Shown: in pieces, positions 1 to 64,000 of the stretch
Layout of the letters: every line of letters starts with the position of its first letter
How positions within the stretch are numbered: the first letter of the stretch is position 1
NCBI GenBank assembly: GCA_003344405.1
Contig: NOWV01000157.1
Coordinates: 62,001 to 126,000, forward strand
Origin: Trichoplax sp. H2
Lineage: Eukaryota
DNA: 64,000 bases
Direction: 5' to 3'
Translations under genes and position numbers: made by a program
Notes under the pieces: generated by a model
The model's database searches: none
What the model was told of the DNA's origin: nothing
The model's input: only the letters and a program-made list of their open reading frames with translations

Positions 1-56
1 AATTTATGTGAGCTTTTGAAAGTCAATTTTTAACTTTATCTATTAGGTGAACTTAC

Positions 57-280
57 CATATTATTATAAGAGTACAGTTTCTTGAAAATCACTATATTGA
101 ATATACTGTAAACAATACTAGCGAAAACGTAACATATACATACTACACAACTTTTAAGTACCTGAAATAAATCGCAGCCAAGAAATGTAGAGCATCTCTA
201 ACTTATTCACTGTCAGTATTTTTAGACACGCAAGCACAGCCTAATACAGCTTATACCGTACATCTTGAGCAATTGATATA
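57..280 (-). CDS. Possible micro-exons of an unknown gene continuing off the left edge
   Basis: Three AG/GT-bounded segments (280-257, 197-162, 105-57) join in one open frame (ISIAQDVRDALHFLAAIYFSIFNIVIFKKLYSYNNM). The introns are very short (56-59 nt) and no homology is recognised. Confidence 0.25.
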
Positions 281-847
281 CTATAATTATACATGTATCG
301 TTCAACTTCATGCTTCATCCCAATCAGTCATAGGTCCTACGAGTATTTACAAGTAATAATTAATATCAGTCCTAAGAATTCTAGTGCGGCTACTCAATAT
401 CGAATCATCTGGTGCAATTCGCTGTCGATCACATAACTGGATGATCGCTCATTTTAATGGCAAAACAAGAAACGAAGTACATGTATCAACATGTACTGTC
501 CAACAGCTTCAAGAAAGTACCGTATTAATAATCCCCGTCATGACATGAATAATAACTATCTCGATATACATTCAGTCAATGATCTCTAAAACATAAAGGT
601 TTATTTTTTAGAGATCCCAAGTACTGTACTACAAACATGCATCCACTTGTTATAAGTTGCACTCGTTTTAGTACAGTAAATAGCATCTATTTCTTCACTT
701 CCTATTCGAGATGACAAGTAAAGTTAGCAGTCTTCTACTATTACATGATCAATACCACGAGAAGACACAGCCAAAATTAATTTGAAATTTTAATCATTTA
801 TTACTCAACAGTACATGACACGTCTATTAAACAGTAATTGGCCGAAT

Positions 848-3314
848 TTATGCAGTAGCTGCGATATCTTTCTTAAGGGTTCCCTAAAAGAGAATAATGT
901 ATAGCACACGTCACACTTACAATGTTCAAATAATAACTTCAACTGTTGCAGGTAACTTACCATAAAGGCTTTCTTTTCATCAAGAGTTTGGAACCTTCCA
1001 TGGCCAAATTTCGATGTTGTATCCACAAATTTCAAATTAATCTTCTCCAATGCGACACGGCTAGTATGGACACGGCGAGACTGAAAGAAAGGAAGCATGG
1101 TGAATCAGAAATGCCATTCTTGAGCTACTGTTCTGTACTGTACATCCAATAAGTGTTAGTTTTACCTTTCGTAAAGTGATGACTCTTTTCTTAGGACCCA
1201 TGACACATCCTTTCAACATTATGTAATCCTGTGTAACTACACCATAATGAGGGAATCCACCCTAAAAGTGAGAAATATATGTCGAAATTTTAAAATAGAC
1301 ACAAATAGTAAGTGCCGTCAGTAACGCTAGCTCTTCAATTTACCACAGGAGTAATTTTCTTGACAGTCGTATCATATCCTGTACTAGCGTTCTTTTCATC
1401 TTTTCCAGAACCAATACGGTAAATCTTCTTGTTAACTTCAGTACGATGATGGTAACCAGTTTGACCAGCGCGAGCAATAGAAAAGCCAACACGACTAGGA
1501 TGCCAAGAGCCAATACATGCAACCTTTCGTAAACCTTTATGCGTCTTCCGTGGTAATTTCTTCGTTCCCCATCGGAAAGTAACGCCTTATCACCAAAGTA
1601 GTAACATTATGAATTGTTTTTAATATTTCGATCAAGTAGATATCATGCTATCATCATTAGCGAAGGTAGTAATATGAGAAATTATCTAATATTTATGACA
1701 TATTACAATATGACAGGGCATTGGAGTACCTCTAAATCCTTTTCCTTTAGTTGCACCAATTATATCAATCATTTCATCTTGGCTAAAAACGGTATCAGCT
1801 GGTACTTCTTTTTCTAACAGAGCACGGGCATAGTCTACCTTTTCAACGATATTACCTCCGTTAACTTGGATTTCCATGACATGGGATTTCTTTTGTCGTA
1901 AAGCGACCAGTCTTATCTAAAACATTAATATTTAATTTAGATACTTTACAATAAATAACATCTTGCTGTCGCAAACATTCTATGTAAGCCAGACTGCTTT
2001 CGTATCGAAGTACAAGTGCAGTAGGTCTCCCTCTGCTCACCTGAGTATGTGCAATAACACGGATGACTTTGCAATACTTTTTCATTTTTTCGAAATCACG
2101 TTCGATCGTTTGAACGCCGTTTGCGTCTCCATATCTCTTACATGATTTAGTGAAGGCCTTCTTCTTTGATCTATACCTGTTGCATTGAACATAATCCTCC
2201 TTACAGACCTGAAGTCTACATTTACTTTATCAAGAAGCTTGCTAGGATTGTATGCGATCTTGCATTAATAGAGAGCTTATCGCCAGATAGGTGTCTATAA
2301 CAAATACATCTAAGCTTACGTACCAGTTCTTGTAAAAGCGACGCTTGCATTCTTCATTCAGATGTTCAGCCCAAACGGTCTTATAAGTACGAAGGCCACG
2401 AGGAGTTTCAATATAGCCAACGACACCTACAACAACCATTGGAGGAGTTTCCAGGATGGTAACAGCTTCTACTACTTCTTTCTTATTCATTTCTATAAGA
2501 GTAGAGATTACAGCCGTCATTTATAAACAGTAGTCGATTAATGAGAGACTTTGAAGCCAGATGTATTTTCTCATATCTCAACTCAAAGACGACAACAATT
2601 TACGAGAATAGTTCCATTGTAAAGTAACATTTCATCATACGGCAACTTATGCATCGTTGCCATATTCTGGAAATACTTGTATTACTTTAAGGCGTAACAA
2701 ATTACACTAGCGCTGTATAACAAATCGTTCAATATTAATGCATAACGAAAGGCTATTGCCAATAAAAAAAGTTGTCTGTACGTATGTACTATCGTAAAGT
2801 ATTTGATATTAAAAATGATGATCTATTACTAGCATTGCACGATATCAAACTATCACTTGGCTCTTCCATTATCAGCTGTCTAGCTATTGAAGAACGGCGA
2901 AATACTAGTTACCGCCATCGTAAGAAGTTGTTGTACATTATGGCAGTTGAACTTACTTGAACCAGGACGATCAGGTTCACGCAAGACATGAGTCATACCA
3001 GCCTTATAGGCCATAAATGCTGTAAGATGGCAAGGCTTGGTAGCGTCATCTTTAGGGAAAGACTTTACTTTTCCTCGATGCTTTTTCGTTCTCTTACGTG
3101 GTAAGAACCCAAGGGAACCATGACGAGGAGCCGAGAACTTACGATGAGACTATATAATAGCGAATAAAATTTTATGATTACATCTTTAGCCAAACAAAAC
3201 TAGATCATCTTTTACAACGAAAGTGCCGAAGCAGTTTGATGATAAAAGAAATTTACGATCGTGCACAGAAATTGAAGATTGGACTAGGATATTTTTCTTT
3301 ACTGAACCTACCAT
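848..3314 (-). CDS. RPL3: 60S ribosomal protein L3 (uL3), 9 coding exons, 393 aa
   Basis: Exons 3314-3312 (ATG only), 3149-2957, 2492-2324, 2176-2041, 1916-1730, 1585-1344, 1261-1166, 1080-961, 883-848; all GT-AG and in frame. Hallmark peptides [39 protein letters not shown]. Confidence 0.98.
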
Positions 3315-3337
3315 GATGGCTACTCGGATAAATTGCT

Positions 3338-3355
3338 AGAGAGAAGGAAGAAGGG
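3338..3355 (-). promoter_or_regulatory. Polypyrimidine initiator / 5'TOP-like tract of RPL3
   Basis: CCCTTCTTCCTTCTCTCT on the minus strand about 25 nt upstream of the ATG, typical of ribosomal protein gene starts. Confidence 0.7.
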
Positions 3356-3419
3356 TCACATGCAGCCTTAATATTGTGCCAAGCCTGCGCAAAAACGGCG
3401 TTATACGGTACACCGTGAT

Positions 3420-4720
3420 AAGATGCTGTAGTACAGTGCAGTATTGTAGCCTATGTACTGTACGCTACTGTCCCTCTTGAGCCATTTTGGATATTTTTTC
3501 GACAGTACTGTACACTGTACACTGTACAGGATGCGTCCCATACTGTACTGTGTGTACAGTACATACTGTACTGTACAGTACTGTAGGTTTGGACGGTGTT
3601 ATTGGACAGTACTGTACGTACGGTACAGTATACTGTACTGTAGGTCTGTAGCAATCATACCGTTAGATTGCTATTGCCTTAATTCAATATTACCTGAACT
3701 CAGTACGTTACAAACTTGCTATTGTTACAGGTTCAATATTCAAAATCGTGATTGATTACTTACAGTAATCTACAAATGTGATATTCAACATCTATTCTAC
3801 GCGTTAATAGTACGAACCTTCAATTCGCTTGTTAGTATTAACTCTACAGTACTGTAGATACAGTACAGTACACAATACACTCTCATTGTACACTGTACAC
3901 TGTACTGCGAGATGTAGTGGAATTCTGTAAACCGTGAACGGCGGATGCAGAGAGATAGTGGCCCATGATGCCGTGCGTGCCACTACCGTATGCTGTACAG
4001 TAAAACGTACACAGTACACCACACTACAACTTTGCGCTGTAGCCTGACCACTGACCAGCTCGGGCGACACCATCGAAATCCCATGTACCGTGTACAGTGT
4101 ACAGTACTCTATTGTACTGCACTGTACCATACGAACTCTATATTCTGAGAACTTTCGATGCAGTGACGGTAGAAGGGTTTGATCTAGCACAGACTGCACA
4201 CAGTGCACTACAGTACCATCATTAGCGATCAGTACAAATTAATCTGAGACTATCCCATATTTACCTTTATGGAGTATTCCGCCATACAGTACACAGTGTA
4301 GTACTATCTATTTCATACAGCGACGTATAAATAACAGAGAAAATCCCTAGTACAGTAGTTATTTTCATTCTGGAATCTACAATATTAATGGAAACGTTTT
4401 ACAGCACAGTACAGTACAATACTGTACTGCACTCTACTGATTCTGCTCCGTAAAACTGAAAGTTGTCCCTTTTCGAACCATCGTCGTCACGCTTCATTAA
4501 CAGAAAGTACTGTACAGTACAAATGTACAGTACAATTCTGTACTGTACAGTACTGCACTCTACTGATTCTGCTCTGTAACTTCAAGTTGTCCTTTCGGAC
4601 CATCGTCGTCACGCTTTATTAAACATTATATGCAATAACTGTAAACATAAGAGAGAAAGGATAAAGTCAATCCATTAGAGCGGCTGCGCGAAAGAAAGGG
4701 CTAAATTACAGTACACTCTA
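3420..4720. repeat. CAGTA/TACTG pentamer-rich low-complexity island upstream of RPL3
   Basis: Dozens of TACTGTAC/GTACAGTA copies in both orientations; they generate spurious YCTV/TVQY ORFs. Confidence 0.85.
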
Positions 4721-4760
4721 CTGATTCTGCTCCGTAAAGTTCTCCCTTTTTGGACCGTCA
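4424..4760. repeat. Three copies of a ~75-bp unit (third copy truncated)
   Basis: CACTCTACTGATTCTGCTC...GTCC(C)TTT...ACC at ~4424-4500, 4550-4622 and 4712-4760. Confidence 0.85.
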
Positions 4761-5260
4761 GCCCATGCTAATGCCAACAGCCAGCCCAACACCATGTTGG
4801 ACTTCCTCAATCCATACGGTAACCTACTGGACTTGAAGAACTGGTGCTCCCACGGCTAGCCCTTGTATCGAGTGAGTGAGTGGTCAAGTACTACGCAAAG
4901 TGATATGTTGGACATGGTGGCCATAGGATTTAAAGCAAGCATGGAGACTGTCAGGCTACTTGACCATCAAATACTGTTCGTTGCTGTAGCATTGCTTGTC
5001 CGCATACTGCGATGGCAGAAAGGCATTGCAGGACGTCTGCAATGCTGCAGGAACAACTATTTATGGCGATGCTCATTTCATTTGAATGAAATCATTTTAA
5101 TAGAACTTGAATGTGTTTGATTGAGCTGCGCTACTCAACTGTCTACGAGATGCTACTATTACTGCAGCTCATTTCAACATGCATCACGATATCGTTGCAA
5201 TGCTTCAACATGAACATGTCTATCGCAGAGAGTACAGTCTAGCGGTTGGCAATGAATAGC
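4760..5260 (+). pseudogene. Possible decayed ankyrin-repeat gene, copy A
   Basis: Stop-interrupted frame containing ATITAAHFNMHHDIVAML (ankyrin-like); patchy nucleotide similarity to 8270-8870. Confidence 0.3.
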
Positions 5261-5647
5261 CATCAATATTATTTAATGCTATGTAATGGATAAAGAACAT
5301 GTTGGTAAATCTTGATCAATATCATGACAGTAAGGCTAAGGCAATGCATAAAAACAGCATAAAACGTGCTTGCAAAATGACCATGATCGAAGCGGTCTCT
5401 ACTGCTTACAAATGAAGTCATCGATGCAAAATATTTTCTGACTGCAATTGTCAACAACATGTGAGGCACATACATTGAAATAGTCTACTAACAATCGTTC
5501 ATTTTTAATTACAAATGTTGCTTTTCATACAAGCAACCAAGGAAACACGTCAATGATATAGTAATTTCTTACATGGTCGGCACAAATATCAAAATACGCG
5601 ATGTTGAGGTAGTGAAAAATAGCAACGGTCGGAATGCTGCGTAATCA

Positions 5648-6814
5648 TTAATCTTGAGTGACCTTTTCCAATTCAGCGTACTCTGGCAAATCCTCTACTT
5701 TTTGAGGAACTTGCTTCGGCTCTACGGTCGATACTGGCGTGTAAACAGCCGAATTGACCCTATGGATCTCTAGCCGACCACGAGGAAAATGTCGCTTGTA
5801 ATATATAATAGCAATAGTCAGTAGAAAACAACAATCTAAAACCGCTAACGCAACATGGATCATGACAATCGCAGTAGTATTTAGAGGAACTGGAACAGAT
5901 GGAGGCTTATGAGTGATGCTAGAAGCTGTTGCAGTGGCTACTTGTTGACTAGTTGCAGCTTTCCATTGACATTTAGATCCGGTATATTCATCTGAACAGT
6001 AGCATGTTTGATTATTTTCATCATTTTGAACTAGAGAACAAACACCGTTATGCACGCAATGACAGTCATTTCCAGTTGCTCTTGCTGGCCCTGATACTAT
6101 TGCTGATGCGGTTAAAAGTGTTGTATTCCATTTTCCAAGACATTCTATCCTTAAGCTATACAAGCCATAATTCACCTACGTCAAAGAAAATTTCATTCTC
6201 CGTCTATTAATCACATAAAAAACACTTCAATCTAAGACCAATGTACCGTCCAATTTAAATATATCCTATGAATAGTTGGTGCTCCATTCACGGTTTCCTA
6301 CCTGAAAAAATTCAATGACATTGCCAGGAAATGAATTCGTCAAACTTGCGTTCAAAGGAGGACTTCTTATGGCTGCCAACACATTTTTTTCACATCCAAA
6401 TACTTTCGCTCGCAATTGAAATGGAAAGACTGCTACTGTTAATGTTATATTTGTAACGTCAGTTTGTGGTATAACTTGGCCATCTTCATCCAACCATAGA
6501 ATGACTCCTCTTGTCCGTGAATTGATATATAAAATATTTTCTTTCACTAAACTATTACCATTGTTACAACGAATGTAATAAAATTCTACTTCATCATCAT
6601 AATTATAAGAGAACGTTATTCTATTATCAGTAGATTGTTGAATTTTGCCGTTAGGAAATGCTATGACTGTCCACTGAACCGACGATGATGGCTGAGTTGA
6701 AGACGGCATACAATAATCCACATATAAACTTGAAGAAGGCAATGTTACATTTTGACAGGAGCCAAAATATAAACTCGCATACAGCGATAAAAGTGCAGTA
6801 GCTAGAAAAGGCAT
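5648..6814 (-). CDS. Type I membrane protein: signal peptide, Ig-like region(s), one EGF-like domain, TM helix, short Tyr-containing tail (~346 aa)
   Basis: Exon 1 6814-6302 (CAG|GTAGGA) joins exon 2 6175-5648 (TAG|GTG) in phase 0. Hydrophobic N-terminus; six-Cys CHCVHNGVC...CYCSDEYTGSKC; TM AIVMIHVALAVLDCCFLLTIAIIYY followed by KRH. Confidence 0.85.
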
Positions 6815-8059
6815 ATAGGTATATAATTTTGATCAACGAACAGATTTGGCCAAAAGAAGAAAACGATATAAATTGCTATAAAGCTAGAGATTACAGCCAG
6901 AAAAGCAGCCGGAGCAAATTCAAATGCTATAGACTTCGTCGCTTCAAATAGTGGATCAAATCATTGGTTGTTAATATCAGTCATCATAGAAATTGAGTAG
7001 TGTTGATTATTGTTTGTCTTAACAATTGTTGTTGGCGGCCATAACAACTTGGATAAATAATCTGCTAGAACCAAATAAAGTCCAGTTTACTGATGATGAA
7101 TGATAAATCACGTGCAAATCAACATGTCCATAACTTGCTATAGGTAGGGTACGATACTATAAATGTACAGTAGATAGAAATTTTACCAGAGTAAATGCAC
7201 AAGAAGTGCATCTATCTGTTTACTAGAAAGAAAAATATTCCAACCCAATTTGAAGACTAAATTTGGTATCATAATGATGTTTGGTAACTGATGAATCACT
7301 ACCGGTATGTTGTGCTGTCAACAAGATGTATTTCAATTCCAGCCAGTAACAAGCGTTATTTTCGTGGCAGAATCGAAAGCTAAATTAAATTATAGAGTAT
7401 GTGGTAAATCTTATAGCGTTTGCATTTCATATTTGAAGTAAATTGTCTAAATACTTTCTACCGTAATTTGACTGTGCTACTTCGGATTACGCTGACCTGA
7501 AACAACAATAACGTATAAAAACAAATCCACAAACAACATCAGCTATATGATACATGTTTTGTCAGTCATGATAACACTAGTACTAAGATTATTTTGAATT
7601 TCGTAGATTGATAGAACTGATTCAGAGCGATATTTTTCAGAGACTACGTAAGAATTCGATATTAAGGAAACAACTCAAAAATATGCGGCTAAATATGTAG
7701 ACCATGATTATTTTTTTGATAGATCGGTCTACTTATTATTACTTTCAATTTGGCAAATGAAATTTTCTGAGCATAGCGGTATATAAATGTGGAGACGACA
7801 AATTACGGAAACGATTTTTCCGCATATACCAGCTATGAGTAATCAATTCTAGTGTTAAATTTCCATGCTATAGTAAGTAGTACGCTAAGTGAACTACTGT
7901 CGTTCCGTTTTGATGGTGCTCTGCTGTCTACTATTAAAGAAGAAATAATCCATAAGATAGCAGCTCATTTTGCATACAATTATAGTATTATCCAGGACAG
8001 TGTAAGGAAGACAGGCTTGTTCTAGGTTAAACATTTCCCTCGACATGTAACCTATGAGT

Positions 8060-8197
8060 AGGCAAATTAAAATCCTTGTCATAGATTAAAGATATTCCTC
8101 ATCATTTAACCCTGAATAGGGAAAATTAAAATCCTTGTTATAGACTAAAGATTTTTCCTCATCATTTAACTCCTGAGAAGGCAAATTTAAATCCTTA
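8060..8197. repeat. ~59-bp tandem repeat, about 2.3 copies
   Basis: GGCAAATTAAAATCCTTGT...TTCCTCATCATTTAAC(T)CCTGA repeated. Confidence 0.85.
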
Positions 8198-8269
8198 TAC
8201 AGAAACGGGGTTAACTTTGTAGCTAGAATCATTACTTGTACAACCTATACGTTTAAAGCGTCTATAGTT

Positions 8270-8870
8270 AGCTCATGTCATTTCTGTGCAAGCCATAATG
8301 TGGCCTACTGGTACTTTTTTTTGCGTAGTTACGGTAAGGCTTGATAAAAGAGTACGAACCGATATTAGCAACTAGCTCGACCAATCTTCGCCAATACTTA
8401 TATTATTATGACATAGGAAGAAACTGGTTATCGTCAACTAATTTTAGTCGCAACTATTTATTACATAGTTGATCAAATCCATCTATCCTACCTACATCCT
8501 CAACTACGAATGCTTCATGATACCTATACATCCAAGCTCTATGAAGTATGAAACTTGCACTACAATCCTCATGAAATTTTAGAACAAGTAGGATACCGAG
8601 TTATTAATGTCCTTAGAATACGAAATTTGTTCAATTTTGGATTGTTACTCCGCCTGTGGCACGTAATTGTTAGATTTCTAGACAACTATCCATATAATTG
8701 TTTTCGATGAGTTGCAAGCTATTACAATAGCCATAAATAAAAATTCTTTCGACATTTGTCAAGCTAGAAAATTCTTTCAGATGCCAGTTGATAAGCACTA
8801 AATAATTCAGCACAAAGGAATATCTAATAACTATAGTGATGATGGAACGGTTGCAGCTGGCAATGAATAA
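8270..8870 (+). pseudogene. Possible decayed ankyrin-repeat gene, copy B
   Basis: Frameshifted AITIAINKNSFDI(V)KL and HVIVRFL ankyrin-like fragments; shares CCTACTGG..ACTT, ACAACTAT and TGGCAATGAATA in the same order as 4760-5260. Confidence 0.35.
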
Positions 8871-9699
8871 TAAATCTATCCGATAATATGTCGTTTAGCT
8901 AGGTAGCTACCACAGTTAAATGCTTTCTTTGTAAATGAGGCTAATAAATCATTAAATTCAATCTTTTCTAAAATACTACCAAAAGCTACGCGGCAATGTT
9001 ACTTAGATGAGACTATGGTACCAGTAAATTATTGGACAAAGCAATATTTTACAAAATAGCAGCTATTTATTGATTATTATCCAGTGCATAACATTTATTA
9101 AAATATTACACGGCGAAGGTTATGTTAAAGAACACTAATAAATTACTCTTTATTCTGTTACACGATAATTAGTAGTCCTTAATACCAATCTATACTGTGT
9201 ACTGTAATGGCGCACATTTCATAGAACGATTAAAATCCTAAAGTATATTTGTATATGAAATTGTAGTAATCTAGCATTGATTTGATTGTTATTGATAAAA
9301 AAAGATCGTCCAATACATCTCTGCGCTTTTAGATGATTAATTGTTATTTAAATGAATTTGAAAAATTGTATTGAACTGAGTCCGAGGAAAGCTTGAAAGG
9401 AGTAAACTACCATTTTGTTATATCATCAAAATGCGTTCTATTTACGCTTAATACTTATAACAATACTTGGATCTACTTACCTCTGTACTTATTTTATGAC
9501 AGCTATAGCTGTATCAGTTGTTGAAATAACATAAAGAACGCTTCCAGCTATCCTAAAAAGTAGAGCGAGGGCAGTTTGATTAGAAATAGTGTTTATCTGT
9601 AGGCGTGTCAATATTACTCGATAAATCTACTTCTGGCGCAAGTTGACGACAGTCATGAGACCTCATTTCATATTTAATTCATACAAAAATTTTAATTTC

Positions 9700-10620
9700 A
9701 TTATTATTACACACTTTAAAGTTTCTTATTTTGATATTCCACTTGAAATAATAATTTTGTTGACCAAATGAATTAGTAAGCATTGTACTGGATAATACTA
9801 AGATCCCACGATATCTAATGATTCCCAAATTCAATACCGCTGATATTGAACCAGAATTTTCTGATTGCATTATCTTTGAATCTAATCATTATTGTAATGG
9901 CATCTAACAACAGAAAAAAGCTCTAAAGCAGATGTCAAAATCGTTCTTTCAGCTTTATTATTAATTTAGGTGGTCAATCTATATTTGCTCATTATTTTAA
10001 AATGGTTAAAAGCATCAAAATCTTGTAGCAATCATGAGATTGTTATCCTTGTTATTATTGTTCATCCAAAATACACAATACAACGAAAAAAATTCGAACA
10101 TGCAGGCCTTTACAATTACATTTTTAAATACAATATAATGAAAATCCAATATCATACCGCCCCTATGGGAATTCTTCAACATAGCCAGCGATATTGAATA
10201 AGCCAAAATATTATAGATATTGCCCTTACCATATTATTGAGTATATTAAGAAGAAAATACACTGTACAATCATTATTATTTTAGATCGTCATATAGTAAT
10301 AAAGAAGGATAAAAAAATTGTATGTTATTAATACCGTAGACATAATTAAGAATAATTGCATCCCATATGTTAATCATCTGCTAAAAAGAATGATTCTTTA
10401 CGGTATCCAAAATTGATTACATACAAAATCAAAGAAAGATGACGCTTCATCATATAGCTAAAAGTGTTTCTGAAATAGAGTAATGAAAGCAATCGTGGTT
10501 TACTACTCCAATCATTGTATACTTCATAGTAACGATATTATTACATTAATAATATAGCTTGATAGACGTGTAATTTCAGTCCAGAGCTAAAATGATAACG
10601 ATGATTGCGACAATCTTTGC
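9700..10620 (-). pseudogene. Decayed intronless class A (rhodopsin-like) GPCR
   Basis: Ordered remnants across frames: TM1 IVAIIVIILALD*N (GN with GGA>TGA, ~10614-10573), TM4 RAISIIFW/AYSISLAML/IPIG (~10230-10165), ECL2-TM5 ACMFEFFSLYCVFWM, TM6 KAERTIL...FFCC*MPL (CWxP with TGG>TAG, ~9919-9898), TM7 LTNSF/VNKII (~9790-9750). Confidence 0.55.
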
Positions 10621-10794
10621 AGAACGAATTCTTTAATCGTTATAAAAAAACGTTTATGCCTCTAGAATTCCATTAAGTAAACAAGGGAGAAAAGAATAAA
10701 CTACTATATAAACAAAAGAAACCGAAACTGAACAAGATTTGCAAAAATTGTCCAGACATTGAATTACAATTTAGTTTCTATCTATCGTCTGGTT

Positions 10795-11260
10795 GCCATC
10801 AGAACAGTATCAACTTTATTCCACCTATTACAACGGCAGCTTCCTGTCTAGCATCGTAGCTCGATAACGAGTGATTGAAGAGAATTTATTATCTTCACAT
10901 CAAATCTAGCAAGCAGCTCTATCGATGAATGCTCCTAGCTATTATATTGAACTCCTCCGTATAATATAATCATAACTTCGGGGTTTAGCTCTATGTTAAC
11001 TCTCAGCCTTGCGATTCTCTATCTTCACATCAGAATTTAACAACTATGCAATTCTATTGACCGATCTTCCTGTCCGTTATTTTTTGAACTCCTTCGCAAA
11101 GAAAATAAGCTTAACTTCAGTGCGGTACTGAACTCTTTCTAATCATGCAATCTGACTATTTCCATTCTTACATCAGAATGAGTTTGATGTACAGCCCAAT
11201 CGATCGATATCCTTGCTCGTCATAATTCAACTTTTCTGCAAAAAAATTAAAACTTTGGTA
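10795..11260. repeat. Old degenerate tandem array, ~130-143 bp period, 3 copies plus a partial one
   Basis: ATCTTCACATCA(G)AAT at 10891, 11021 and 11164, each followed by a TTGAACTCC-like and an AACTT block; partial copy near 10798. Confidence 0.7.
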
Positions 11261-14200
11261 TTCGACTGTATATTATCAGGTAATCTAGCTGACGACCGTA
11301 AAATTTTTCTTCTATCAAATTTCGTTTATATTTAATCTCGGTCGAAAAGGATTAACAAAGTCTGCATCTGTATTCGCATACAAATAGACACTTACACTTT
11401 TCTGAACTTAAATCATCTTATTTATTAAAAATTAACCCGGATCTTAATTACATTTGTATTTATCAATGTCGTCATCATTTGAACCGTTAGAAATAAAATT
11501 AATTTGGCTTATAAACATCTACTGTAGCAAATATAGTTTGCAATAAAATGATTGCGAAGGAAATTGCACTCACATAGATGAAGTTTAAAAAAGCAAAATT
11601 ATTATCAATAATAAGAATTAAAAATTGATAATAAATCAGTCCATTGAATTATTATTAATATTATCAATTTGTTGATATAGCAATGTATTTTCTTTTCCGT
11701 TGAAAGAGAATATTGAAAAATAGTTTAAATCATAATAATATTATTTCAATGCCAAATGATAAACATACAAGACTTAGACGATAATTACACGACTGCATAA
11801 GCTAAAATAGTTTGCTTTTCATTATTTGAACAGATGAATGGATGGAAATTGGTGATAGTAACCTAGTATTAGTCGTAAATATCGATAAAGATGACTTAGA
11901 AATGATCATTTTGGAATCAAGAGAATATTTAATTTTATCGTGGTTATGATTAATTTGAAATGCGAATAAAAGAGAAAAGTCCATATCGTTTGGCATCATG
12001 TCCTGTATAAATTAAATCGATTCCCATCATTGATTGTTTAGTAATTACTGATATTTACTGTATTAAATTGGCCAGTCAATGTGCGTATTACAAATGATGT
12101 GAGGATATAATCTAAGGGGAAATAACATCTGCTATGGTTGGCAATAATAGAAATGAAATCATTCCATTACAAATGTACATATCGATCAGGCATCATCATG
12201 TATTCAAATTAACTTTCTTGCGATAGAAAGTACGAAAGTAATTTGTAATAAATTATGGATATTAGATTTTTTTCAACAATTTTTTAAGTAGTTTCATGTC
12301 TGCTTGGTACATTTAAAGTACATAAAATAATTTCCTGCTAAAGTCTGAATTTTGATATGAAAAACAATCTGGTTGTACAATATTTATAGCTCGTAAGTTT
12401 GTATCCTAGCATTCCATCTCAATATCATCTCCAGCGTAACTATTTACATATCGATAATCTTATTTTATGACAATTTATCGCTTTATTGACCAAATTTGTG
12501 ACTGTCATTGCGTTGAATACAGTATATTTTAGAATGACAGATAGACCATGACATCGTAGGTATTTTATATAAATTTAATACATTTATTTTAACCGGAAAA
12601 TGTAAGGTACGGTACTTTATACTTTGCTTGTTTTTGAATAAGGAGATACTGTATAAATAAAAATGATAATTCTGACAACTGCATTGTAGCTACCAAATTG
12701 ACGTATATTTTAAGCACAATGATTGTAACAAAGTAAATTTTAAATTAACGGTGATTTCATGTATTAACATTTTTATGGCTAATTAGTAGCAAAGTCAATA
12801 TAAAACTACGTATCCTCTATTGGCTGGCGATATTCATAACTAAGATTAAATTCCAGATAGAAGGATGATCACTTATGTACTGTTTTTCTAGTTATTATTC
12901 GTTCAATTACTTCGACGAATATAATTTTCCGATATCATCTCGATGAAAGTGTCGTTGTTAAGTATACACAACTTGTTCTAAGATCTAGGATTTTAAATGT
13001 TACATATTATACGAGAATTATCATTTTGCAGATCAATTTAATTGAACTCCATAGAGTTCAAGATAGGCCAATTTTCATCCATACTGTGAAATTTCAATTA
13101 TAACAATGTGATTTACAATTAAAGTCGTATGAATTCATTTACTTAATAGCGTAATAATCAATTCTATAGGTTTAAGAATAAACACATTAGAATTGCTAGA
13201 TTTTCTACTCTTTAAATTTTTAATGACATAAATTGTATCTATTAAGATTGAACAACTGTAGTCGCCATAATAATTCGTATGCAGGGCTTATAATTAATGT
13301 TTACTTCATGTAGCCTCCATAAGAAATATTATTCATTTTAATAGTAATGATGGAAATTCTTCCAATCGAATGCATGTCTTTCAATATCGTACTAGTTGTA
13401 ATTATCAGATTTGTAATTTGATTAGATCTTAATCAAATAAGGAATAACTTTACTATTATATGCCTTAGAACAGTCATATATAGTAATTCAAAGGCAAGCA
13501 AATATTATAGACGACGAAAGTATGTTTTTTTGCAATATATTTTCTGCTAGCTATTAAAGGAATAGAATTTCGAATTCTTTGAAAATTTTTATGATTATCT
13601 TAATATTAGTAATTATAAGTAAATTTGACTATTTGGCTTACCACGACAGGCTGTTGCAAAGTAGCATCATGAATGTGATTGGTTACATGAATTTTATCTT
13701 TCTACTTTAAAATTGACAAGCTGGATCGGATTTTAATGTAGGAACAATCAAAGATGTTATTATGTATTGATTTCATTTCTCTGTATAAATCTTATTTTTC
13801 TTGGAAATCATTTCACAACAAGAAAGAACGTCAAGAAATGTACAATAATTGTAACTAATATATAAATGTTAAAATATCAATAGTGAGAGGACCATAGTTT
13901 TGAGTTTCATTCATGAACAATAATGGAACCTACGGCCAAGTTGGAAAAATATTTATACCCCAATCCATAAATCTAAATCTATGAGCATTTATGCTAAAAT
14001 TATAGCGCTGTATTTCTGCTTGATATTTAAAATATAAGTAATGGTTTCACTTATGATAAGGTAATTGCTATTTATTTTTCATGAATTAGAAATCACAGGC
14101 GATATTGCAATTTTATTTTTTTAATTAATTCTTACAATTTGTATCTAATCGGAATTATAGGATAAAATCTATTGTACTTTGATCGATAGAAATAGATTCA

Positions 14201-14276
14201 TTAATAAATAGATAGTGATGCTTAATTGGGAATAAAATAAGCTAAAAATTCTTCCAAGTATTGTTTTATCGACTTA

Positions 14277-14306
14277 CTTGACGTCAAGACTACGTGACGT
14301 GCACGT
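14277..14306. promoter_or_regulatory. Cluster of a CRE palindrome and ACGTG (HRE/E-box-like) sites
   Basis: CTTGACGTCAAG (14277-14288), TACGTG (14291-14296) and palindrome ACGTGCACGT (14297-14306) in CpG-poor surroundings. Confidence 0.45.
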
Positions 14307-17300
14307 TTTGTAAATTAGTTGATTATGAAAGAAAAAGAGGGAGGAGAGAGAACAGAGTTTTAAAATCAAGATAATAGACAACTGCAGCTGCATATGAAAT
14401 AAAATTTCCACTTATGTTTCATGCTCATTGAATATACTGCGCAATGCTATTCTATCCTATTCTATAGAAAGGAAGTTGGGGTTATTGTTATGGCTTTCAT
14501 CTCGAGGGGTGATCCTACAGGGCAATTTGCCAGTGTATTTATTCGCATTTGTAAGAACGTTACTCGCAAAGAAGTAATTAGGTATCATCTGACAACATCG
14601 GATATGCTTGTCGATTATTCTATCTTATACAAGTTTAAATTGGAGAATCTCACAGTTGTCAGTTAACTAGAATATCAACTGCATCATTGAAATCATTTCC
14701 TTTACGTCGATCAGCGATTATCGTTATTGGCTTTCTGTCAGGCTGATTTCATTACCGCTAGTTAAATATCGACTACATCATTATCATCGGTATCATTTCA
14801 CTGCCATTCAGATACTAATACTTGGTTTATTATATCGAATAAAACTGCATAAAACAACTCCCATTTTGCATTAAATGTAACTTTTTTGGCGTATAGCATT
14901 CCAGTATTTACTTCCAACTTAGACTTGCTATCAGGTATGTGCTAGCATAGAATTTATCAATTATAGTCTATAAGTATATCAATTAATATAATTGCTTTAA
15001 ATAAATGATCTTTTATCACTTATTAGAGCTTATCTCCATTCCATCCTTTTATTTTTTGTACCCATCTTTCACATTTTTAAGTTCAAATCAACAAGATAAC
15101 TTCATTTCCCCTTTCTCGATTTTTTTACGATATTGGCAGAGGTAAATAGTTAAGTATTGTGCATTTATAAATATTCTATTTCTGACTTATTATCGGTACC
15201 CAAAATACACTGCGTTTAGATAATGGCAATTTACCTGTATTTCAATGATAACATCCTGAAAATATCGATAAGAGAGGCAATATTCTCAAATATTGCCACT
15301 TATAAATCTGGTTGAATATTGTTATTGGCCTCACAATTTAAGACCATAAAAGTGATTTGGCCTTATTCTAAACTAGTGTCCATTAAATACGCGTATAGTA
15401 TTTTCTCTCATTTAAATGACCAACCTCTGACAAGCAAAAGCTATTGACATTCAATTAAGATAATTAAAAAGTATTTCCTCATTTACAGGCGATTGTTGTA
15501 TTCTTGCGGACTATAGGCGGTTTCATGATGAAAGTAGGATAATTCTATTTCCCTTGTACAACAAAAAATTGTATTACTAATAGATAAAATTATTAAGCGG
15601 AAAACTTTATAAAATTTGAAGAAGTTGCTATCCGAATCGTTCAAAAATCTTGACTGCAGTTTTACAGGTATCTCGATCAAATGAAATAGATACGATAGTA
15701 TTAGTGTACAAATTTTGGGTATAATTAACTCCTACTGAAATTGATGTACATAATAAGAACATGATGGGCTATATTCCAATATAGGAAATTTATTTTTGAT
15801 TACCTTAGAGGAATTACAGAATTATTTTGTTTACTAACTTGACTACTAACATGGTTGAATTAAATCTTTGTATACGTTAACGGAGACGGTGGTCTAAATT
15901 ATTATATCTAACAAGCCGGAGTATCTTTACAATCATCGCGATAGATCATAATAGCAATTAAAAGTAATGGGATATAGGGAGATTCATTTAAATGGCCTTC
16001 TAATTCCTTATTCCTTTCATTCACTATAAATATATACAGGAAGAGCATTTTAACCATCACTGAAGCAATGATTAGACAGTATTGTCTGTAAATTGCATAT
16101 TATGTATAAGATAAATGATATTCCGGGTAATTTCTCGTTCCTTCTATTTACCACATATATAGAATGGGCGTATGTCTATCAATTAAAGTAAAAAAAGCTG
16201 ATCATGTCTGTAAATTATATCTTTTACATAAAGCTTATCACATATTTAACTGGATCGCAACCAATTCAAGCAATTCTTTCAAGTTAACTATCTTATTCTA
16301 TATAATTTAAATGCTAAGCTATTTCGCACCATTGTAGGTTCTTCATTTAGTTCAGTACCTATTTTCTAAAATTTAGGAAGATATAGAATAAAGTAACTAC
16401 AGAAAGACTATCTAAAACGGATTATTTAATGTTAGAGAGTGACACAATAAGGGGAAGTACGCAGATTTTTATCTTATCTCATCCTGAGCTTTCAACTGGT
16501 GAAAGAACTACTTAAATTGAGGATGTCTCTTTGGACTAAATGATTCGATGAAATTTTCATTGAAAAATACAGATCATAGCTACATAATACAATCTATCGA
16601 TTGATGTAAATAGCATAGAGCCAATTCTTTCAATAATTATTGGCTGCATCGATTGCTACTTTAATATCATAGTCGCAGAAATATTAAACTTAAAGTACAG
16701 CTTCAGTAAGAAAAGCATTTTAGTTCCTAAATATCACCTAAAGCATTTACTCTTACTCTTTACAATACTTTTTACGGGCAATAATGCCAGTTTTATTCTA
16801 GAATGCATGCTTATTAAAGGAAGAACTATTGTTTGTTTCTACCATTTATAGTATATTTATCAGAGAGAGTATCATTACTGTATTGCTGGGTATTTGATAT
16901 TGTAAGATGAATTATATTTTAATTACAAAGCCATTACAGAATCTATGCTGGCTTGTTTTTTAAGCTATGTTTCAATATTTGGTCATAATATCATCGCATA
17001 CAGATATGACTGATATATGTAAGTTGTAACGATACTGTTATTTATCTCATTTAATTCATCAACACTTAATAACAATTGTATCAAAGAATAATAACTTAAA
17101 ATCATTTAATGATATTATTTTTACGAGTGCTAGTAAAGCTTTCTGTCATCACGGTAGGCTATAAAACTGAGAGATACTATTTTCAATCATCAATACTCAT
17201 TCTATTCCTACAGCAGATGTAATTCAAACAATCGATCAGCAGAATAAATGTAGAGGGTAAGAAAAATGTTCAAGATTATCATTATAACAAATCAATCTAG

Positions 17301-20300
17301 TAACTAATGCTTGACAAATAAAAATCATATATTTTTACAGATTCAGTAGAGCTCTAGGGAATAATAGACATCCTTCTTTTGGAAAAAGAAGACAGCCTGT
17401 CGTCTTCATACAGAGCTGCTATTACTATTAGTGATAGCAATCTGAAGTTACGTCCATTTTCAACATAATATTGACATAGATAGGTAAACATCATCAGATA
17501 AGCAATTTTCTTAGTTTTGACATGAACTTTGAGATTTTAGAGATTCTAGAGGTCTATGAGTTTTGATAAGGAAAAAAGGTAAACAATGAATGGATAGATA
17601 AGATTCTATTTATCTTTAAAGAAATATTTTTCTAAGTTATCACATGAGCTAAAAGACGAATGAAAGAACAATAGGTAAAAGATAAAGATTCGGGTCATAA
17701 TAAATAAGATTATGATTTTAAGTTATTTTGTTGATCATGAGATCACTGGAAAGATGAATTTATTTTAAAAAACTATTAAGAAGATTAGAAGTCCTCAGTT
17801 ATCTGACTAGATAAAAGGGAGTGAAAGAATTTCTGGCGGGAATAGGATTGATTCTATCGTTAAGAAGATTTCTATAATTTCTTGTTAGGTCAGTAATATC
17901 TTAAAAATAAGCGATGAAAAGACAGGATATACTTTTTTATTTAGTTGATTGTACTTTAAGCGAAGTAATGAAAAGTATTTTTATAGATAAACCTATATTA
18001 ACTAGCCCTTAAAAGCACTATAAAATTTCACGCATTTCTCTTCTAATTTTCAATTACTTCGATTCTGGAATAGTCCAAAGAGCATAATATTTCCTATGAA
18101 AAATCACCACATAGACTAAAGATTACCGCATAAAAGTTATTTTTAATAATTCTAGAAATAATAATAATTGTTGATCAGATTTAATCGTTGCCAAAGCATT
18201 CAATGGCTATCGATCAGTAAGAATCTATCAAATTTGATTATGTTAGCAATGTACGTATTCTAAATATCAAGATTTCAGTTTAGTTAAGGTAAATCTTTCT
18301 TATCTATATGGCTACAGTAAGGGTATCATAAGAGATAGTCTAGTTTTACCTAAACTTTTCTCTTATAGAAAATGCTCGCATTTGCCTGAATTCAACCGGA
18401 TATTAAAAACTTCTTAACCGTTAAGTTGCCCATAAGCCGATTAGTCTTCCCATCGATCGTTATATTGCATAATTAAGCACATAGTAATAATGATTAAAAT
18501 CATGCGGCAATATCCTGTACTAAATTATTTTCATCTATCTATAACACCTTAAAATTTTGAAATGATTTTTAAGTTATGTAAATGAGTATGATCTCATATC
18601 AAATGCGAAATACATTTTTTTTTTTACATTTAAAATTCAATTTTTCACCTATGCTATAATCAAATGTCTTAATTCAATATTATTCCGATTGTCTAATCCA
18701 AGCAAGTCCAAATAAAGCTGTATACTTAAGAAACAAAGACAAAAATAATATCATAAATACTTTGTCTTTCATATCATCCATTCTTAAATCCATATTGCAA
18801 TTTGATTTCTACTTCTGAATAAGTGAAAAGAAATTATATCAATACTGATCTTGTAATGATTTTCAATACAGATCGATATTTGATCACCTAGCTATAAAAA
18901 AAATAGCTTTAGAAACCTTTCATCATGCAATCTAAATGGAAATTGATAAATATACGACAATATATTGGACTGTATAGACACTATAATTCCGTACTTAGCA
19001 GTAGTATGGATTATAAGACCGCGCTTATAAACTCTTAGTAAATTATTAATACCTGAATAAGACGAGTCGAAATCAAAATTTGATGATAGCGTTGGTTGAA
19101 AATTTCATAATCTGAATCAATTTTGGGTTGTTAACTACTTTTTAATAGCTTAATGACGGTTTCGGTTACGAACGACGGTTTGCTGAGTAATGCAATTTAA
19201 CATTTGTATGATCTATCAGAGCCAAACAATTAATAAATCATTTTATCTTACACTAGAGAAGCTCGAATAACGATATTACCGTTATCAATATTTTTAAATC
19301 CATTAAATAAGCTTAACCATAAATCAATAATTTTATAATGCTTTGATTACTTTTCAATAATATGTATGCCCTAGTCAGTAATTCTATATTTTTTTACCTA
19401 AACATCACTAGTGTAATTCTAAATTGCTTTTAAACTACTCTACCCATCGTAACTATTTAATAGTAGTTATGATTTATATGGCTGATTACTAGTCATGCAA
19501 TAGGAATACGTGCATACATTCCATTATATTCTCAAGTTTTGATTTATTAAGACAATGCAAACGGACAATAATCTGATTCTCTGTTAGAAATTATGAAGAA
19601 AAAAGTTATTCTACCCCGCAATGACATTCATCAGCTTTTTTGAGTATTTCTTAATCTACATTTGGATAGTGTAGATCTATATACGTATATACCACAGTAA
19701 GAAGGCTTACTCTTCCGGAAAAACGATATTTTATAACAATTAAAGGTTATTCTTTGTTGGTTTGTAAATCGATATATCAATCACTTTTGTTGTCAAAATT
19801 TCTTTTGATAGATGACTTGATTTCCGTTAGGAAAATGAAAATAAGATGATCTAGAATTGGTCGTGTTATTACATAGTAGTAGTATTGAATATATATTCTG
19901 ACGTACAACTAGTAAATAGAATTCCTGAATATAGACAAATTTCAATTTAAACCAATAGAAATCAAAACTGAATAATTTTAACTGGATCCAGAATGAACGA
20001 TCCGTAAATTGATTTTTTTTAAATTAATTAAAAGAATAGATGTTATATTATAGTGGGCTAATTTTTGCAAAATTTAGAAATAGAATACAATCTATACAGT
20101 ACAAGCAGATGCATTTAAAATTAATAAAAGGATCGAATGTTTAAATTCCAATAACTGTCAGGTGGATTGGCCACAGAGTACGTGGAAATAGACACATTGC
20201 GCAATCAAACAATCGTGTATCGACATATATTCAATGACTTTATTTATGTTGATAGCATCGAATTTAATCAGCTTCAATACGAGTATTAAATTTGAGATTT

Positions 20301-23300
20301 AGTTGATACGCTGTATAGTGCAATCACTAGATTATCCCAAACTGGTCACTTCATGTAGCAATAGATGTAATTAGATCGAGAATTTTCGTTACAATATTTA
20401 ATTTGTCGCGATTTATCGCTATCTTACATATTTCAGTGTAGTTATTAATTAATACTAATGTGGTTGCTATTTCTTAATTGAGTATAAAAATATCAATTTC
20501 ATTCCATGGTAATTAATAATACCCTGATAATTACTTAATTCTGATACATTGATGCGCACAAAATTTTAGCTTTTTTATGAGAGATCATTTTGCATCGCTA
20601 TAAACATATAGAACATTCGTAAAACATTTTGGTTGTTAGAGTAGAATTCTTAGGTATTATAATGATAAAAATTTTATACCGATTGACTATTAATTAAGCT
20701 CCCATTTAACATTTTAAAATTCAGTAGAGTACAATAGCTAAAGTAGACGGTCTTAATTGTTCCACATACTAATTACTGCAACTTTGTCTGACGGAAGAGC
20801 GCCTTCTTTAAAAGAGAGTAAATACCGCTAGTAAGTATAGATTATATTATATCTGTTCTCCGCGGTAAAAAAGTAGAGTTCACTGACTAAGCATTTGTGA
20901 AAGTAAGCACTATTTTATCATATCGTATTACTTTGGTGGCTGAGTAATGAAATGAAAGACAGTTTTAACTTCAGTGCATAGCAAATCATACGGCAATAAT
21001 GAAAAACTTATTGCACGTATTCCATAATACATTCCGTGTTCCCAATCAAAAAGATTCATCGTTACAATAAGTTCAAGCCTTTCGCCTCTTAACAGCTATT
21101 CCGATATCAAATTAATCACAAATTACTCTAAAAAGGTAAAGCATTCAATTCAAAAGTATATTAAATCTAGTTATCGATAAAATACACAAGATACGAAGTG
21201 GAAATGGGCCTTAGGCTACCTATTTACTCTATGAAGCAGTCACTTAAAAAGTAACTTGGATCTAGCTGTCTAGTTCATATGATAGACACGAAGTAAAAAT
21301 ATAGCTATCGCTTTGCGCCCTATACTGTTGTTAATAACTATAAATTTATATTATATTATTAAAGATGTTGATTAATCTTGGATGTCACGTATTACTCTCG
21401 CCTATACTGACATATGCAACAGCCAAAATAAGAACTTTAACATAAATCTATCAATAATTGAAAGTGTTACTTAAACTATCGCATTCCTTTCGTGCCTTAT
21501 GTTTCCATCAAAATATTCGAGGTGTCAAAGAGCTACACCTGGGCTATTCAAATCTGCGGCTATTTGAAGTACACACCTCTATCCTTTTCAATACTAGAAC
21601 TATGTACTATATTGATTGTATCAAATTACATATAATCGATCAAATAATAAAACTTTATAAATACATCTGCATTGAAAACGTAATTATTACAATGTATAAA
21701 ATTAAAATGACAGCGTATGAGTAGTATACATAAAAGGATAATTTATCATCAATAGCTAAAGGTTTATATGATCCCTACTCTAATATTGAACGATTTACGA
21801 AAGTGAACACTTTATTGCAATTGTAAACAACAAAATTTGTTCTACATTCGACCTCAGAATATCAGTGAGGAAATAGTTACCACTGTTTTCGTAATCACGA
21901 CATTCAATAAAAATAAGATATTAAGCTAGCGCAATCTAGACCATCAAAATATGTAAACAATGGTGAATAGATAAAATGACGTAAATCAGATTACAAATGA
22001 ATGCTATGCGTAGACATACCTATGAAATAAAGTTTAGTCTTGTCATTACTGACCGAAACCTGATATTTTGTAACCTATTTCATATCTTATGAACGTATCC
22101 ATATTTCATTGGGTTTGAGATAAATTTACAATTTATAAATATAATTTCCGTAACTGATTAAAAGGTGATAAAGGTAAAACCCTTTACTGACCTATGCATT
22201 TAGTTGCTATCTGGTCATATGAGAATCTATCGCTTTAGATATTTATGTAAGATCGATAGTTCGTTGTAAGAGTTTTCACGGAGCCAAATACCATTTCTGC
22301 GATATGTTACACCGATTGCTTTCGATCTATCATGGTTAAGTTTTCAACGACTTGAAAATCATTCAATTATAATTATGAAGGATTCATTTTCAATCACTAT
22401 TGTGATGATTTCGTGCTTTATATTTTATGATGCAATTGAATTGTATTCAGTAGGACTATTTTATATCGAATGCATCTGATGTCAATCCCCTGGTCTATCA
22501 AGAATAAAATTTAAATCTTTAATAGGTGTGGTAATACAATTTTAAAGTTTTCCTGAAAATCTCAATAATCACGTTTGTATCTCAAATTGTAAATATTAAA
22601 ATAGCGCACTGAATTATTGGTAAAATTGTGAACAAAAACTGCGATAAGGGTGTCAAATGATAAATATTAAAACAGTAAATAAAATCGAGGTCAAGATCTG
22701 ATGACTTTTATACTATTTGTTTACAGGTTTTGTTCCGATAGCAATTACTGCTTGACTTACGATTGTTATTATCATTTTACACCTCAGTAATTTTTCCATC
22801 AATTTATATTGAAACCAATCAAAGAGTGAGTGACAATGGATCGGGAAAGTAAATGATAATATTAGAATAATTTTAGATAACATGCATTTTAATTAATCCC
22901 ATTCCAGTGATCTATTTCTATGACTTTTTTTTAAACCGTAATTGTGTGCGTCTGAACAAGCTGAATAGTTTATCAAATAATATTTTCCATTACATTTCCT
23001 TTTCGATATAGATGTAAAATTAGGATATATATCAAATGATTGATTAATTCTACTGTCTATCACTTGAATGATACAGTTTTTGCCTTATTTTTTGTCATTG
23101 TCTACACTAAAGTTGAAATCTTGATCGTTCAACCTTAAAAATTTTAAACAGAATTTTCATGGCCGTCTATCTTGTCTATATAAATTGTGTAGTCATCATT
23201 TTAAGTGTACTAATGCTATTGCCTGACTTTGACAAATTTAGAGTATGATATGATTCATTTCATTATTACTTTCATTCTAAATAGAATATTTATGTGTTAA

Positions 23301-23773
23301 TTTGTGTTAATCATTTAGATTGCTGACTCATTTTGCGTGTCGATTTTATTTACTACGGACGGTATCATTTAAACTACTACTTTACCATATCATCATTCTG
23401 AGTATTCTGTAATCTATCAGTTTAACTTTCAATTTTTAGCCGGATGAGTTTTTCATTCAATATTCTTTTACAATCTAAGCTAATGTTATTGTTTTAAATA
23501 AGGATTAAATATCACTCTTCAAGGAAAAGAATACCAAATCCAAATCGATTTTTTTATTCATTCGATATAATAGGACAAGGAGGCGGTGGCTGCCATTTTC
23601 GACATAAATATCCGTGGGCGAAAGCTAAAGTTGGACATTTCAGTTGATAAAAACAAATTGAAAGAGAAAGGGTACTTTATAACTATCATCTTGACCTATA
23701 AACAAAAGCTAGTCAAAACGTATCGACTTAGCTTATTAGTAAAAGATTAAAATTGAATCACAATCTCGCCATC

Positions 23774-24517
23774 ATGTCGATTAAATTTCCCAAATCAACA
23801 TCTTATCATACCAAGATGACATCGCCATGTTGTAATGCAGCCGAATATTGCCTAGTTGTTTTAGGATCAGCCGGTGTAGGCAAAACATCGTTGGTATCAC
23901 GATTTTTTTACGATAAATTGAACGATAACTATCAGCCAACTCTACAAGATAGCCATCGTAAAGAAATTATGGTAAACGATTTTACATTAAAATTGCATGT
24001 TATTGATACCACTGGTAAAAATGAATTCCCAGCAATGCGTAAATGGTCTATAATGCATGGTGATGCATTTGCCTTAGTCTATTCTATTGATGATTTAGCA
24101 TCATTTACAATGCTAGAAGTGATATATCAACAAATTTTGGAGGAAAAAAGCGGTAAAGATTATAAAATTTTAATTGTTGGTAATAAAAGCGATTTGGAAG
24201 TAGATCGACAAGTTGCTCAATCATCAGCTAATTTAACTGCAGCAAATTGGGGTTGCGATCATATGGAAATATCAGCTAAAAATGATCAAAATGTTTACAG
24301 TGTCTTTTTTAATATCTTAACACAGATACCGCTACCGTGTCGTATTTCATTAGAGCATTTAAAGCCATCAACATCATCATTGGATAGTAATACAAGAAGG
24401 AAAAAATTCAATAAAGTTAAATCAGTTACTGTCATGGACAGTACAGCCTCAACACGACGAAATCGTATGATGTCAAATAAGCGTAAAATGATCAGTCAAA
24501 GTTGTATCATATCGTAA
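23774..24517 (+). CDS. Ras-family small GTPase of the RASD (Dexras1/Rhes)/DIRAS group; intronless CDS, 247 aa
   Basis: G1 GSAGVGKT, G2 YQPT, G3 DTTG followed by FPAMR, G4 NKSD, G5 SAK, extended basic tail, CAAX CIIS. First ATG at 23774. Confidence 0.93.
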   Translation: MSIKFPKSTSYHTKMTSPCCNAAEYCLVVLGSAGVGKTSLVSRFFYDKLNDNYQPTLQDSHRKEIMVNDFTLKLHVIDTTGKNEFPAMRKWSIMHGDAFALVYSIDDLASFTMLEVIYQQILEEKSGKDYKILIVGNKSDLEVDRQVAQSSANLTAANWGCDHMEISAKNDQNVYSVFFNILTQIPLPCRISLEHLKPSTSSLDSNTRRKKFNKVKSVTVMDSTASTRRNRMMSNKRKMISQSCIIS

Positions 24518-27281
24518 AAAACATCTGTCGAATAGGTCAACAATTTCCTATTTAGAGATATGCCCAACTTAATTGGTACAATTGGACTATCATTCATCTC
24601 ATAATAGTAATGTTTTTAAATTGGTTGTAGCTATAAACTATACGCATTCTATCGGAAGTTATACGCCAAGTACATTCAAGCTTGCAATAGAACTAAATAA
24701 AGCATCTCATCTGAATTTCTTTATTTAATTCTAAAATTAATAGAATAGCAATATTGCTAATTATGCTCTTCTGCATTATTGCAATTTTTATGTAGTCGTT
24801 TCAATAGCGTAAGAATCATATCTAATTCTGTCTCTTTTATTAATAATCATATTCAAGATAAAATATATAAAAACCATAATATAGTCAAACATATAGGCAC
24901 GGTATGACATATATATATTTATTATACATCACTACATCGTCTAAGTTATTATGGTAATATTTATATATGTACATGAGTAAGGCAGTTAAAAAATTTGAAT
25001 AAAGCACGATGATTATGCCACTGTCATGTTATAGCTGTGTACGAATAATTTCAATTCTAGAAAAGTTAATTGATAATTTTGCCACATTGTATGCTATGTA
25101 ATGTTGTAGTCAGTTATTGCACGATACTAATATTGATTTCGTATTGATAAATTTAAGGTAATACTTGGAGATTTTATCACCTCAATAATACTACGCACCT
25201 GCTAGCTATAAATTTCAATATTGGTGGATTTATTGCTTATTATGATTATAATGCATGTTGTGAAAATAATTTGCAAAAAAATAACGATTTGATTATCATC
25301 TGACGTAATTCGATTACCTTCATTTCTAAATATATCCAGTTTGATCAATGCTATTATGTGCCGTCATATTGTGTTAGTGAGGCATTAGAAGTACAATATT
25401 TAGCTTTCGACTTCTCTGCAATACGTATCATATAACATTAAGCATAATGTTAAATCATCAATTCGATATCACTCATTTACTGGTTTTTTAGTCAAAAGAA
25501 TTTGGATATTATTTCAAATTGATGGCTTGTATAACGATAGAAGGCCATTTTTGATTACTGTTTATTTTTAAGTTGATTTTGCTTTACATATTTCGATAGT
25601 TTCTTCACAATAATTTGTTGCATTATGATGAAGAATTAAGAATAAAACTTATGAAGGCAATCACGTCTATCGATTATGAAATTTGACTCGAACGCCTAAT
25701 AAATACCTTGCATGGGAAGATACACTTTTAAAAAGTTTTAACGTAAAATAAATTCATTCATTTCAGTTATAGTTACTTAAGCTTATTCAAATAATTGCTT
25801 CAATAAAATTAGAGAATATTTCTTATATATACACCTGGTCTTTCTATTTTATCCATTTTTAAATCAATCCAGATCCACGATTAATATAGACTAAATCTAC
25901 ATATGCACACATAAGAACTACTTAGGGTAATTAATACTGTGACAATTATATTCATCAATTTAGCCATTACTGGATATGATGGGATAAACTGTGATTGATT
26001 TACGTGTGCAATACCTTAGAATTAGACTTGATTGAGTAAATTTTTTTAATTATGACAGAATGAATAATATTTAGAGGATTAGTTCAATCGTAAGAAGTAG
26101 TCAAGATTGCTAGAATGATAGTAACTATTACCTCTTGGCTTATTCTGAGTCGTTTTGGTAGCTCAGTATGGAAATGACTCCGGATAAGGGTTTTCTTAGA
26201 TAATAAGCAAGGAAGTGCTTAGATATGTAAGTATTCATTTGTTTCAGTATTACTGGATATAACAATTTTCACGAGCATTTAAACCATGGAGTGGAATGCG
26301 AATCAACCTTATCTTTGGTAAGAATGAAAGTACTCATTCTGTACTATTCACTCTTTCTAATATGTTTTTGATATTATTAAAGAACAATGTGAACGGTTAA
26401 CTGACTTTTTTTTAAAGCCAATTAAATCCTTTACGGTTAGTTGTTAATAAGAATGATTATTGCCATAAGAAGTAATTCCTGGTCAAAATTAGTGGTAGAA
26501 AGAATGAACAATAACAAAGCTACTCCACAAGCTGCAGATCAGCATCCACTCGTGGTAAATAACTATTTTTCCATCTCATTTAACTTTTCACCTTAAAAAT
26601 ATCAATCAGGCATATATAGATTAATTACGGATAGAAATCATAATTAAACAGTAATTAGACCTCGTGGTACAATAAAAAAATTGATAAACTGCAACATTAC
26701 ATGATTACAAGTGTTTCAATTTTTTTTATTACAATGAAATAAGCAAGATACCATAATTTTGCAAAGCAAATCAATACCGCTGTTATCCTTGGCATGAACA
26801 AGTTAAGGATATCGGTGCTACAACAGTCAAGTTATGACATTCGGAAAAGTGTCGTTAAGCTAGATGTTAATGTATAGAAGTACTGTACATGCAGCACTAT
26901 TGTTTCATCATTCAGCAACTATTTAGTTAAGAAGGCCTGGCAAGCGAAGATATTTGATAACATCATCTACCAGATATTATACAATTGTATTCTAAAGATG
27001 TAAATCGTCAATTGCTTACAAGATAACTTTTACATCGTGAAAGAAATGTACCACGTCAGCGATGTTGACTGCCATTAGAGTAAATGAGTTGATATTAAAC
27101 ATTCAACAGTGGTCTATTTTTCGTTCGATCATACGCTAAAATGGATGATAATAGTATACTGCACCATTAGGCCATATTTCAAATTCATATTGTGTTTCTC
27201 GTATGATTGTATCTTAACTATGAAAGATTTATAAAGGCGCAAAAGTATATTCAATCATCTTTACACTAAAAGCGTTGGATT

Positions 27282-27729
27282 TTAGTCGATGTTGATTTCG
27301 TATCCTGCAGGTAGCGTTCCCCATCTTGGGTTTCTAGGGCTAAATTCTGTTAGCATAGAATAGATAACATCATCAGTGAGTTGGACCATAACGAGTTCAA
27401 GTAAATACTCTGTTATAAAAGATTGAGTACCATCTCCTATCAATAAGGTAAACTATTGCTAGCAAATTGGTGGGTAGCTTACGTTTCTCTTTGTATGCAG
27501 TGAGAGCTTCCATATAATCGACCATCTCTTGCCTGCAATTTTTCTTTGCATTGACTCCTTGACGCCTGGTACATTCGCTCACACGCTCTCTTAAGACTCG
27601 GATCTCTTCTCGATCGATCCATCTATCTCTGACATACTGATTACGAGCTCTATACCAAGCTACCGGATCGCTTCTATCGATTTCCTCGATAGTCGGTACT
27701 CTCTCAAATTCTCTCTGAAATTTATCCAT
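27282..27729 (-). CDS. NDUFB10: NADH:ubiquinone oxidoreductase subunit B10, short 103-aa form
   Basis: Coding exons 27729-27483 and 27346-27282; REFERVPTIEE...RDRWIDREEIRVLRERVSECTRRQGVNAKKNC (CX11C) matches the NDUFB10 core. A non-coding first exon ends at 28108 (AAG|GTAAGC). Confidence 0.88.
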
Positions 27730-28139
27730 GCGACTATCCACTAATCGATAGCGGAGATTAATCTTTGGCAGAAAAAATCTAGACATTGGAAATGAAAATG
27801 GATGAACATGAGCTATCTACGTAGCACAATGAAGGCGATGCCTAAAGGCTGGCTGTTTATAATTTTAAGGCAAAATTCACATGATGGATAGTGAATATTG
27901 TGGCTAAGGAAGGAAGAAAATTTGGAACATGCTCAAACTCAACTACGACATCACTGCTAATGCAGGGATGAAAAACATCTTTACTTTATTTTTGTGGCTA
28001 TCTAAAGTTGAATACGGTAGTGTAGATACTTTCGATTTAGATTATAGCTCTCATTCTTAGTAATAGATATCAATTTGGATGAAAATGGAGATCAAGATGG
28101 CGCTTACCTTCCTCCGTTGCGGCAGAGAAACGTTGGACT

Positions 28140-29260
28140 CCTTGTACCGTGCTGTACCGTACAGTACCGTATAAACATAAGGTAGTACTGTACTGTACTG
28201 TGGTATACTGTACAGTGTACAGTACTATATACAGTAGTACAGCACACCATGGAATACTGTACACTGTACAGTACTGTACTGTACAGTACTATCTGGACTC
28301 ACGCGTCTCCTTGTACTGTAGGCTCCAGCCGCTATCTGAGCCGACAGACAGACAGACACTTGGCCACCTTCGAATACAGACAGTCGATTACAGTAGTGAA
28401 TGGACTGATTTTTTGTTCTATATTAGGTAATATTATATATTGTATTGCATTGCCTGTGACTAAACTCCGCTTGGAAGTAGTCACCTTAGATCATCCATGT
28501 CATTCAACTTCATACGAGTGATTTCGAGAAGAGACAAGCAAGATCCATACTGTGTAACGAACTAGTTTTCCCCATTTTTCGGCCTCATCTGGTATGAAAA
28601 GTCCACCCATCCGATGTCTGATTACGATCATTTGAACCACCAGTACGTACAGTACTGTACTGTACAGTACAATACAGATCACTTTTCGCCCTCATCTGGT
28701 ATGAAAGGTCCGTCCATCCGATGCCTGATTACGATCATTCGAACATCAATACAAATCACTTTTCGGCTTTTCGCCCTCATCTGGTATGAAAAGTCCATCC
28801 ATCCGATGCCCGATTACGATCATTCGAACAACTGCCAACAGTACAGTACCGACTGTACCGTACAGTACGATTTTACAATGTACAGTACAGTACTGTACAG
28901 TACAGATCAGACGAGCGCTACAGTATGCAGTACTGTAAGCAAATTAGATTGAATATACTCTACTGTACGCAATTGCAACGTGCAGCTATCACACGCTGAC
29001 AAGGGTCGACAGATTCAAATCCAGCTGGAGCAGCTTTGCACATTCGGTGGCCATTGCATTAAGCGATTGGTAAAGTTTCCACTTGGCTAGAAACAGCATC
29101 ATAACACCTTGTGCATACTCGGCAATACAGTACGTAGCTCTTGTGGCTTGGGGCAATTTCTTTAGGCTAATTATACCCCAAATTATCCAAGAGATTGTCT
29201 TGATTCCAGTACCGTATTTGGAAGAATTATTCATCTTGATACCCTCGTCCATTCAATAGC
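28140..29260. promoter_or_regulatory. Divergent (probably bidirectional) promoter region NDUFB10/MRPS22 with a CAGTA pentamer island
   Basis: Head-to-head genes about 1.1 kb apart; dense TACTGTAC/GTACAGTA at 28140-28320 and 28840-28970. Confidence 0.7.
28576..28830. repeat. Three interspersed copies of a ~62-bp unit
   Basis: TTTTCG(G/C)CCTCATCTGGTATGAAA..TCC..CCATCCGATG..(T/C)GATTACGATCATT(T/C)GAAC at ~28576, 28683 and 28769. Confidence 0.9.
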
Positions 29261-29267
29261 AAGAGTA

Positions 29268-31218
29268 ATGGCCTTCGCTTGGATTTCAAGAGCAAGGAAT
29301 ATTTTATATCGCCGCCTACCTGTACCCATTTCCAAGAATACCAATTATGCTTTATGTTCAAGTACTGATCGCCCTTCCGATGGAAAGCAAAAGGAGAGTC
29401 ATCGAAATACCAAGCGGGCAACCCCAATGGACAAAGATGATGCAGATGTACCTCGATTTAATGATCCCACTGTCCAGCAAATTTTATCGAAAATAACTGG
29501 TGTAGATTTAGTCAAGATTTTTCATAGTAGACCTCAAGAACAACCCAAGTTACCTACTTATAAGCTAATGTCAGATGTAGAGTTTAAAGCGGTGCGTGCA
29601 AGAGGATACAACTTGAATCAAACAAATACAACTTTTAAAATTTTCATTGATAATTTCCTAACTACTTTGGATGACAGTTTACAATGACTAACGTAGCTTC
29701 AATCTTTCAATCATTAGGCGGAAGCAAAAGCAATTCAAGAAGCCAAACAATTATTGGCTATGCCACCTCAGATGGTTCAAAGAGAACGAGGCATTAGCAG
29801 AGTAATCACCATTGATAAGGAGTTTGTAGGCTACGATGAAGATAATGCCAATTACATATTTACTGATATTAGCTTATCTGCAACTGATCGGGTTAGTGGA
29901 TTAGAATTTACCCAAATGATACCATTATACAGTATACATATTTCCGACTGATTTCTACTACTACTACTACTACTACTACTGTAATCTCGACTTGATTGAT
30001 GCATTGCAGCTACCGGCCTGTAGTTCAAATAGGTAATAGCTACGTGCATTATTCTTTCAGGATCGTCGTGTTGTTGTACGGGAACCAAATGGCGCCTTGA
30101 GATATGCTACCTGGGACGAAAGAGATAAAATGAACCAAATTTATTACCCCAAGTTAGGCAGACAGTTGAAAGTGCCTCTTATGTTTCAAGGAAAAAATTT
30201 AGAAGTACTCAATTTATGCTAAAGTTAACATACATACACTAGATCACGCTAGCATGTAATCCATACCATGGTGCTATGGTGGCATTTGATTTGATAGGTG
30301 TAGGTCTTAAGATTGAAAAGATCGTTCAATGTTTTTGAAATAATAATTCTATTTTAGAATAGCTTCAGCCAATTACGTCATGCTGATCTCCTCGATTTAG
30401 CCGTACTTCAGTTTGAGCCTGATTCTTCTATGTATATCCAGGTAAACGCGATTTTTTTATCTTGAAATGGGATTGTAGACCAACTCATTTGTATCGTGAT
30501 CGCCAGTAGCTGTAAATTTTCTCATATGCATTTTAGGTTCATCAAAAAACTTATGAAAATCTAGATGATCATAAAAATTATGACCTACTACGATCTACCC
30601 GTCATTTTGGCGGAATGGCGTATCATCTTGTTAAGAGGAATCGTTTCCATGGGTTACTCTCTGATATGCTTACGCGAAAATTGTATGCACATGTTGAAAT
30701 TGGCATTTTCCAGTGAACAATTTGTGCTTGTTTACTTTTTTTTGACCAGTAGTAATCCTTTCGTAGTAATTGCCTCTTTATGCTATCCTAGTAGCAGGAA
30801 TATTGAACTATCCAATTCTTGCTAATTTATTCTAATTCCTTGATGGTACACAAAATGTAGGATATCGGATGCTTGCGATTTAATAGGCCTATATTGTTTA
30901 TTGCATCCTCAAAGTTCTCTTGCCAGACAGATAAAAGAAGGCAATATGACCAAGTCACAAGCACTAAAGGTTTGTCTTTACATTGGATTAGTTTATGAGC
31001 GATAGCTTGGTTAGCAAGTTGAACTATGCTTCAATGATGATCCATTGCTAACTGTATCGCTCTGTCTTACTTTATTTCCTAATTGATCTAATTAGACTTA
31101 TGTTCAAGCCAATGAAGACCTTGCTAGCCAATATAATATCGATCGATTATTGGATAAAGATGAAGAGTTCGCTAAGGAAGAAAGTTCGATGAAATATAGA
31201 AGTGGCGTCAGAAACTAA
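29268..31218 (+). CDS. MRPS22: Mitochondrial small-subunit ribosomal protein mS22, 7 exons
   Basis: Exons 29268-29591, 29718-29891, 30061-30204, 30358-30441, 30537-30682, 30861-30969, 31096-31218. Motifs VQQILSKITGVDL, YIFTDIS, VVREPNGALRYATWDERD, QFEPD, LRSTRHFGGM; Arg-rich N-terminal presequence. Confidence 0.93.
29955..29980. repeat. (CTA)n microsatellite in MRPS22 intron 2
   Basis: About 8-9 perfect CTA units. Confidence 0.9.
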
Positions 31219-31904
31219 TATTGACGTTGAAAAATTTGTATGCAACTGCTGTATTTCATCTGACATTTATTAATTATTGTAAATACTCATATTATAATGC
31301 AGTATTTTGATTTATAGAAGGTATTATGGACGCATTGATATAGCATTTTATTGATTATGGCATATTGATTGCTTTCAGCTTTTTGTTTTAATTGATGGGA
31401 AAGGTTCTGTTCTCCATTTCCTCTCTCTTTATATATGTTTTATAATATACAGAAGCACATATGTCTATAATATAGTCTATAAGATTGGATATTTTAAATG
31501 GTTTCAATGATAGATATTCATGAAGACCGCTTGAAGGCCAGTAGTGTAGTCATTTACCGGGAAGAATTGTTTCAAATGGAGCACTTTATAGTAATAATAA
31601 TTATATGGAAGAGTTCAAGATGGGAGTAGAAACATCAACAGTAGGACTACGTGGTGACTACAGATTGACTGTACGATAATAAAATTTATTCTACAGTATT
31701 GGTTTAGTGATGTATATGATCATGACATGGTAGTCCATGCCTAATTGTACATAGGAAGACGAGTTGTGAAGAAGCTTGGATTCATCGTCTTGACTCCTCC
31801 GTAGAGGGTTGAATGATTTTGTTGTACAGTATTTACAAATGAAATCATTTTCAATGCGTAATCCATTTTTATTTATCACATCAGATTGATTGCATAGAGT
31901 TTGC

Positions 31905-33470
31905 CAAGTTATAGCTGGGTACGGTAGGATGGTGTAGTTATCGAATCCTATAGTTCACCTAGACTAGTTATCTAATGATAGAGTTAACCTAGACAGTATC
32001 CTTTTGCAATTTCAATCCAAATTATAGCAGGGTTAGGTGGGATGGTCTAATCATCCAGTTAACCTAGACAGTGTCCCTTTGCAATTTCAATCCAAATTAT
32101 AGCTGGGTACGGTAGGATGGTGTAGTTATCGAATCCTACAGTTCACCTAGACTAGTTGTCTAATGATAGAGTTAACCTAGACAGTATCCTTTTGCAGTTT
32201 CAATCCAAATTATAGCAAGGTTAGGTGGGATGGTCTAATCATCCAGAATCCTACAGTTCACCTAGACTAGTTATCTAATGATAGAGTTAACCTAGACAGT
32301 ATCCTTTTGCAGTTTCAATCCAAATTATAGCAAGGTTAGGTGGGATGGTCTAATCATCCAGTTAACCTAGACAGTGTCCCTTTGCAATTTCAATCCAAGT
32401 TATAGCTGGGTACGGTAGGATGGTCTAGTTATCGAATCCTACAGTTCACCTAGACTAGTTGTCTAATGATAGAGTTAACCTAGACAGTATCCTTTTGCAG
32501 TTTCAATCCAAATTATAGCAAGGTTAGGTGGGATGGTCTAATCATCCAGTTAACCTAGACAGTGTCCCTTTGCAATTTCAATCCAAATTATAGCTGGGTA
32601 CGGTAGGATGGTCTAGTTATCGAATCCTACAGTTCACCTAGACTAGTTATCTAATGATAGAGTTAACCTAGACAGTATCCTTTTGCAGTTTCAATCCAAA
32701 TTATAGCAAGGTTAGGTGGGATGGTCTAATCATCCAGTTAACCTAGACAGTGTCCCTTTGCAATTTCAATCCAAATTATAGCTGGGTACGGTAGGATGGT
32801 CTAGTTATCGAATCCTACAGTTCACCTAGACTAGTTATCTAATGATAGAGTTAACCTAGACAGTATCCTTTTGCAGTTTCAATCCAAATTATAGCAAGGT
32901 TAGGTGGGATGGTCTAATCATCCAGTTAACCTAGACAGTGTCCCTTTGCAATTTCAATCCAAATTATAGCTGGGTACGGTAGGATGGTCTAGTTATCGAA
33001 TCCTACAGTTCACCTAGACTAGTTATCTAATGATAGAGTTCACCTAGACAGTATCCTTTTGCAGTTTCAATCCAAATTATAGCAAGGTTAGGTGGGATGG
33101 TCTAATCATCCAGTTAACCTAGACAGTGTCCCTTTGCAATTTCAATCCAAATTATAGCTGGGTACGGTAGGATGGTCTAGTTATCGAATCCTACAGTTCA
33201 CCTAGACTAGTTATCTAATGATAGAGTTAACCTAGACAGTATCCTTTTGCAGTTTCAATCCAAATTATAGCAGGGTTAGGTAGGATGGTCGAGTCATGTA
33301 ATCATACCGTCGAGTTAACCAAGACAGTGTCCTTTTGCCATTTCAATCCAAATTATTCGGGTTAGGCAGGATGGTCTAGTCATCGAATCATACAGTTAAC
33401 CTAGACAGTGTCCCCTTGCAATTGGAATCCAAACTACAGCAGGGTAAGGTAGAGGATGGTCTAGTTATTC
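31905..33470. repeat. 188-bp higher-order tandem satellite (~7 units) with diverged ~80-bp monomers at the right edge
   Basis: GCTGGGTACGG recurs at 31914, 32102, 32405, 32593, 32781, 32969 and 33157 (188-bp spacing, one 303-bp unit with an internal duplication). Each unit comprises two related subunits (~113 + ~75 bp). Confidence 0.97.
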
Positions 33471-33801
33471 AATCATTTAGCTTATGACTAAAGTCATGCG
33501 GGACCTGCGTTGTAAGCAGGAAACGACAGTGGTGCAAGTAAGTCCAGAGCTAGCTGACAGGATGCCAATTTGACACACACAGTGTACAGTCGAAGGATTG
33601 GCGTTGGCATGTGCTGCTTAGCCTATACTGTACAACGATTCCATACTACTGTACTGAACACTCATTGTCCACTCTCCAGTATGTATGAGTCATAGGCATA
33701 CCCACTATAGCACAGCAGGGATTCCACTTTGCCTCCATCTCACCATGTACAGTATGGACAACTAGGGCTGATCGCTGACAGAGTACAAGTTTTACTATGG
33801 C

Positions 33802-33870
33802 TTGACCCTGGTTGGTTTGACCATGGTTGGTTTTACCCTGGTTGGTTTAACCCTGGTTGGTTTTACCCTG
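33802..33870. repeat. 15-bp minisatellite, about 4.6 copies
   Basis: (TT(G/T/A)ACC(C/A)TGGTTGGT)n. Confidence 0.9.
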
Positions 33871-33953
33871 ATTTCACCCTTTGGTGAAGCACGTTACGGT
33901 GTATTGTACTGTATCTTCCAATACCATCTTGCCCGCCTTAAAAATCCCATCGA

Positions 33954-34020
33954 CGATACGATACGGTACGGTACGGTACGATACGGTACGGTACGATACG
34001 GTACGGTACAGCGGTACCGT
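33954..34020. repeat. (CGGTA/CGATA)n pentamer run just upstream of the septin first exon
   Basis: GATACGATACGGTACGGTACGGTACGATACGGTAC... Confidence 0.9.
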
Positions 34021-34198
34021 ATCCACTTGCAGTACTTTCACACCAGCTATACCAATGTGTCGGGCAATCAGTGCAAGCAATTTCGTCGTCAGCTTGAAAT
34101 AGTCAAAGCCAAAAGGAAGGCCAACCCAAGGCTGCATCGAAGCATCTTACTACTTGTAGAGCTTGCTGTAGACATCGACATCGATTGAGGAAATCGCA

Positions 34199-37100
34199 AT
34201 GAGTGAGGTAAGCAACAGATCGACAGGTATCATCCATTCAACCATATTTAAGAATGAAATGGGCTGGGGGTAGTTATGAAATCATGTGTAGACTGCTCTT
34301 GGCTCAATACTGCAACTTGACAATCGATAGCGTCGTCTTGGGTCTACTCGTTATCATCTTGGGATTAATCATACATGGAATGGATCAATTGGCTTGTTAG
34401 GGCTGAGGATGCTTGCTATGCCAGGCGATTCTTCCGCTTATCCATTGCCAAGTTACGACAGTTTGATACACTGTGTTGGTCCATAGATAGCTTGGAGAAG
34501 GCGTCATTGAACCCCATGGCGATAGATCTTTTCCGCATCGATCCACAACGATCGTGACTAGCGTATTTCAGTCGAAAACACCATCAGGACATCATCGATC
34601 ACTAACCTCCAATCAACTCTATGATAGAGAGTTGTTTCTGCACTTTTATAGTTGATAGCTTGTTAATTGCAACATCTCTTTTTAAAGCAAGCAAGAAATG
34701 GCAGATTAAAACTAGACTCAAATACTTGTTCAGTCAAGTTTGCACAATTCAATGTACTGTCTACAAGTCCTTTCAAATTGAAATAATTAATCCAATATTA
34801 GTACGCTAAAATTCGGGCGTTAATGAAGTAGTAGAATACCAACATGATAAGGATGAATACAACGATCTCGCAATGCTATGAAAGCAATCGTTTTCATCAT
34901 TTATTAATAGTATTGAAACTGATAGCAATACATCTGCTTGCAGAATTCAATGTTGTGATCGGTTGCATAGTATCTAGCCCGTAACGATCGGGGGCAGAAT
35001 ACATAAACTGCACGTTAATTAGGACGGCGATAAAAGATATCCGATACGTACAACTGATGGTATGACTATTTATTCAATCAAGTATTAATGCCTCTTTTCT
35101 GGCAACACAATATCGTTCAATCCGCAAAGAGTTCTCTTACTTTGGCTTATTTCTGTGAAAAGATGCCTTGAGTAATCATCACAAGCAAAGCTTCATTATG
35201 AAATTTCTGACTCGCAACTCCATTGAATGAATTGGTGGTAGCCAACTACGAGTATAAATGGACATGATACACATGTACATCAATGATGCGCGTACAGTAA
35301 CATACCATCTTAATGAATTAGCCGTCAAAGCTGCGATCATGGACGACCAATGAGAAAAATTGTCTATAACTGCATACCTTTCCAACGTATACACACTGTT
35401 GATTAATGCTAACGCTTGCCAAATTGATTGGTAGAATCCTTTGTCACTGATTTACAATAAAACAAAAGTCAGAGTTACCGAGGGCTTCTGGTGTTGAAGA
35501 CACTAATAATAATAATTAATTAAATTCCATTAGGACCCTAGTGTATTGAGAAGACGAATTATACCACAAATAGTCTGTAATATCCTAGTGTAGCTCTAAT
35601 TACAGCCTTATCAAGTTTGAACTGCAGCAGTGTAAAAGATGAATTGTATTACATGCATCATGCGACAGAAACTCTTTCGTCTGCTTACCATTTGACTTTG
35701 AGAACGTACAGTACAGTATGCACGTATGTACAATATAAATCTAATCAATTATTTTTGGTTTGCTTATTTAATTTAGTTTCCGGTAGAAAGTATCCTAACA
35801 AACGATCAGATTAAAAGTAAGTATAATATTTAGACATTCTTCTTCATAATTAATACCGCGTATTGCCTGCTACATTAGTATGTTTAATTGATGATATTGT
35901 TGTCGCTTCCTTCAAATACGGACGTAATTCAGATTTTGCAATTCGCAATGCTGGGCTTTTTACTGGCAAAGCTAGATTAGTGTCTATAGTACTGGTAGTA
36001 AACAGAAGGCGAATAGTTTTGTAATACTTTGAACATAAAATGATTAATAATTATAGGATCATTTCTTTGATATTAGCAGTCAAGATGATCGTTCAATTTT
36101 GCAATCATTTCTTATTCACTTACTGAACGTAAATTAGGATACAAAATAGTTTCCTAATGATCCTATTACTATTGCAGCAGTACTTTTTAGAGGAACTTTC
36201 TTTCTGCTGAGATAATTTCTGTCTTTATTATAAGTCATAAATGTTTCGCTAAATGGTCTCAGTAACATCGTAAACGCGATCATGTTGTGCTTTCAATTCC
36301 ATAAGAATACATGAATACCCTGAAATGTATAAACGAAATGTGATATCGACTAGACACTAATTAGTATTCTCCAGGCAATCATATCTTATTGTACATCAAT
36401 TAAATTTAGATCTGCACATTGCCTTCGATAAGCGTGATGAAGGCAAAAAAGGTGCCGTTCCTCCGGAAAAAATTACGGATTTAATCAAGGAAGTTTTTGG
36501 CCCACCTCTAAATGGCACTTTAATTGGTTATGCGAAGGACCTAAGCAAAAACCTTTCTGAAAATGGTCAAGAGATTTTAAAATATTTAGCGCTTGTTTTA
36601 CAACTAAATTATTAAACAGTGTCAAGTTAAGTCAAGCACAGAATCAATAGGAATTAAAATTTACTTCTTCTTTCCATTAGGTGGTTTATCGTATGAAAAT
36701 TTTATAGTGGTTGTGAAACATTTAATGTTTGAGACAACGCGCTGGGGAGTCCTAAAGACGGCACCTGAAAGGCCTATTGGACTGGATAGTATTCAGGATC
36801 AAGTCAAGCAGAAATTGCTTCGTTTTGGATTAACATTCAATATTATGATAGTAGGTCGGTATCTTTTCCTTCTGAATAAATTGTGCAATTTAGATTGACT
36901 GGTATGATCGGATCTTTGTTTCTAGGTTCTTCTGGCTTGGGTAAATCCACTATGATGAACACATTGTTCAAGAGCAAAGTGAATCGATGGATGGCATCAG
37001 ATACTAGTCAAGAGCCAATAATTCCGCCAACTGTAGAAATTAAGACTATTTCTCACGGTAGTTTTTCATAGTATCCATAGCTGTTGATAGGATACTTGAT

Positions 37101-38472
37101 GCTCAGTTGTATAATTCTACTTCTTAATAGTAATTGAAGAGAAGAACATTCGTCTAAAACTAAGCATAACGGATACTCCAGGTTTTGGAGATCACGTTAA
37201 CAATGTTAAATGGTAAGACATCTATATAGGCTTTTAAAGTAATTTACAGAAGTCTTTATCACTTAATAGTAATCTATTTACGAACTTTACGTCCATAGCT
37301 GGGAGCCGATTATAAAGTACATTAATGATCAGTATCAGCATTACCTAAGTGAAGAGAGACGTATTGAACGTAAACCTCGAATTCCAGACACAAGAATTCA
37401 CTGTGTAATCTATTTTATTGCTCCAACTGGACATAGGTATACAATATTACGTTGTAAGCGTAGAACATAGTTGAGATACAACAATAAATAATCTGACAGC
37501 AATATTTGCTATGTACCAAAATTTCAGCCTTAGAGCTATTGATGTTGAATGTTTAAAGCGATTGGTAAAAGTTGTAAACGTGATTCCAGTTATCGCTAAA
37601 GCCGATAGCTTGACCTTGGAAGAAAGACAGGCGTTTAAAAATAGGGTTTGTATCACTATGTGCAATCATGAAGAAGTTGGTAAAAAGTCTCATCCAGTGT
37701 AGAGTACAAATCGGATAACCTATGCTGGTATTATCATCTAATATAGATTCGTAATGACTTTGAGAGAAATGGCATTTCTAAACTGTATCCAATGCTTCAT
37801 AAAGGCCTTGAAGAAGATGAATTCCAGAAAAATAAGGCCATTAAGGTATAATTTTGCTAAATTCAGTGTTTAATCAAGTCAATATGGAAGGATTTTCATG
37901 TTACTTTTTTCTTCGTTAGTTGGAATCCAATTTGCGTTTGCATTGTAATCATTCTTTTTTATACCATAGAATCAACTACCATTTGCTGTGGTTGGTAGTG
38001 ATCAATTTATGTCCATTAAAGGAACACCAGTCTTAGCTAGGAAAACTAGATGGGGCACTATTGAAGGTAACCAATGTCATCAGTTACTGGTATGGATTAA
38101 CTATAGAGGATTAATGAGATCTGATTCGAGTGCTTTTGGTTCATTTCTCTTACAGTTGAAAATCCAAGTCACAATGAATTTCCTCAATTTCGTGATATGC
38201 TTCTCAGGTATTGCTAACGTATTATAATGTCAATATTTGAGGATAGCGCTCTACTATTTCCATTACAATCTACTGATCAAACGTTATTTTAAGGCGTAGT
38301 GGGATGGCAAAATTGTCATCATTTACTTACTAATTATAACTACTATTAATAAAAACTTTTGGTTTATTTTGATAGGACTCACTTACATGATTTGATAGAT
38401 ACAACTGCTGAAGTTTACTATGAGCATTATCGTCGCAATCAACTTCAACTTGTGCAAGACGGTGATTCCTAG
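34199..38472 (+). CDS. Septin of the SEPT3/9/12 group (no C-terminal coiled coil) with an N-terminal EF-hand-like extension, 11 exons
   Basis: Exons 34199-34226, 36410-36565, 36681-36854, 36926-37057, 37131-37212, 37299-37436, 37528-37645, 37747-37845, 37970-38067, 38156-38207, 38376-38472. Motifs FNIMIVGSSGLGKST, DTPGFGD, IPDTRIHC, AKAD, PFAVVGS, RWGTIE, YYEHYRR. The septin core is certain; the first two exons are inferred from phase continuity. Confidence 0.93.
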
Positions 38473-39753
38473 ATCTTGCTTATTTTTATATGAAATACAT
38501 TTATAAATTATCTAAGATTAATTCTCTTCCTAGTTTTTGTTTGTTTTTACTAAGGCTGTTAATATAAGCAAGGGTATAGCAGCCCTATAGACCTTTTGCT
38601 ATCATTATCAGAAATTATAACAAAATAATTTGCATTTTTGAAATGTGGTGTACGTTATAACCCAAACTACCGTAAATTGTTTATAATGGTACAGTAGTAT
38701 GATGTGAGTCAATTGATGTTGGGGTCTCACGAAGTAGTGTACGTATATAACATAACATTGTCCTTGATGACTTTTACACTGTATTTTTTCCTAGTTGAAT
38801 CAGTAAGTACAGTATTATGAATTTAGTAATGAAAGTCACAAGTGCAGCTCTATGTAGCTATCGTAGTTAGTAAAAATGTGTATGACTATTTTTAATTATA
38901 ACATGATTGATATTACTGCAGCGCTTACTCGCGACTATAAGTTTCTTAACCAATTAAAATGTATATTATAATTATTTGACGAGAAGTTATTTTGATTACG
39001 TAAGCAGACTTTTATAATGATACATTCATTACTGGTGATTGTCCTCTTTTGTTTAGGTATTTCCATACTTTTATGCAAACTAACTGTGGAAGTGTTAACT
39101 TCCCATTCGTTCAGATAAAACACGTACATAAGTCAAATAATTTGCTTTGCGATTAATAGTTGAAATGTATCAAAATTTCAATCGCTGTTGCTAATGCAGA
39201 ATAAAGCACTGGTGTAGGGCTTCATCATTTTGAAATAGGTATATACTGTGCTATAAGAGAGTAAGTTGATACTCTTTCTGGTAGTAGCAATGGTAAAGTT
39301 AGTAACCACAAGAGTAAGCCAATTTTATCATTCCATTCCTAGTAATGAAATATTTGTGAATTATTCAAGATATGTACAAACTTTACAATAACATCTTGAG
39401 GAATCTACAATGAATTTAAAGAGAATTTACGAAATGCACCCAAGAAACAATTTACAGTAAATGCTTTTCGGTAGAGTATTGCATAACACCCCTCAAGGCA
39501 CGTGTAGGAAAATTGCATACAAGGATTATGCATTTGCGTACACTGTATCACCTGTAACTACTGGAGCGATCGTTATGAAGCTCGTTACGGGTTTCGCAAT
39601 TACAAATTTAGGCATATTTCATTAATTCGATTTTAATGGGATTATGGACAGGAGTTGCGTACACTAGACAGAACAGTGGACACATTACATTACCGTTATG
39701 CATTTATTATCGAGCGTTCGTTACCCAAATAGAATGCACGTACTTTGGCTAAG

Positions 39754-40783
39754 GTAAACAAATAACAAATCAATAATATTTGACATTTCGTAAATAAGAT
39801 TAACCAAGCTGGTTGTGTTGATGCAAAACATTGACGTATCATTTTTAGACTTTACACTTAGTGAATGATCTACTGCATTATACTTTGCTTCACATTAAAA
39901 GATTATATTTTATAAGTGCCAGTTTATGGAGCGATACTGTATACTAACTGAACCATTCGTTTTTCCTCAGTACAGTAGTGTTAATTTGGAGATGATTCTG
40001 ATTTAATTTACTACTATACTGTATTTGTTTACTGTTTACGCTGTTTAATTAGCGCACAATGAGCATTACGGTTTGCACATTGCTGCAGGCCTACAGTGAG
40101 GCTTAACAGTTACCAGTAGTATTGCAAATCACAGTGCACAATACAGTACTGTATAACCAGTATCTGCCTTGGCCTGTACTGCAGTACTGTATTGTATTGC
40201 CATCTTGTTGAACTTGTATTCAGTAGTACATCGATGGATTTTATTTTTGTTCAATTATCAGCTCTCAGCTGTTACTGCTTTACTAAACGGCCAGTTCAGT
40301 GCTACTGTTACCTTAACAAGTTGAAAACCTGTTCATGTAATAGATAATTAGAATTATAGATGCACCGTATGGTTGGTCAGTCTGCTTTCACAGCATACTC
40401 GTATAACAACACCATCACCACCATTGGTATTGCAGTGTGACCATGTATTTAAGACGTTATTAAGACGATGATCTACAGTGATACAGTGCTACACTGTAAT
40501 GCAGTTTGGCACGGTAGAATACTGTAGATGACCAGAAAATTCGATATTTATGGACGGTGAATTTTCAAGATTAATCTAGTACAATCTACCGTAGACCCTG
40601 GTAGGATAAGAAGGTTTAAACTTGTAAACAAGGACTTGTAATGATTAATGACATCTACTAGCTCGTGGCATCGTGGGGCTAATTTCTTTTTAGGAACCAT
40701 ACTGGGTTAGCCCTCTTAATTACAAGTCCCGACTAGTCCCTGCTTAAACTACAGTACAGTATACAGCACAACGGTTGTAAACA
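39754..40783. promoter_or_regulatory. Cluster of forkhead sites (GTAAACA/TGTTTAC) upstream of FoxK
   Basis: Exact sites at 39754, 40026, 40033, 40624 and 40777. Confidence 0.5.
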
Positions 40784-40806
40784 GATTGAATAAACTGAAC
40801 CATTTT

Positions 40807-40845
40807 AATATTATTATTATTATTATTATAATATTATTATATTAT
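40807..40845. repeat. Imperfect (ATT)n microsatellite
   Basis: Visible AT-only run of ATT units. Confidence 0.8.
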
Positions 40846-40909
40846 TTTTTGATTATATATTTTTTTATATTTATCGTACAGTATTTGTTTTCTTTCTTTT
40901 GTTTAGATC

Positions 40910-41220
40910 AGCCCAGTACAGTACTGTACTGTACAGTACACAATACAATATTGTACTAGACCGTCCAGTGTACATTGTACTGTAACTTACAGTACTTTTT
41001 TGATTCTTTTACAAAACATTGCTGAAACTACAGTACTGTATTGTACAGTACAGCGTACTGTAGCCAACTGCTGCTGGTGCACTCCTGATGCTCTGTCAAT
41101 GCCGAGCCAAGTTTCAATTAATATGAAGTACTGTACAGTACTTACCACTCGCACAGACTGTAAAACGTACTGTAAACTTGTACTGTAAAAGTATACAGTA
41201 CACTGTACTGTACATACAAC
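40910..41220. repeat. CAGTA/TACTG pentamer island directly upstream of FoxK
   Basis: Dense GTACAGTACTGTACTGTAC copies ending ~150 bp before the ATG. Confidence 0.85.
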
Positions 41221-41349
41221 CAGCACGTCACGGCTCACAACGTCGAGTTTTGAGACTTCGACCACTTCAACACACGACATCCAACTTGCCCCACCATATC
41301 ACGTTTTACTCTTGACCGCTAGACAATTGCATTGAAGACGTACCCCTGA

Positions 41350-46678
<5,329 letters not shown>

Positions 46679-48749
46679 AAAAAGTTTATATTTGGCTTAA
46701 GAAATATATTTAAACATTATAGTCGTATTCAATACTACAATTTGAATGTTTCATTAATGTTAATTTGTGAAAGTTTCTAACGCATAGTTAATTAACGTCA
46801 AACGATCAAATCATGTTAACAGCTACGAGGCTAGGTATCTATAAATATTTCAAATTTGGACATGCATTAACTAATAATAGGAGTTAAAGAAATTTTTTTT
46901 ATCATCAATATCTCCATCGGAAGATCACATGAAATTTTGCGAAATACTATATTGTATGTCAATGTCAGCAATCTTATAGGTCTTTATTTGTAATATTATT
47001 CAAGCTATCATAAATTACCGTAATATCTCGATTAATAATCACGTCAAATGTTTGGTTATCTTGCCGAATATTGGAACATCACTTAAAGATAATACAGCAT
47101 TAAAATATTCTGTTGACTATTCTGCTTGTGTGTGGAATAGTCTGAAATTCCATATTTGAGCACTCTTCGTTCTGTATATTGGCTTATTTAGCGTCAGCCA
47201 AGAGATTTTTTTGTCTGTAGTTGTAAATACAATACACAACATACTGTTTGTACTGCTTACCATATATCTATGTACAGTTGGCTTGTTTTAGCTATTATTA
47301 ATTTACAACAATATTGTACTATCCATTGCCTTTGCTTGGGTATCTAAAATGAAATTTCAAATGACTAGCCTGCTGGTCCTTAGAGTCGGTAGACGTCCAG
47401 CTATGTTTGTACGTACCTGATAAAACGTACTTTGGACGCATGCTTATGAATTTAGAGTATTACACTATTATTGATCGAGTGATCGTTACTAAATTAAAAA
47501 TATCCAATTTTTTCTCCATCTTTTGTTGTATAATCAGTACGGCATATCTGTATCTACAGTATGTAATTTTACTTTTAGTCATTTATAGCGCTAATTTACT
47601 GCTTTAAATTGGCTCAAATTTACTTTTACGCTTACTGTACAGTATTACTGTAGATATCCTAAAATTGTATTGACTGTGGTAATAATTTTTACACTTCATG
47701 CCCTCAAGTTTTTACCTTTAAAGATCAATATGAGGCATTACATGATTGCTTCTGTGAATCGATTTGCATGTATTGCAATGCTACGAAAATATTACACCAA
47801 TAATTTCTAATTACTTTACTATAGTGTTAATTATGTAAGTTATTTACGAGATATCCTATATGAGCGGGATCAATGCTTCTACGAGTATATTGGAGGGGCT
47901 GGGACGTACTGTACACTGCTACTGCATAAAATTAGCGATACTAAATGATAATATTTCTTAGAAGATGTCGCTCTCGTGACACATTATGCAAATACTAAAT
48001 ACTGTATCTTGACAGATGTATGTTACTGCAGTCTTTTCGAGAATCGACCATTGCAGTATTCAGTGTACATGTTATTCACTGCAGTGGAAAATGCGAATTG
48101 CTCCTCCAGTAGTCATTGCACGGTATTTTCAATCCAATTTTTCAGGTCTCTAGTTTCTACTGCTGCTTTGCAAAGGATTTTTCGATACGAAGATTTACAG
48201 TAGCTATCGAATGTGTAAGCAACTTTCTACATTTAATTTACTGCAAAGTATACAAATTGTACCGGTAGACATTCTACAAATCGGCCATTGAAGTTTGCAC
48301 TATGTTGTATAACATCCTGTTACCGCCCAAGTACGAAATCCAGTCAATTTGCAAAAGCTATACATCTTGTATCATTAACCGATACAAATATTTCAAGGTT
48401 AATGTTCAGTGTAACAGTAAATGTCATAATCATAGAACTTGTCAAAATAAATAATAATTTTCATAATCAGAACATTATTAATTCAATAATAGCTACTTCA
48501 TTGATAATAGTATCTCGAAATGTTTGGCAATTCCACGTTACATATATATTGATAATTTGAATTAGTTTATTATTATAATAGTTACTAATATAATCATCCA
48601 AGAAATAGAGATTCTCTGATTTTATGAGGAATATTACTGCTTGAATAAATGTCGTTTCTCTGATTTACGTCTATTGGAATTTTTTCAGTTTGCCAACTGA
48701 CTAGGCATTTCGCAAATACACTGAACTTCGTATTCAAACGGGTATATAT

Positions 48750-48942
48750 TAGCCAGAAGCATTTTGCATCCATTACTTTGTACACTTGGTTTAAGCTGTC
48801 CTACTGATACATTAGACATATATTGACATATCTAAGAAAAAAAAAAATCAAGAAATCGTCCAATCTCACGCAATATCTACTCTAGAAGCAAGACAGCTTC
48901 AACAAAGTGTGCAAAGAAATGGATGCAAAATGCTTCTGGCTA
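48750..48942. mobile_element. 51-bp inverted repeat with a 91-bp spacer (MITE-like or hairpin RNA)
   Basis: 48750-48800 versus the reverse complement of 48892-48942: 47/51 identical; both outer ends are TA. The inverted repeat is certain; its mobile origin is inferred. Confidence 0.55.
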
Positions 48943-49742
48943 GTAGATATCCATGACAAGAGTAACGTCGACTATCTTAGTTCAGTATCGGACACAATTC
49001 TCCCTATAATTTATACGGTGATGGACTGCTTCATGGTACAGAATACAGTAGAGTAATTTATATCAGCTGGCTTTGAATTTTGTAACAGGAAGTTGGCGGG
49101 AAATTTCTGCCACTGTAGCAATTTGTATCCATAGACTGAATGTGCAGACGGTACAGTATGATATAGACTTAGACCGAGGATCGGTCCGGTTCGGTTCAAG
49201 TAGACGTACTGTACCGGTAGAGGTGAGCAGCCTGGGTTGAAGTGTGTCAGTTGACCTCCGTACTACGATGCAATCGTCAGCAACAAGTTCGTCTTCAAAT
49301 TCTCCATCTTCTCAATGAAAAAATGGGAAAATGAAGGATTAATCCCAGGAAGAAACAAGTTGAATGAATAAAACAGATCCTGTACTAATTGATAATATTA
49401 TTAGCCAGAGTAATTACAGTCAAAGGGAAGAAAAGAGAAGATAGACAGTAGAGTAATCTCATTCTTACAATACGAGTATACAGGTAAAATAACGACGGAT
49501 GCAATGTTATTGTCAGTGAATTTTTTTCTGAAAGTTGGCTTGAATCATTTACTCGTTTTGGATATACTTCCTTTTACCCATTTTCAATTAATTCTAGCCA
49601 TAAATAGGATGGTTATTGATTTAAAACGGTATAGCGGAGGGTCTTTTACAATATTACCTCGAATTATACTGAAACTATTGCATGATCTTGATCTACTGTA
49701 GATACCATTTAATGAAAGAAAAAGAAACTACAAATCGTAACC

Positions 49743-52700
49743 ATGTCAATATCACTCGAGGATGAAATTGATCAGTTTTATCAGCAGCAAAACGAAGAAG
49801 ACTTTGAAAAACGCTTTGAAGATGAATTTGAAGTGATGAAAGAAGTAGAAGGTTAGTCAAAAATGGATATGCGTCATTGAAATCGATTTGATATGTCTTG
49901 CTACCTCCTACGTATTGCACTCCATGGTGGGGTATTCAACAGGTCTTTTGGTATAGCAATGGCTTTGTCTCATAATAATGTGGTTACTAGATATTATAAG
50001 TGGCATTTTGTAGGCAATAGTCGTTCCTATTCTATAAAATTTTACAATCTTGAATGAATATAACACTGCTGTATACTTAATTCACCTATAAGTAAGCAAA
50101 AAACTGAAGTGACTTATCTATAATAGGTCATTTTAATGGATGATCTTGTCTGTAATAAATTACCAATAATTAATACGGTAGTCGTTTTATGAACTACTAT
50201 TCTATAAATGGCATTGATCAGCCCATAGTCGTTCTCATTCTATAAAATATTGGAGTTTAGACATCATAGAATGACTACGGTATGTTCATTGCACCTGATG
50301 TCTAAGCCTTTTAAAAAGAACTGTTATAAACTACATGCATTATTAATATATTTTCGATTGATACAATAAGCGGTGTGGATTATATCGCCTTTATCAGCTA
50401 GATAAGTTACGGTATATTGCTGTGGTGTTGATGACACTAGCTAGCAATCACAAAAGAGTCACCATGCCATCGATTCCTATTTTCGAATACACTTATCATT
50501 TATGGCAAATAAAACATTTTCATACTGTAAAGGAGATCATAGCGGATTGATTTGCTAATAATTCCTGGTTTTTCCAATAATGTAGCGAATCAGGATGAAA
50601 ATGAGCCAAAGTCAAAACGTAAGCTCTCATACGACCAACCATTAGTTGATGAATCGAGTTCAAACCAGCAAAGTTCATTTTCATTGCCAGGTAATAATAT
50701 ATTTGGAGCTGGCTACAATTTTACAAACCTATGCTAAATTAATTGTTGTATTAATAATGCTGTTGAATCCCATTTCATTTGTTACGCTGACTGAAAATCT
50801 TTTCAGCATCTACAAACTATTTATACTGTAGCAATAAATACTAAACTACAACTTACACGTTAGAATTGAAGAAAAGCAAGAATTCAACAACGACAGATAA
50901 TGTTGAAGCTACTGATACCCACCACTGCCATTCTCCGTTAGCATCTGAAATTGATCAAAATATTCCTAATGTAGTATCTATACCATTGATTGGAAGCGAA
51001 TGGTTGCCTGTTACTGGTAGCGATGGTAGGAGAGTTTATGTTCGGTTTAAAAAAAGTGACACCGATAATTTTGGCAGTCCACTGCTAGCAAGTCGGAATC
51101 ATTCGAAAGGGCAACTAATTTCACCATCAGGACAGTTACAATTATTATCAACTCCATTTAGTATCTTAAGGGATCAAGTAGAAGAAATGGTAAGTTAACC
51201 GTACACAATTTGCAAAATTCAGTTAAGATAGTTCTGTTCTACTTCATTCTAACCTTACACATCCAATATTGTATATCTAATAGAGACTTAAGAAATTATT
51301 GAATACGACCAATACTGAAGCGGAACCTAGCAAAATGTTTGTATTACTACGTTTTTATCTTTATTTCGTAACAATAAGTAAGAGATGATCGTAATAATAG
51401 TATTAACGCAGAATTAATGATCATTTTTCACATATTTATAAAAAAGTGTTTAAATTTATTATTTAATTGTAGGGAAATAGAGGAGGGTGATGCAAATGAT
51501 ACAGATGGTAATGTTAGTCATCAAGACGAAAAGCAGAAATCAAAAGCAATGGTATCATTATGGGTTGATAAATATTCTCCGCATCATTATAGAGAATTAC
51601 TTAGTGATCATGTAAGGCAATAGCGTTAACAGACATTTATTCTTGTTTATGTAGAATAGGCATTATCATTGCTGCCTTGACGCTATAAAATTACTATTCG
51701 TATCAAATAATTTATAATAATGAAATCAGCCATTAAATTTATGCCTTGGGCTTGTGATTAGCGCAATATCTGATACTACAGTAACTATTTAATGTTTCAA
51801 ATATTGATAGCCCTCTGCTTATCGTTGCCATTGATCATTTTATCGCACTGTACATAGTCAACAAACCGTAGCTTACTGTCATGGCTAAAATTATGGGATA
51901 AGACTGTTTTTGGCAAAGATTTCAATATTCCTGATGAAACACTTGCAAATCAATTGGTAAAATTTGCGCTAAAGTTTACCTTTCGAATGTGTATTTTGCT
52001 TCATTGTCTGACATGCTGTTCAAAATAAATTCATAGGCCGTCGACACTCAAAATCGTCCTTTAAAGAAGGTTTGATAAGATAAAGTGATGCTAATGAACG
52101 GTAGTTCGTGAATACAAAAGATGTGGCACTGTAAGAAAAAATTAAAGTACTGCTTTACTTATGCCTTAGGTCGCGTTACTTTGTGGGCCTCCAGGATTAG
52201 GTAAAACGACACTTGCTCACGTCATTGCTAGACACGCTGGATATAATGTATTAGAGATGAATGCTAGGTCAGTTTATGCAAATTAAACAAAGATTGAGCT
52301 CATTTTAGTACATATCTGGCATATGTTGTATTTAACTTATAATCTTTTACAACATATACAGCGATGATCGCTCTGTGGAAATATTTCGCCAAAGAATTGA
52401 ATCAGCTACTCAAATGCATTCAATTAGTGGAGATGAAAAGGGATTGCCTAATTGCTTACTGATTGACGAAATTGATGGGGCTCCAACCGTAAGTTGGAGC
52501 GTTTTTCTTTTAATTAAGGATTAATGTATCGCCTGAACAAAAATTGTGCTATTTATTTTTTACGGCTATAATTTTATCTTGATTTATTTAATCGTTACAA
52601 TATTATAATTGTAGGCGTCTGTGGAGGTGTTGATCAAATTTATAAGGAACACTGAGAATGGTAATAAAGTTGATCATACCTTTGACGTTATCTATAATAT

Positions 52701-55700
52701 CACTTTATAGCTTACTCGGCTAATTCTAACCTTGAATAATGATAGCTAAAGTAAAGAAGAAATCGAAAGGGCATCAAAATATTCTGTCTCGACCGATTAT
52801 TTGTATTTGTAATGACCAGTAAGTTAATATAACCTTTACTGTTACAAATGTTTTAGATATGAGCTTAGAATATCTGATGTAATTTTCGACAACTAGATAT
52901 GTTCCATCATTGCGCCAGCTGAGACAGCACGCTTTGGTGATTACATTTCCTCCAACATCTACAAACAGATTAGCAGGAAGATTGCAAGATGTAAATAAAA
53001 TCTTACAAAACCTTCTTTGACTTCTGAAGGACTTGTTGTAACTAAATACTTCTCCCCTGACATTAACTGCTGTTGTCTTATGTTTTCTAGATATGTCGAA
53101 AGGAAAAATTACTGACTGACTTGTTTGCTTTATCAGCTCTTTGTTCAAAAGCTGAAAATGATATTAGGTCATGCATTAATACGTTACAGGTACTTTTAAT
53201 ACGATGCTTGAGCAAGCTTAACTGTCATTGATTTATCAAATTGTAAATAATTATGATTTGTGCTAAATTTTCACTCGTAGTTCTTGCAACGACAATCTAA
53301 TCGATTCTCTACGGATATGGTGCATACTATTCGAATTGGTCAGAAAGATCAAAAGGGCAGTTTATTTGATTTATGGAAAAATATATTCCGTCAGAAAAAG
53401 GACAGGTTTGTTAGATATATCTTTCAAGGGACTCCAATTTCAGTGATCTTGATGATTTGTTACTTAACCATTGTAGGTCGTTTAGCGCGCCGGTATTTAA
53501 TGGTCAAATTGAAAAAGAGGCGGATCATCTTTCTTACTATCCAAGTAATATTATTCATATTGATATGCAGTCCAAATTTTAGTTTAATTCAATAATTTCG
53601 TTATCAAAACCAGATCATACCCCTAGAATGTCATCGACCGCGAAAAGATTTTATAACATATTAAATTTAACTATGAAGGCTGGAGAATATGATAAATTGA
53701 TGCAAGGTAAGTTACATAATGTTTGCATAGATTAGGTGTATTGTAAATGTGAAAGATTTCTAAAGGAGGGACTTTTAAAATATGAAAGAGTGTTGTGTAC
53801 CAGATAAGCATCTAATAAAATCAAATTTTAAGGATACTGTATCTTTTTGCTTTCTTTAACTTAGGTTTATTTGAAAACTATCTAAATATTAAGTTCAAGG
53901 ATAGATACTTAACGTTGGTAAGAATACGTGCACAATATAAAATATGATTTCGTTTGACCTGTAGGATGTTAATTAACTTATGAGTTATTCGTGTGAAAAA
54001 TCTCAATAAGGCATGTATGCTGCTTTACTGTCGCCAACTTGATTAAGCTATTAGATGATCCGCGATATCATCAGTAAATGTGACAAGAATTGAGCCTAGA
54101 GTCAGTAACGCTAATCAAAGAATTTTCTTCTTGCAGACTGCAGACGCTTGTGATTGGCTATGTAATATGGACCTTATGACCGAAACAATGCATCATTTAC
54201 AAGAATTTCAACTAATGAGATATTTACCCTATGTAGCGGTTTTCTTTCACTTAAATTGTTCAAGCCATCAATTTGCCAGGATTTTCTATCCTAATAGTGA
54301 ATTTGAGGTGGCGCACTAAAAAAGTTCATACGTTATAAGCTTATTAAAATTTGCGTATCACTGCTTAGACGTTCTTGAGACCTTAAATAATTTGTAGCCT
54401 TTTTTTTTTAGTTTTCTCAAAAAATCAGAAGAATTAATTATCTAGTTTTAAACGTAATGGGAGAAGTTTCTCCAACCATACGGCGGAATTTATTTGTCAG
54501 TGAAGTCGTAATGTATTTGTTACCGTCATTACTGGAAATTCTTTCTCCTGCAGGATTAGCGGTGAGTAACAAATTTAATTTTTAAACTACAAGATGAAAT
54601 TTCGAACTTGCTAATTGACGTTCTTTTCATATATGTAAATTATAGAACAACGCACAGTTACACAGTCAAGCGGATAAAGAGCAATTACTTCGCGTCGTTA
54701 ATGCAATGATATCATATAACTTATCCTATCAGCAGATAAGGAACAGCGATGGACAGTATAACTATCTATTCGAGCCGTTAGTATAATTAAAGTTGTATAC
54801 GAGATACGAATGTTAACCAACAAACTTATTCACTTAAACATAAACATATTATTTAGGCCAATTGACGAGGTTATCCATTACCCTGGACAAACACAGCAAA
54901 AACAGTTGTCTTATAACATCAAGCAAATTATTGCTCAGCAGGTTATCGAGTATAAAGCGATTTATAAATTATTCAGAAAGTAACCATTGATTGCATAGAT
55001 TTCTGCTGCTGATCTATTGGTCCTATAAATCAAATTTTATTGCTAGGTTGAACACGGTAAACTAAAATGGCATGCAAATGAAATTAATGAACTAGAGTAA
55101 GTCATAAAAATTGTTTTTAATAGATTTTCGTTATCATACTGAGAATGCTTCTGTGTATTTACTATGGAATTGAAGTTATTAGCAATCGATGAAAATAAGT
55201 ATATATATATATATATATAAGGACAGTGCAATTGTTGCAGCAATGTTATATTCTTCATGGTTTTTTGCCTAGAATCTTATCTTATTGACTATTTAACCAT
55301 ATAATAGTAAGCAGCAACCCTTAAGTAAAGAATTGAAACGAGATATAGTCAATACTAAGCGTATGCCACCGAAAGAATCTAAAATTGCTGAAATATTGAG
55401 TGGTGGCGGAGATCAGGTAACATGTGTTCTATATTATGTGGCTTATCTTTCCTATAATTCCTAACTGCATGCGCTTAAATATATAATGTCGGACGTTTTT
55501 CAGCCATTTGCTAGAAATCAAGATTCGTTTTTGGATGCAGTTTCTGGTACGAAGCAATTCTATATACTGTACTGTGTTTCGTCTTTATTGTTTACTTCTA
55601 ATTGTGCACGTATATATAAATCAATATCCTGGACATAAAGTAATCGTGTAGATATTTTCTTCCGTCACACGTCTACTTTACGAAATGCTTGTAATATGTT

Positions 55701-55958
55701 TATTGTTACAGTATTTTATTGGTAAATATTGATTGTATAATATATGCCAGTACATTTTATAATAGATGACATTTATTATCTTAAGATTGAGAATTTTTCA
55801 CTATCTCAAAATATTCAATAATTTTATAAACATTTTTTATAACAGAATCAGATAATAAGAACCTTCCTGAAGAGCTCAAGGCTTCGTTTTGGTATAGATT
55901 TAATGAAGGGTTCACTAATGCAGTTCGCAGAAATATAAAAATGAAGCATCTTTTATAG
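49743..55958 (+). CDS. CHTF18: Chromosome transmission fidelity factor 18 (RFC-like clamp loader subunit), ~25 coding exons
   Basis: Acidic N-terminus ([19 protein letters not shown]), [17 protein letters not shown], Walker [10 protein letters not shown] (52185-52211), EMNASDDRS, Walker [17 protein letters not shown]-terminal [16 protein letters not shown] 5'UTR intron is likely at 49484-49701. Confidence 0.95.
55200..55219. repeat. (TA)n microsatellite in a CHTF18 intron
   Basis: About 10 TA units. Confidence 0.9.
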
Positions 55959-56907
55959 ATGGCCTCATCATATCATTCATGTGTTAATAAATTATTCCAA
56001 GTTAAATTCTTTTTTACAATTTTGATAGCTATCTAATTGAATTAATGATTATTTTGAACTAGTGTATTCACAGATAATTGCGTATATAATAACTGTAAAT
56101 ATAGTTGTATATCATCAGTAAAAATGATTTGGTTTACAGACGTATGATGTGAAAATTTAATATGTAACATAGTACCAAGTTGATACATATAACATATCGT
56201 TATATTGTAAATAAAGCAAATTATCTAGTACAAATATTGTATAACTTCTATCTGGTTTTGTTGCATGTTTATTTACACGCTGTTTTACCAAAGGATAAAT
56301 TCTTTCTCTCTGCCTTTTGGCGCGCACATACTGCATATATGCCGAAAAATAGAACACAAGTGATAATTTCCTCTTCCAAGTTTTGAATTGTGTAGTACCG
56401 CAATTGAATTGTAACACTGCATGCTACAAGTCCAATTAATTAGTTGTTCTTGAATAGCTCAAAGCCCATCCAGTTGAAGTATAGAATAAAGATAGTTACA
56501 GGAACGACAGTAGGTACCAAGAATGAGAAATAACAAATGGAATAACTAAAACAATTTGAGAGGATTTCCTACAATAACAAAAGGAAAGATAAAAAGAATG
56601 TTACAATAACAAGAAGTAAATACTTTACGTCTATCGCCTACACGAGGCATTTATTGCAGATTGCGGCAGAGAATACATCTAAATGCTAGGTAATTGCTGC
56701 ATAATTATACGACTTATGATTCCTGACAACATTATACGAAGCCATGTACTATAAGCATTCTGTATTGTATTTATTTATTGGGTTAATTAGCTCAAAGTGA
56801 CAAATAAAACGTTATACGCTTCTGTAGGTCAAGGGGAAACAAAGTAACGTACGGCTATTCCCTTAGAAGATTCGTGTTATCATTGAATTTGGTTATTTGT
56901 TAGTGAT

Positions 56908-57467
56908 ATGGTAAGTATCTTGAATCATACAATATAAATCACGTTGCTAAAGGTACATAAACCATTGTACATTTCTGCAGCTATGGAGAAAAGAAGTACG
57001 AATTAATCAATTCATGCCAATCATCGAATTAAATCATGCATTTGCAGCATACTATGGTGAACACCCTGTAGTACTGTGTATTTGCTATAGACTGTAGTTT
57101 GTTCTAATTAATACAGTACACAGCATATTTAAAAATCTCTTGCAGGCCAAGGAGAAAACAGATAGAGCCACTCTGAGTTTGCTAATCAGCTTATTTACTA
57201 CTCAGATTACGGCATCATTATGCTCTGAACAAGCAGATCACAGGCATCATTTGGATACCTTTGTACGTATGCTGTACATAATACTAAAATCATAATCATA
57301 ACTCAACAACAGCCTTTACCTTATAATAAAATGTGCTATAGATGATACCACATCCAGAAAGGCTTAGTAAAGCAGTTAATGGAGCTAAAATGACGATCCA
57401 GTTCATGGTACAAGGGGTCCTATTATGTTGGACGGAGAGTTATACCAAGGGATTAAATCGTAAATAA
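56908..57467 (+). other. Candidate small spliced ORF (86 aa), lncRNA or gene relic
   Basis: Splice-bounded segments 56828-56910, 56981-56995, 57146-57262 and 57342-57467 join in phase 0 from the ATG at 56908; no recognisable homology. Confidence 0.25.
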
Positions 57468-57684
57468 GACCATTAAGCTCGTTGTTGGGCACTGTACTAG
57501 ATCGATCGATGTCCGATTACTAACTGTTAGCTGTTTAGGCCAGTATCCCAATGTCATCAAAGCGTAGTTTGATATAGAAATAGTGTCTGGCCTAATATCG
57601 ATCACTGCCCTATACTTTAGTGTAAATGTAAAGCATGCGCTTAAGCCACCATTTGAAACGGCATACTGTACAGTGTACAGTTAA

Positions 57685-60285
57685 CCTCTCCACTTTCGGT
57701 CCTACATGCGCTCATTTGAATATCTCTGCTCGCCAACGCCTTATATTTAGCATAATAATATTAATCAAATCATCATCGAGTCGTGATCCAGTTAGAAGAT
57801 CTAAGGCATTGGTTTCGATCGAAAATTGCTCATTTGCCTTCAGCCTTGTTAGCGATTGAGCTTTGAGTTAATGCAATTTAATAGCTCAATTTCGAAACAT
57901 CTCTAATAATCTTGCAATTAAAGCTCATCTATTTGAACTCATTACTCGAATATCCTTCCTTCATAAGTTCAAATTGGAATCATCTTTTGCAATTTATCAA
58001 CATTCTATTTAGCTATCTGTAACAAAATCAAACGGCATCAGCAATATTGAAGACCCTTTATTGCTTTCAAGTTATGCAGTGCATGATTGGCAGAAAGTAC
58101 GAACACTAACGATTCAATTTTCAGGGTGTTTTCTAATAACCGATGTTATTATACGGTAGAAGTAGCCGTTGCAATCGGACAAAATCTTCCGTTTTAATCG
58201 ATTGATTGGTACTGCAGTAATCGTATTGCTAATGTGCTTTACATTATTTCGCAGGTAGACGCGTGCAAACTAGATTCAACATTGTTAATATCATTAGCAT
58301 GATATATTATCTCATCATCTGTATATCGCATGGAGCCATTCCTTAGGTCATGCTGCTATGCTAATAAATAAACGGTAAGTCACTGTAAATAGTAAAGTCG
58401 TATTCAATCTCAAGAAACGATGAATGGGTGTGACAGTGTTATATACTGTATTAGAGTAGAAATATCTATGTTCGGATAATTCTGTTAGTCTATTCTTATT
58501 TAGTTAACTTCTAATTTAGATATACTGTTTTTTTAAGATAGCACTAACATTTTATGACAGAGACACATATACACATACCGAAATTAACAGTTATAATAGG
58601 GATTGCAAATCATCTACTTACAGTTCGAATCATTGTGATTGTAACTTACTTATGGTAGATTGTAAAATTATCGTGGAAATGTTCCGTGATAGAGGACATA
58701 TCGTAATCTGACCATTCTGTATTAGTCATTAGATGTCTATGTTCGTAGATACTGTTGTCTGCATTAAGGGAGCAATAGCTATAATTAATATCTAATTCAG
58801 TGAATGATTCCAAAGTTAATCGTACTAACTATGACTCATGAACTATTGAGAAAGAGTATATAAATGGAGTATATCGTGTAATAAAGTGGATTCTCAAACT
58901 TAGTGTTTAACGTAAAATACGAGGCGTTTAAGTCTTTGTGTAGTCTGCTAGCAGAGCAAAAGTGTTTCTGATAGTGTAGATATCGTTCCTTGATACATGG
59001 TTCAAGGAATTAACTTATTGATCGTACATTACATTATCTTGTTGCAAAGCTGTTTTGTGACAATGGGTTATCGTTTTTAGCTCATCATTTGTTTAAAATT
59101 TAACAGTAAAGCAAACCTAGAGTAATGTAGTTTATATACAGCTTTAATTTAGGTAGGATAATAGTCATGATGGCTAAAGCTTTGAAAACCTACTTTAGAA
59201 AGTAAAAGTAAATGGACTCGTAGCATAGGATAGAGTAACCAAACCTCCCGATATTATTTTGTATGATTTACGTTGTGTTCATCTCAACAATTTTTCGACT
59301 ATTGCTACGTCGTAGTGATGTGTAGATCCGATATTGCTAAGTTTCCGTTATCGTTCAGTAGTTTCATGCCTAGCTACGTTATTAACTTGCGTTGTCAACT
59401 ACTAGATTGAAAAACGGACATAGAGACCATAAAGATTGACTTTATACTGTACGAGTATATGTATATGTATAAGTTATTAGAGTGTTAATCGCTCACACTA
59501 GCACCAGCTCTTCGCCGAATTTCTACGATATCGTACAGGCTAGTTATGTTGTAGTGTTTGTCCTTTGCTATAATGTTGCAAGCATTAACTAAGGCGTAAA
59601 GACCAAGGATTAAGCACTCCCGATTAAGGTTGAACTAGTTTGAACTACTTGACGCAAAATGTTAATTTTCACCTCAAATTACGAGTATGAGGATAGCAAG
59701 TGTGAGAGATCCCAAATGCTACCGTAGGATGATAGCCAAATATGGCATACTTGCCTTATTGGACTCGGAAAATGGTCATTGCTAGTAATCTCGTCATCAT
59801 AGTTTTGCCAATCAATTCTAAGATTTGTTACTATCATGACAAACATCCTGATCTCATTCGAGAGGCGGTCATTTTTCAAATTTACAGTAGAATACAATTT
59901 TCTATCGACGTTTCTCAATCAGCATATCATGATTAGCCTGAAAATATTTCAGGTTATTCTCAATCTTTTACCAGGTTGTGAGTTGGTTGCTTGTGCAGAT
60001 TTAAACTTTACGAAAGCCGTTTGGATGATTAGCTCTGGCCCAAAAAACCAGTGCACAGCTCGCTGTTTCATTTCATTTTGCCTATTTGTAACAGGTTTTA
60101 TGCCTTGCTCATCCATTTCATGTTTATCAACTCATCTTACGCCGTCTACTGAAGTTATAGAGCATTTTAGAGCTTTAGTCGAATAAGGTTGCAACTATGA
60201 AGGGCAGCTGGCATAAAAAAAATTGCTGCAAGTATCCCAAAATGAGCTAGCTATCCTCTTCTTGCAAGTCCCTGCCCTTCTCCAT
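57685..60285 (-). pseudogene. Probable decayed multi-exon gene divergent from EME1 (possibly B-box/coiled-coil)
   Basis: Protein-like frames broken by isolated stops at 60285-59972 (ends at a GTAAAA donor) and ~58016-57685 (helical, splice-site bounded); B-box-like spacing at 59783-59696. Confidence 0.35.
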
Positions 60286-60709
60286 ATCAATATGGCCCCA
60301 TTTCTAGGCTACAGTACACAGATACCGTAAACTTGCATTTATAGGTACGGTATTCCTATACTGTAAGCTAAGACATTGAGATGCTGTACTGTAGCATATC
60401 CATCGAGAAATTTGGCATTTCAGCTATAATCCAGGAGGCAGACAACGATTTTAGTTGTGTTATCTTATCCATTAAGGCCTAGCCAAGGCTTGATGACCTT
60501 TATAATTACTAGTGTATCCATATTGAATTGGACTGTCTACAAATACTAATTAACTCGTTCAAATTTGGCTAGGGGGATTGCTTAGTAAACGTAATCGACT
60601 TGGGAAAAATAACAAATTGACGATTATCGCTTGGATTGTTCATTTTAAAACGCTTCTTAAGACAATATATTGGATAATACGACGCTAGATTGGATTATGC
60701 GCGATAAAA

Positions 60710-63700
60710 ATGAGTAATTGGTTAGGTGGTGCAATATCAGATCAAATTGACCTGGACGATGATGAAGAACTTGGTAATGAATGGGGAATTTCTAGTAGTT
60801 ATGTTTCCGCATCATCTAAACCTGCTAAAGCTGTTGTTAAAGAAACTAAGGTATGCAATAGGTCTACTAGTACTAGACGATATCCCGATTTGAATAAGTA
60901 GATGCAAATTCTACATTGAATTGTGCTTGCATAAACTAATCTTGCTACTATAATATAATATACATTTATTAACAGTAAAGTATAACTGTAGCTAAGAAGA
61001 TAGTTGGCACTGGAAAATAGTGAACTAGCGCAGCATTGTACGCATAGAAATGAGATGTGATTGTTGCACTCTTATTATGCATTCGATGTGCGTTGTGCCA
61101 TGTACCGCTTGAGTTCTCATCGTAGGAAAGTTGTAGACGAACCAATGTGCTCATTCGATATCATCAACTGATGCTTTAGGGATCTCCATCAGATGATTTA
61201 ATTGACTACTATTTTTGGGAATTAAAAATGATTAGGTGGTTAGCTCAGTGAATCAGCTACCCATGCGGAACGATAAGAAGTCATCGTCGTCGGATTCTGG
61301 TCCAAGTTCCAGCCGAAGTGAAAACAGTCAGAAATCAACAGATCAGAATAACAAGAATAGTAAAGGCGGCGATCAGGATCGCAAGACAGCGATTCAAGCA
61401 ATTGTAGTTTTAGATTCCGATGAAGAAGTGGATGGAAAAGATTCAAGTGGTGGAGAATCTGTAGAGATAGATCGTCATCCATTATCACCTCCTTTCGGGA
61501 TCACCAGCAGCGATAAAAAATCCGATCAAAAAAGACCTTCCCATCATACCAAACGTGAAGATGGAGGGATATTCGAACCTCTTAAGTTGCAATCTGATGT
61601 AGCCCACGATGAAAATACTGTTAAATTGTTTAGTGATATAGACTCTGATTCTACATTATCGGTAGAAGATAGTGAAGACTTAAAGAGCACTAAACACGAA
61701 CATGTTGAAGGACACAGTAAGGAATCTCAGGATGAAATGAGCCAGACCCAAATTAAGATCAAGCCAGCCGCAGAAACAGCATTAGATCACTTGTCGATTC
61801 CTAAAGAGAACAACAACAACAATTCTAATTTGTCTCCGTTGAAAGATAAACCTGTAAGCTAACATGATGTCTTTATAGTTTCATTCGTAAAGCTAGAACA
61901 GCCTTGACTTGTGTATGCTAAAATGAACTACTGACCTAGAAACAGTAGTAAAGAGATTTAATAACATTTGCGATAATATCACGAATAGTAGTCCAATATA
62001 AGTCTTAAACCAATCATAATATAAATATTGCTACTATTATACACACAGGTGAGCGATGTTAATCAGCAACCAAGGAAGACGGAAAGAGCCAAAAATGATC
62101 TTTCAAAGTTGTTACACAATTCCAATTCTTCAGTTCTTAAGCATGATAACAGGAGTCACAGCAACATTTATTCTACATCTAACGACAAACCTGTTAAATC
62201 GCCTATAACCCATGATAGGAATAGCGATCAAAATACAAGTTTAAGAAGCTTCAATCTTGATCATGATATACCGAGCACTTGCGCAATAGACTCTCCAGTA
62301 CGATCTCGCGATGGAAAAGATGATAATTATAATTTGCCAGGAATTGATTCGATTTCAAGCTTGCCGAGTTGCTCTACCGTTATGGATAAGGTACCTGAAA
62401 ATTTATTGAATTACAAGAACGACGATGTAACAGGTGCAAGGAAAATGGAAGCTTTCTCCCCATTACATTCTGAGACATCACATGGCGAATATCTAGGCAT
62501 GTCTACATTAAACGGTGAGAAAGACATCGAAAATGACCCTGAAGCAAGTGAAATAAACCAACTTGATTATACTCGAAAAATGGAATCCGTAGATATGTTT
62601 GCGACGAACGCAAAGAAGGATACGCAAAAGCGTAAACGTAAAAGGATTGATAATGCTCAACCAGTACGTGATGATGATTTTAAAATTTTTATTAATTTTT
62701 ATATCGTTCCTTAAAGCGTAATAATAACGTGTACAGTATTGTAGCATTGCTGTACGATAATTAATATGATAGTATCTAAATATGACTGATAGAATGACTT
62801 AATAGCCATTTTAATCAAGACAGTAATTCAGTAATTAACATGTCATCTATTATGACATAACTCGGTAGAACAGAATTTGATTTTAATTGTAAGTGACACC
62901 TAGAATAGTCGACTAAACGTACTAATTGAAGCTGGTGTAGGCTGCATGTGGTAATCAATCACTAACTAATGTTACATTTTTTTCATGCAGTTGTTCATTA
63001 TCTTGTTTGAAGTATAATAAGTACTTTTCGGCCAGGGTACCATCTTTAAGTAACGAAACTTATATCGTTATCTCTGCTATTAATATTATACAATATTTCA
63101 GTTATACGAACATAATGATGATAACAAGAACTCCGGCAATATTTTGTTATCTAGTTGACAGAGAATCGTTAAAATGGCATTCCAGTTTTGAGTGTACATG
63201 AAATTAATTTCTTTCTATAGAGTAACTCTAAGATGCAAAGACAAGAAATAATACAGGAAAAGCGAAAGGCAAAATCTAGGAAAGAGGTATCATAATATAG
63301 TTTAGGCATTTGCAGTTATAGCAACATATTGGATACTTTCTCTTTAAAAGTAATAGTATTTTCCTTATTTTACTTTTTGTTGGAATCTACTAATTTTTTC
63401 ACTACTACCATATTACTAATAATATCAGGTAGAAAAAAAGGTCGCTAAATTAAATACCATGGAACATTGCATTGAAGTAAGCCTAATATTTCGGCGTTTT
63501 CCGTTCATGAAATGTACACCCCTAGCTGACTGCTTTATTGCAACTCTTTAGCTCATGTCTGTCCAAGCGGACCGCCGTTTACTAGAAGTTGACGGTGGTG
63601 AGGAAATTTGGAATTGTCTGAAGAAAAGTAAGGCGCATTGTAAGATAGCCGATAATGATGTAAAAAATACTGTGTTGTGGAAATGTGAAAGTATTGGAGT

Positions 63701-64000
63701 TTTCGAAAATGATGACAAGGTATGCGTGTCGTTTCATGATTTAGATGACGGTTAATTATTTTTACCTCCTAAATTCGTACATGACTATTTATTATGCATC
63801 ACTGATATGGTCTACGAATTGTTTTTATTTAAAGATATTTATATTTCATGTTTGTATTACTATCGTTAAGATTAACTTTAGTAATCGTCTGGATGGTGAA
63901 CTTTATTATAAAAATTTATTTTCACTGACTTCAGGTTAAAGTGAATCACACTGCTACAGAAACGGAAGACATCATGGTCTACATCACTTGTTTAAACTTT
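60710..64000 (+). CDS. EME1: Crossover junction endonuclease non-catalytic subunit EME1/EME2-like, 5' part
   Basis: Exons 60710-60850, 61236-61853, 62049-62663, 63221-63286, 63429-63476, 63552-63719, 63935->64000. Long acidic disordered N-terminus, a basic helix, then EHCIELMSVQADRRLLEVDGGEEIWNCLKKSKAHCKI...NTVLWK, resembling the start of the EME1 ERCC4-like domain. Confidence 0.78.

Follow-up and report, generated by a model that had tools for sequence, protein, structure and literature searches.

Array islands and the genes they precede

The window analysed here is a stretch of 64,000 nt from Trichoplax sp. H2 (contig NOWV01000157.1) and carries genes for RPL3, NDUFB10, MRPS22, a septin and FoxK (FHA and Forkhead domains), names that an earlier note on this DNA had given and that Pfam matches supported. 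The name CHTF18 was also supported, by a Walker-A exon at 52173-52286 whose best matches among solved structures were to human CTF18 (E 2.5e-14). The same note had described islands of the pentamers TACTG and CAGTA upstream of several of these genes. The islands were confirmed, with 35.4 pentamers per kb at RPL3, 37.3 at NDUFB10/MRPS22, 15.5 at the septin and 27.3 at FoxK, compared to a background of 4.3 per kb outside the six intervals originally described. Those six intervals held 122 of the 379 pentamers in 6.3% of the window, and since they were chosen after the data had been seen, Poisson P values for them are descriptive only. In the septin interval, the heptamer TACNGTA reached 26.6 per kb. 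The dense islands lay 50-300 bp upstream of RPL3, NDUFB10/MRPS22, the septin and FoxK, with transcription starts inferred from sequence and contig ends.

The island upstream of RPL3, a gene on the minus strand, extended over 3404..4552 and comprised 32 TACNGTA heptamers (N being A16 T13 C1 G2) at a GC content of 0.41, including a tandem triplication at 4400-4740 of an array-plus-spacer unit of ~125 bp. The inferred RPL3 ATG (3315-3313, minus strand) was 89 bp downstream of the nearest heptamer (3404), and a pyrimidine (TOP-like) tract at ~3338-3355 lay ~50 bp downstream of the same heptamer. Upstream of the septin, a G/C-variant array, (ACGGT/ACGAT)n, was found at 33907..34021 with 9 heptamers (G7 C1 T1) and a GC content of 0.50, and it stopped 178 bp before the inferred septin ATG (34199-34201). 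The CGGTA/CGATA units reported near 33954 are real and amount to (ACGGT) x 11.4 copies at 33953-34009. The homogeneous units of this array and its higher-order pattern of 15 bp indicate that it grew by duplication. The RPL3 ATG is followed by GTAGGT and the septin ATG by AGTGAG|GTAAGC; in both genes start and splice site were read from the sequence alone.

The divergent intergenic region between NDUFB10 and MRPS22 contained two islands. On the NDUFB10 side, 16 heptamers at a GC content of 0.44 occupied 28013..28395 and included a 17-bp perfect run at 28185-28201. The first methionine of NDUFB10 is at 27786 on the minus strand, an RNA-run contig extended to 27927 on this side, and the summed depth of the DNA run was 6552 in the bin 27667-28333 versus ~45 elsewhere. 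On the MRPS22 side, 4 + 10 heptamers were found at 28648..28967; the main arrays stopped 301 bp upstream of the first methionine of MRPS22 (29268), with an additional heptamer pair at 29126. Between the arrays, a 64-nt unit was present in three tandem copies (28575..28830) that were 88-95% identical. This unit matched no family, and Rfam gave only sub-threshold miRNA-like matches to the adjoining palindromic arrays.

Upstream of FoxK, a distal cluster of 6 heptamers (39935..40191) was followed by a proximal island of 19 (A10 T9; 40750..41212), which stopped 156 bp before the first methionine at 41368. FoxK intron 1 (41752-44712, its GT..AG joint present in two RNA runs) held 24 heptamers (8.1 per kb) as scattered units across 41759-44613, with 10 of them clustered at 42930..43100. 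Another 4 heptamers formed a small cluster at 47555..47652, in the interval that separates the 3' region of FoxK from the start of CHTF18. The distal, intronic and 47555-47652 clusters were missing from the earlier description. A weak cluster upstream of the CHTF18-like gene (49044..49215) consisted of 3 heptamers together with the CGGTC/CGGTT units already reported there, and a small one at 60310..60393 consisted of 5 heptamers (A1 T2 C1 G1), with the first coding exon of TRIADDRAFT_53970 following after ~320 bp. Both sites had been called weak, and with 3 pentamers each they are. The name EME1 given to the second gene was not confirmed: it produced no ERCC4 match, its ORF was 100% identical to the uncharacterized T. 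adhaerens TRIADDRAFT_53970, and the annotated N-terminus of that protein matched ORF 60689-60898.

The interval from 7 to 27 kb had been described as nearly empty. No cluster of at least 4 heptamers was present there, but with 57 pentamers (2.9 per kb) and 15 heptamers the interval was at background level rather than empty. There was likewise no cluster of at least 4 heptamers upstream of an EGF-like membrane protein (ATG 6814) or a Ras-like GTPase (ATG 23774), which are probably specialised genes. Strong islands preceded five genes here (RPL3, NDUFB10, MRPS22, septin and FoxK), and seven window genes are far too few to establish a housekeeping rule by themselves.

The repeat unit is GTAC every 5 bp

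TACTG occurred 186 times and CAGTA 193 times in the window, a total of 379 against ~133 expected from base composition and 135.8 +/- 10.4 (maximum 160) in 200 dinucleotide shuffles. The 8-mer TACTGTAC/GTACAGTA was counted 86 times against 2.4 expected, and the palindrome TACTGTACAGTA 10 times. The real repeat unit, however, is GTAC every 5 bp rather than the pentamer. A spacing of exactly 5 bp from one GTAC to the next was found 58 times compared to 0.5 times (maximum 3) in shuffles; GTACWGTAC accounted for 49 occurrences (0.4 in shuffles) and GTACSGTAC for 9 (0.17 in shuffles). The heptamer TACNGTA was present 203 times against 22 expected, with A83 T75 G28 C17 at the central position. The 45 heptamers of G/C type were found close to those of A/T type, 23 of them within 100 bp of one, compared to a mean of 10.3 and a maximum of 20 in 2000 random placements, and mixed runs such as GTACCGTACAGTACCGTA at 28155-28171 were observed. 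The A, T, G and C variants are one (GTACN)n family.

The orientation of the units was balanced in every island, as expected for a palindromic site. Perfect arrays were short, 19 of 26 having 2 units and the longest having 4, and strictly perfect ACAGT runs were scarce (6 runs of 14-17 bp in 64 kb). Adjacent A/T units were identical in 10 pairs and different in 18, and a 7-bp period, (GTACACT)n, also occurred. The GC content was 0.395 in the islands and 0.337 outside.

The islands are a published promoter repeat

The islands are the promoter-proximal (ACAGT)n repeat of Trichoplax adhaerens that was published in 2010. According to the sections of Wang et al. (PMC2871265) used here, (ACAGT)n is the dominant microsatellite of this genome and accounts for 78% of its pentanucleotide repeats; the distance to the gene downstream is at most 1 kb for 54% of the ACAGT motifs and at most 5 kb for 85%, and the associated genes are enriched for the GO term translation (58 genes, mostly ribosomal proteins). 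Additional file 5 of that paper lists arrays on scaffold_2 at RPL3 (gene 63703), an NDUFB10-like gene (53964) and the septin (21019). The entry for gene 53964 is a 17-bp ACAGT run at a distance of 464 bp, and the run found in the window at 28185-28201 is also 17 bp long. The position of the arrays at gene 5' ends therefore holds both in the window and, according to these sections, genome-wide. The interpretation as a promoter repeat is not new, since a transcription factor binding site was already proposed there. The two accounts agree in organism, sequence, upstream position, enrichment at ribosomal-protein genes and this proposal, and differ in that the sections used describe a one-motif microsatellite, to which our analysis adds a GTAC core, mixed orientations, G/C variants and an island structure.

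Origin of the arrays

A motif at placozoan loop anchors and housekeeping (GP1) promoters was described by Kim et al. (2025, PMC12221973); in the sections drawn on here, GP1 promoters that have both ATAC and H3K4me3 peaks come together in hubs and are enriched for the motif, which is also found at the orthologous promoters of three further placozoans. On the reading of Kim et al., the arrays would be terminal inverted repeats of Mutator elements that inserted in the promoters of highly expressed genes and were perhaps later domesticated. In the same sections, Mutator insertions are described as frequent in GP1 promoters and as carrying the loop-anchor motif within their terminal inverted repeat, and four placozoans have one Mutator family in common whose consensus repeats are similar (PMC12221973). 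The window arrays do form structures of a terminal inverted repeat with a target-site duplication: an exact direct repeat of 9-11 bp combined with an inverted repeat of at least 10 bp was found 12 times, compared to 0.88 +/- 1.03 (maximum 5) in 50 shuffles. However, 11 of these 12 structures consisted of the arrays themselves, as a pair of 5-bp units amounts to a 10-bp direct repeat and opposed units amount to an inverted repeat. EDTA assigns a target-site duplication of 9-11 bp to Mutator. The arrays resemble a Mutator element in producing apparent terminal inverted repeats and target-site duplications. The repeat annotation of Kim et al. was made with EDTA v2.1.0, in which inverted-repeat candidates come from the structure-based TIR-Learner, a program described in the consulted part of its source as working without a copy-number filter and as having a false discovery rate of 30.8-57.3% in rice (PMC12221973, PMC6913007).

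When the arrays were masked, the islands had no sequence in common with one another, and only tandem copies within islands were left. In a DNA run, 89, 52, 38, 33 and 30 contigs ended in the same array with a flank consensus agreement of only 0.39-0.43, showing that the flanks are unrelated. The 153 ORFs scanned (of 222 ORFs of at least 55 aa) contained neither a MULE nor any other transposase domain. The homology searches reported by Wang et al. assigned 0.13% of the genome to transposable elements, with 6 MuDR fragments (3,498 bp) and one MITE family of ~20 copies (PMC2871265, sections used). Because the islands share only the arrays and a transposase was not found, a single transposon family, which the earlier note had set against its own proposal, fails as an explanation in this window. 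The attribution to Mutator also fails the tests made in this window, and we regard it as very unlikely.

A second reading, doubtful but with a real chance of being correct, is that the arrays are a neutral mutational by-product, with scars or slippage products accumulating in permanently open promoter DNA and serving no function themselves. TAC(A/T)GTA is the canonical excision footprint of Tc1/Sleeping-Beauty-type elements. In the scar version, TACWGTA is such a footprint (TA + CWG + TA), so that each unit would be a 5-bp insertion at a TA. The heptamer is identical, with A or T at its centre, and one 5-bp gain or loss at a TA was observed in FoxK intron 1, where an extra unit at 42111-42115 (ACTGTAAT to ACTGTACAGTAAT) was absent from the contigs of four of four sequencing runs. 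The unit is probably polymorphic in run X2, as the depth with the deletion was 59.4 of 79.5. It is the inverted form of its neighbour rather than a direct copy of it, which simple slippage does not predict, and the excess of different over identical adjacent A/T units is also unlike slippage. This is a single case, however, which may be a gain or a loss.

In metagenomes, an exact 22-mer of a mixed-orientation array was present in at least 104 contigs, which represent 94 distinct contexts and come from other organisms, apparently eukaryotes, with a GC content of 0.29-0.64; 596 Gb of prokaryote genomes contained it in only 2 contigs. The sequence type is therefore not lineage-specific, contrary to the inference in the earlier note, and its presence in such varied organisms points to a widespread generating process; one of the contigs carries a fragment of a DDE_1 transposase. 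Such a spread in unrelated eukaryotic contigs is explained no less well by a general mutational origin than by a regulatory invention of placozoans. In contrast, no Tc1-type element was found in the window, the ORFs scanned being the same 153, and the sections of Wang et al. used list only 11 degenerate Mariner/Tc1 fragments in the genome and no active element (PMC2871265). The G/C-type units (45 of 203) and the 7-bp period do not fit the footprint, the duplicated blocks are left unexplained by it, and the septin array grew by duplication. Neutral scars would also have to keep re-forming at the orthologous promoters of four placozoans at which the motif is reported (PMC12221973, sections used). 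Origin and current function of the arrays are compatible with each other.

Proposed function of the arrays

The arrays could act by DNA structure without a dedicated factor, through cruciforms driven by transcriptional supercoiling or an unusual affinity for nucleosomes. As single strands, mixed-orientation arrays folded into strong hairpins, with z values of -2.6 to -5.4 versus shuffles in 6 of 7 stretches, and this folding is reflected in the sub-threshold Rfam matches to miRNA precursors. The sequence also shows TA and CA/TG steps at a regular 5-bp spacing. In contrast, the septin array, which has a G-type unit in one orientation at the same promoter position, showed no hairpin excess (z -0.46; 62 of 200 shuffles folded as well), and perfect arrays are short, with 2 to 4 units. 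We consider an effect of structure alone unlikely.

We give an even chance to the explanation that we favour, namely that the ACAGT promoter repeat consists of locally built (GTACN)n arrays that serve as multivalent sites for a putative factor at constitutive promoters. The arrays are short and imperfect, with a palindromic GTAC core every 5 bp and sometimes every 7 bp, and the fifth base is mostly A or T, which sets the apparent orientation, and less frequently G or C. At genes of broad use, they begin within ~50-300 bp of the start codon or the inferred transcription start and extend up to ~1.3 kb upstream, and some are found in a first intron as well. Overlapping TACNGTA and GTAC palindromes may offer many tightly packed sites for a putative sequence-specific factor. 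Such a factor would probably bind as a dimer or multimer, would hold constitutive promoters open and would gather them into the hubs seen by Micro-C. The islands are built locally by gain and loss of single units, of the kind seen at 42111, and by tandem duplication of array-plus-spacer blocks, of the kind that remained within islands after masking. A multivalent site for a putative binding factor is the most likely mechanism, and all functional support for the arrays is correlation. The interpretation in the earlier note is, as a whole, partly supported.

Comparison with known systems

The motif of Kim et al. resembles the arrays in its location at housekeeping promoters in accessible chromatin of four placozoan species, and an architectural factor was proposed for it (PMC12221973, sections used). 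That it equals these arrays rests on one sentence in the consulted part of PMC12817080, which names the motif 'ACGG' and would make it the G/C variant of the arrays described here. The text of PMC12221973 contains neither the words microsatellite, tandem repeat and pentanucleotide nor the title of Wang et al. The Chimaera network, trained on T. adhaerens Micro-C data, recovered 'repeating motifs ACGG and ACAGT', which its authors associate with insulation (NAR 2026, PMC12817080, part consulted). As in our analysis, ACAGT is named outright, and there it is tied to chromatin folding; the association is model-derived, and the effect of an in-silico insertion in a trained network can merely reflect a learned association with promoters. 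In that part of PMC12817080, ACGG is transposon-borne and ACAGT a second motif, whereas here both are variants inside the same arrays.

The analogy with vertebrate CpG islands drawn in the earlier note holds for position and not for CpG content. Both mark broadly expressed promoters by composition and by position, GC being modestly raised here (0.395 vs 0.337), but the signal here is a specific oligomer rather than a dinucleotide, and CpG is not enriched, with an observed/expected ratio of 0.91 inside and 0.90 outside the islands.

In Drosophila, CGATA clusters of the BEAF-32/DREF type are found in both orientations at housekeeping promoters of constitutive genes, which are often arranged head to head. 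A multimeric BED-finger protein binds these clusters, and they are tied to insulation and long-range contacts. The arrays are similar in that a short motif is clustered at constitutive promoters in both orientations, and CGATA units are also present in the septin array. The core of the arrays, in contrast, is GTAC at a strict 5-bp phase, and the comparison concerns a way of working and not membership of the same system.

Repeat unit and array composition

The pentamers TACTG (186 copies) and CAGTA (193) together occurred 379 times in the window, compared to approximately 133 expected from base composition and 135.8 ± 10.4 (maximum 160) in 200 dinucleotide-preserving shuffles. The pentamer enrichment described in an earlier note on this DNA was thus real, and the six intervals named there held 122 of the 379 copies in 6.3% of the window. 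Counted as ACAGT/ACTGT, the repeat occurred 347 times when 132 were expected, and among the window 8-mers TACTGTAC/GTACAGTA occurred 86 times compared to 2.4 expected. The most over-represented 6- to 8-mers were all fragments of one pattern. The underlying unit was the palindrome GTAC with a 5-bp period: successive GTAC sites were spaced exactly 5 bp apart 58 times, compared to 0.5 (maximum 3) in shuffles, and GTACWGTAC and GTACSGTAC were found 49 and 9 times, compared to 0.4 and 0.17. A second, minor phase of 7 bp, (GTACACT)n, was also present.

The heptamer TACNGTA was found 203 times (22 expected), with A (83), T (75), G (28) or C (17) as the central base, and was accordingly divided into an A/T type (TACWGTA, 158 copies) and a G/C type (45 copies). 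Eleven clusters of at least four heptamers contained 119 of the 203. Perfect arrays were short, as 19 of 26 had two units and none had more than four, and only six perfect runs of 14–17 bp were found in the window. TRF detected period-5 arrays at 3541, 28263, 28641, 28838 and 40914, and masking of the arrays covered 7.1% of the window. G/C-type heptamers lay within 100 bp of an A/T-type heptamer in 23 of 45 cases, whereas 2000 random placements gave 10.3 on average and 20 at most, and the two types were mixed inside single runs, for example at 28155–28171. At the septin promoter a nearly pure G-type array occupied the same position as the A/T-type arrays at other promoters. The A/T and G/C variants form a single family, so the published motifs ‘ACGG’ and ‘ACAGT’ probably represent the same (GTACN)n element.

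Unit orientation was balanced in each island, and neighbouring A/T units differed in orientation in 18 pairs and agreed in 10. The earlier note drew an analogy with CpG islands; GC content was modestly higher in the islands (0.395) than outside (0.337), and CpG observed/expected was not raised (0.91 in the islands and 0.90 in the rest). Of seven array stretches, six formed strong hairpins (z-scores −2.6 to −5.4), as would be expected if the role of the arrays was purely structural. However, the one-orientation septin array had no hairpin excess (z −0.46) and yet held the same position, and we consider a purely structural role improbable. Rfam gave no matches over the window at gathering thresholds; the miRNA-like matches in two tandem-unit regions were sub-threshold, came from permissive scans and fell on palindromes, and were rejected as hairpin artefacts. 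A tRNA scan of the window was also negative, and a scan for sigma-70 promoters and terminators, models that are not applicable to an animal, gave no excess.

Position of the islands relative to genes

RPL3, NDUFB10, MRPS22, the septin gene and FoxK, five names that were supported by Pfam, had island ends at 89–301 bp from their start codons. The RPL3 island, next to a gene on the minus strand, ran from a first heptamer at 3404 to 4552; as read from the sequence, the first exon of RPL3 is tiny and ends ...ATCATG|GTAGGT at 3313, preceded by a pyrimidine tract at approximately 3338–3355. The NDUFB10/MRPS22 islands (28013–28967) were situated between the two genes, with the first Met of NDUFB10 at 27786 on the minus strand and that of MRPS22 at 29268 on the plus strand. 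Contigs from the sequencing runs were compared with the window, and an RNA-run contig reached 27927 at NDUFB10. The septin array ended 178 bp before the inferred ATG at 34199, and 156 bp separated the FoxK island from the first Met of its gene (41368). RNA-run contigs broke at the arrays and gave no transcription starts, so the starts were inferred, and the parts of the window that no run contig covered are evidence neither way. The GCGCCATCTTG element at 28090–28105 (minus strand), situated between the arrays and the 5′ region of NDUFB10, resembles a YY1 site.

Clusters beyond those listed in the earlier note were found at 39935–40191 and 47555–47652, and another was located at 42930–43100 in FoxK intron 1 (41752–44712, 2,961 bp), whose GT..AG joint was present in two RNA runs. 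The intron was also covered nearly end to end by other RNA-run contigs at about half the exon depth. This array-bearing intron may contain an intronic promoter or enhancer or be retained, or its coverage may come from carry-over of DNA.

The sites upstream of CHTF18 and of a gene that had been called EME1, already described as weak, were weak indeed with three pentamers each. The name CHTF18 stood, as the best match of the Walker-A exon at 52173–52286 was human CTF18 (E 2.5e-14). The name EME1 was not confirmed: the ORF at 62025–62711 matched the uncharacterized T. adhaerens gene TRIADDRAFT_53970 with 100% identity across 90% of the ORF, without an ERCC4 or solved-structure match. This match also confirmed Trichoplax as the source of the window. 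Solved-structure searches with this ORF and with those at 61236–61859, 6269–6832 and 62941–63198 gave no match. The stretch from 7 to 27 kb, described earlier as nearly free of the motif, was instead at background level (2.9 pentamers per kb and 15 heptamers) and held no cluster. No cluster was found upstream of the gene for an EGF-like membrane protein (ATG 6814, minus strand) or of a single-exon gene for a Ras-like GTPase (ATG 23774), both of which look specialised. Seven genes are too few for any rule.

The gene with the ATG at 6814, which is unnamed and lies at 5651–6832 on the minus strand, adjoins the RPL3 island and has a signal-peptide-like start, an EGF-like cysteine pattern and a transmembrane stretch; the ORF at 5651–6175 gave a weak solved-structure match to EGF (E 0.0096). 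The Protein Atlas gave no usable match for two unnamed ORFs of the window. The AT-rich, gene-poor 7–23 kb stretch held a 60-bp tandem repeat at 8055–8196 (2.4 copies, 82% matches). The region from the 3′ end of MRPS22 to the septin promoter held a 188-bp satellite at 31904–33406 (6.6 copies, 95% matches), which had sub-repeats of 30 and 75 bp and no depth in the RNA runs. In the bin 33670–34336 the summed contig depth reached 12,747 and 9,319 in two RNA runs, compared to tens elsewhere, and the contigs diverged from the window at 33998 into GC-rich letters. The contigs probably represent highly expressed RNAs with (ACGGT)n or (TGGTTTGACCCTGGT)n in common, whether from Trichoplax or from a different organism.

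The islands and transposable elements

In the window, the islands are not one mobile element. A single transposon family, the explanation that the earlier note had set against its own promoter reading, was not supported, as the islands shared only the arrays. When the arrays were masked and ten island regions were compared with the window by BLAST, the only matches were tandem copies within islands and one match of 47 bp elsewhere. The tandem copies that survived masking were a 64-nt unit present three times at 28575–28830 (88–95% identity) and a pair at 4460–4622. A second local triplication, of an array-plus-spacer unit of approximately 125 bp, was seen at 4400–4740, and neither triplication had an Rfam family, tRNA or Pfam match. 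On the scale of single units, the unit at 42111–42115 was present in the window and missing from the contigs of all four runs. The islands thus change both one unit at a time, as in this single case, and through local tandem duplication.

In a DNA run, the summed contig depth was 6552 over the arrays, compared to approximately 45 elsewhere. Contigs ended at the same array positions in groups of 89, 52, 38, 33 and 30, and the consensus agreement among their flanks was only 0.39–0.43. The high depth together with the disagreeing flanks implies that many loci share the array and that their flanks are unrelated. Of the 222 window ORFs of at least 55 aa, 153 were scanned, and none of these contained a transposase domain.

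A 9–11-bp duplication assigns an element to Mutator. We searched the window for an exact 9–11-bp direct repeat followed by an inverted repeat of at least 10 bp and found 12 cases, compared to 0.88 ± 1.03 (maximum 5) in 50 shuffles. Array units alone made up 11 of the 12, so the Mutator feature was present in form only. A pair of 5-bp units would look like a target-site duplication of 10 bp, and units in opposite orientation like inverted repeats; from this we infer that the arrays imitate Mutator ends. The alternative, that the arrays are remnants of Mutator elements, would account for the same terminal structure, but the islands lacked similarity to each other after masking, the contig flanks were unrelated and the 153 ORFs held no transposase, which makes such an ancestry most improbable. 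Transposons recognised by homology made up 0.13% of the genome in the data given by Wang et al. 2010 (PMC2871265), with six MuDR fragments and one small MITE family. The repeat annotation of Kim et al. was made with EDTA v2.1.0, as its methods state (PMC12221973), and according to the description of EDTA its candidates for terminal inverted repeats come from the structure-based TIR-Learner, without a copy-number filter (PMC6913007).

Arrays in metagenomes

A mixed-orientation 22-mer with three copies in the window had exact matches in at least 104 metagenome contigs, so the lineage specificity proposed earlier does not hold for the sequence type; in a 596-Gb prokaryote collection the 22-mer was found in only two contigs. 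The 103 metagenome loci that were fetched gave 94 distinct contexts with a GC content of 0.29–0.64. At least 25 A/T-type heptamers were present in 32 of the 94, with a maximum of 237 in 6 kb at the satellite-like locus L079. Pfam searches of 35 long metagenome ORFs gave eukaryote-like matches, namely protein kinase, pyruvate kinase, CFAP97, FKBP, C2H2 zinc finger, GH18 and one DDE_1 domain, and the array-bearing contigs are apparently eukaryotic. The best named relatives of the pyruvate kinase of locus L070 were approximately 50–53% identical and scattered over opisthokonts and amoebozoans.

Short arrays lay upstream of genes or ORFs at loci L019, L020, L047, L060, L070 and L076; examples of arrays are L070:1565–1602, L019:2940–2961, L060:936–1384 and L076:3001–3022. 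As an anecdotal observation, an array was positioned 35 to approximately 410 bp upstream of an ORF with an ATG and at least 130 aa in 7 of 16 long loci. Three of these seven ORFs had Pfam support (FKBP at L019, GH18 at L060 and CFAP97 at L070). The short array of L070 was situated between divergent ORFs. These sequences suggest that arrays of the (GTACN)n type are widespread in other eukaryotes, and since short arrays lie upstream of genes there, the element, or the process that generates the arrays, may be much older and wider than Placozoa.

The metagenome loci had been chosen by the mixed 22-mer, which was masked before orientations were counted. Neighbouring units had the same or a different orientation in a ratio of 802:199 in all metagenome loci, 63:44 in the short-array loci and 10:18 in the window. 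Agreement was thus higher in the metagenome than in the window (Fisher P 6e-7 for all loci and 0.03 for short-array loci), implying that the Trichoplax arrays are unusually mixed, i.e. rich in palindromes.

Function and origin of the arrays

With moderate confidence, we suggest that a putative factor reads the overlapping palindromes and would bind many times per island, and that its binding would keep promoters open and clustered. In the published data that bear on this, the link of the motif to accessible housekeeping promoters and promoter hubs is correlative. A literature search for newer work, in a limited library, found no binding factor for the arrays.

The islands could instead have arisen neutrally, as a mutational by-product of open chromatin; stacked excision footprints of Tc1-type elements are one version of this explanation. 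The heptamer fits such a footprint, since the pattern TA + CWG + TA accounts for 158 of the 203 copies, and the array type appears to be widely present in other eukaryotes. The inverted form of the polymorphic unit at 42111–42115 fits as well; this 5-bp presence/absence at a TA is a single case of gain or loss. However, the 45 G/C-type heptamers do not fit, and neither do the 7-bp phase and the duplicated blocks. No Tc1-like element was found among the window ORFs scanned, and 11 degenerate Mariner/Tc1 fragments are listed for the genome in the repeat inventory of Wang et al. 2010 (PMC2871265). We regard the by-product explanation as doubtful. Origin and function are separate questions, and a by-product origin and a function in factor binding can both be true.

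Comparison with published repeats and promoter classes

The earlier note correctly rediscovered a repeat that had been published in 2010. In the sections of Wang, Zhang, Meyer and Bao (2010, PMC2871265) used here, ACAGT ranks as the major microsatellite motif in T. adhaerens, with 78% of the pentanucleotide repeats. Of the ACAGT motifs, 54% lay no more than 1 kb and 85% no more than 5 kb upstream of a gene, and the associated genes were enriched for translation (58, mostly ribosomal proteins) and protein modification (155); a transcription-factor binding site was suggested. The part of Additional file 5 available to us lists scaffold_2 arrays for RPL3 (63703), an NDUFB10-like gene (53964) and a septin gene (21019) within approximately 29 kb (PMC2871265), and these are the genes of the window. 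The NDUFB10 run of 17 bp in that part of the file has the length of the perfect window run at 28185–28201; it was the only entry there that matched the window, by length, and the other coordinates gave no clean mapping, perhaps due to assembly differences around the 188-bp satellite.

In the portion of Kim et al. (2025, PMC12221973) considered, approximately 3,000 housekeeping promoters of T. adhaerens, the GP1 class, form promoter hubs and are enriched for a motif shared with the orthologous promoters of three other placozoans. The authors located this motif within terminal inverted repeats of Mutator elements; their text uses none of the terms microsatellite, tandem repeat and pentanucleotide and does not include the title of Wang et al. 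The Chimaera paper describes ‘repeating motifs ACGG and ACAGT’ for T. adhaerens and, in the passage concerned, assigns ACGG to the transposable element already tied to insulation by Kim et al. (PMC12817080). The available portion of Najle et al. 2023 (PMC10580291) makes no mention of the array motif.

We tentatively propose that the ACAGT microsatellite of 2010, the ‘Mutator’ loop-anchor motif of 2025 and the ACGG/ACAGT motifs of 2026 could be one (GTACN)n element of overlapping palindromes. The link to Mutator would then be an artefact of structure-based annotation, and the hubs would be anchored by a multivalent repeat element rather than by domesticated transposons. Placozoans are central to studies of the origin of animal gene regulation, and approximately one third of their genes are reported to be in promoter hubs. 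If a simple palindromic repeat and one multivalent factor were responsible, the 3D genome organisation would be unusually simple and tractable, and the view of a transposon as the source of the hub-anchoring element would be corrected.

By the identity of the genes, RPL3, NDUFB10 and MRPS22 fit the housekeeping class of the GP1 promoters. Since the repeat and its association with promoters have been in print since 2010, the window adds detail and critique but not a discovery. With the microsatellite of Wang et al. 2010 it shares the organism, the excess of tandem ACAGT/ACTGT and the position upstream of genes, including RPL3.

Follow-up and report, generated by a model that had tools for sequence, protein, structure and literature searches.

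The septin gene in the window (the whole 64,000-nucleotide stretch of Trichoplax sp. H2 DNA analysed here) raises the question what its protein carries in front of the G domain. The gene corresponds to TRIADDRAFT_21019 of Trichoplax adhaerens (P0001), which is annotated at 314 aa from an internal methionine and which, in a comparison of the translations, is identical to residues 84-397 of the window protein. In contigs from three RNA studies, the annotated septin is spliced in frame to three exons that lie upstream of it. The RNA-supported model has 12 exons and encodes 397 aa, and the reference gene model, which lacks the first 83 residues and three exons, is corrected by it. All 11 introns are GT..AG joints, each present in the RNA runs X5, X8 and X12 (one per study). 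Run X4 covers introns and has no splice joint. The parts of the gene are as follows:

34057 to 34198, plus strand: 5' UTR, minimum extent (X8 contig record 19, 2093 nt, covers 34057-34205).
34199 to 34207, plus strand: coding part of exon 1, MSE (the ATG and two codons); donor GAG/GTAAGC at 34207/34208.
35777 to 35816, plus strand: exon 2, 40 nt, encoding FPVESILTNDQIK and the first base of Asn17; joints 34205->35775 and 35816->36410 in three runs.
36410 to 36565, plus strand: exon 3, residues 18-68; RNA joints, aligns to orthologues.
36681 to 36854, plus strand: exon 4; RNA joints, translation and orthologue comparison.
36926 to 38472, plus strand: exons 5-12, septin G domain; junctions in X5, X8 and X12.
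36926-37057, 37131-37212, 37299-37436 and 37528-37645, plus strand: exons 5-8.
37747-37845, 37970-38066, 38156-38207 and 38376-38472 (including the stop), plus strand: exons 9-12.
38473 to 39224, plus strand: 3' UTR, as far as the longest RNA contigs reach (X8 record 19 to 39224, X12 record 5 to 39216).

A preliminary description made from the letters alone had placed the start codon at 34199, and this position holds: an in-frame stop lies upstream at 34169-34171, the X8 contig extends 5' as far as 34057, and transcription starts there or farther upstream. Just upstream of the 5' UTR lies an (ACGGT)n tract (33953-34009). Exon 36410-36565, which had been proposed to splice in frame to the septin exon at 36681, is real as well, the junction 36565/36681 being a GT..AG joint that X5, X8 and X12, from three RNA studies, each show in a single contig. 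The proposed first exon 34199-34226 and its junction 34226/36410, on the other hand, occur in no RNA run. The junctions used are 34207/35777, which is supported by the joint 34205->35775 (cut +2) in X5, X8 and X12, and 35816/36410. Because the donor lies at 34207 and the 40-nt exon 35777-35816 had been overlooked, residues 4-10 as first given were wrong; the sequence from LHIAF onward stands as first written. With the corrected N-terminus helix 1 becomes more calmodulin-like, with an LTxxQ start.

The domain discussed below is spread over three exons. Exon 2 encodes the start of EF-hand helix 1, and exon 3 the end of helix 1, loop 1 (D25-K36), helices 2 and 3, and loop 2 as far as its midpoint. 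The rest of loop 2 falls to exon 4, which continues with EF-hand helix 4 (ending near residue 85), the strongly conserved TTxWGxLKT linker (T87-T95), the alpha0/polybasic stretch and the G domain's first strand. Exon 3 is absent from deposited protein models: among the longer proteins of a 5.8-billion protein collection its translation found 14 word candidates, none of them at E<=1.

It could be argued that the upstream exons are 5' UTR with a frame open by chance, the protein starting at Met84 (36725-36727, inside exon 4). This is where the reference model begins, and predicted short isoforms in other species start at the equivalent methionine. However, starting at the first ATG downstream of the in-frame stop, the frame stays open across three splice joints, and its 85 residues show homology to a domain that is conserved in no fewer than seven animal phyla. 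We regard a non-coding leader as extremely improbable, as it is already contradicted by conservation. Since the reference and the isoforms predicted elsewhere share the same start, a short form from Met84 may nevertheless exist alongside the long form. The long form is the only one in the RNA contigs; the RNA evidence consists of assembled contigs throughout, from which rare variants are dropped, so that a short isoform is possible.

The G domain is that of a septin. TRIADDRAFT_21019 carries PF00735, and the motifs GSSGLGKST, DTPGFG and AKAD are found in the translation. The named matches among the best 120 are septin-3-like, septin-9 or septin-12 proteins, going by the names given in their sources, and place the protein in the SEPT3/9/12 type (Group 1A). 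Cdc10 appears lower among the septin matches. There is no C-terminal coiled coil, and the protein ends right after the part aligned with other septins (query residues to 306-311 of 314).

What precedes the G domain is recognised less directly. Searching Pfam with the single Trichoplax exon pieces and the two surrounding open frames gave no family at E<=10, and exon 3 alone yielded 14 chance-level matches to PDB sequences (E 1.4-1.6), none of them an EF-hand protein. Trichoplax residues 7-85 (approximately) do score 49.4 bits against an HMM built from 19 orthologue N-termini, compared with 9.8 bits for the best of 1000 shuffled sequences. The family profile in turn has 594 matches at E<=1 among the PDB sequences, with a top E-value of 1e-20, and calmodulin's N-lobe alone (residues 5-78) matches it with an i-Evalue of 3e-5. 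Pfam EF-hand_7 is found at E<=0.01 in 13 of 36 orthologues; the orthologue Pfam scores lie under the curated cut-off, except for EF-hand_1 in the glass sponge protein P0046 (28.1 versus 25.4 bits). Membership in the EF-hand clan is thus seen at the family level only, in the profile, in EF-hand_7 and in the score of the Trichoplax residues. Since the Trichoplax sequence alone gives no EF-hand match and single-sequence methods do not recognise it, the assignment is a transitive one, reached by homology through the family profile.

For the fold we rely on orthologues. The AlphaFold2 model of residues 1-90 of the Oscarella protein P0063 (pLDDT 86.9) consists of a short N-terminal helix and four further helices with short strand contacts at both loops. 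All Foldseek matches listed for this model are EF-hand proteins by title (TMq 0.6-0.7), with weak E-values (best 0.046, none <=0.001). Four-helix packing with a loop-to-loop sheet is seen in orthologue models only, namely in Oscarella and, with a pLDDT of 79.9, in Choanoeca flexa. Judged by family-profile homology and by the predicted fold of an orthologue, the Trichoplax N-terminus is an EF-hand pair, as had been proposed from the letters, and probably a calmodulin-lobe-like four-helix module.

The first proposal went further and saw in this pair a myosin-light-chain-like module which docks septin filaments onto the IQ motifs of myosins. The fold is indeed that of a calmodulin or light-chain lobe, and complexes of apo-calmodulin with IQ motifs are among the fold matches (3wfn and, for C. 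flexa, 5i0i, 8zlx and 4byf). But the best 60 of the 594 PDB matches of the profile are all calmodulin, centrin, caltractin, CaBP1, RSP7 or calmodulin fusions, with no light chain among them. A single EF-hand lobe, moreover, binds IQ motifs weakly as a rule. Docking onto IQ motifs or myosins is speculative, and we consider the specific light-chain model highly improbable.

Whether the domain could sense calcium depends on its loops. A canonical (PROSITE-type) loop is taken here as one of 12 residues in which position 1 is D, positions 3 and 5 are D/N/S, position 6 is G and position 12 is a bidentate E. Both Trichoplax loops were described from the start as lacking most acidic ligands, and the canonical ligands are missing from both: loop 1 (DEGKKGAVPPEK) has Gly3, Lys5, Pro9 and Lys12 and retains one of four ligand positions, and loop 2 (NLSENGGLSYEN), with two of four, carries Asn at position 12 and lacks any acidic ligand. 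Neither is a canonical Ca2+-binding EF-hand. Nor is a strictly canonical loop 1 or loop 2 found in any of the 53 orthologues, of which a single one passes a relaxed test; Glu at position 12 of loop 1 occurs in none of them. A genuine Ca2+ (or Mg2+) sensor working through a non-canonical loop 1, with septin assembly or partner binding dependent on calcium, could point to what the family has retained in this loop, which is Asp1 in 52, Glu/Asp3 in 47, Gly6 in 52 and Asp/Glu9 in 49 of the 53 sequences. In the glass sponge P0046 loop 1 is even nearly canonical (DPDENGVIELED), and this is the protein above the EF-hand_1 cut-off. Some metal binding may, from these residues, occur in other species. 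Against a sensor stand the substitutions in both Trichoplax loops and the missing Glu12 throughout the family, and we give this explanation very little credit. With non-canonical loops in the 53 orthologues as well as in Trichoplax, calcium sensing by the septin EF-hand domain appears unlikely.

The distribution of the domain shows how far the finding reaches. At 50 bits or more it is present on 53 of the 120 best septin matches (19 of these 53 proteins built the HMM), in sponges, a ctenophore, cnidarians, echinoderms, a hemichordate, amphioxus and chelicerates. A further representative search with TRIADDRAFT_21019 added 2 of 149 proteins that match the domain HMM at E<=1e-3; the list from this search consists mostly of long vertebrate septins, and the choanoflagellate proteins discussed below came from it. 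Neither the domain nor the linker motif is found in 50 of the 120, which are mainly vertebrate SEPT9/3/12 and include 7 models too short to tell; no vertebrate match among the best 120 is positive with the domain HMM. A fusion of EF-hand and septin had been implied to be rare, which does not agree with a homologous domain on 53 of 120 matches from sponges to amphioxus. The description had also named a case that would speak against it, a fusion already annotated as common. In the gene models it is common, but it is almost never labelled (a precomputed PF13499 label is given for 3 of the 120 best septin matches), and a literature search covering titles and abstract openings, with subscription journals and supplementary tables outside its scope, found no paper on a septin with an EF-hand domain. 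Seven septin-evolution papers among those listed contain no occurrence of 'EF-hand', and passages of PMC6323724, PMC13081904 and 10.1101/2024.03.25.586683 do not mention an EF-hand septin. The assumption that N-termini of the SEPT3/9 group are normally disordered fits, among the matches examined, the vertebrates only.

Most non-vertebrate animal groups carry the EF-hand domain on their matching septin, which marks it as an old and overlooked feature and not as a placozoan oddity. Neither Drosophila nor C. elegans is known to have this septin group, which would account for the lack of studies on the domain. The domain would already have been present on the SEPT3/9/12-type septin of the last common ancestor of animals, perhaps of animals and choanoflagellates. 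Vertebrates would have dropped both the domain and the Trp-Gly linker, and have a long low-complexity N-terminus instead. The Sept9-type septins of the choanoflagellates Salpingoeca infusionum (P0156) and C. flexa (P0157) have an N-terminus of similar length and TTxW/YGxL before the G domain. Their scores against the animal domain HMM (12.0 and 9.5 bits, respectively) are marginal and no better than the best shuffle, and Pfam finds no EF-hand in either of the two proteins. For the N-terminus of C. flexa the model is an EF-hand pair whose best fold matches are calmodulin and centrin; 11 of the 15 rows in the alignment behind it are animal sequences, which may pull the fold. The domain is possibly present in choanoflagellates.

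Subunits of the SEPT3/9/12 type stand at the centre of octamers, where they pair through the NC interface. We consider it fairly likely that the Trichoplax gene encodes such a septin, of 12 exons and 397 aa, whose N-terminal EF-hand pair is calcium-independent, ancestral to animals and an adaptor beside this interface. The domain would need no calcium and would serve as a fixed adaptor, helix-binding or structural, at the subunit's N-terminal end adjoining the NC interface; in this role it would couple septin filaments to a partner.

The linker which follows the domain suggests a different use of the same lobe. Instead of an outside partner the lobe may bind the subunit's own conserved TTxWGxLKT segment or alpha0 helix, with contacts made in cis or across the NC interface, and thereby control the exposure of the polybasic stretch and end-to-end assembly. 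Trp-centred amphipathic segments are typical targets of calmodulin lobes. A W/Y-G linker is present in all 53 domain-bearing matches and absent from the vertebrate matches without the domain, and W94 and G95 are invariant in an alignment of 36 sequences. On the other side, the linker can exist alone, as in 17 of the 120 models, which are short isoforms or truncated. A complex prediction for Oscarella residues 1-90 against 91-400, in which the alignment was unused, scored 0.00 and speaks neither for nor against docking. Such a cis-acting clamp seems unlikely to us.

A wider scheme is more tentative, and we consider it less likely than not. In it the SEPT9-type septin ancestral to animals, and probably also to choanoflagellates, would have carried a folded, calcium-blind calmodulin-like lobe. 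With its invariant Trp-Gly linker this lobe would form an integral 'light chain' where the septin rod has its central NC interface, and the two lobes of an octamer would act as a clamp, either gating end-to-end or membrane contacts or gripping a partner helix. Vertebrates would have replaced this module with the disordered N-terminus of SEPT9, which binds actin and microtubules. If this is true, the accepted view of septin N-terminal extensions as unstructured and variable would apply to vertebrates and fungi only. Independently of the scheme, the N-terminal extension of SEPT3/9/12-type septins is, in most animal phyla, a conserved EF-hand pair, folded in the orthologue models, and not a disordered tail. 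Septin biologists gain a defined module and a conserved Trp-Gly linker that can be tested in Nematostella, Hydra, sea urchin and choanoflagellates, together with an evolutionary context for how the vertebrate SEPT9 N-terminus arose.

The closest known proteins are the invertebrate models named 'neuronal-specific septin-3-like' or 'septin-9-like', for example those of Oscarella lobularis (P0063), Corticium candelabrum (P0070), Nematostella vectensis (P0007), Hydra vulgaris (P0030), Bolinopsis microptera (P0054) and Branchiostoma (P0074). Their septin core is 51-59% identical to that of Trichoplax, and like Trichoplax they begin with a domain of about 80 aa, which TTxWGxLKT joins to the G domain, and lack a coiled coil. 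A G-x-VPP loop 1 is common to Trichoplax and the two homoscleromorph sponges. In contrast to these models the Trichoplax reference model lacks the domain, and the Trichoplax loops are among the most degenerate. Vertebrate SEPT9, SEPT3 and SEPT12 share the orthologous G domain (52-57% identity) and likewise have no C-terminal coiled coil, but differ, among the matches listed, in their long low-complexity N-termini with neither a match to the domain HMM nor a Trp-Gly linker. With the calmodulin and centrin lobes (PF13499) the family shares, in the orthologue model, the same four-helix fold with its loop-to-loop strand contacts, and positions 10-85 of its profile align with calmodulin residues 5-78. 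Unlike calmodulin, the septin domain is a single lobe fused to a GTPase, has no canonical DxDxDG...E in either loop and, in the profile alignment, carries one extra residue in loop 2.

The contigs assembled from four public RNA runs (X4, X5, X8 and X12) were compared with 34012-39500, where they reveal a single gene on the + strand that occupies 34057 to about 39224. One contig each of X5, X8 and X12, which come from three different studies, shows the identical 11 joints, all of them GT..AG; X4 covers the introns and has zero joints. In X4 we also find a 13-base insertion relative to the window at 36861 (intron 4) and scattered single-base differences across introns, probably strain or allele differences.

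Exons of the septin gene, from RNA joints; borders are the joint positions after the cut offsets stated by the alignment tool
34199-34207, + strand, exon 1, coding part from the ATG
35777-35816, + strand, exon 2
36410-36565, + strand, exon 3
36681-36854, + strand, exon 4
36926-37057, + strand, exon 5
37131-37212, + strand, exon 6
37299-37436, + strand, exon 7
37528-37645, + strand, exon 8
37747-37845, + strand, exon 9
37970-38066, + strand, exon 10
38156-38207, + strand, exon 11
38376-38472, + strand, exon 12

Spliced by these coordinates the 12 exons give 1194 nt of open frame and 397 residues. Because the X8 contig (2093 nt) spans 34057-39224, the 5' UTR measures 142 nt or more and the 3' UTR about 750 nt. 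The preliminary description had correctly placed the start codon at 34199, upstream of which an in-frame stop lies at 34169-34171, and the X5, X8 and X12 contigs agree with its exon 36410-36565, the frame of this exon and the junction to 36681. Its first exon, drawn to 34226, was mis-cut, as the donor in use is GAG/GTAAGC at 34207/34208, and the direct splice to 36410 was wrong, since the 40-nt exon 35777-35816 in between had been overlooked. The N-terminus thus consists of MSE from exon 1 and of FPVESILTNDQIK plus the first base of Asn17 from exon 2, before exon 3 opens with LHIAF. In X8 and X12 a contig departs from the locus at 37258 (intron 6) and another joins it at 38608 (3' UTR), each with 255 unlike letters, the consensus of which does not differ between the two runs; these could stem from a transcript that is alternative or chimeric, or from an insertion allele.

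In a collection of 5.8 billion proteins the exon 4 translation has one match at 100% identity, the Trichoplax adhaerens protein TRIADDRAFT_21019 (314 aa, Pfam Septin), which starts with MFETT, corresponding to Met84 of the RNA-supported protein. The exon 3 translation has no match in this collection, so the deposited models lack the upstream exons. The protein contains the septin core motifs GSSGLGKST, DTPGFG and AKAD, has no coiled coil and stops directly after the region alignable to other septins. Among the best 120 septin matches the nearest named relatives are labelled septin-3-like, septin-9 or septin-12.

The following features were found in the neighbouring sequence.
23732-24517, + strand, Ras-family GTPase, single open frame of 261 aa (PF00071, E 7.7e-42)
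27397-27816, - strand, NDUFB10 homologue (E 1.3e-17)
28050-28950 and 40100-41220, stretches rich in TACTGTAC-like words, flanking neighbouring genes
29166-29951, + strand, mitochondrial ribosomal protein S22 gene, at least 2 exons (E 1e-11 and 9e-11), upstream of the septin
31904-33406, tandem array, period ~188 bp with sub-periods 75 and 30, ~6.6 copies, 95% match
33798-33870, 15-bp repeat, 4.9 copies, shortly before the start of the septin transcript
33953-34009, (ACGGT)x11 tract, shortly before the start of the septin transcript

Most of the sequence separating the MRP-S22 gene from the septin promoter belongs to the tandem array. The 15-bp repeat, the (ACGGT)x11 tract and the TACTGTAC-like stretches resemble simple sequence of an intergenic or promoter-associated kind.

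Comparing N-termini, we found a related stretch of ~80 residues in many of the best 120 matches. With an HMM built from 19 orthologue N-termini, Trichoplax excluded, the Trichoplax N-terminus scores 49.4 bits over residues 7-85 (best of 1000 shuffles, 9.8), and 53 of the 120 septins, the 19 building sequences included, carry the domain at 50 bits or more. According to their source names the carriers are sponges (demosponges, homoscleromorph, glass sponges), one ctenophore, cnidarians (anthozoans, hydrozoans, a scyphozoan), echinoderms (sea urchins, a brittle star, a sea star, a sea cucumber), a hemichordate, amphioxus and chelicerates (spiders, a tick). In all 53 the domain ends ~40 residues ahead of the P-loop and is accompanied by a W/Y-G linker (consensus TTxWGxLKT), whose W94 and G95 never vary across an alignment of 36 sequences. 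Judged from sequence, the N-terminal domain is therefore neither confined to Trichoplax nor a Trichoplax invention; its presence on septins is real and ancient.

Seventeen of the 120 have the linker without the domain, being short isoforms or truncated models that begin at the Met equivalent to Trichoplax Met84; one fish protein among them is probably a chance pattern match. Five models from sea urchin, hemichordate, spider and crinoid (P0035, P0015, P0016, P0041, P0014), named 'isoform X2' or 'septin-9-like', begin at this Met, which lies inside EF-hand helix 4, so this SEPT3/9/12-type septin gene may generally have alternative long and short forms. The remaining 50, mainly vertebrate SEPT9/3/12, have neither domain nor linker; seven of them, including two tunicate models starting with MKT, are too short to judge (P-loop at residues 33-39).

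At E<=1, a profile that combines the 19 orthologue N-termini with the exon-3 row of Trichoplax matched 594 distinct sequences in the PDB. Every one of the 60 best is calmodulin, centrin/caltractin, CaBP1, radial spoke protein 7 or a calmodulin fusion (top E-value 1.1e-20; calmodulin about 5e-15). Profile positions 10-85 align to calmodulin residues 5-78; taken by itself, this lobe has an i-Evalue of 3.2e-5. Pfam EF-hand_7 is matched at E<=0.01 by 13 of 36 orthologues and EF-hand_1 by six; scores stay below the curated cut-off except for EF-hand_1 in the glass sponge Vazella (P0046; 28.1 vs 25.4 bits), and a precomputed PF13499 label is found on three of the 120. An AlphaFold2 model of Oscarella P0063 residues 1-90, made from the orthologue alignment (mean pLDDT 86.9, pTM 0.75), consists of a short helix at the N-terminus and four more helices, with brief strand contacts at both loops. 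The Foldseek matches listed for it are, by title, EF-hand proteins or sensors made from them (TMq up to 0.71), with weak E-values (best 0.046, none <=0.001). The Trichoplax pieces alone gave no EF-hand match by single-sequence methods (Pfam; exon 3 against PDB sequences). The N-terminal EF-hand pair proposed in the preliminary description is thus supported for Trichoplax through homology to the family, which is strong, and the predicted fold is that of the Oscarella orthologue.

Outside animals, the septins of the choanoflagellates Salpingoeca infusionum (P0156) and Choanoeca flexa (P0157) have an N-terminal region of similar length and a TTxW/YGxL linker. Both can be aligned to the domain HMM over its full length, but their scores of 9.5 and 12.0 bits do not improve on that of the best shuffle, and neither has a Pfam EF-hand match. 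The C. flexa model shows four helices and two short strands (pLDDT 79.9, pTM 0.64; 11 of 15 alignment rows are animal, which may bias the fold), and in fold it is matched best by calmodulin, centrin and S100 proteins (best E-value 0.042). The fungal Cdc10-type proteins examined have neither domain nor linker. The origin of the domain likely predates animals. One member of a Candida Cdc10 cluster (P0284; identity >=90%) bears the source label 'MAG: septin family protein [Asgard group archaeon]'; a metagenome bin contaminated with yeast is the most likely cause.

Loop positions were assigned via calmodulin alignment, giving DEGKKGAVPPEK as loop 1 and NLSENGGLSYEN as loop 2 in Trichoplax. In none of the 53 orthologues is either loop strictly canonical, none has Glu at loop 1 position 12, and only Vazella P0046 passes a relaxed test in loop 1. 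Pro-Pro occupies loop 1 positions 9-10 in Trichoplax and two homoscleromorph sponges. For Trichoplax the loop sequences thus support the non-calcium-binding module suggested earlier. As loop 1 retains Asp1 (52/53), Glu/Asp3 (47/53), Gly6 (52/53) and Asp/Glu9 (49/53) in the family, it may bind metal weakly or unusually in some species.

Many deposited gene models plainly have this architecture, a few of them labelled by Pfam, and routine domain scans can detect it. A literature search by title and abstract start among openly accessible main texts found no description of a septin with an EF-hand domain, and the term 'EF-hand' is absent from seven septin-evolution papers among those listed; the fusion is apparently undescribed. 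In passages of PMC6323724, PMC13081904 and 10.1101/2024.03.25.586683 N-terminal extensions of septins are called variable only.

One degenerate EF-hand lobe is followed directly by the invariant Trp-Gly linker, alpha0 and the G domain; lobe and linker co-occur across phyla, and the vertebrate matches lack both. SEPT3/9/12-type subunits form the centre of septin octamers, where they pair through the NC interface, and in vertebrates the N-terminus of SEPT9 binds both actin and microtubules. The lobe is probably a calcium-independent helix-binding or structural adaptor at the NC interface. It might clamp its own linker/alpha0 and so gate assembly or membrane contact; we slightly favour recruitment of a partner. 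For such recruitment IQ/myosin proteins, put forward in the preliminary description, are one possible partner class, which no result singles out. The corrected Trichoplax N-terminus opens with the LTxxQ helix start common to calmodulin and the orthologues, which strengthens the EF-hand reading.
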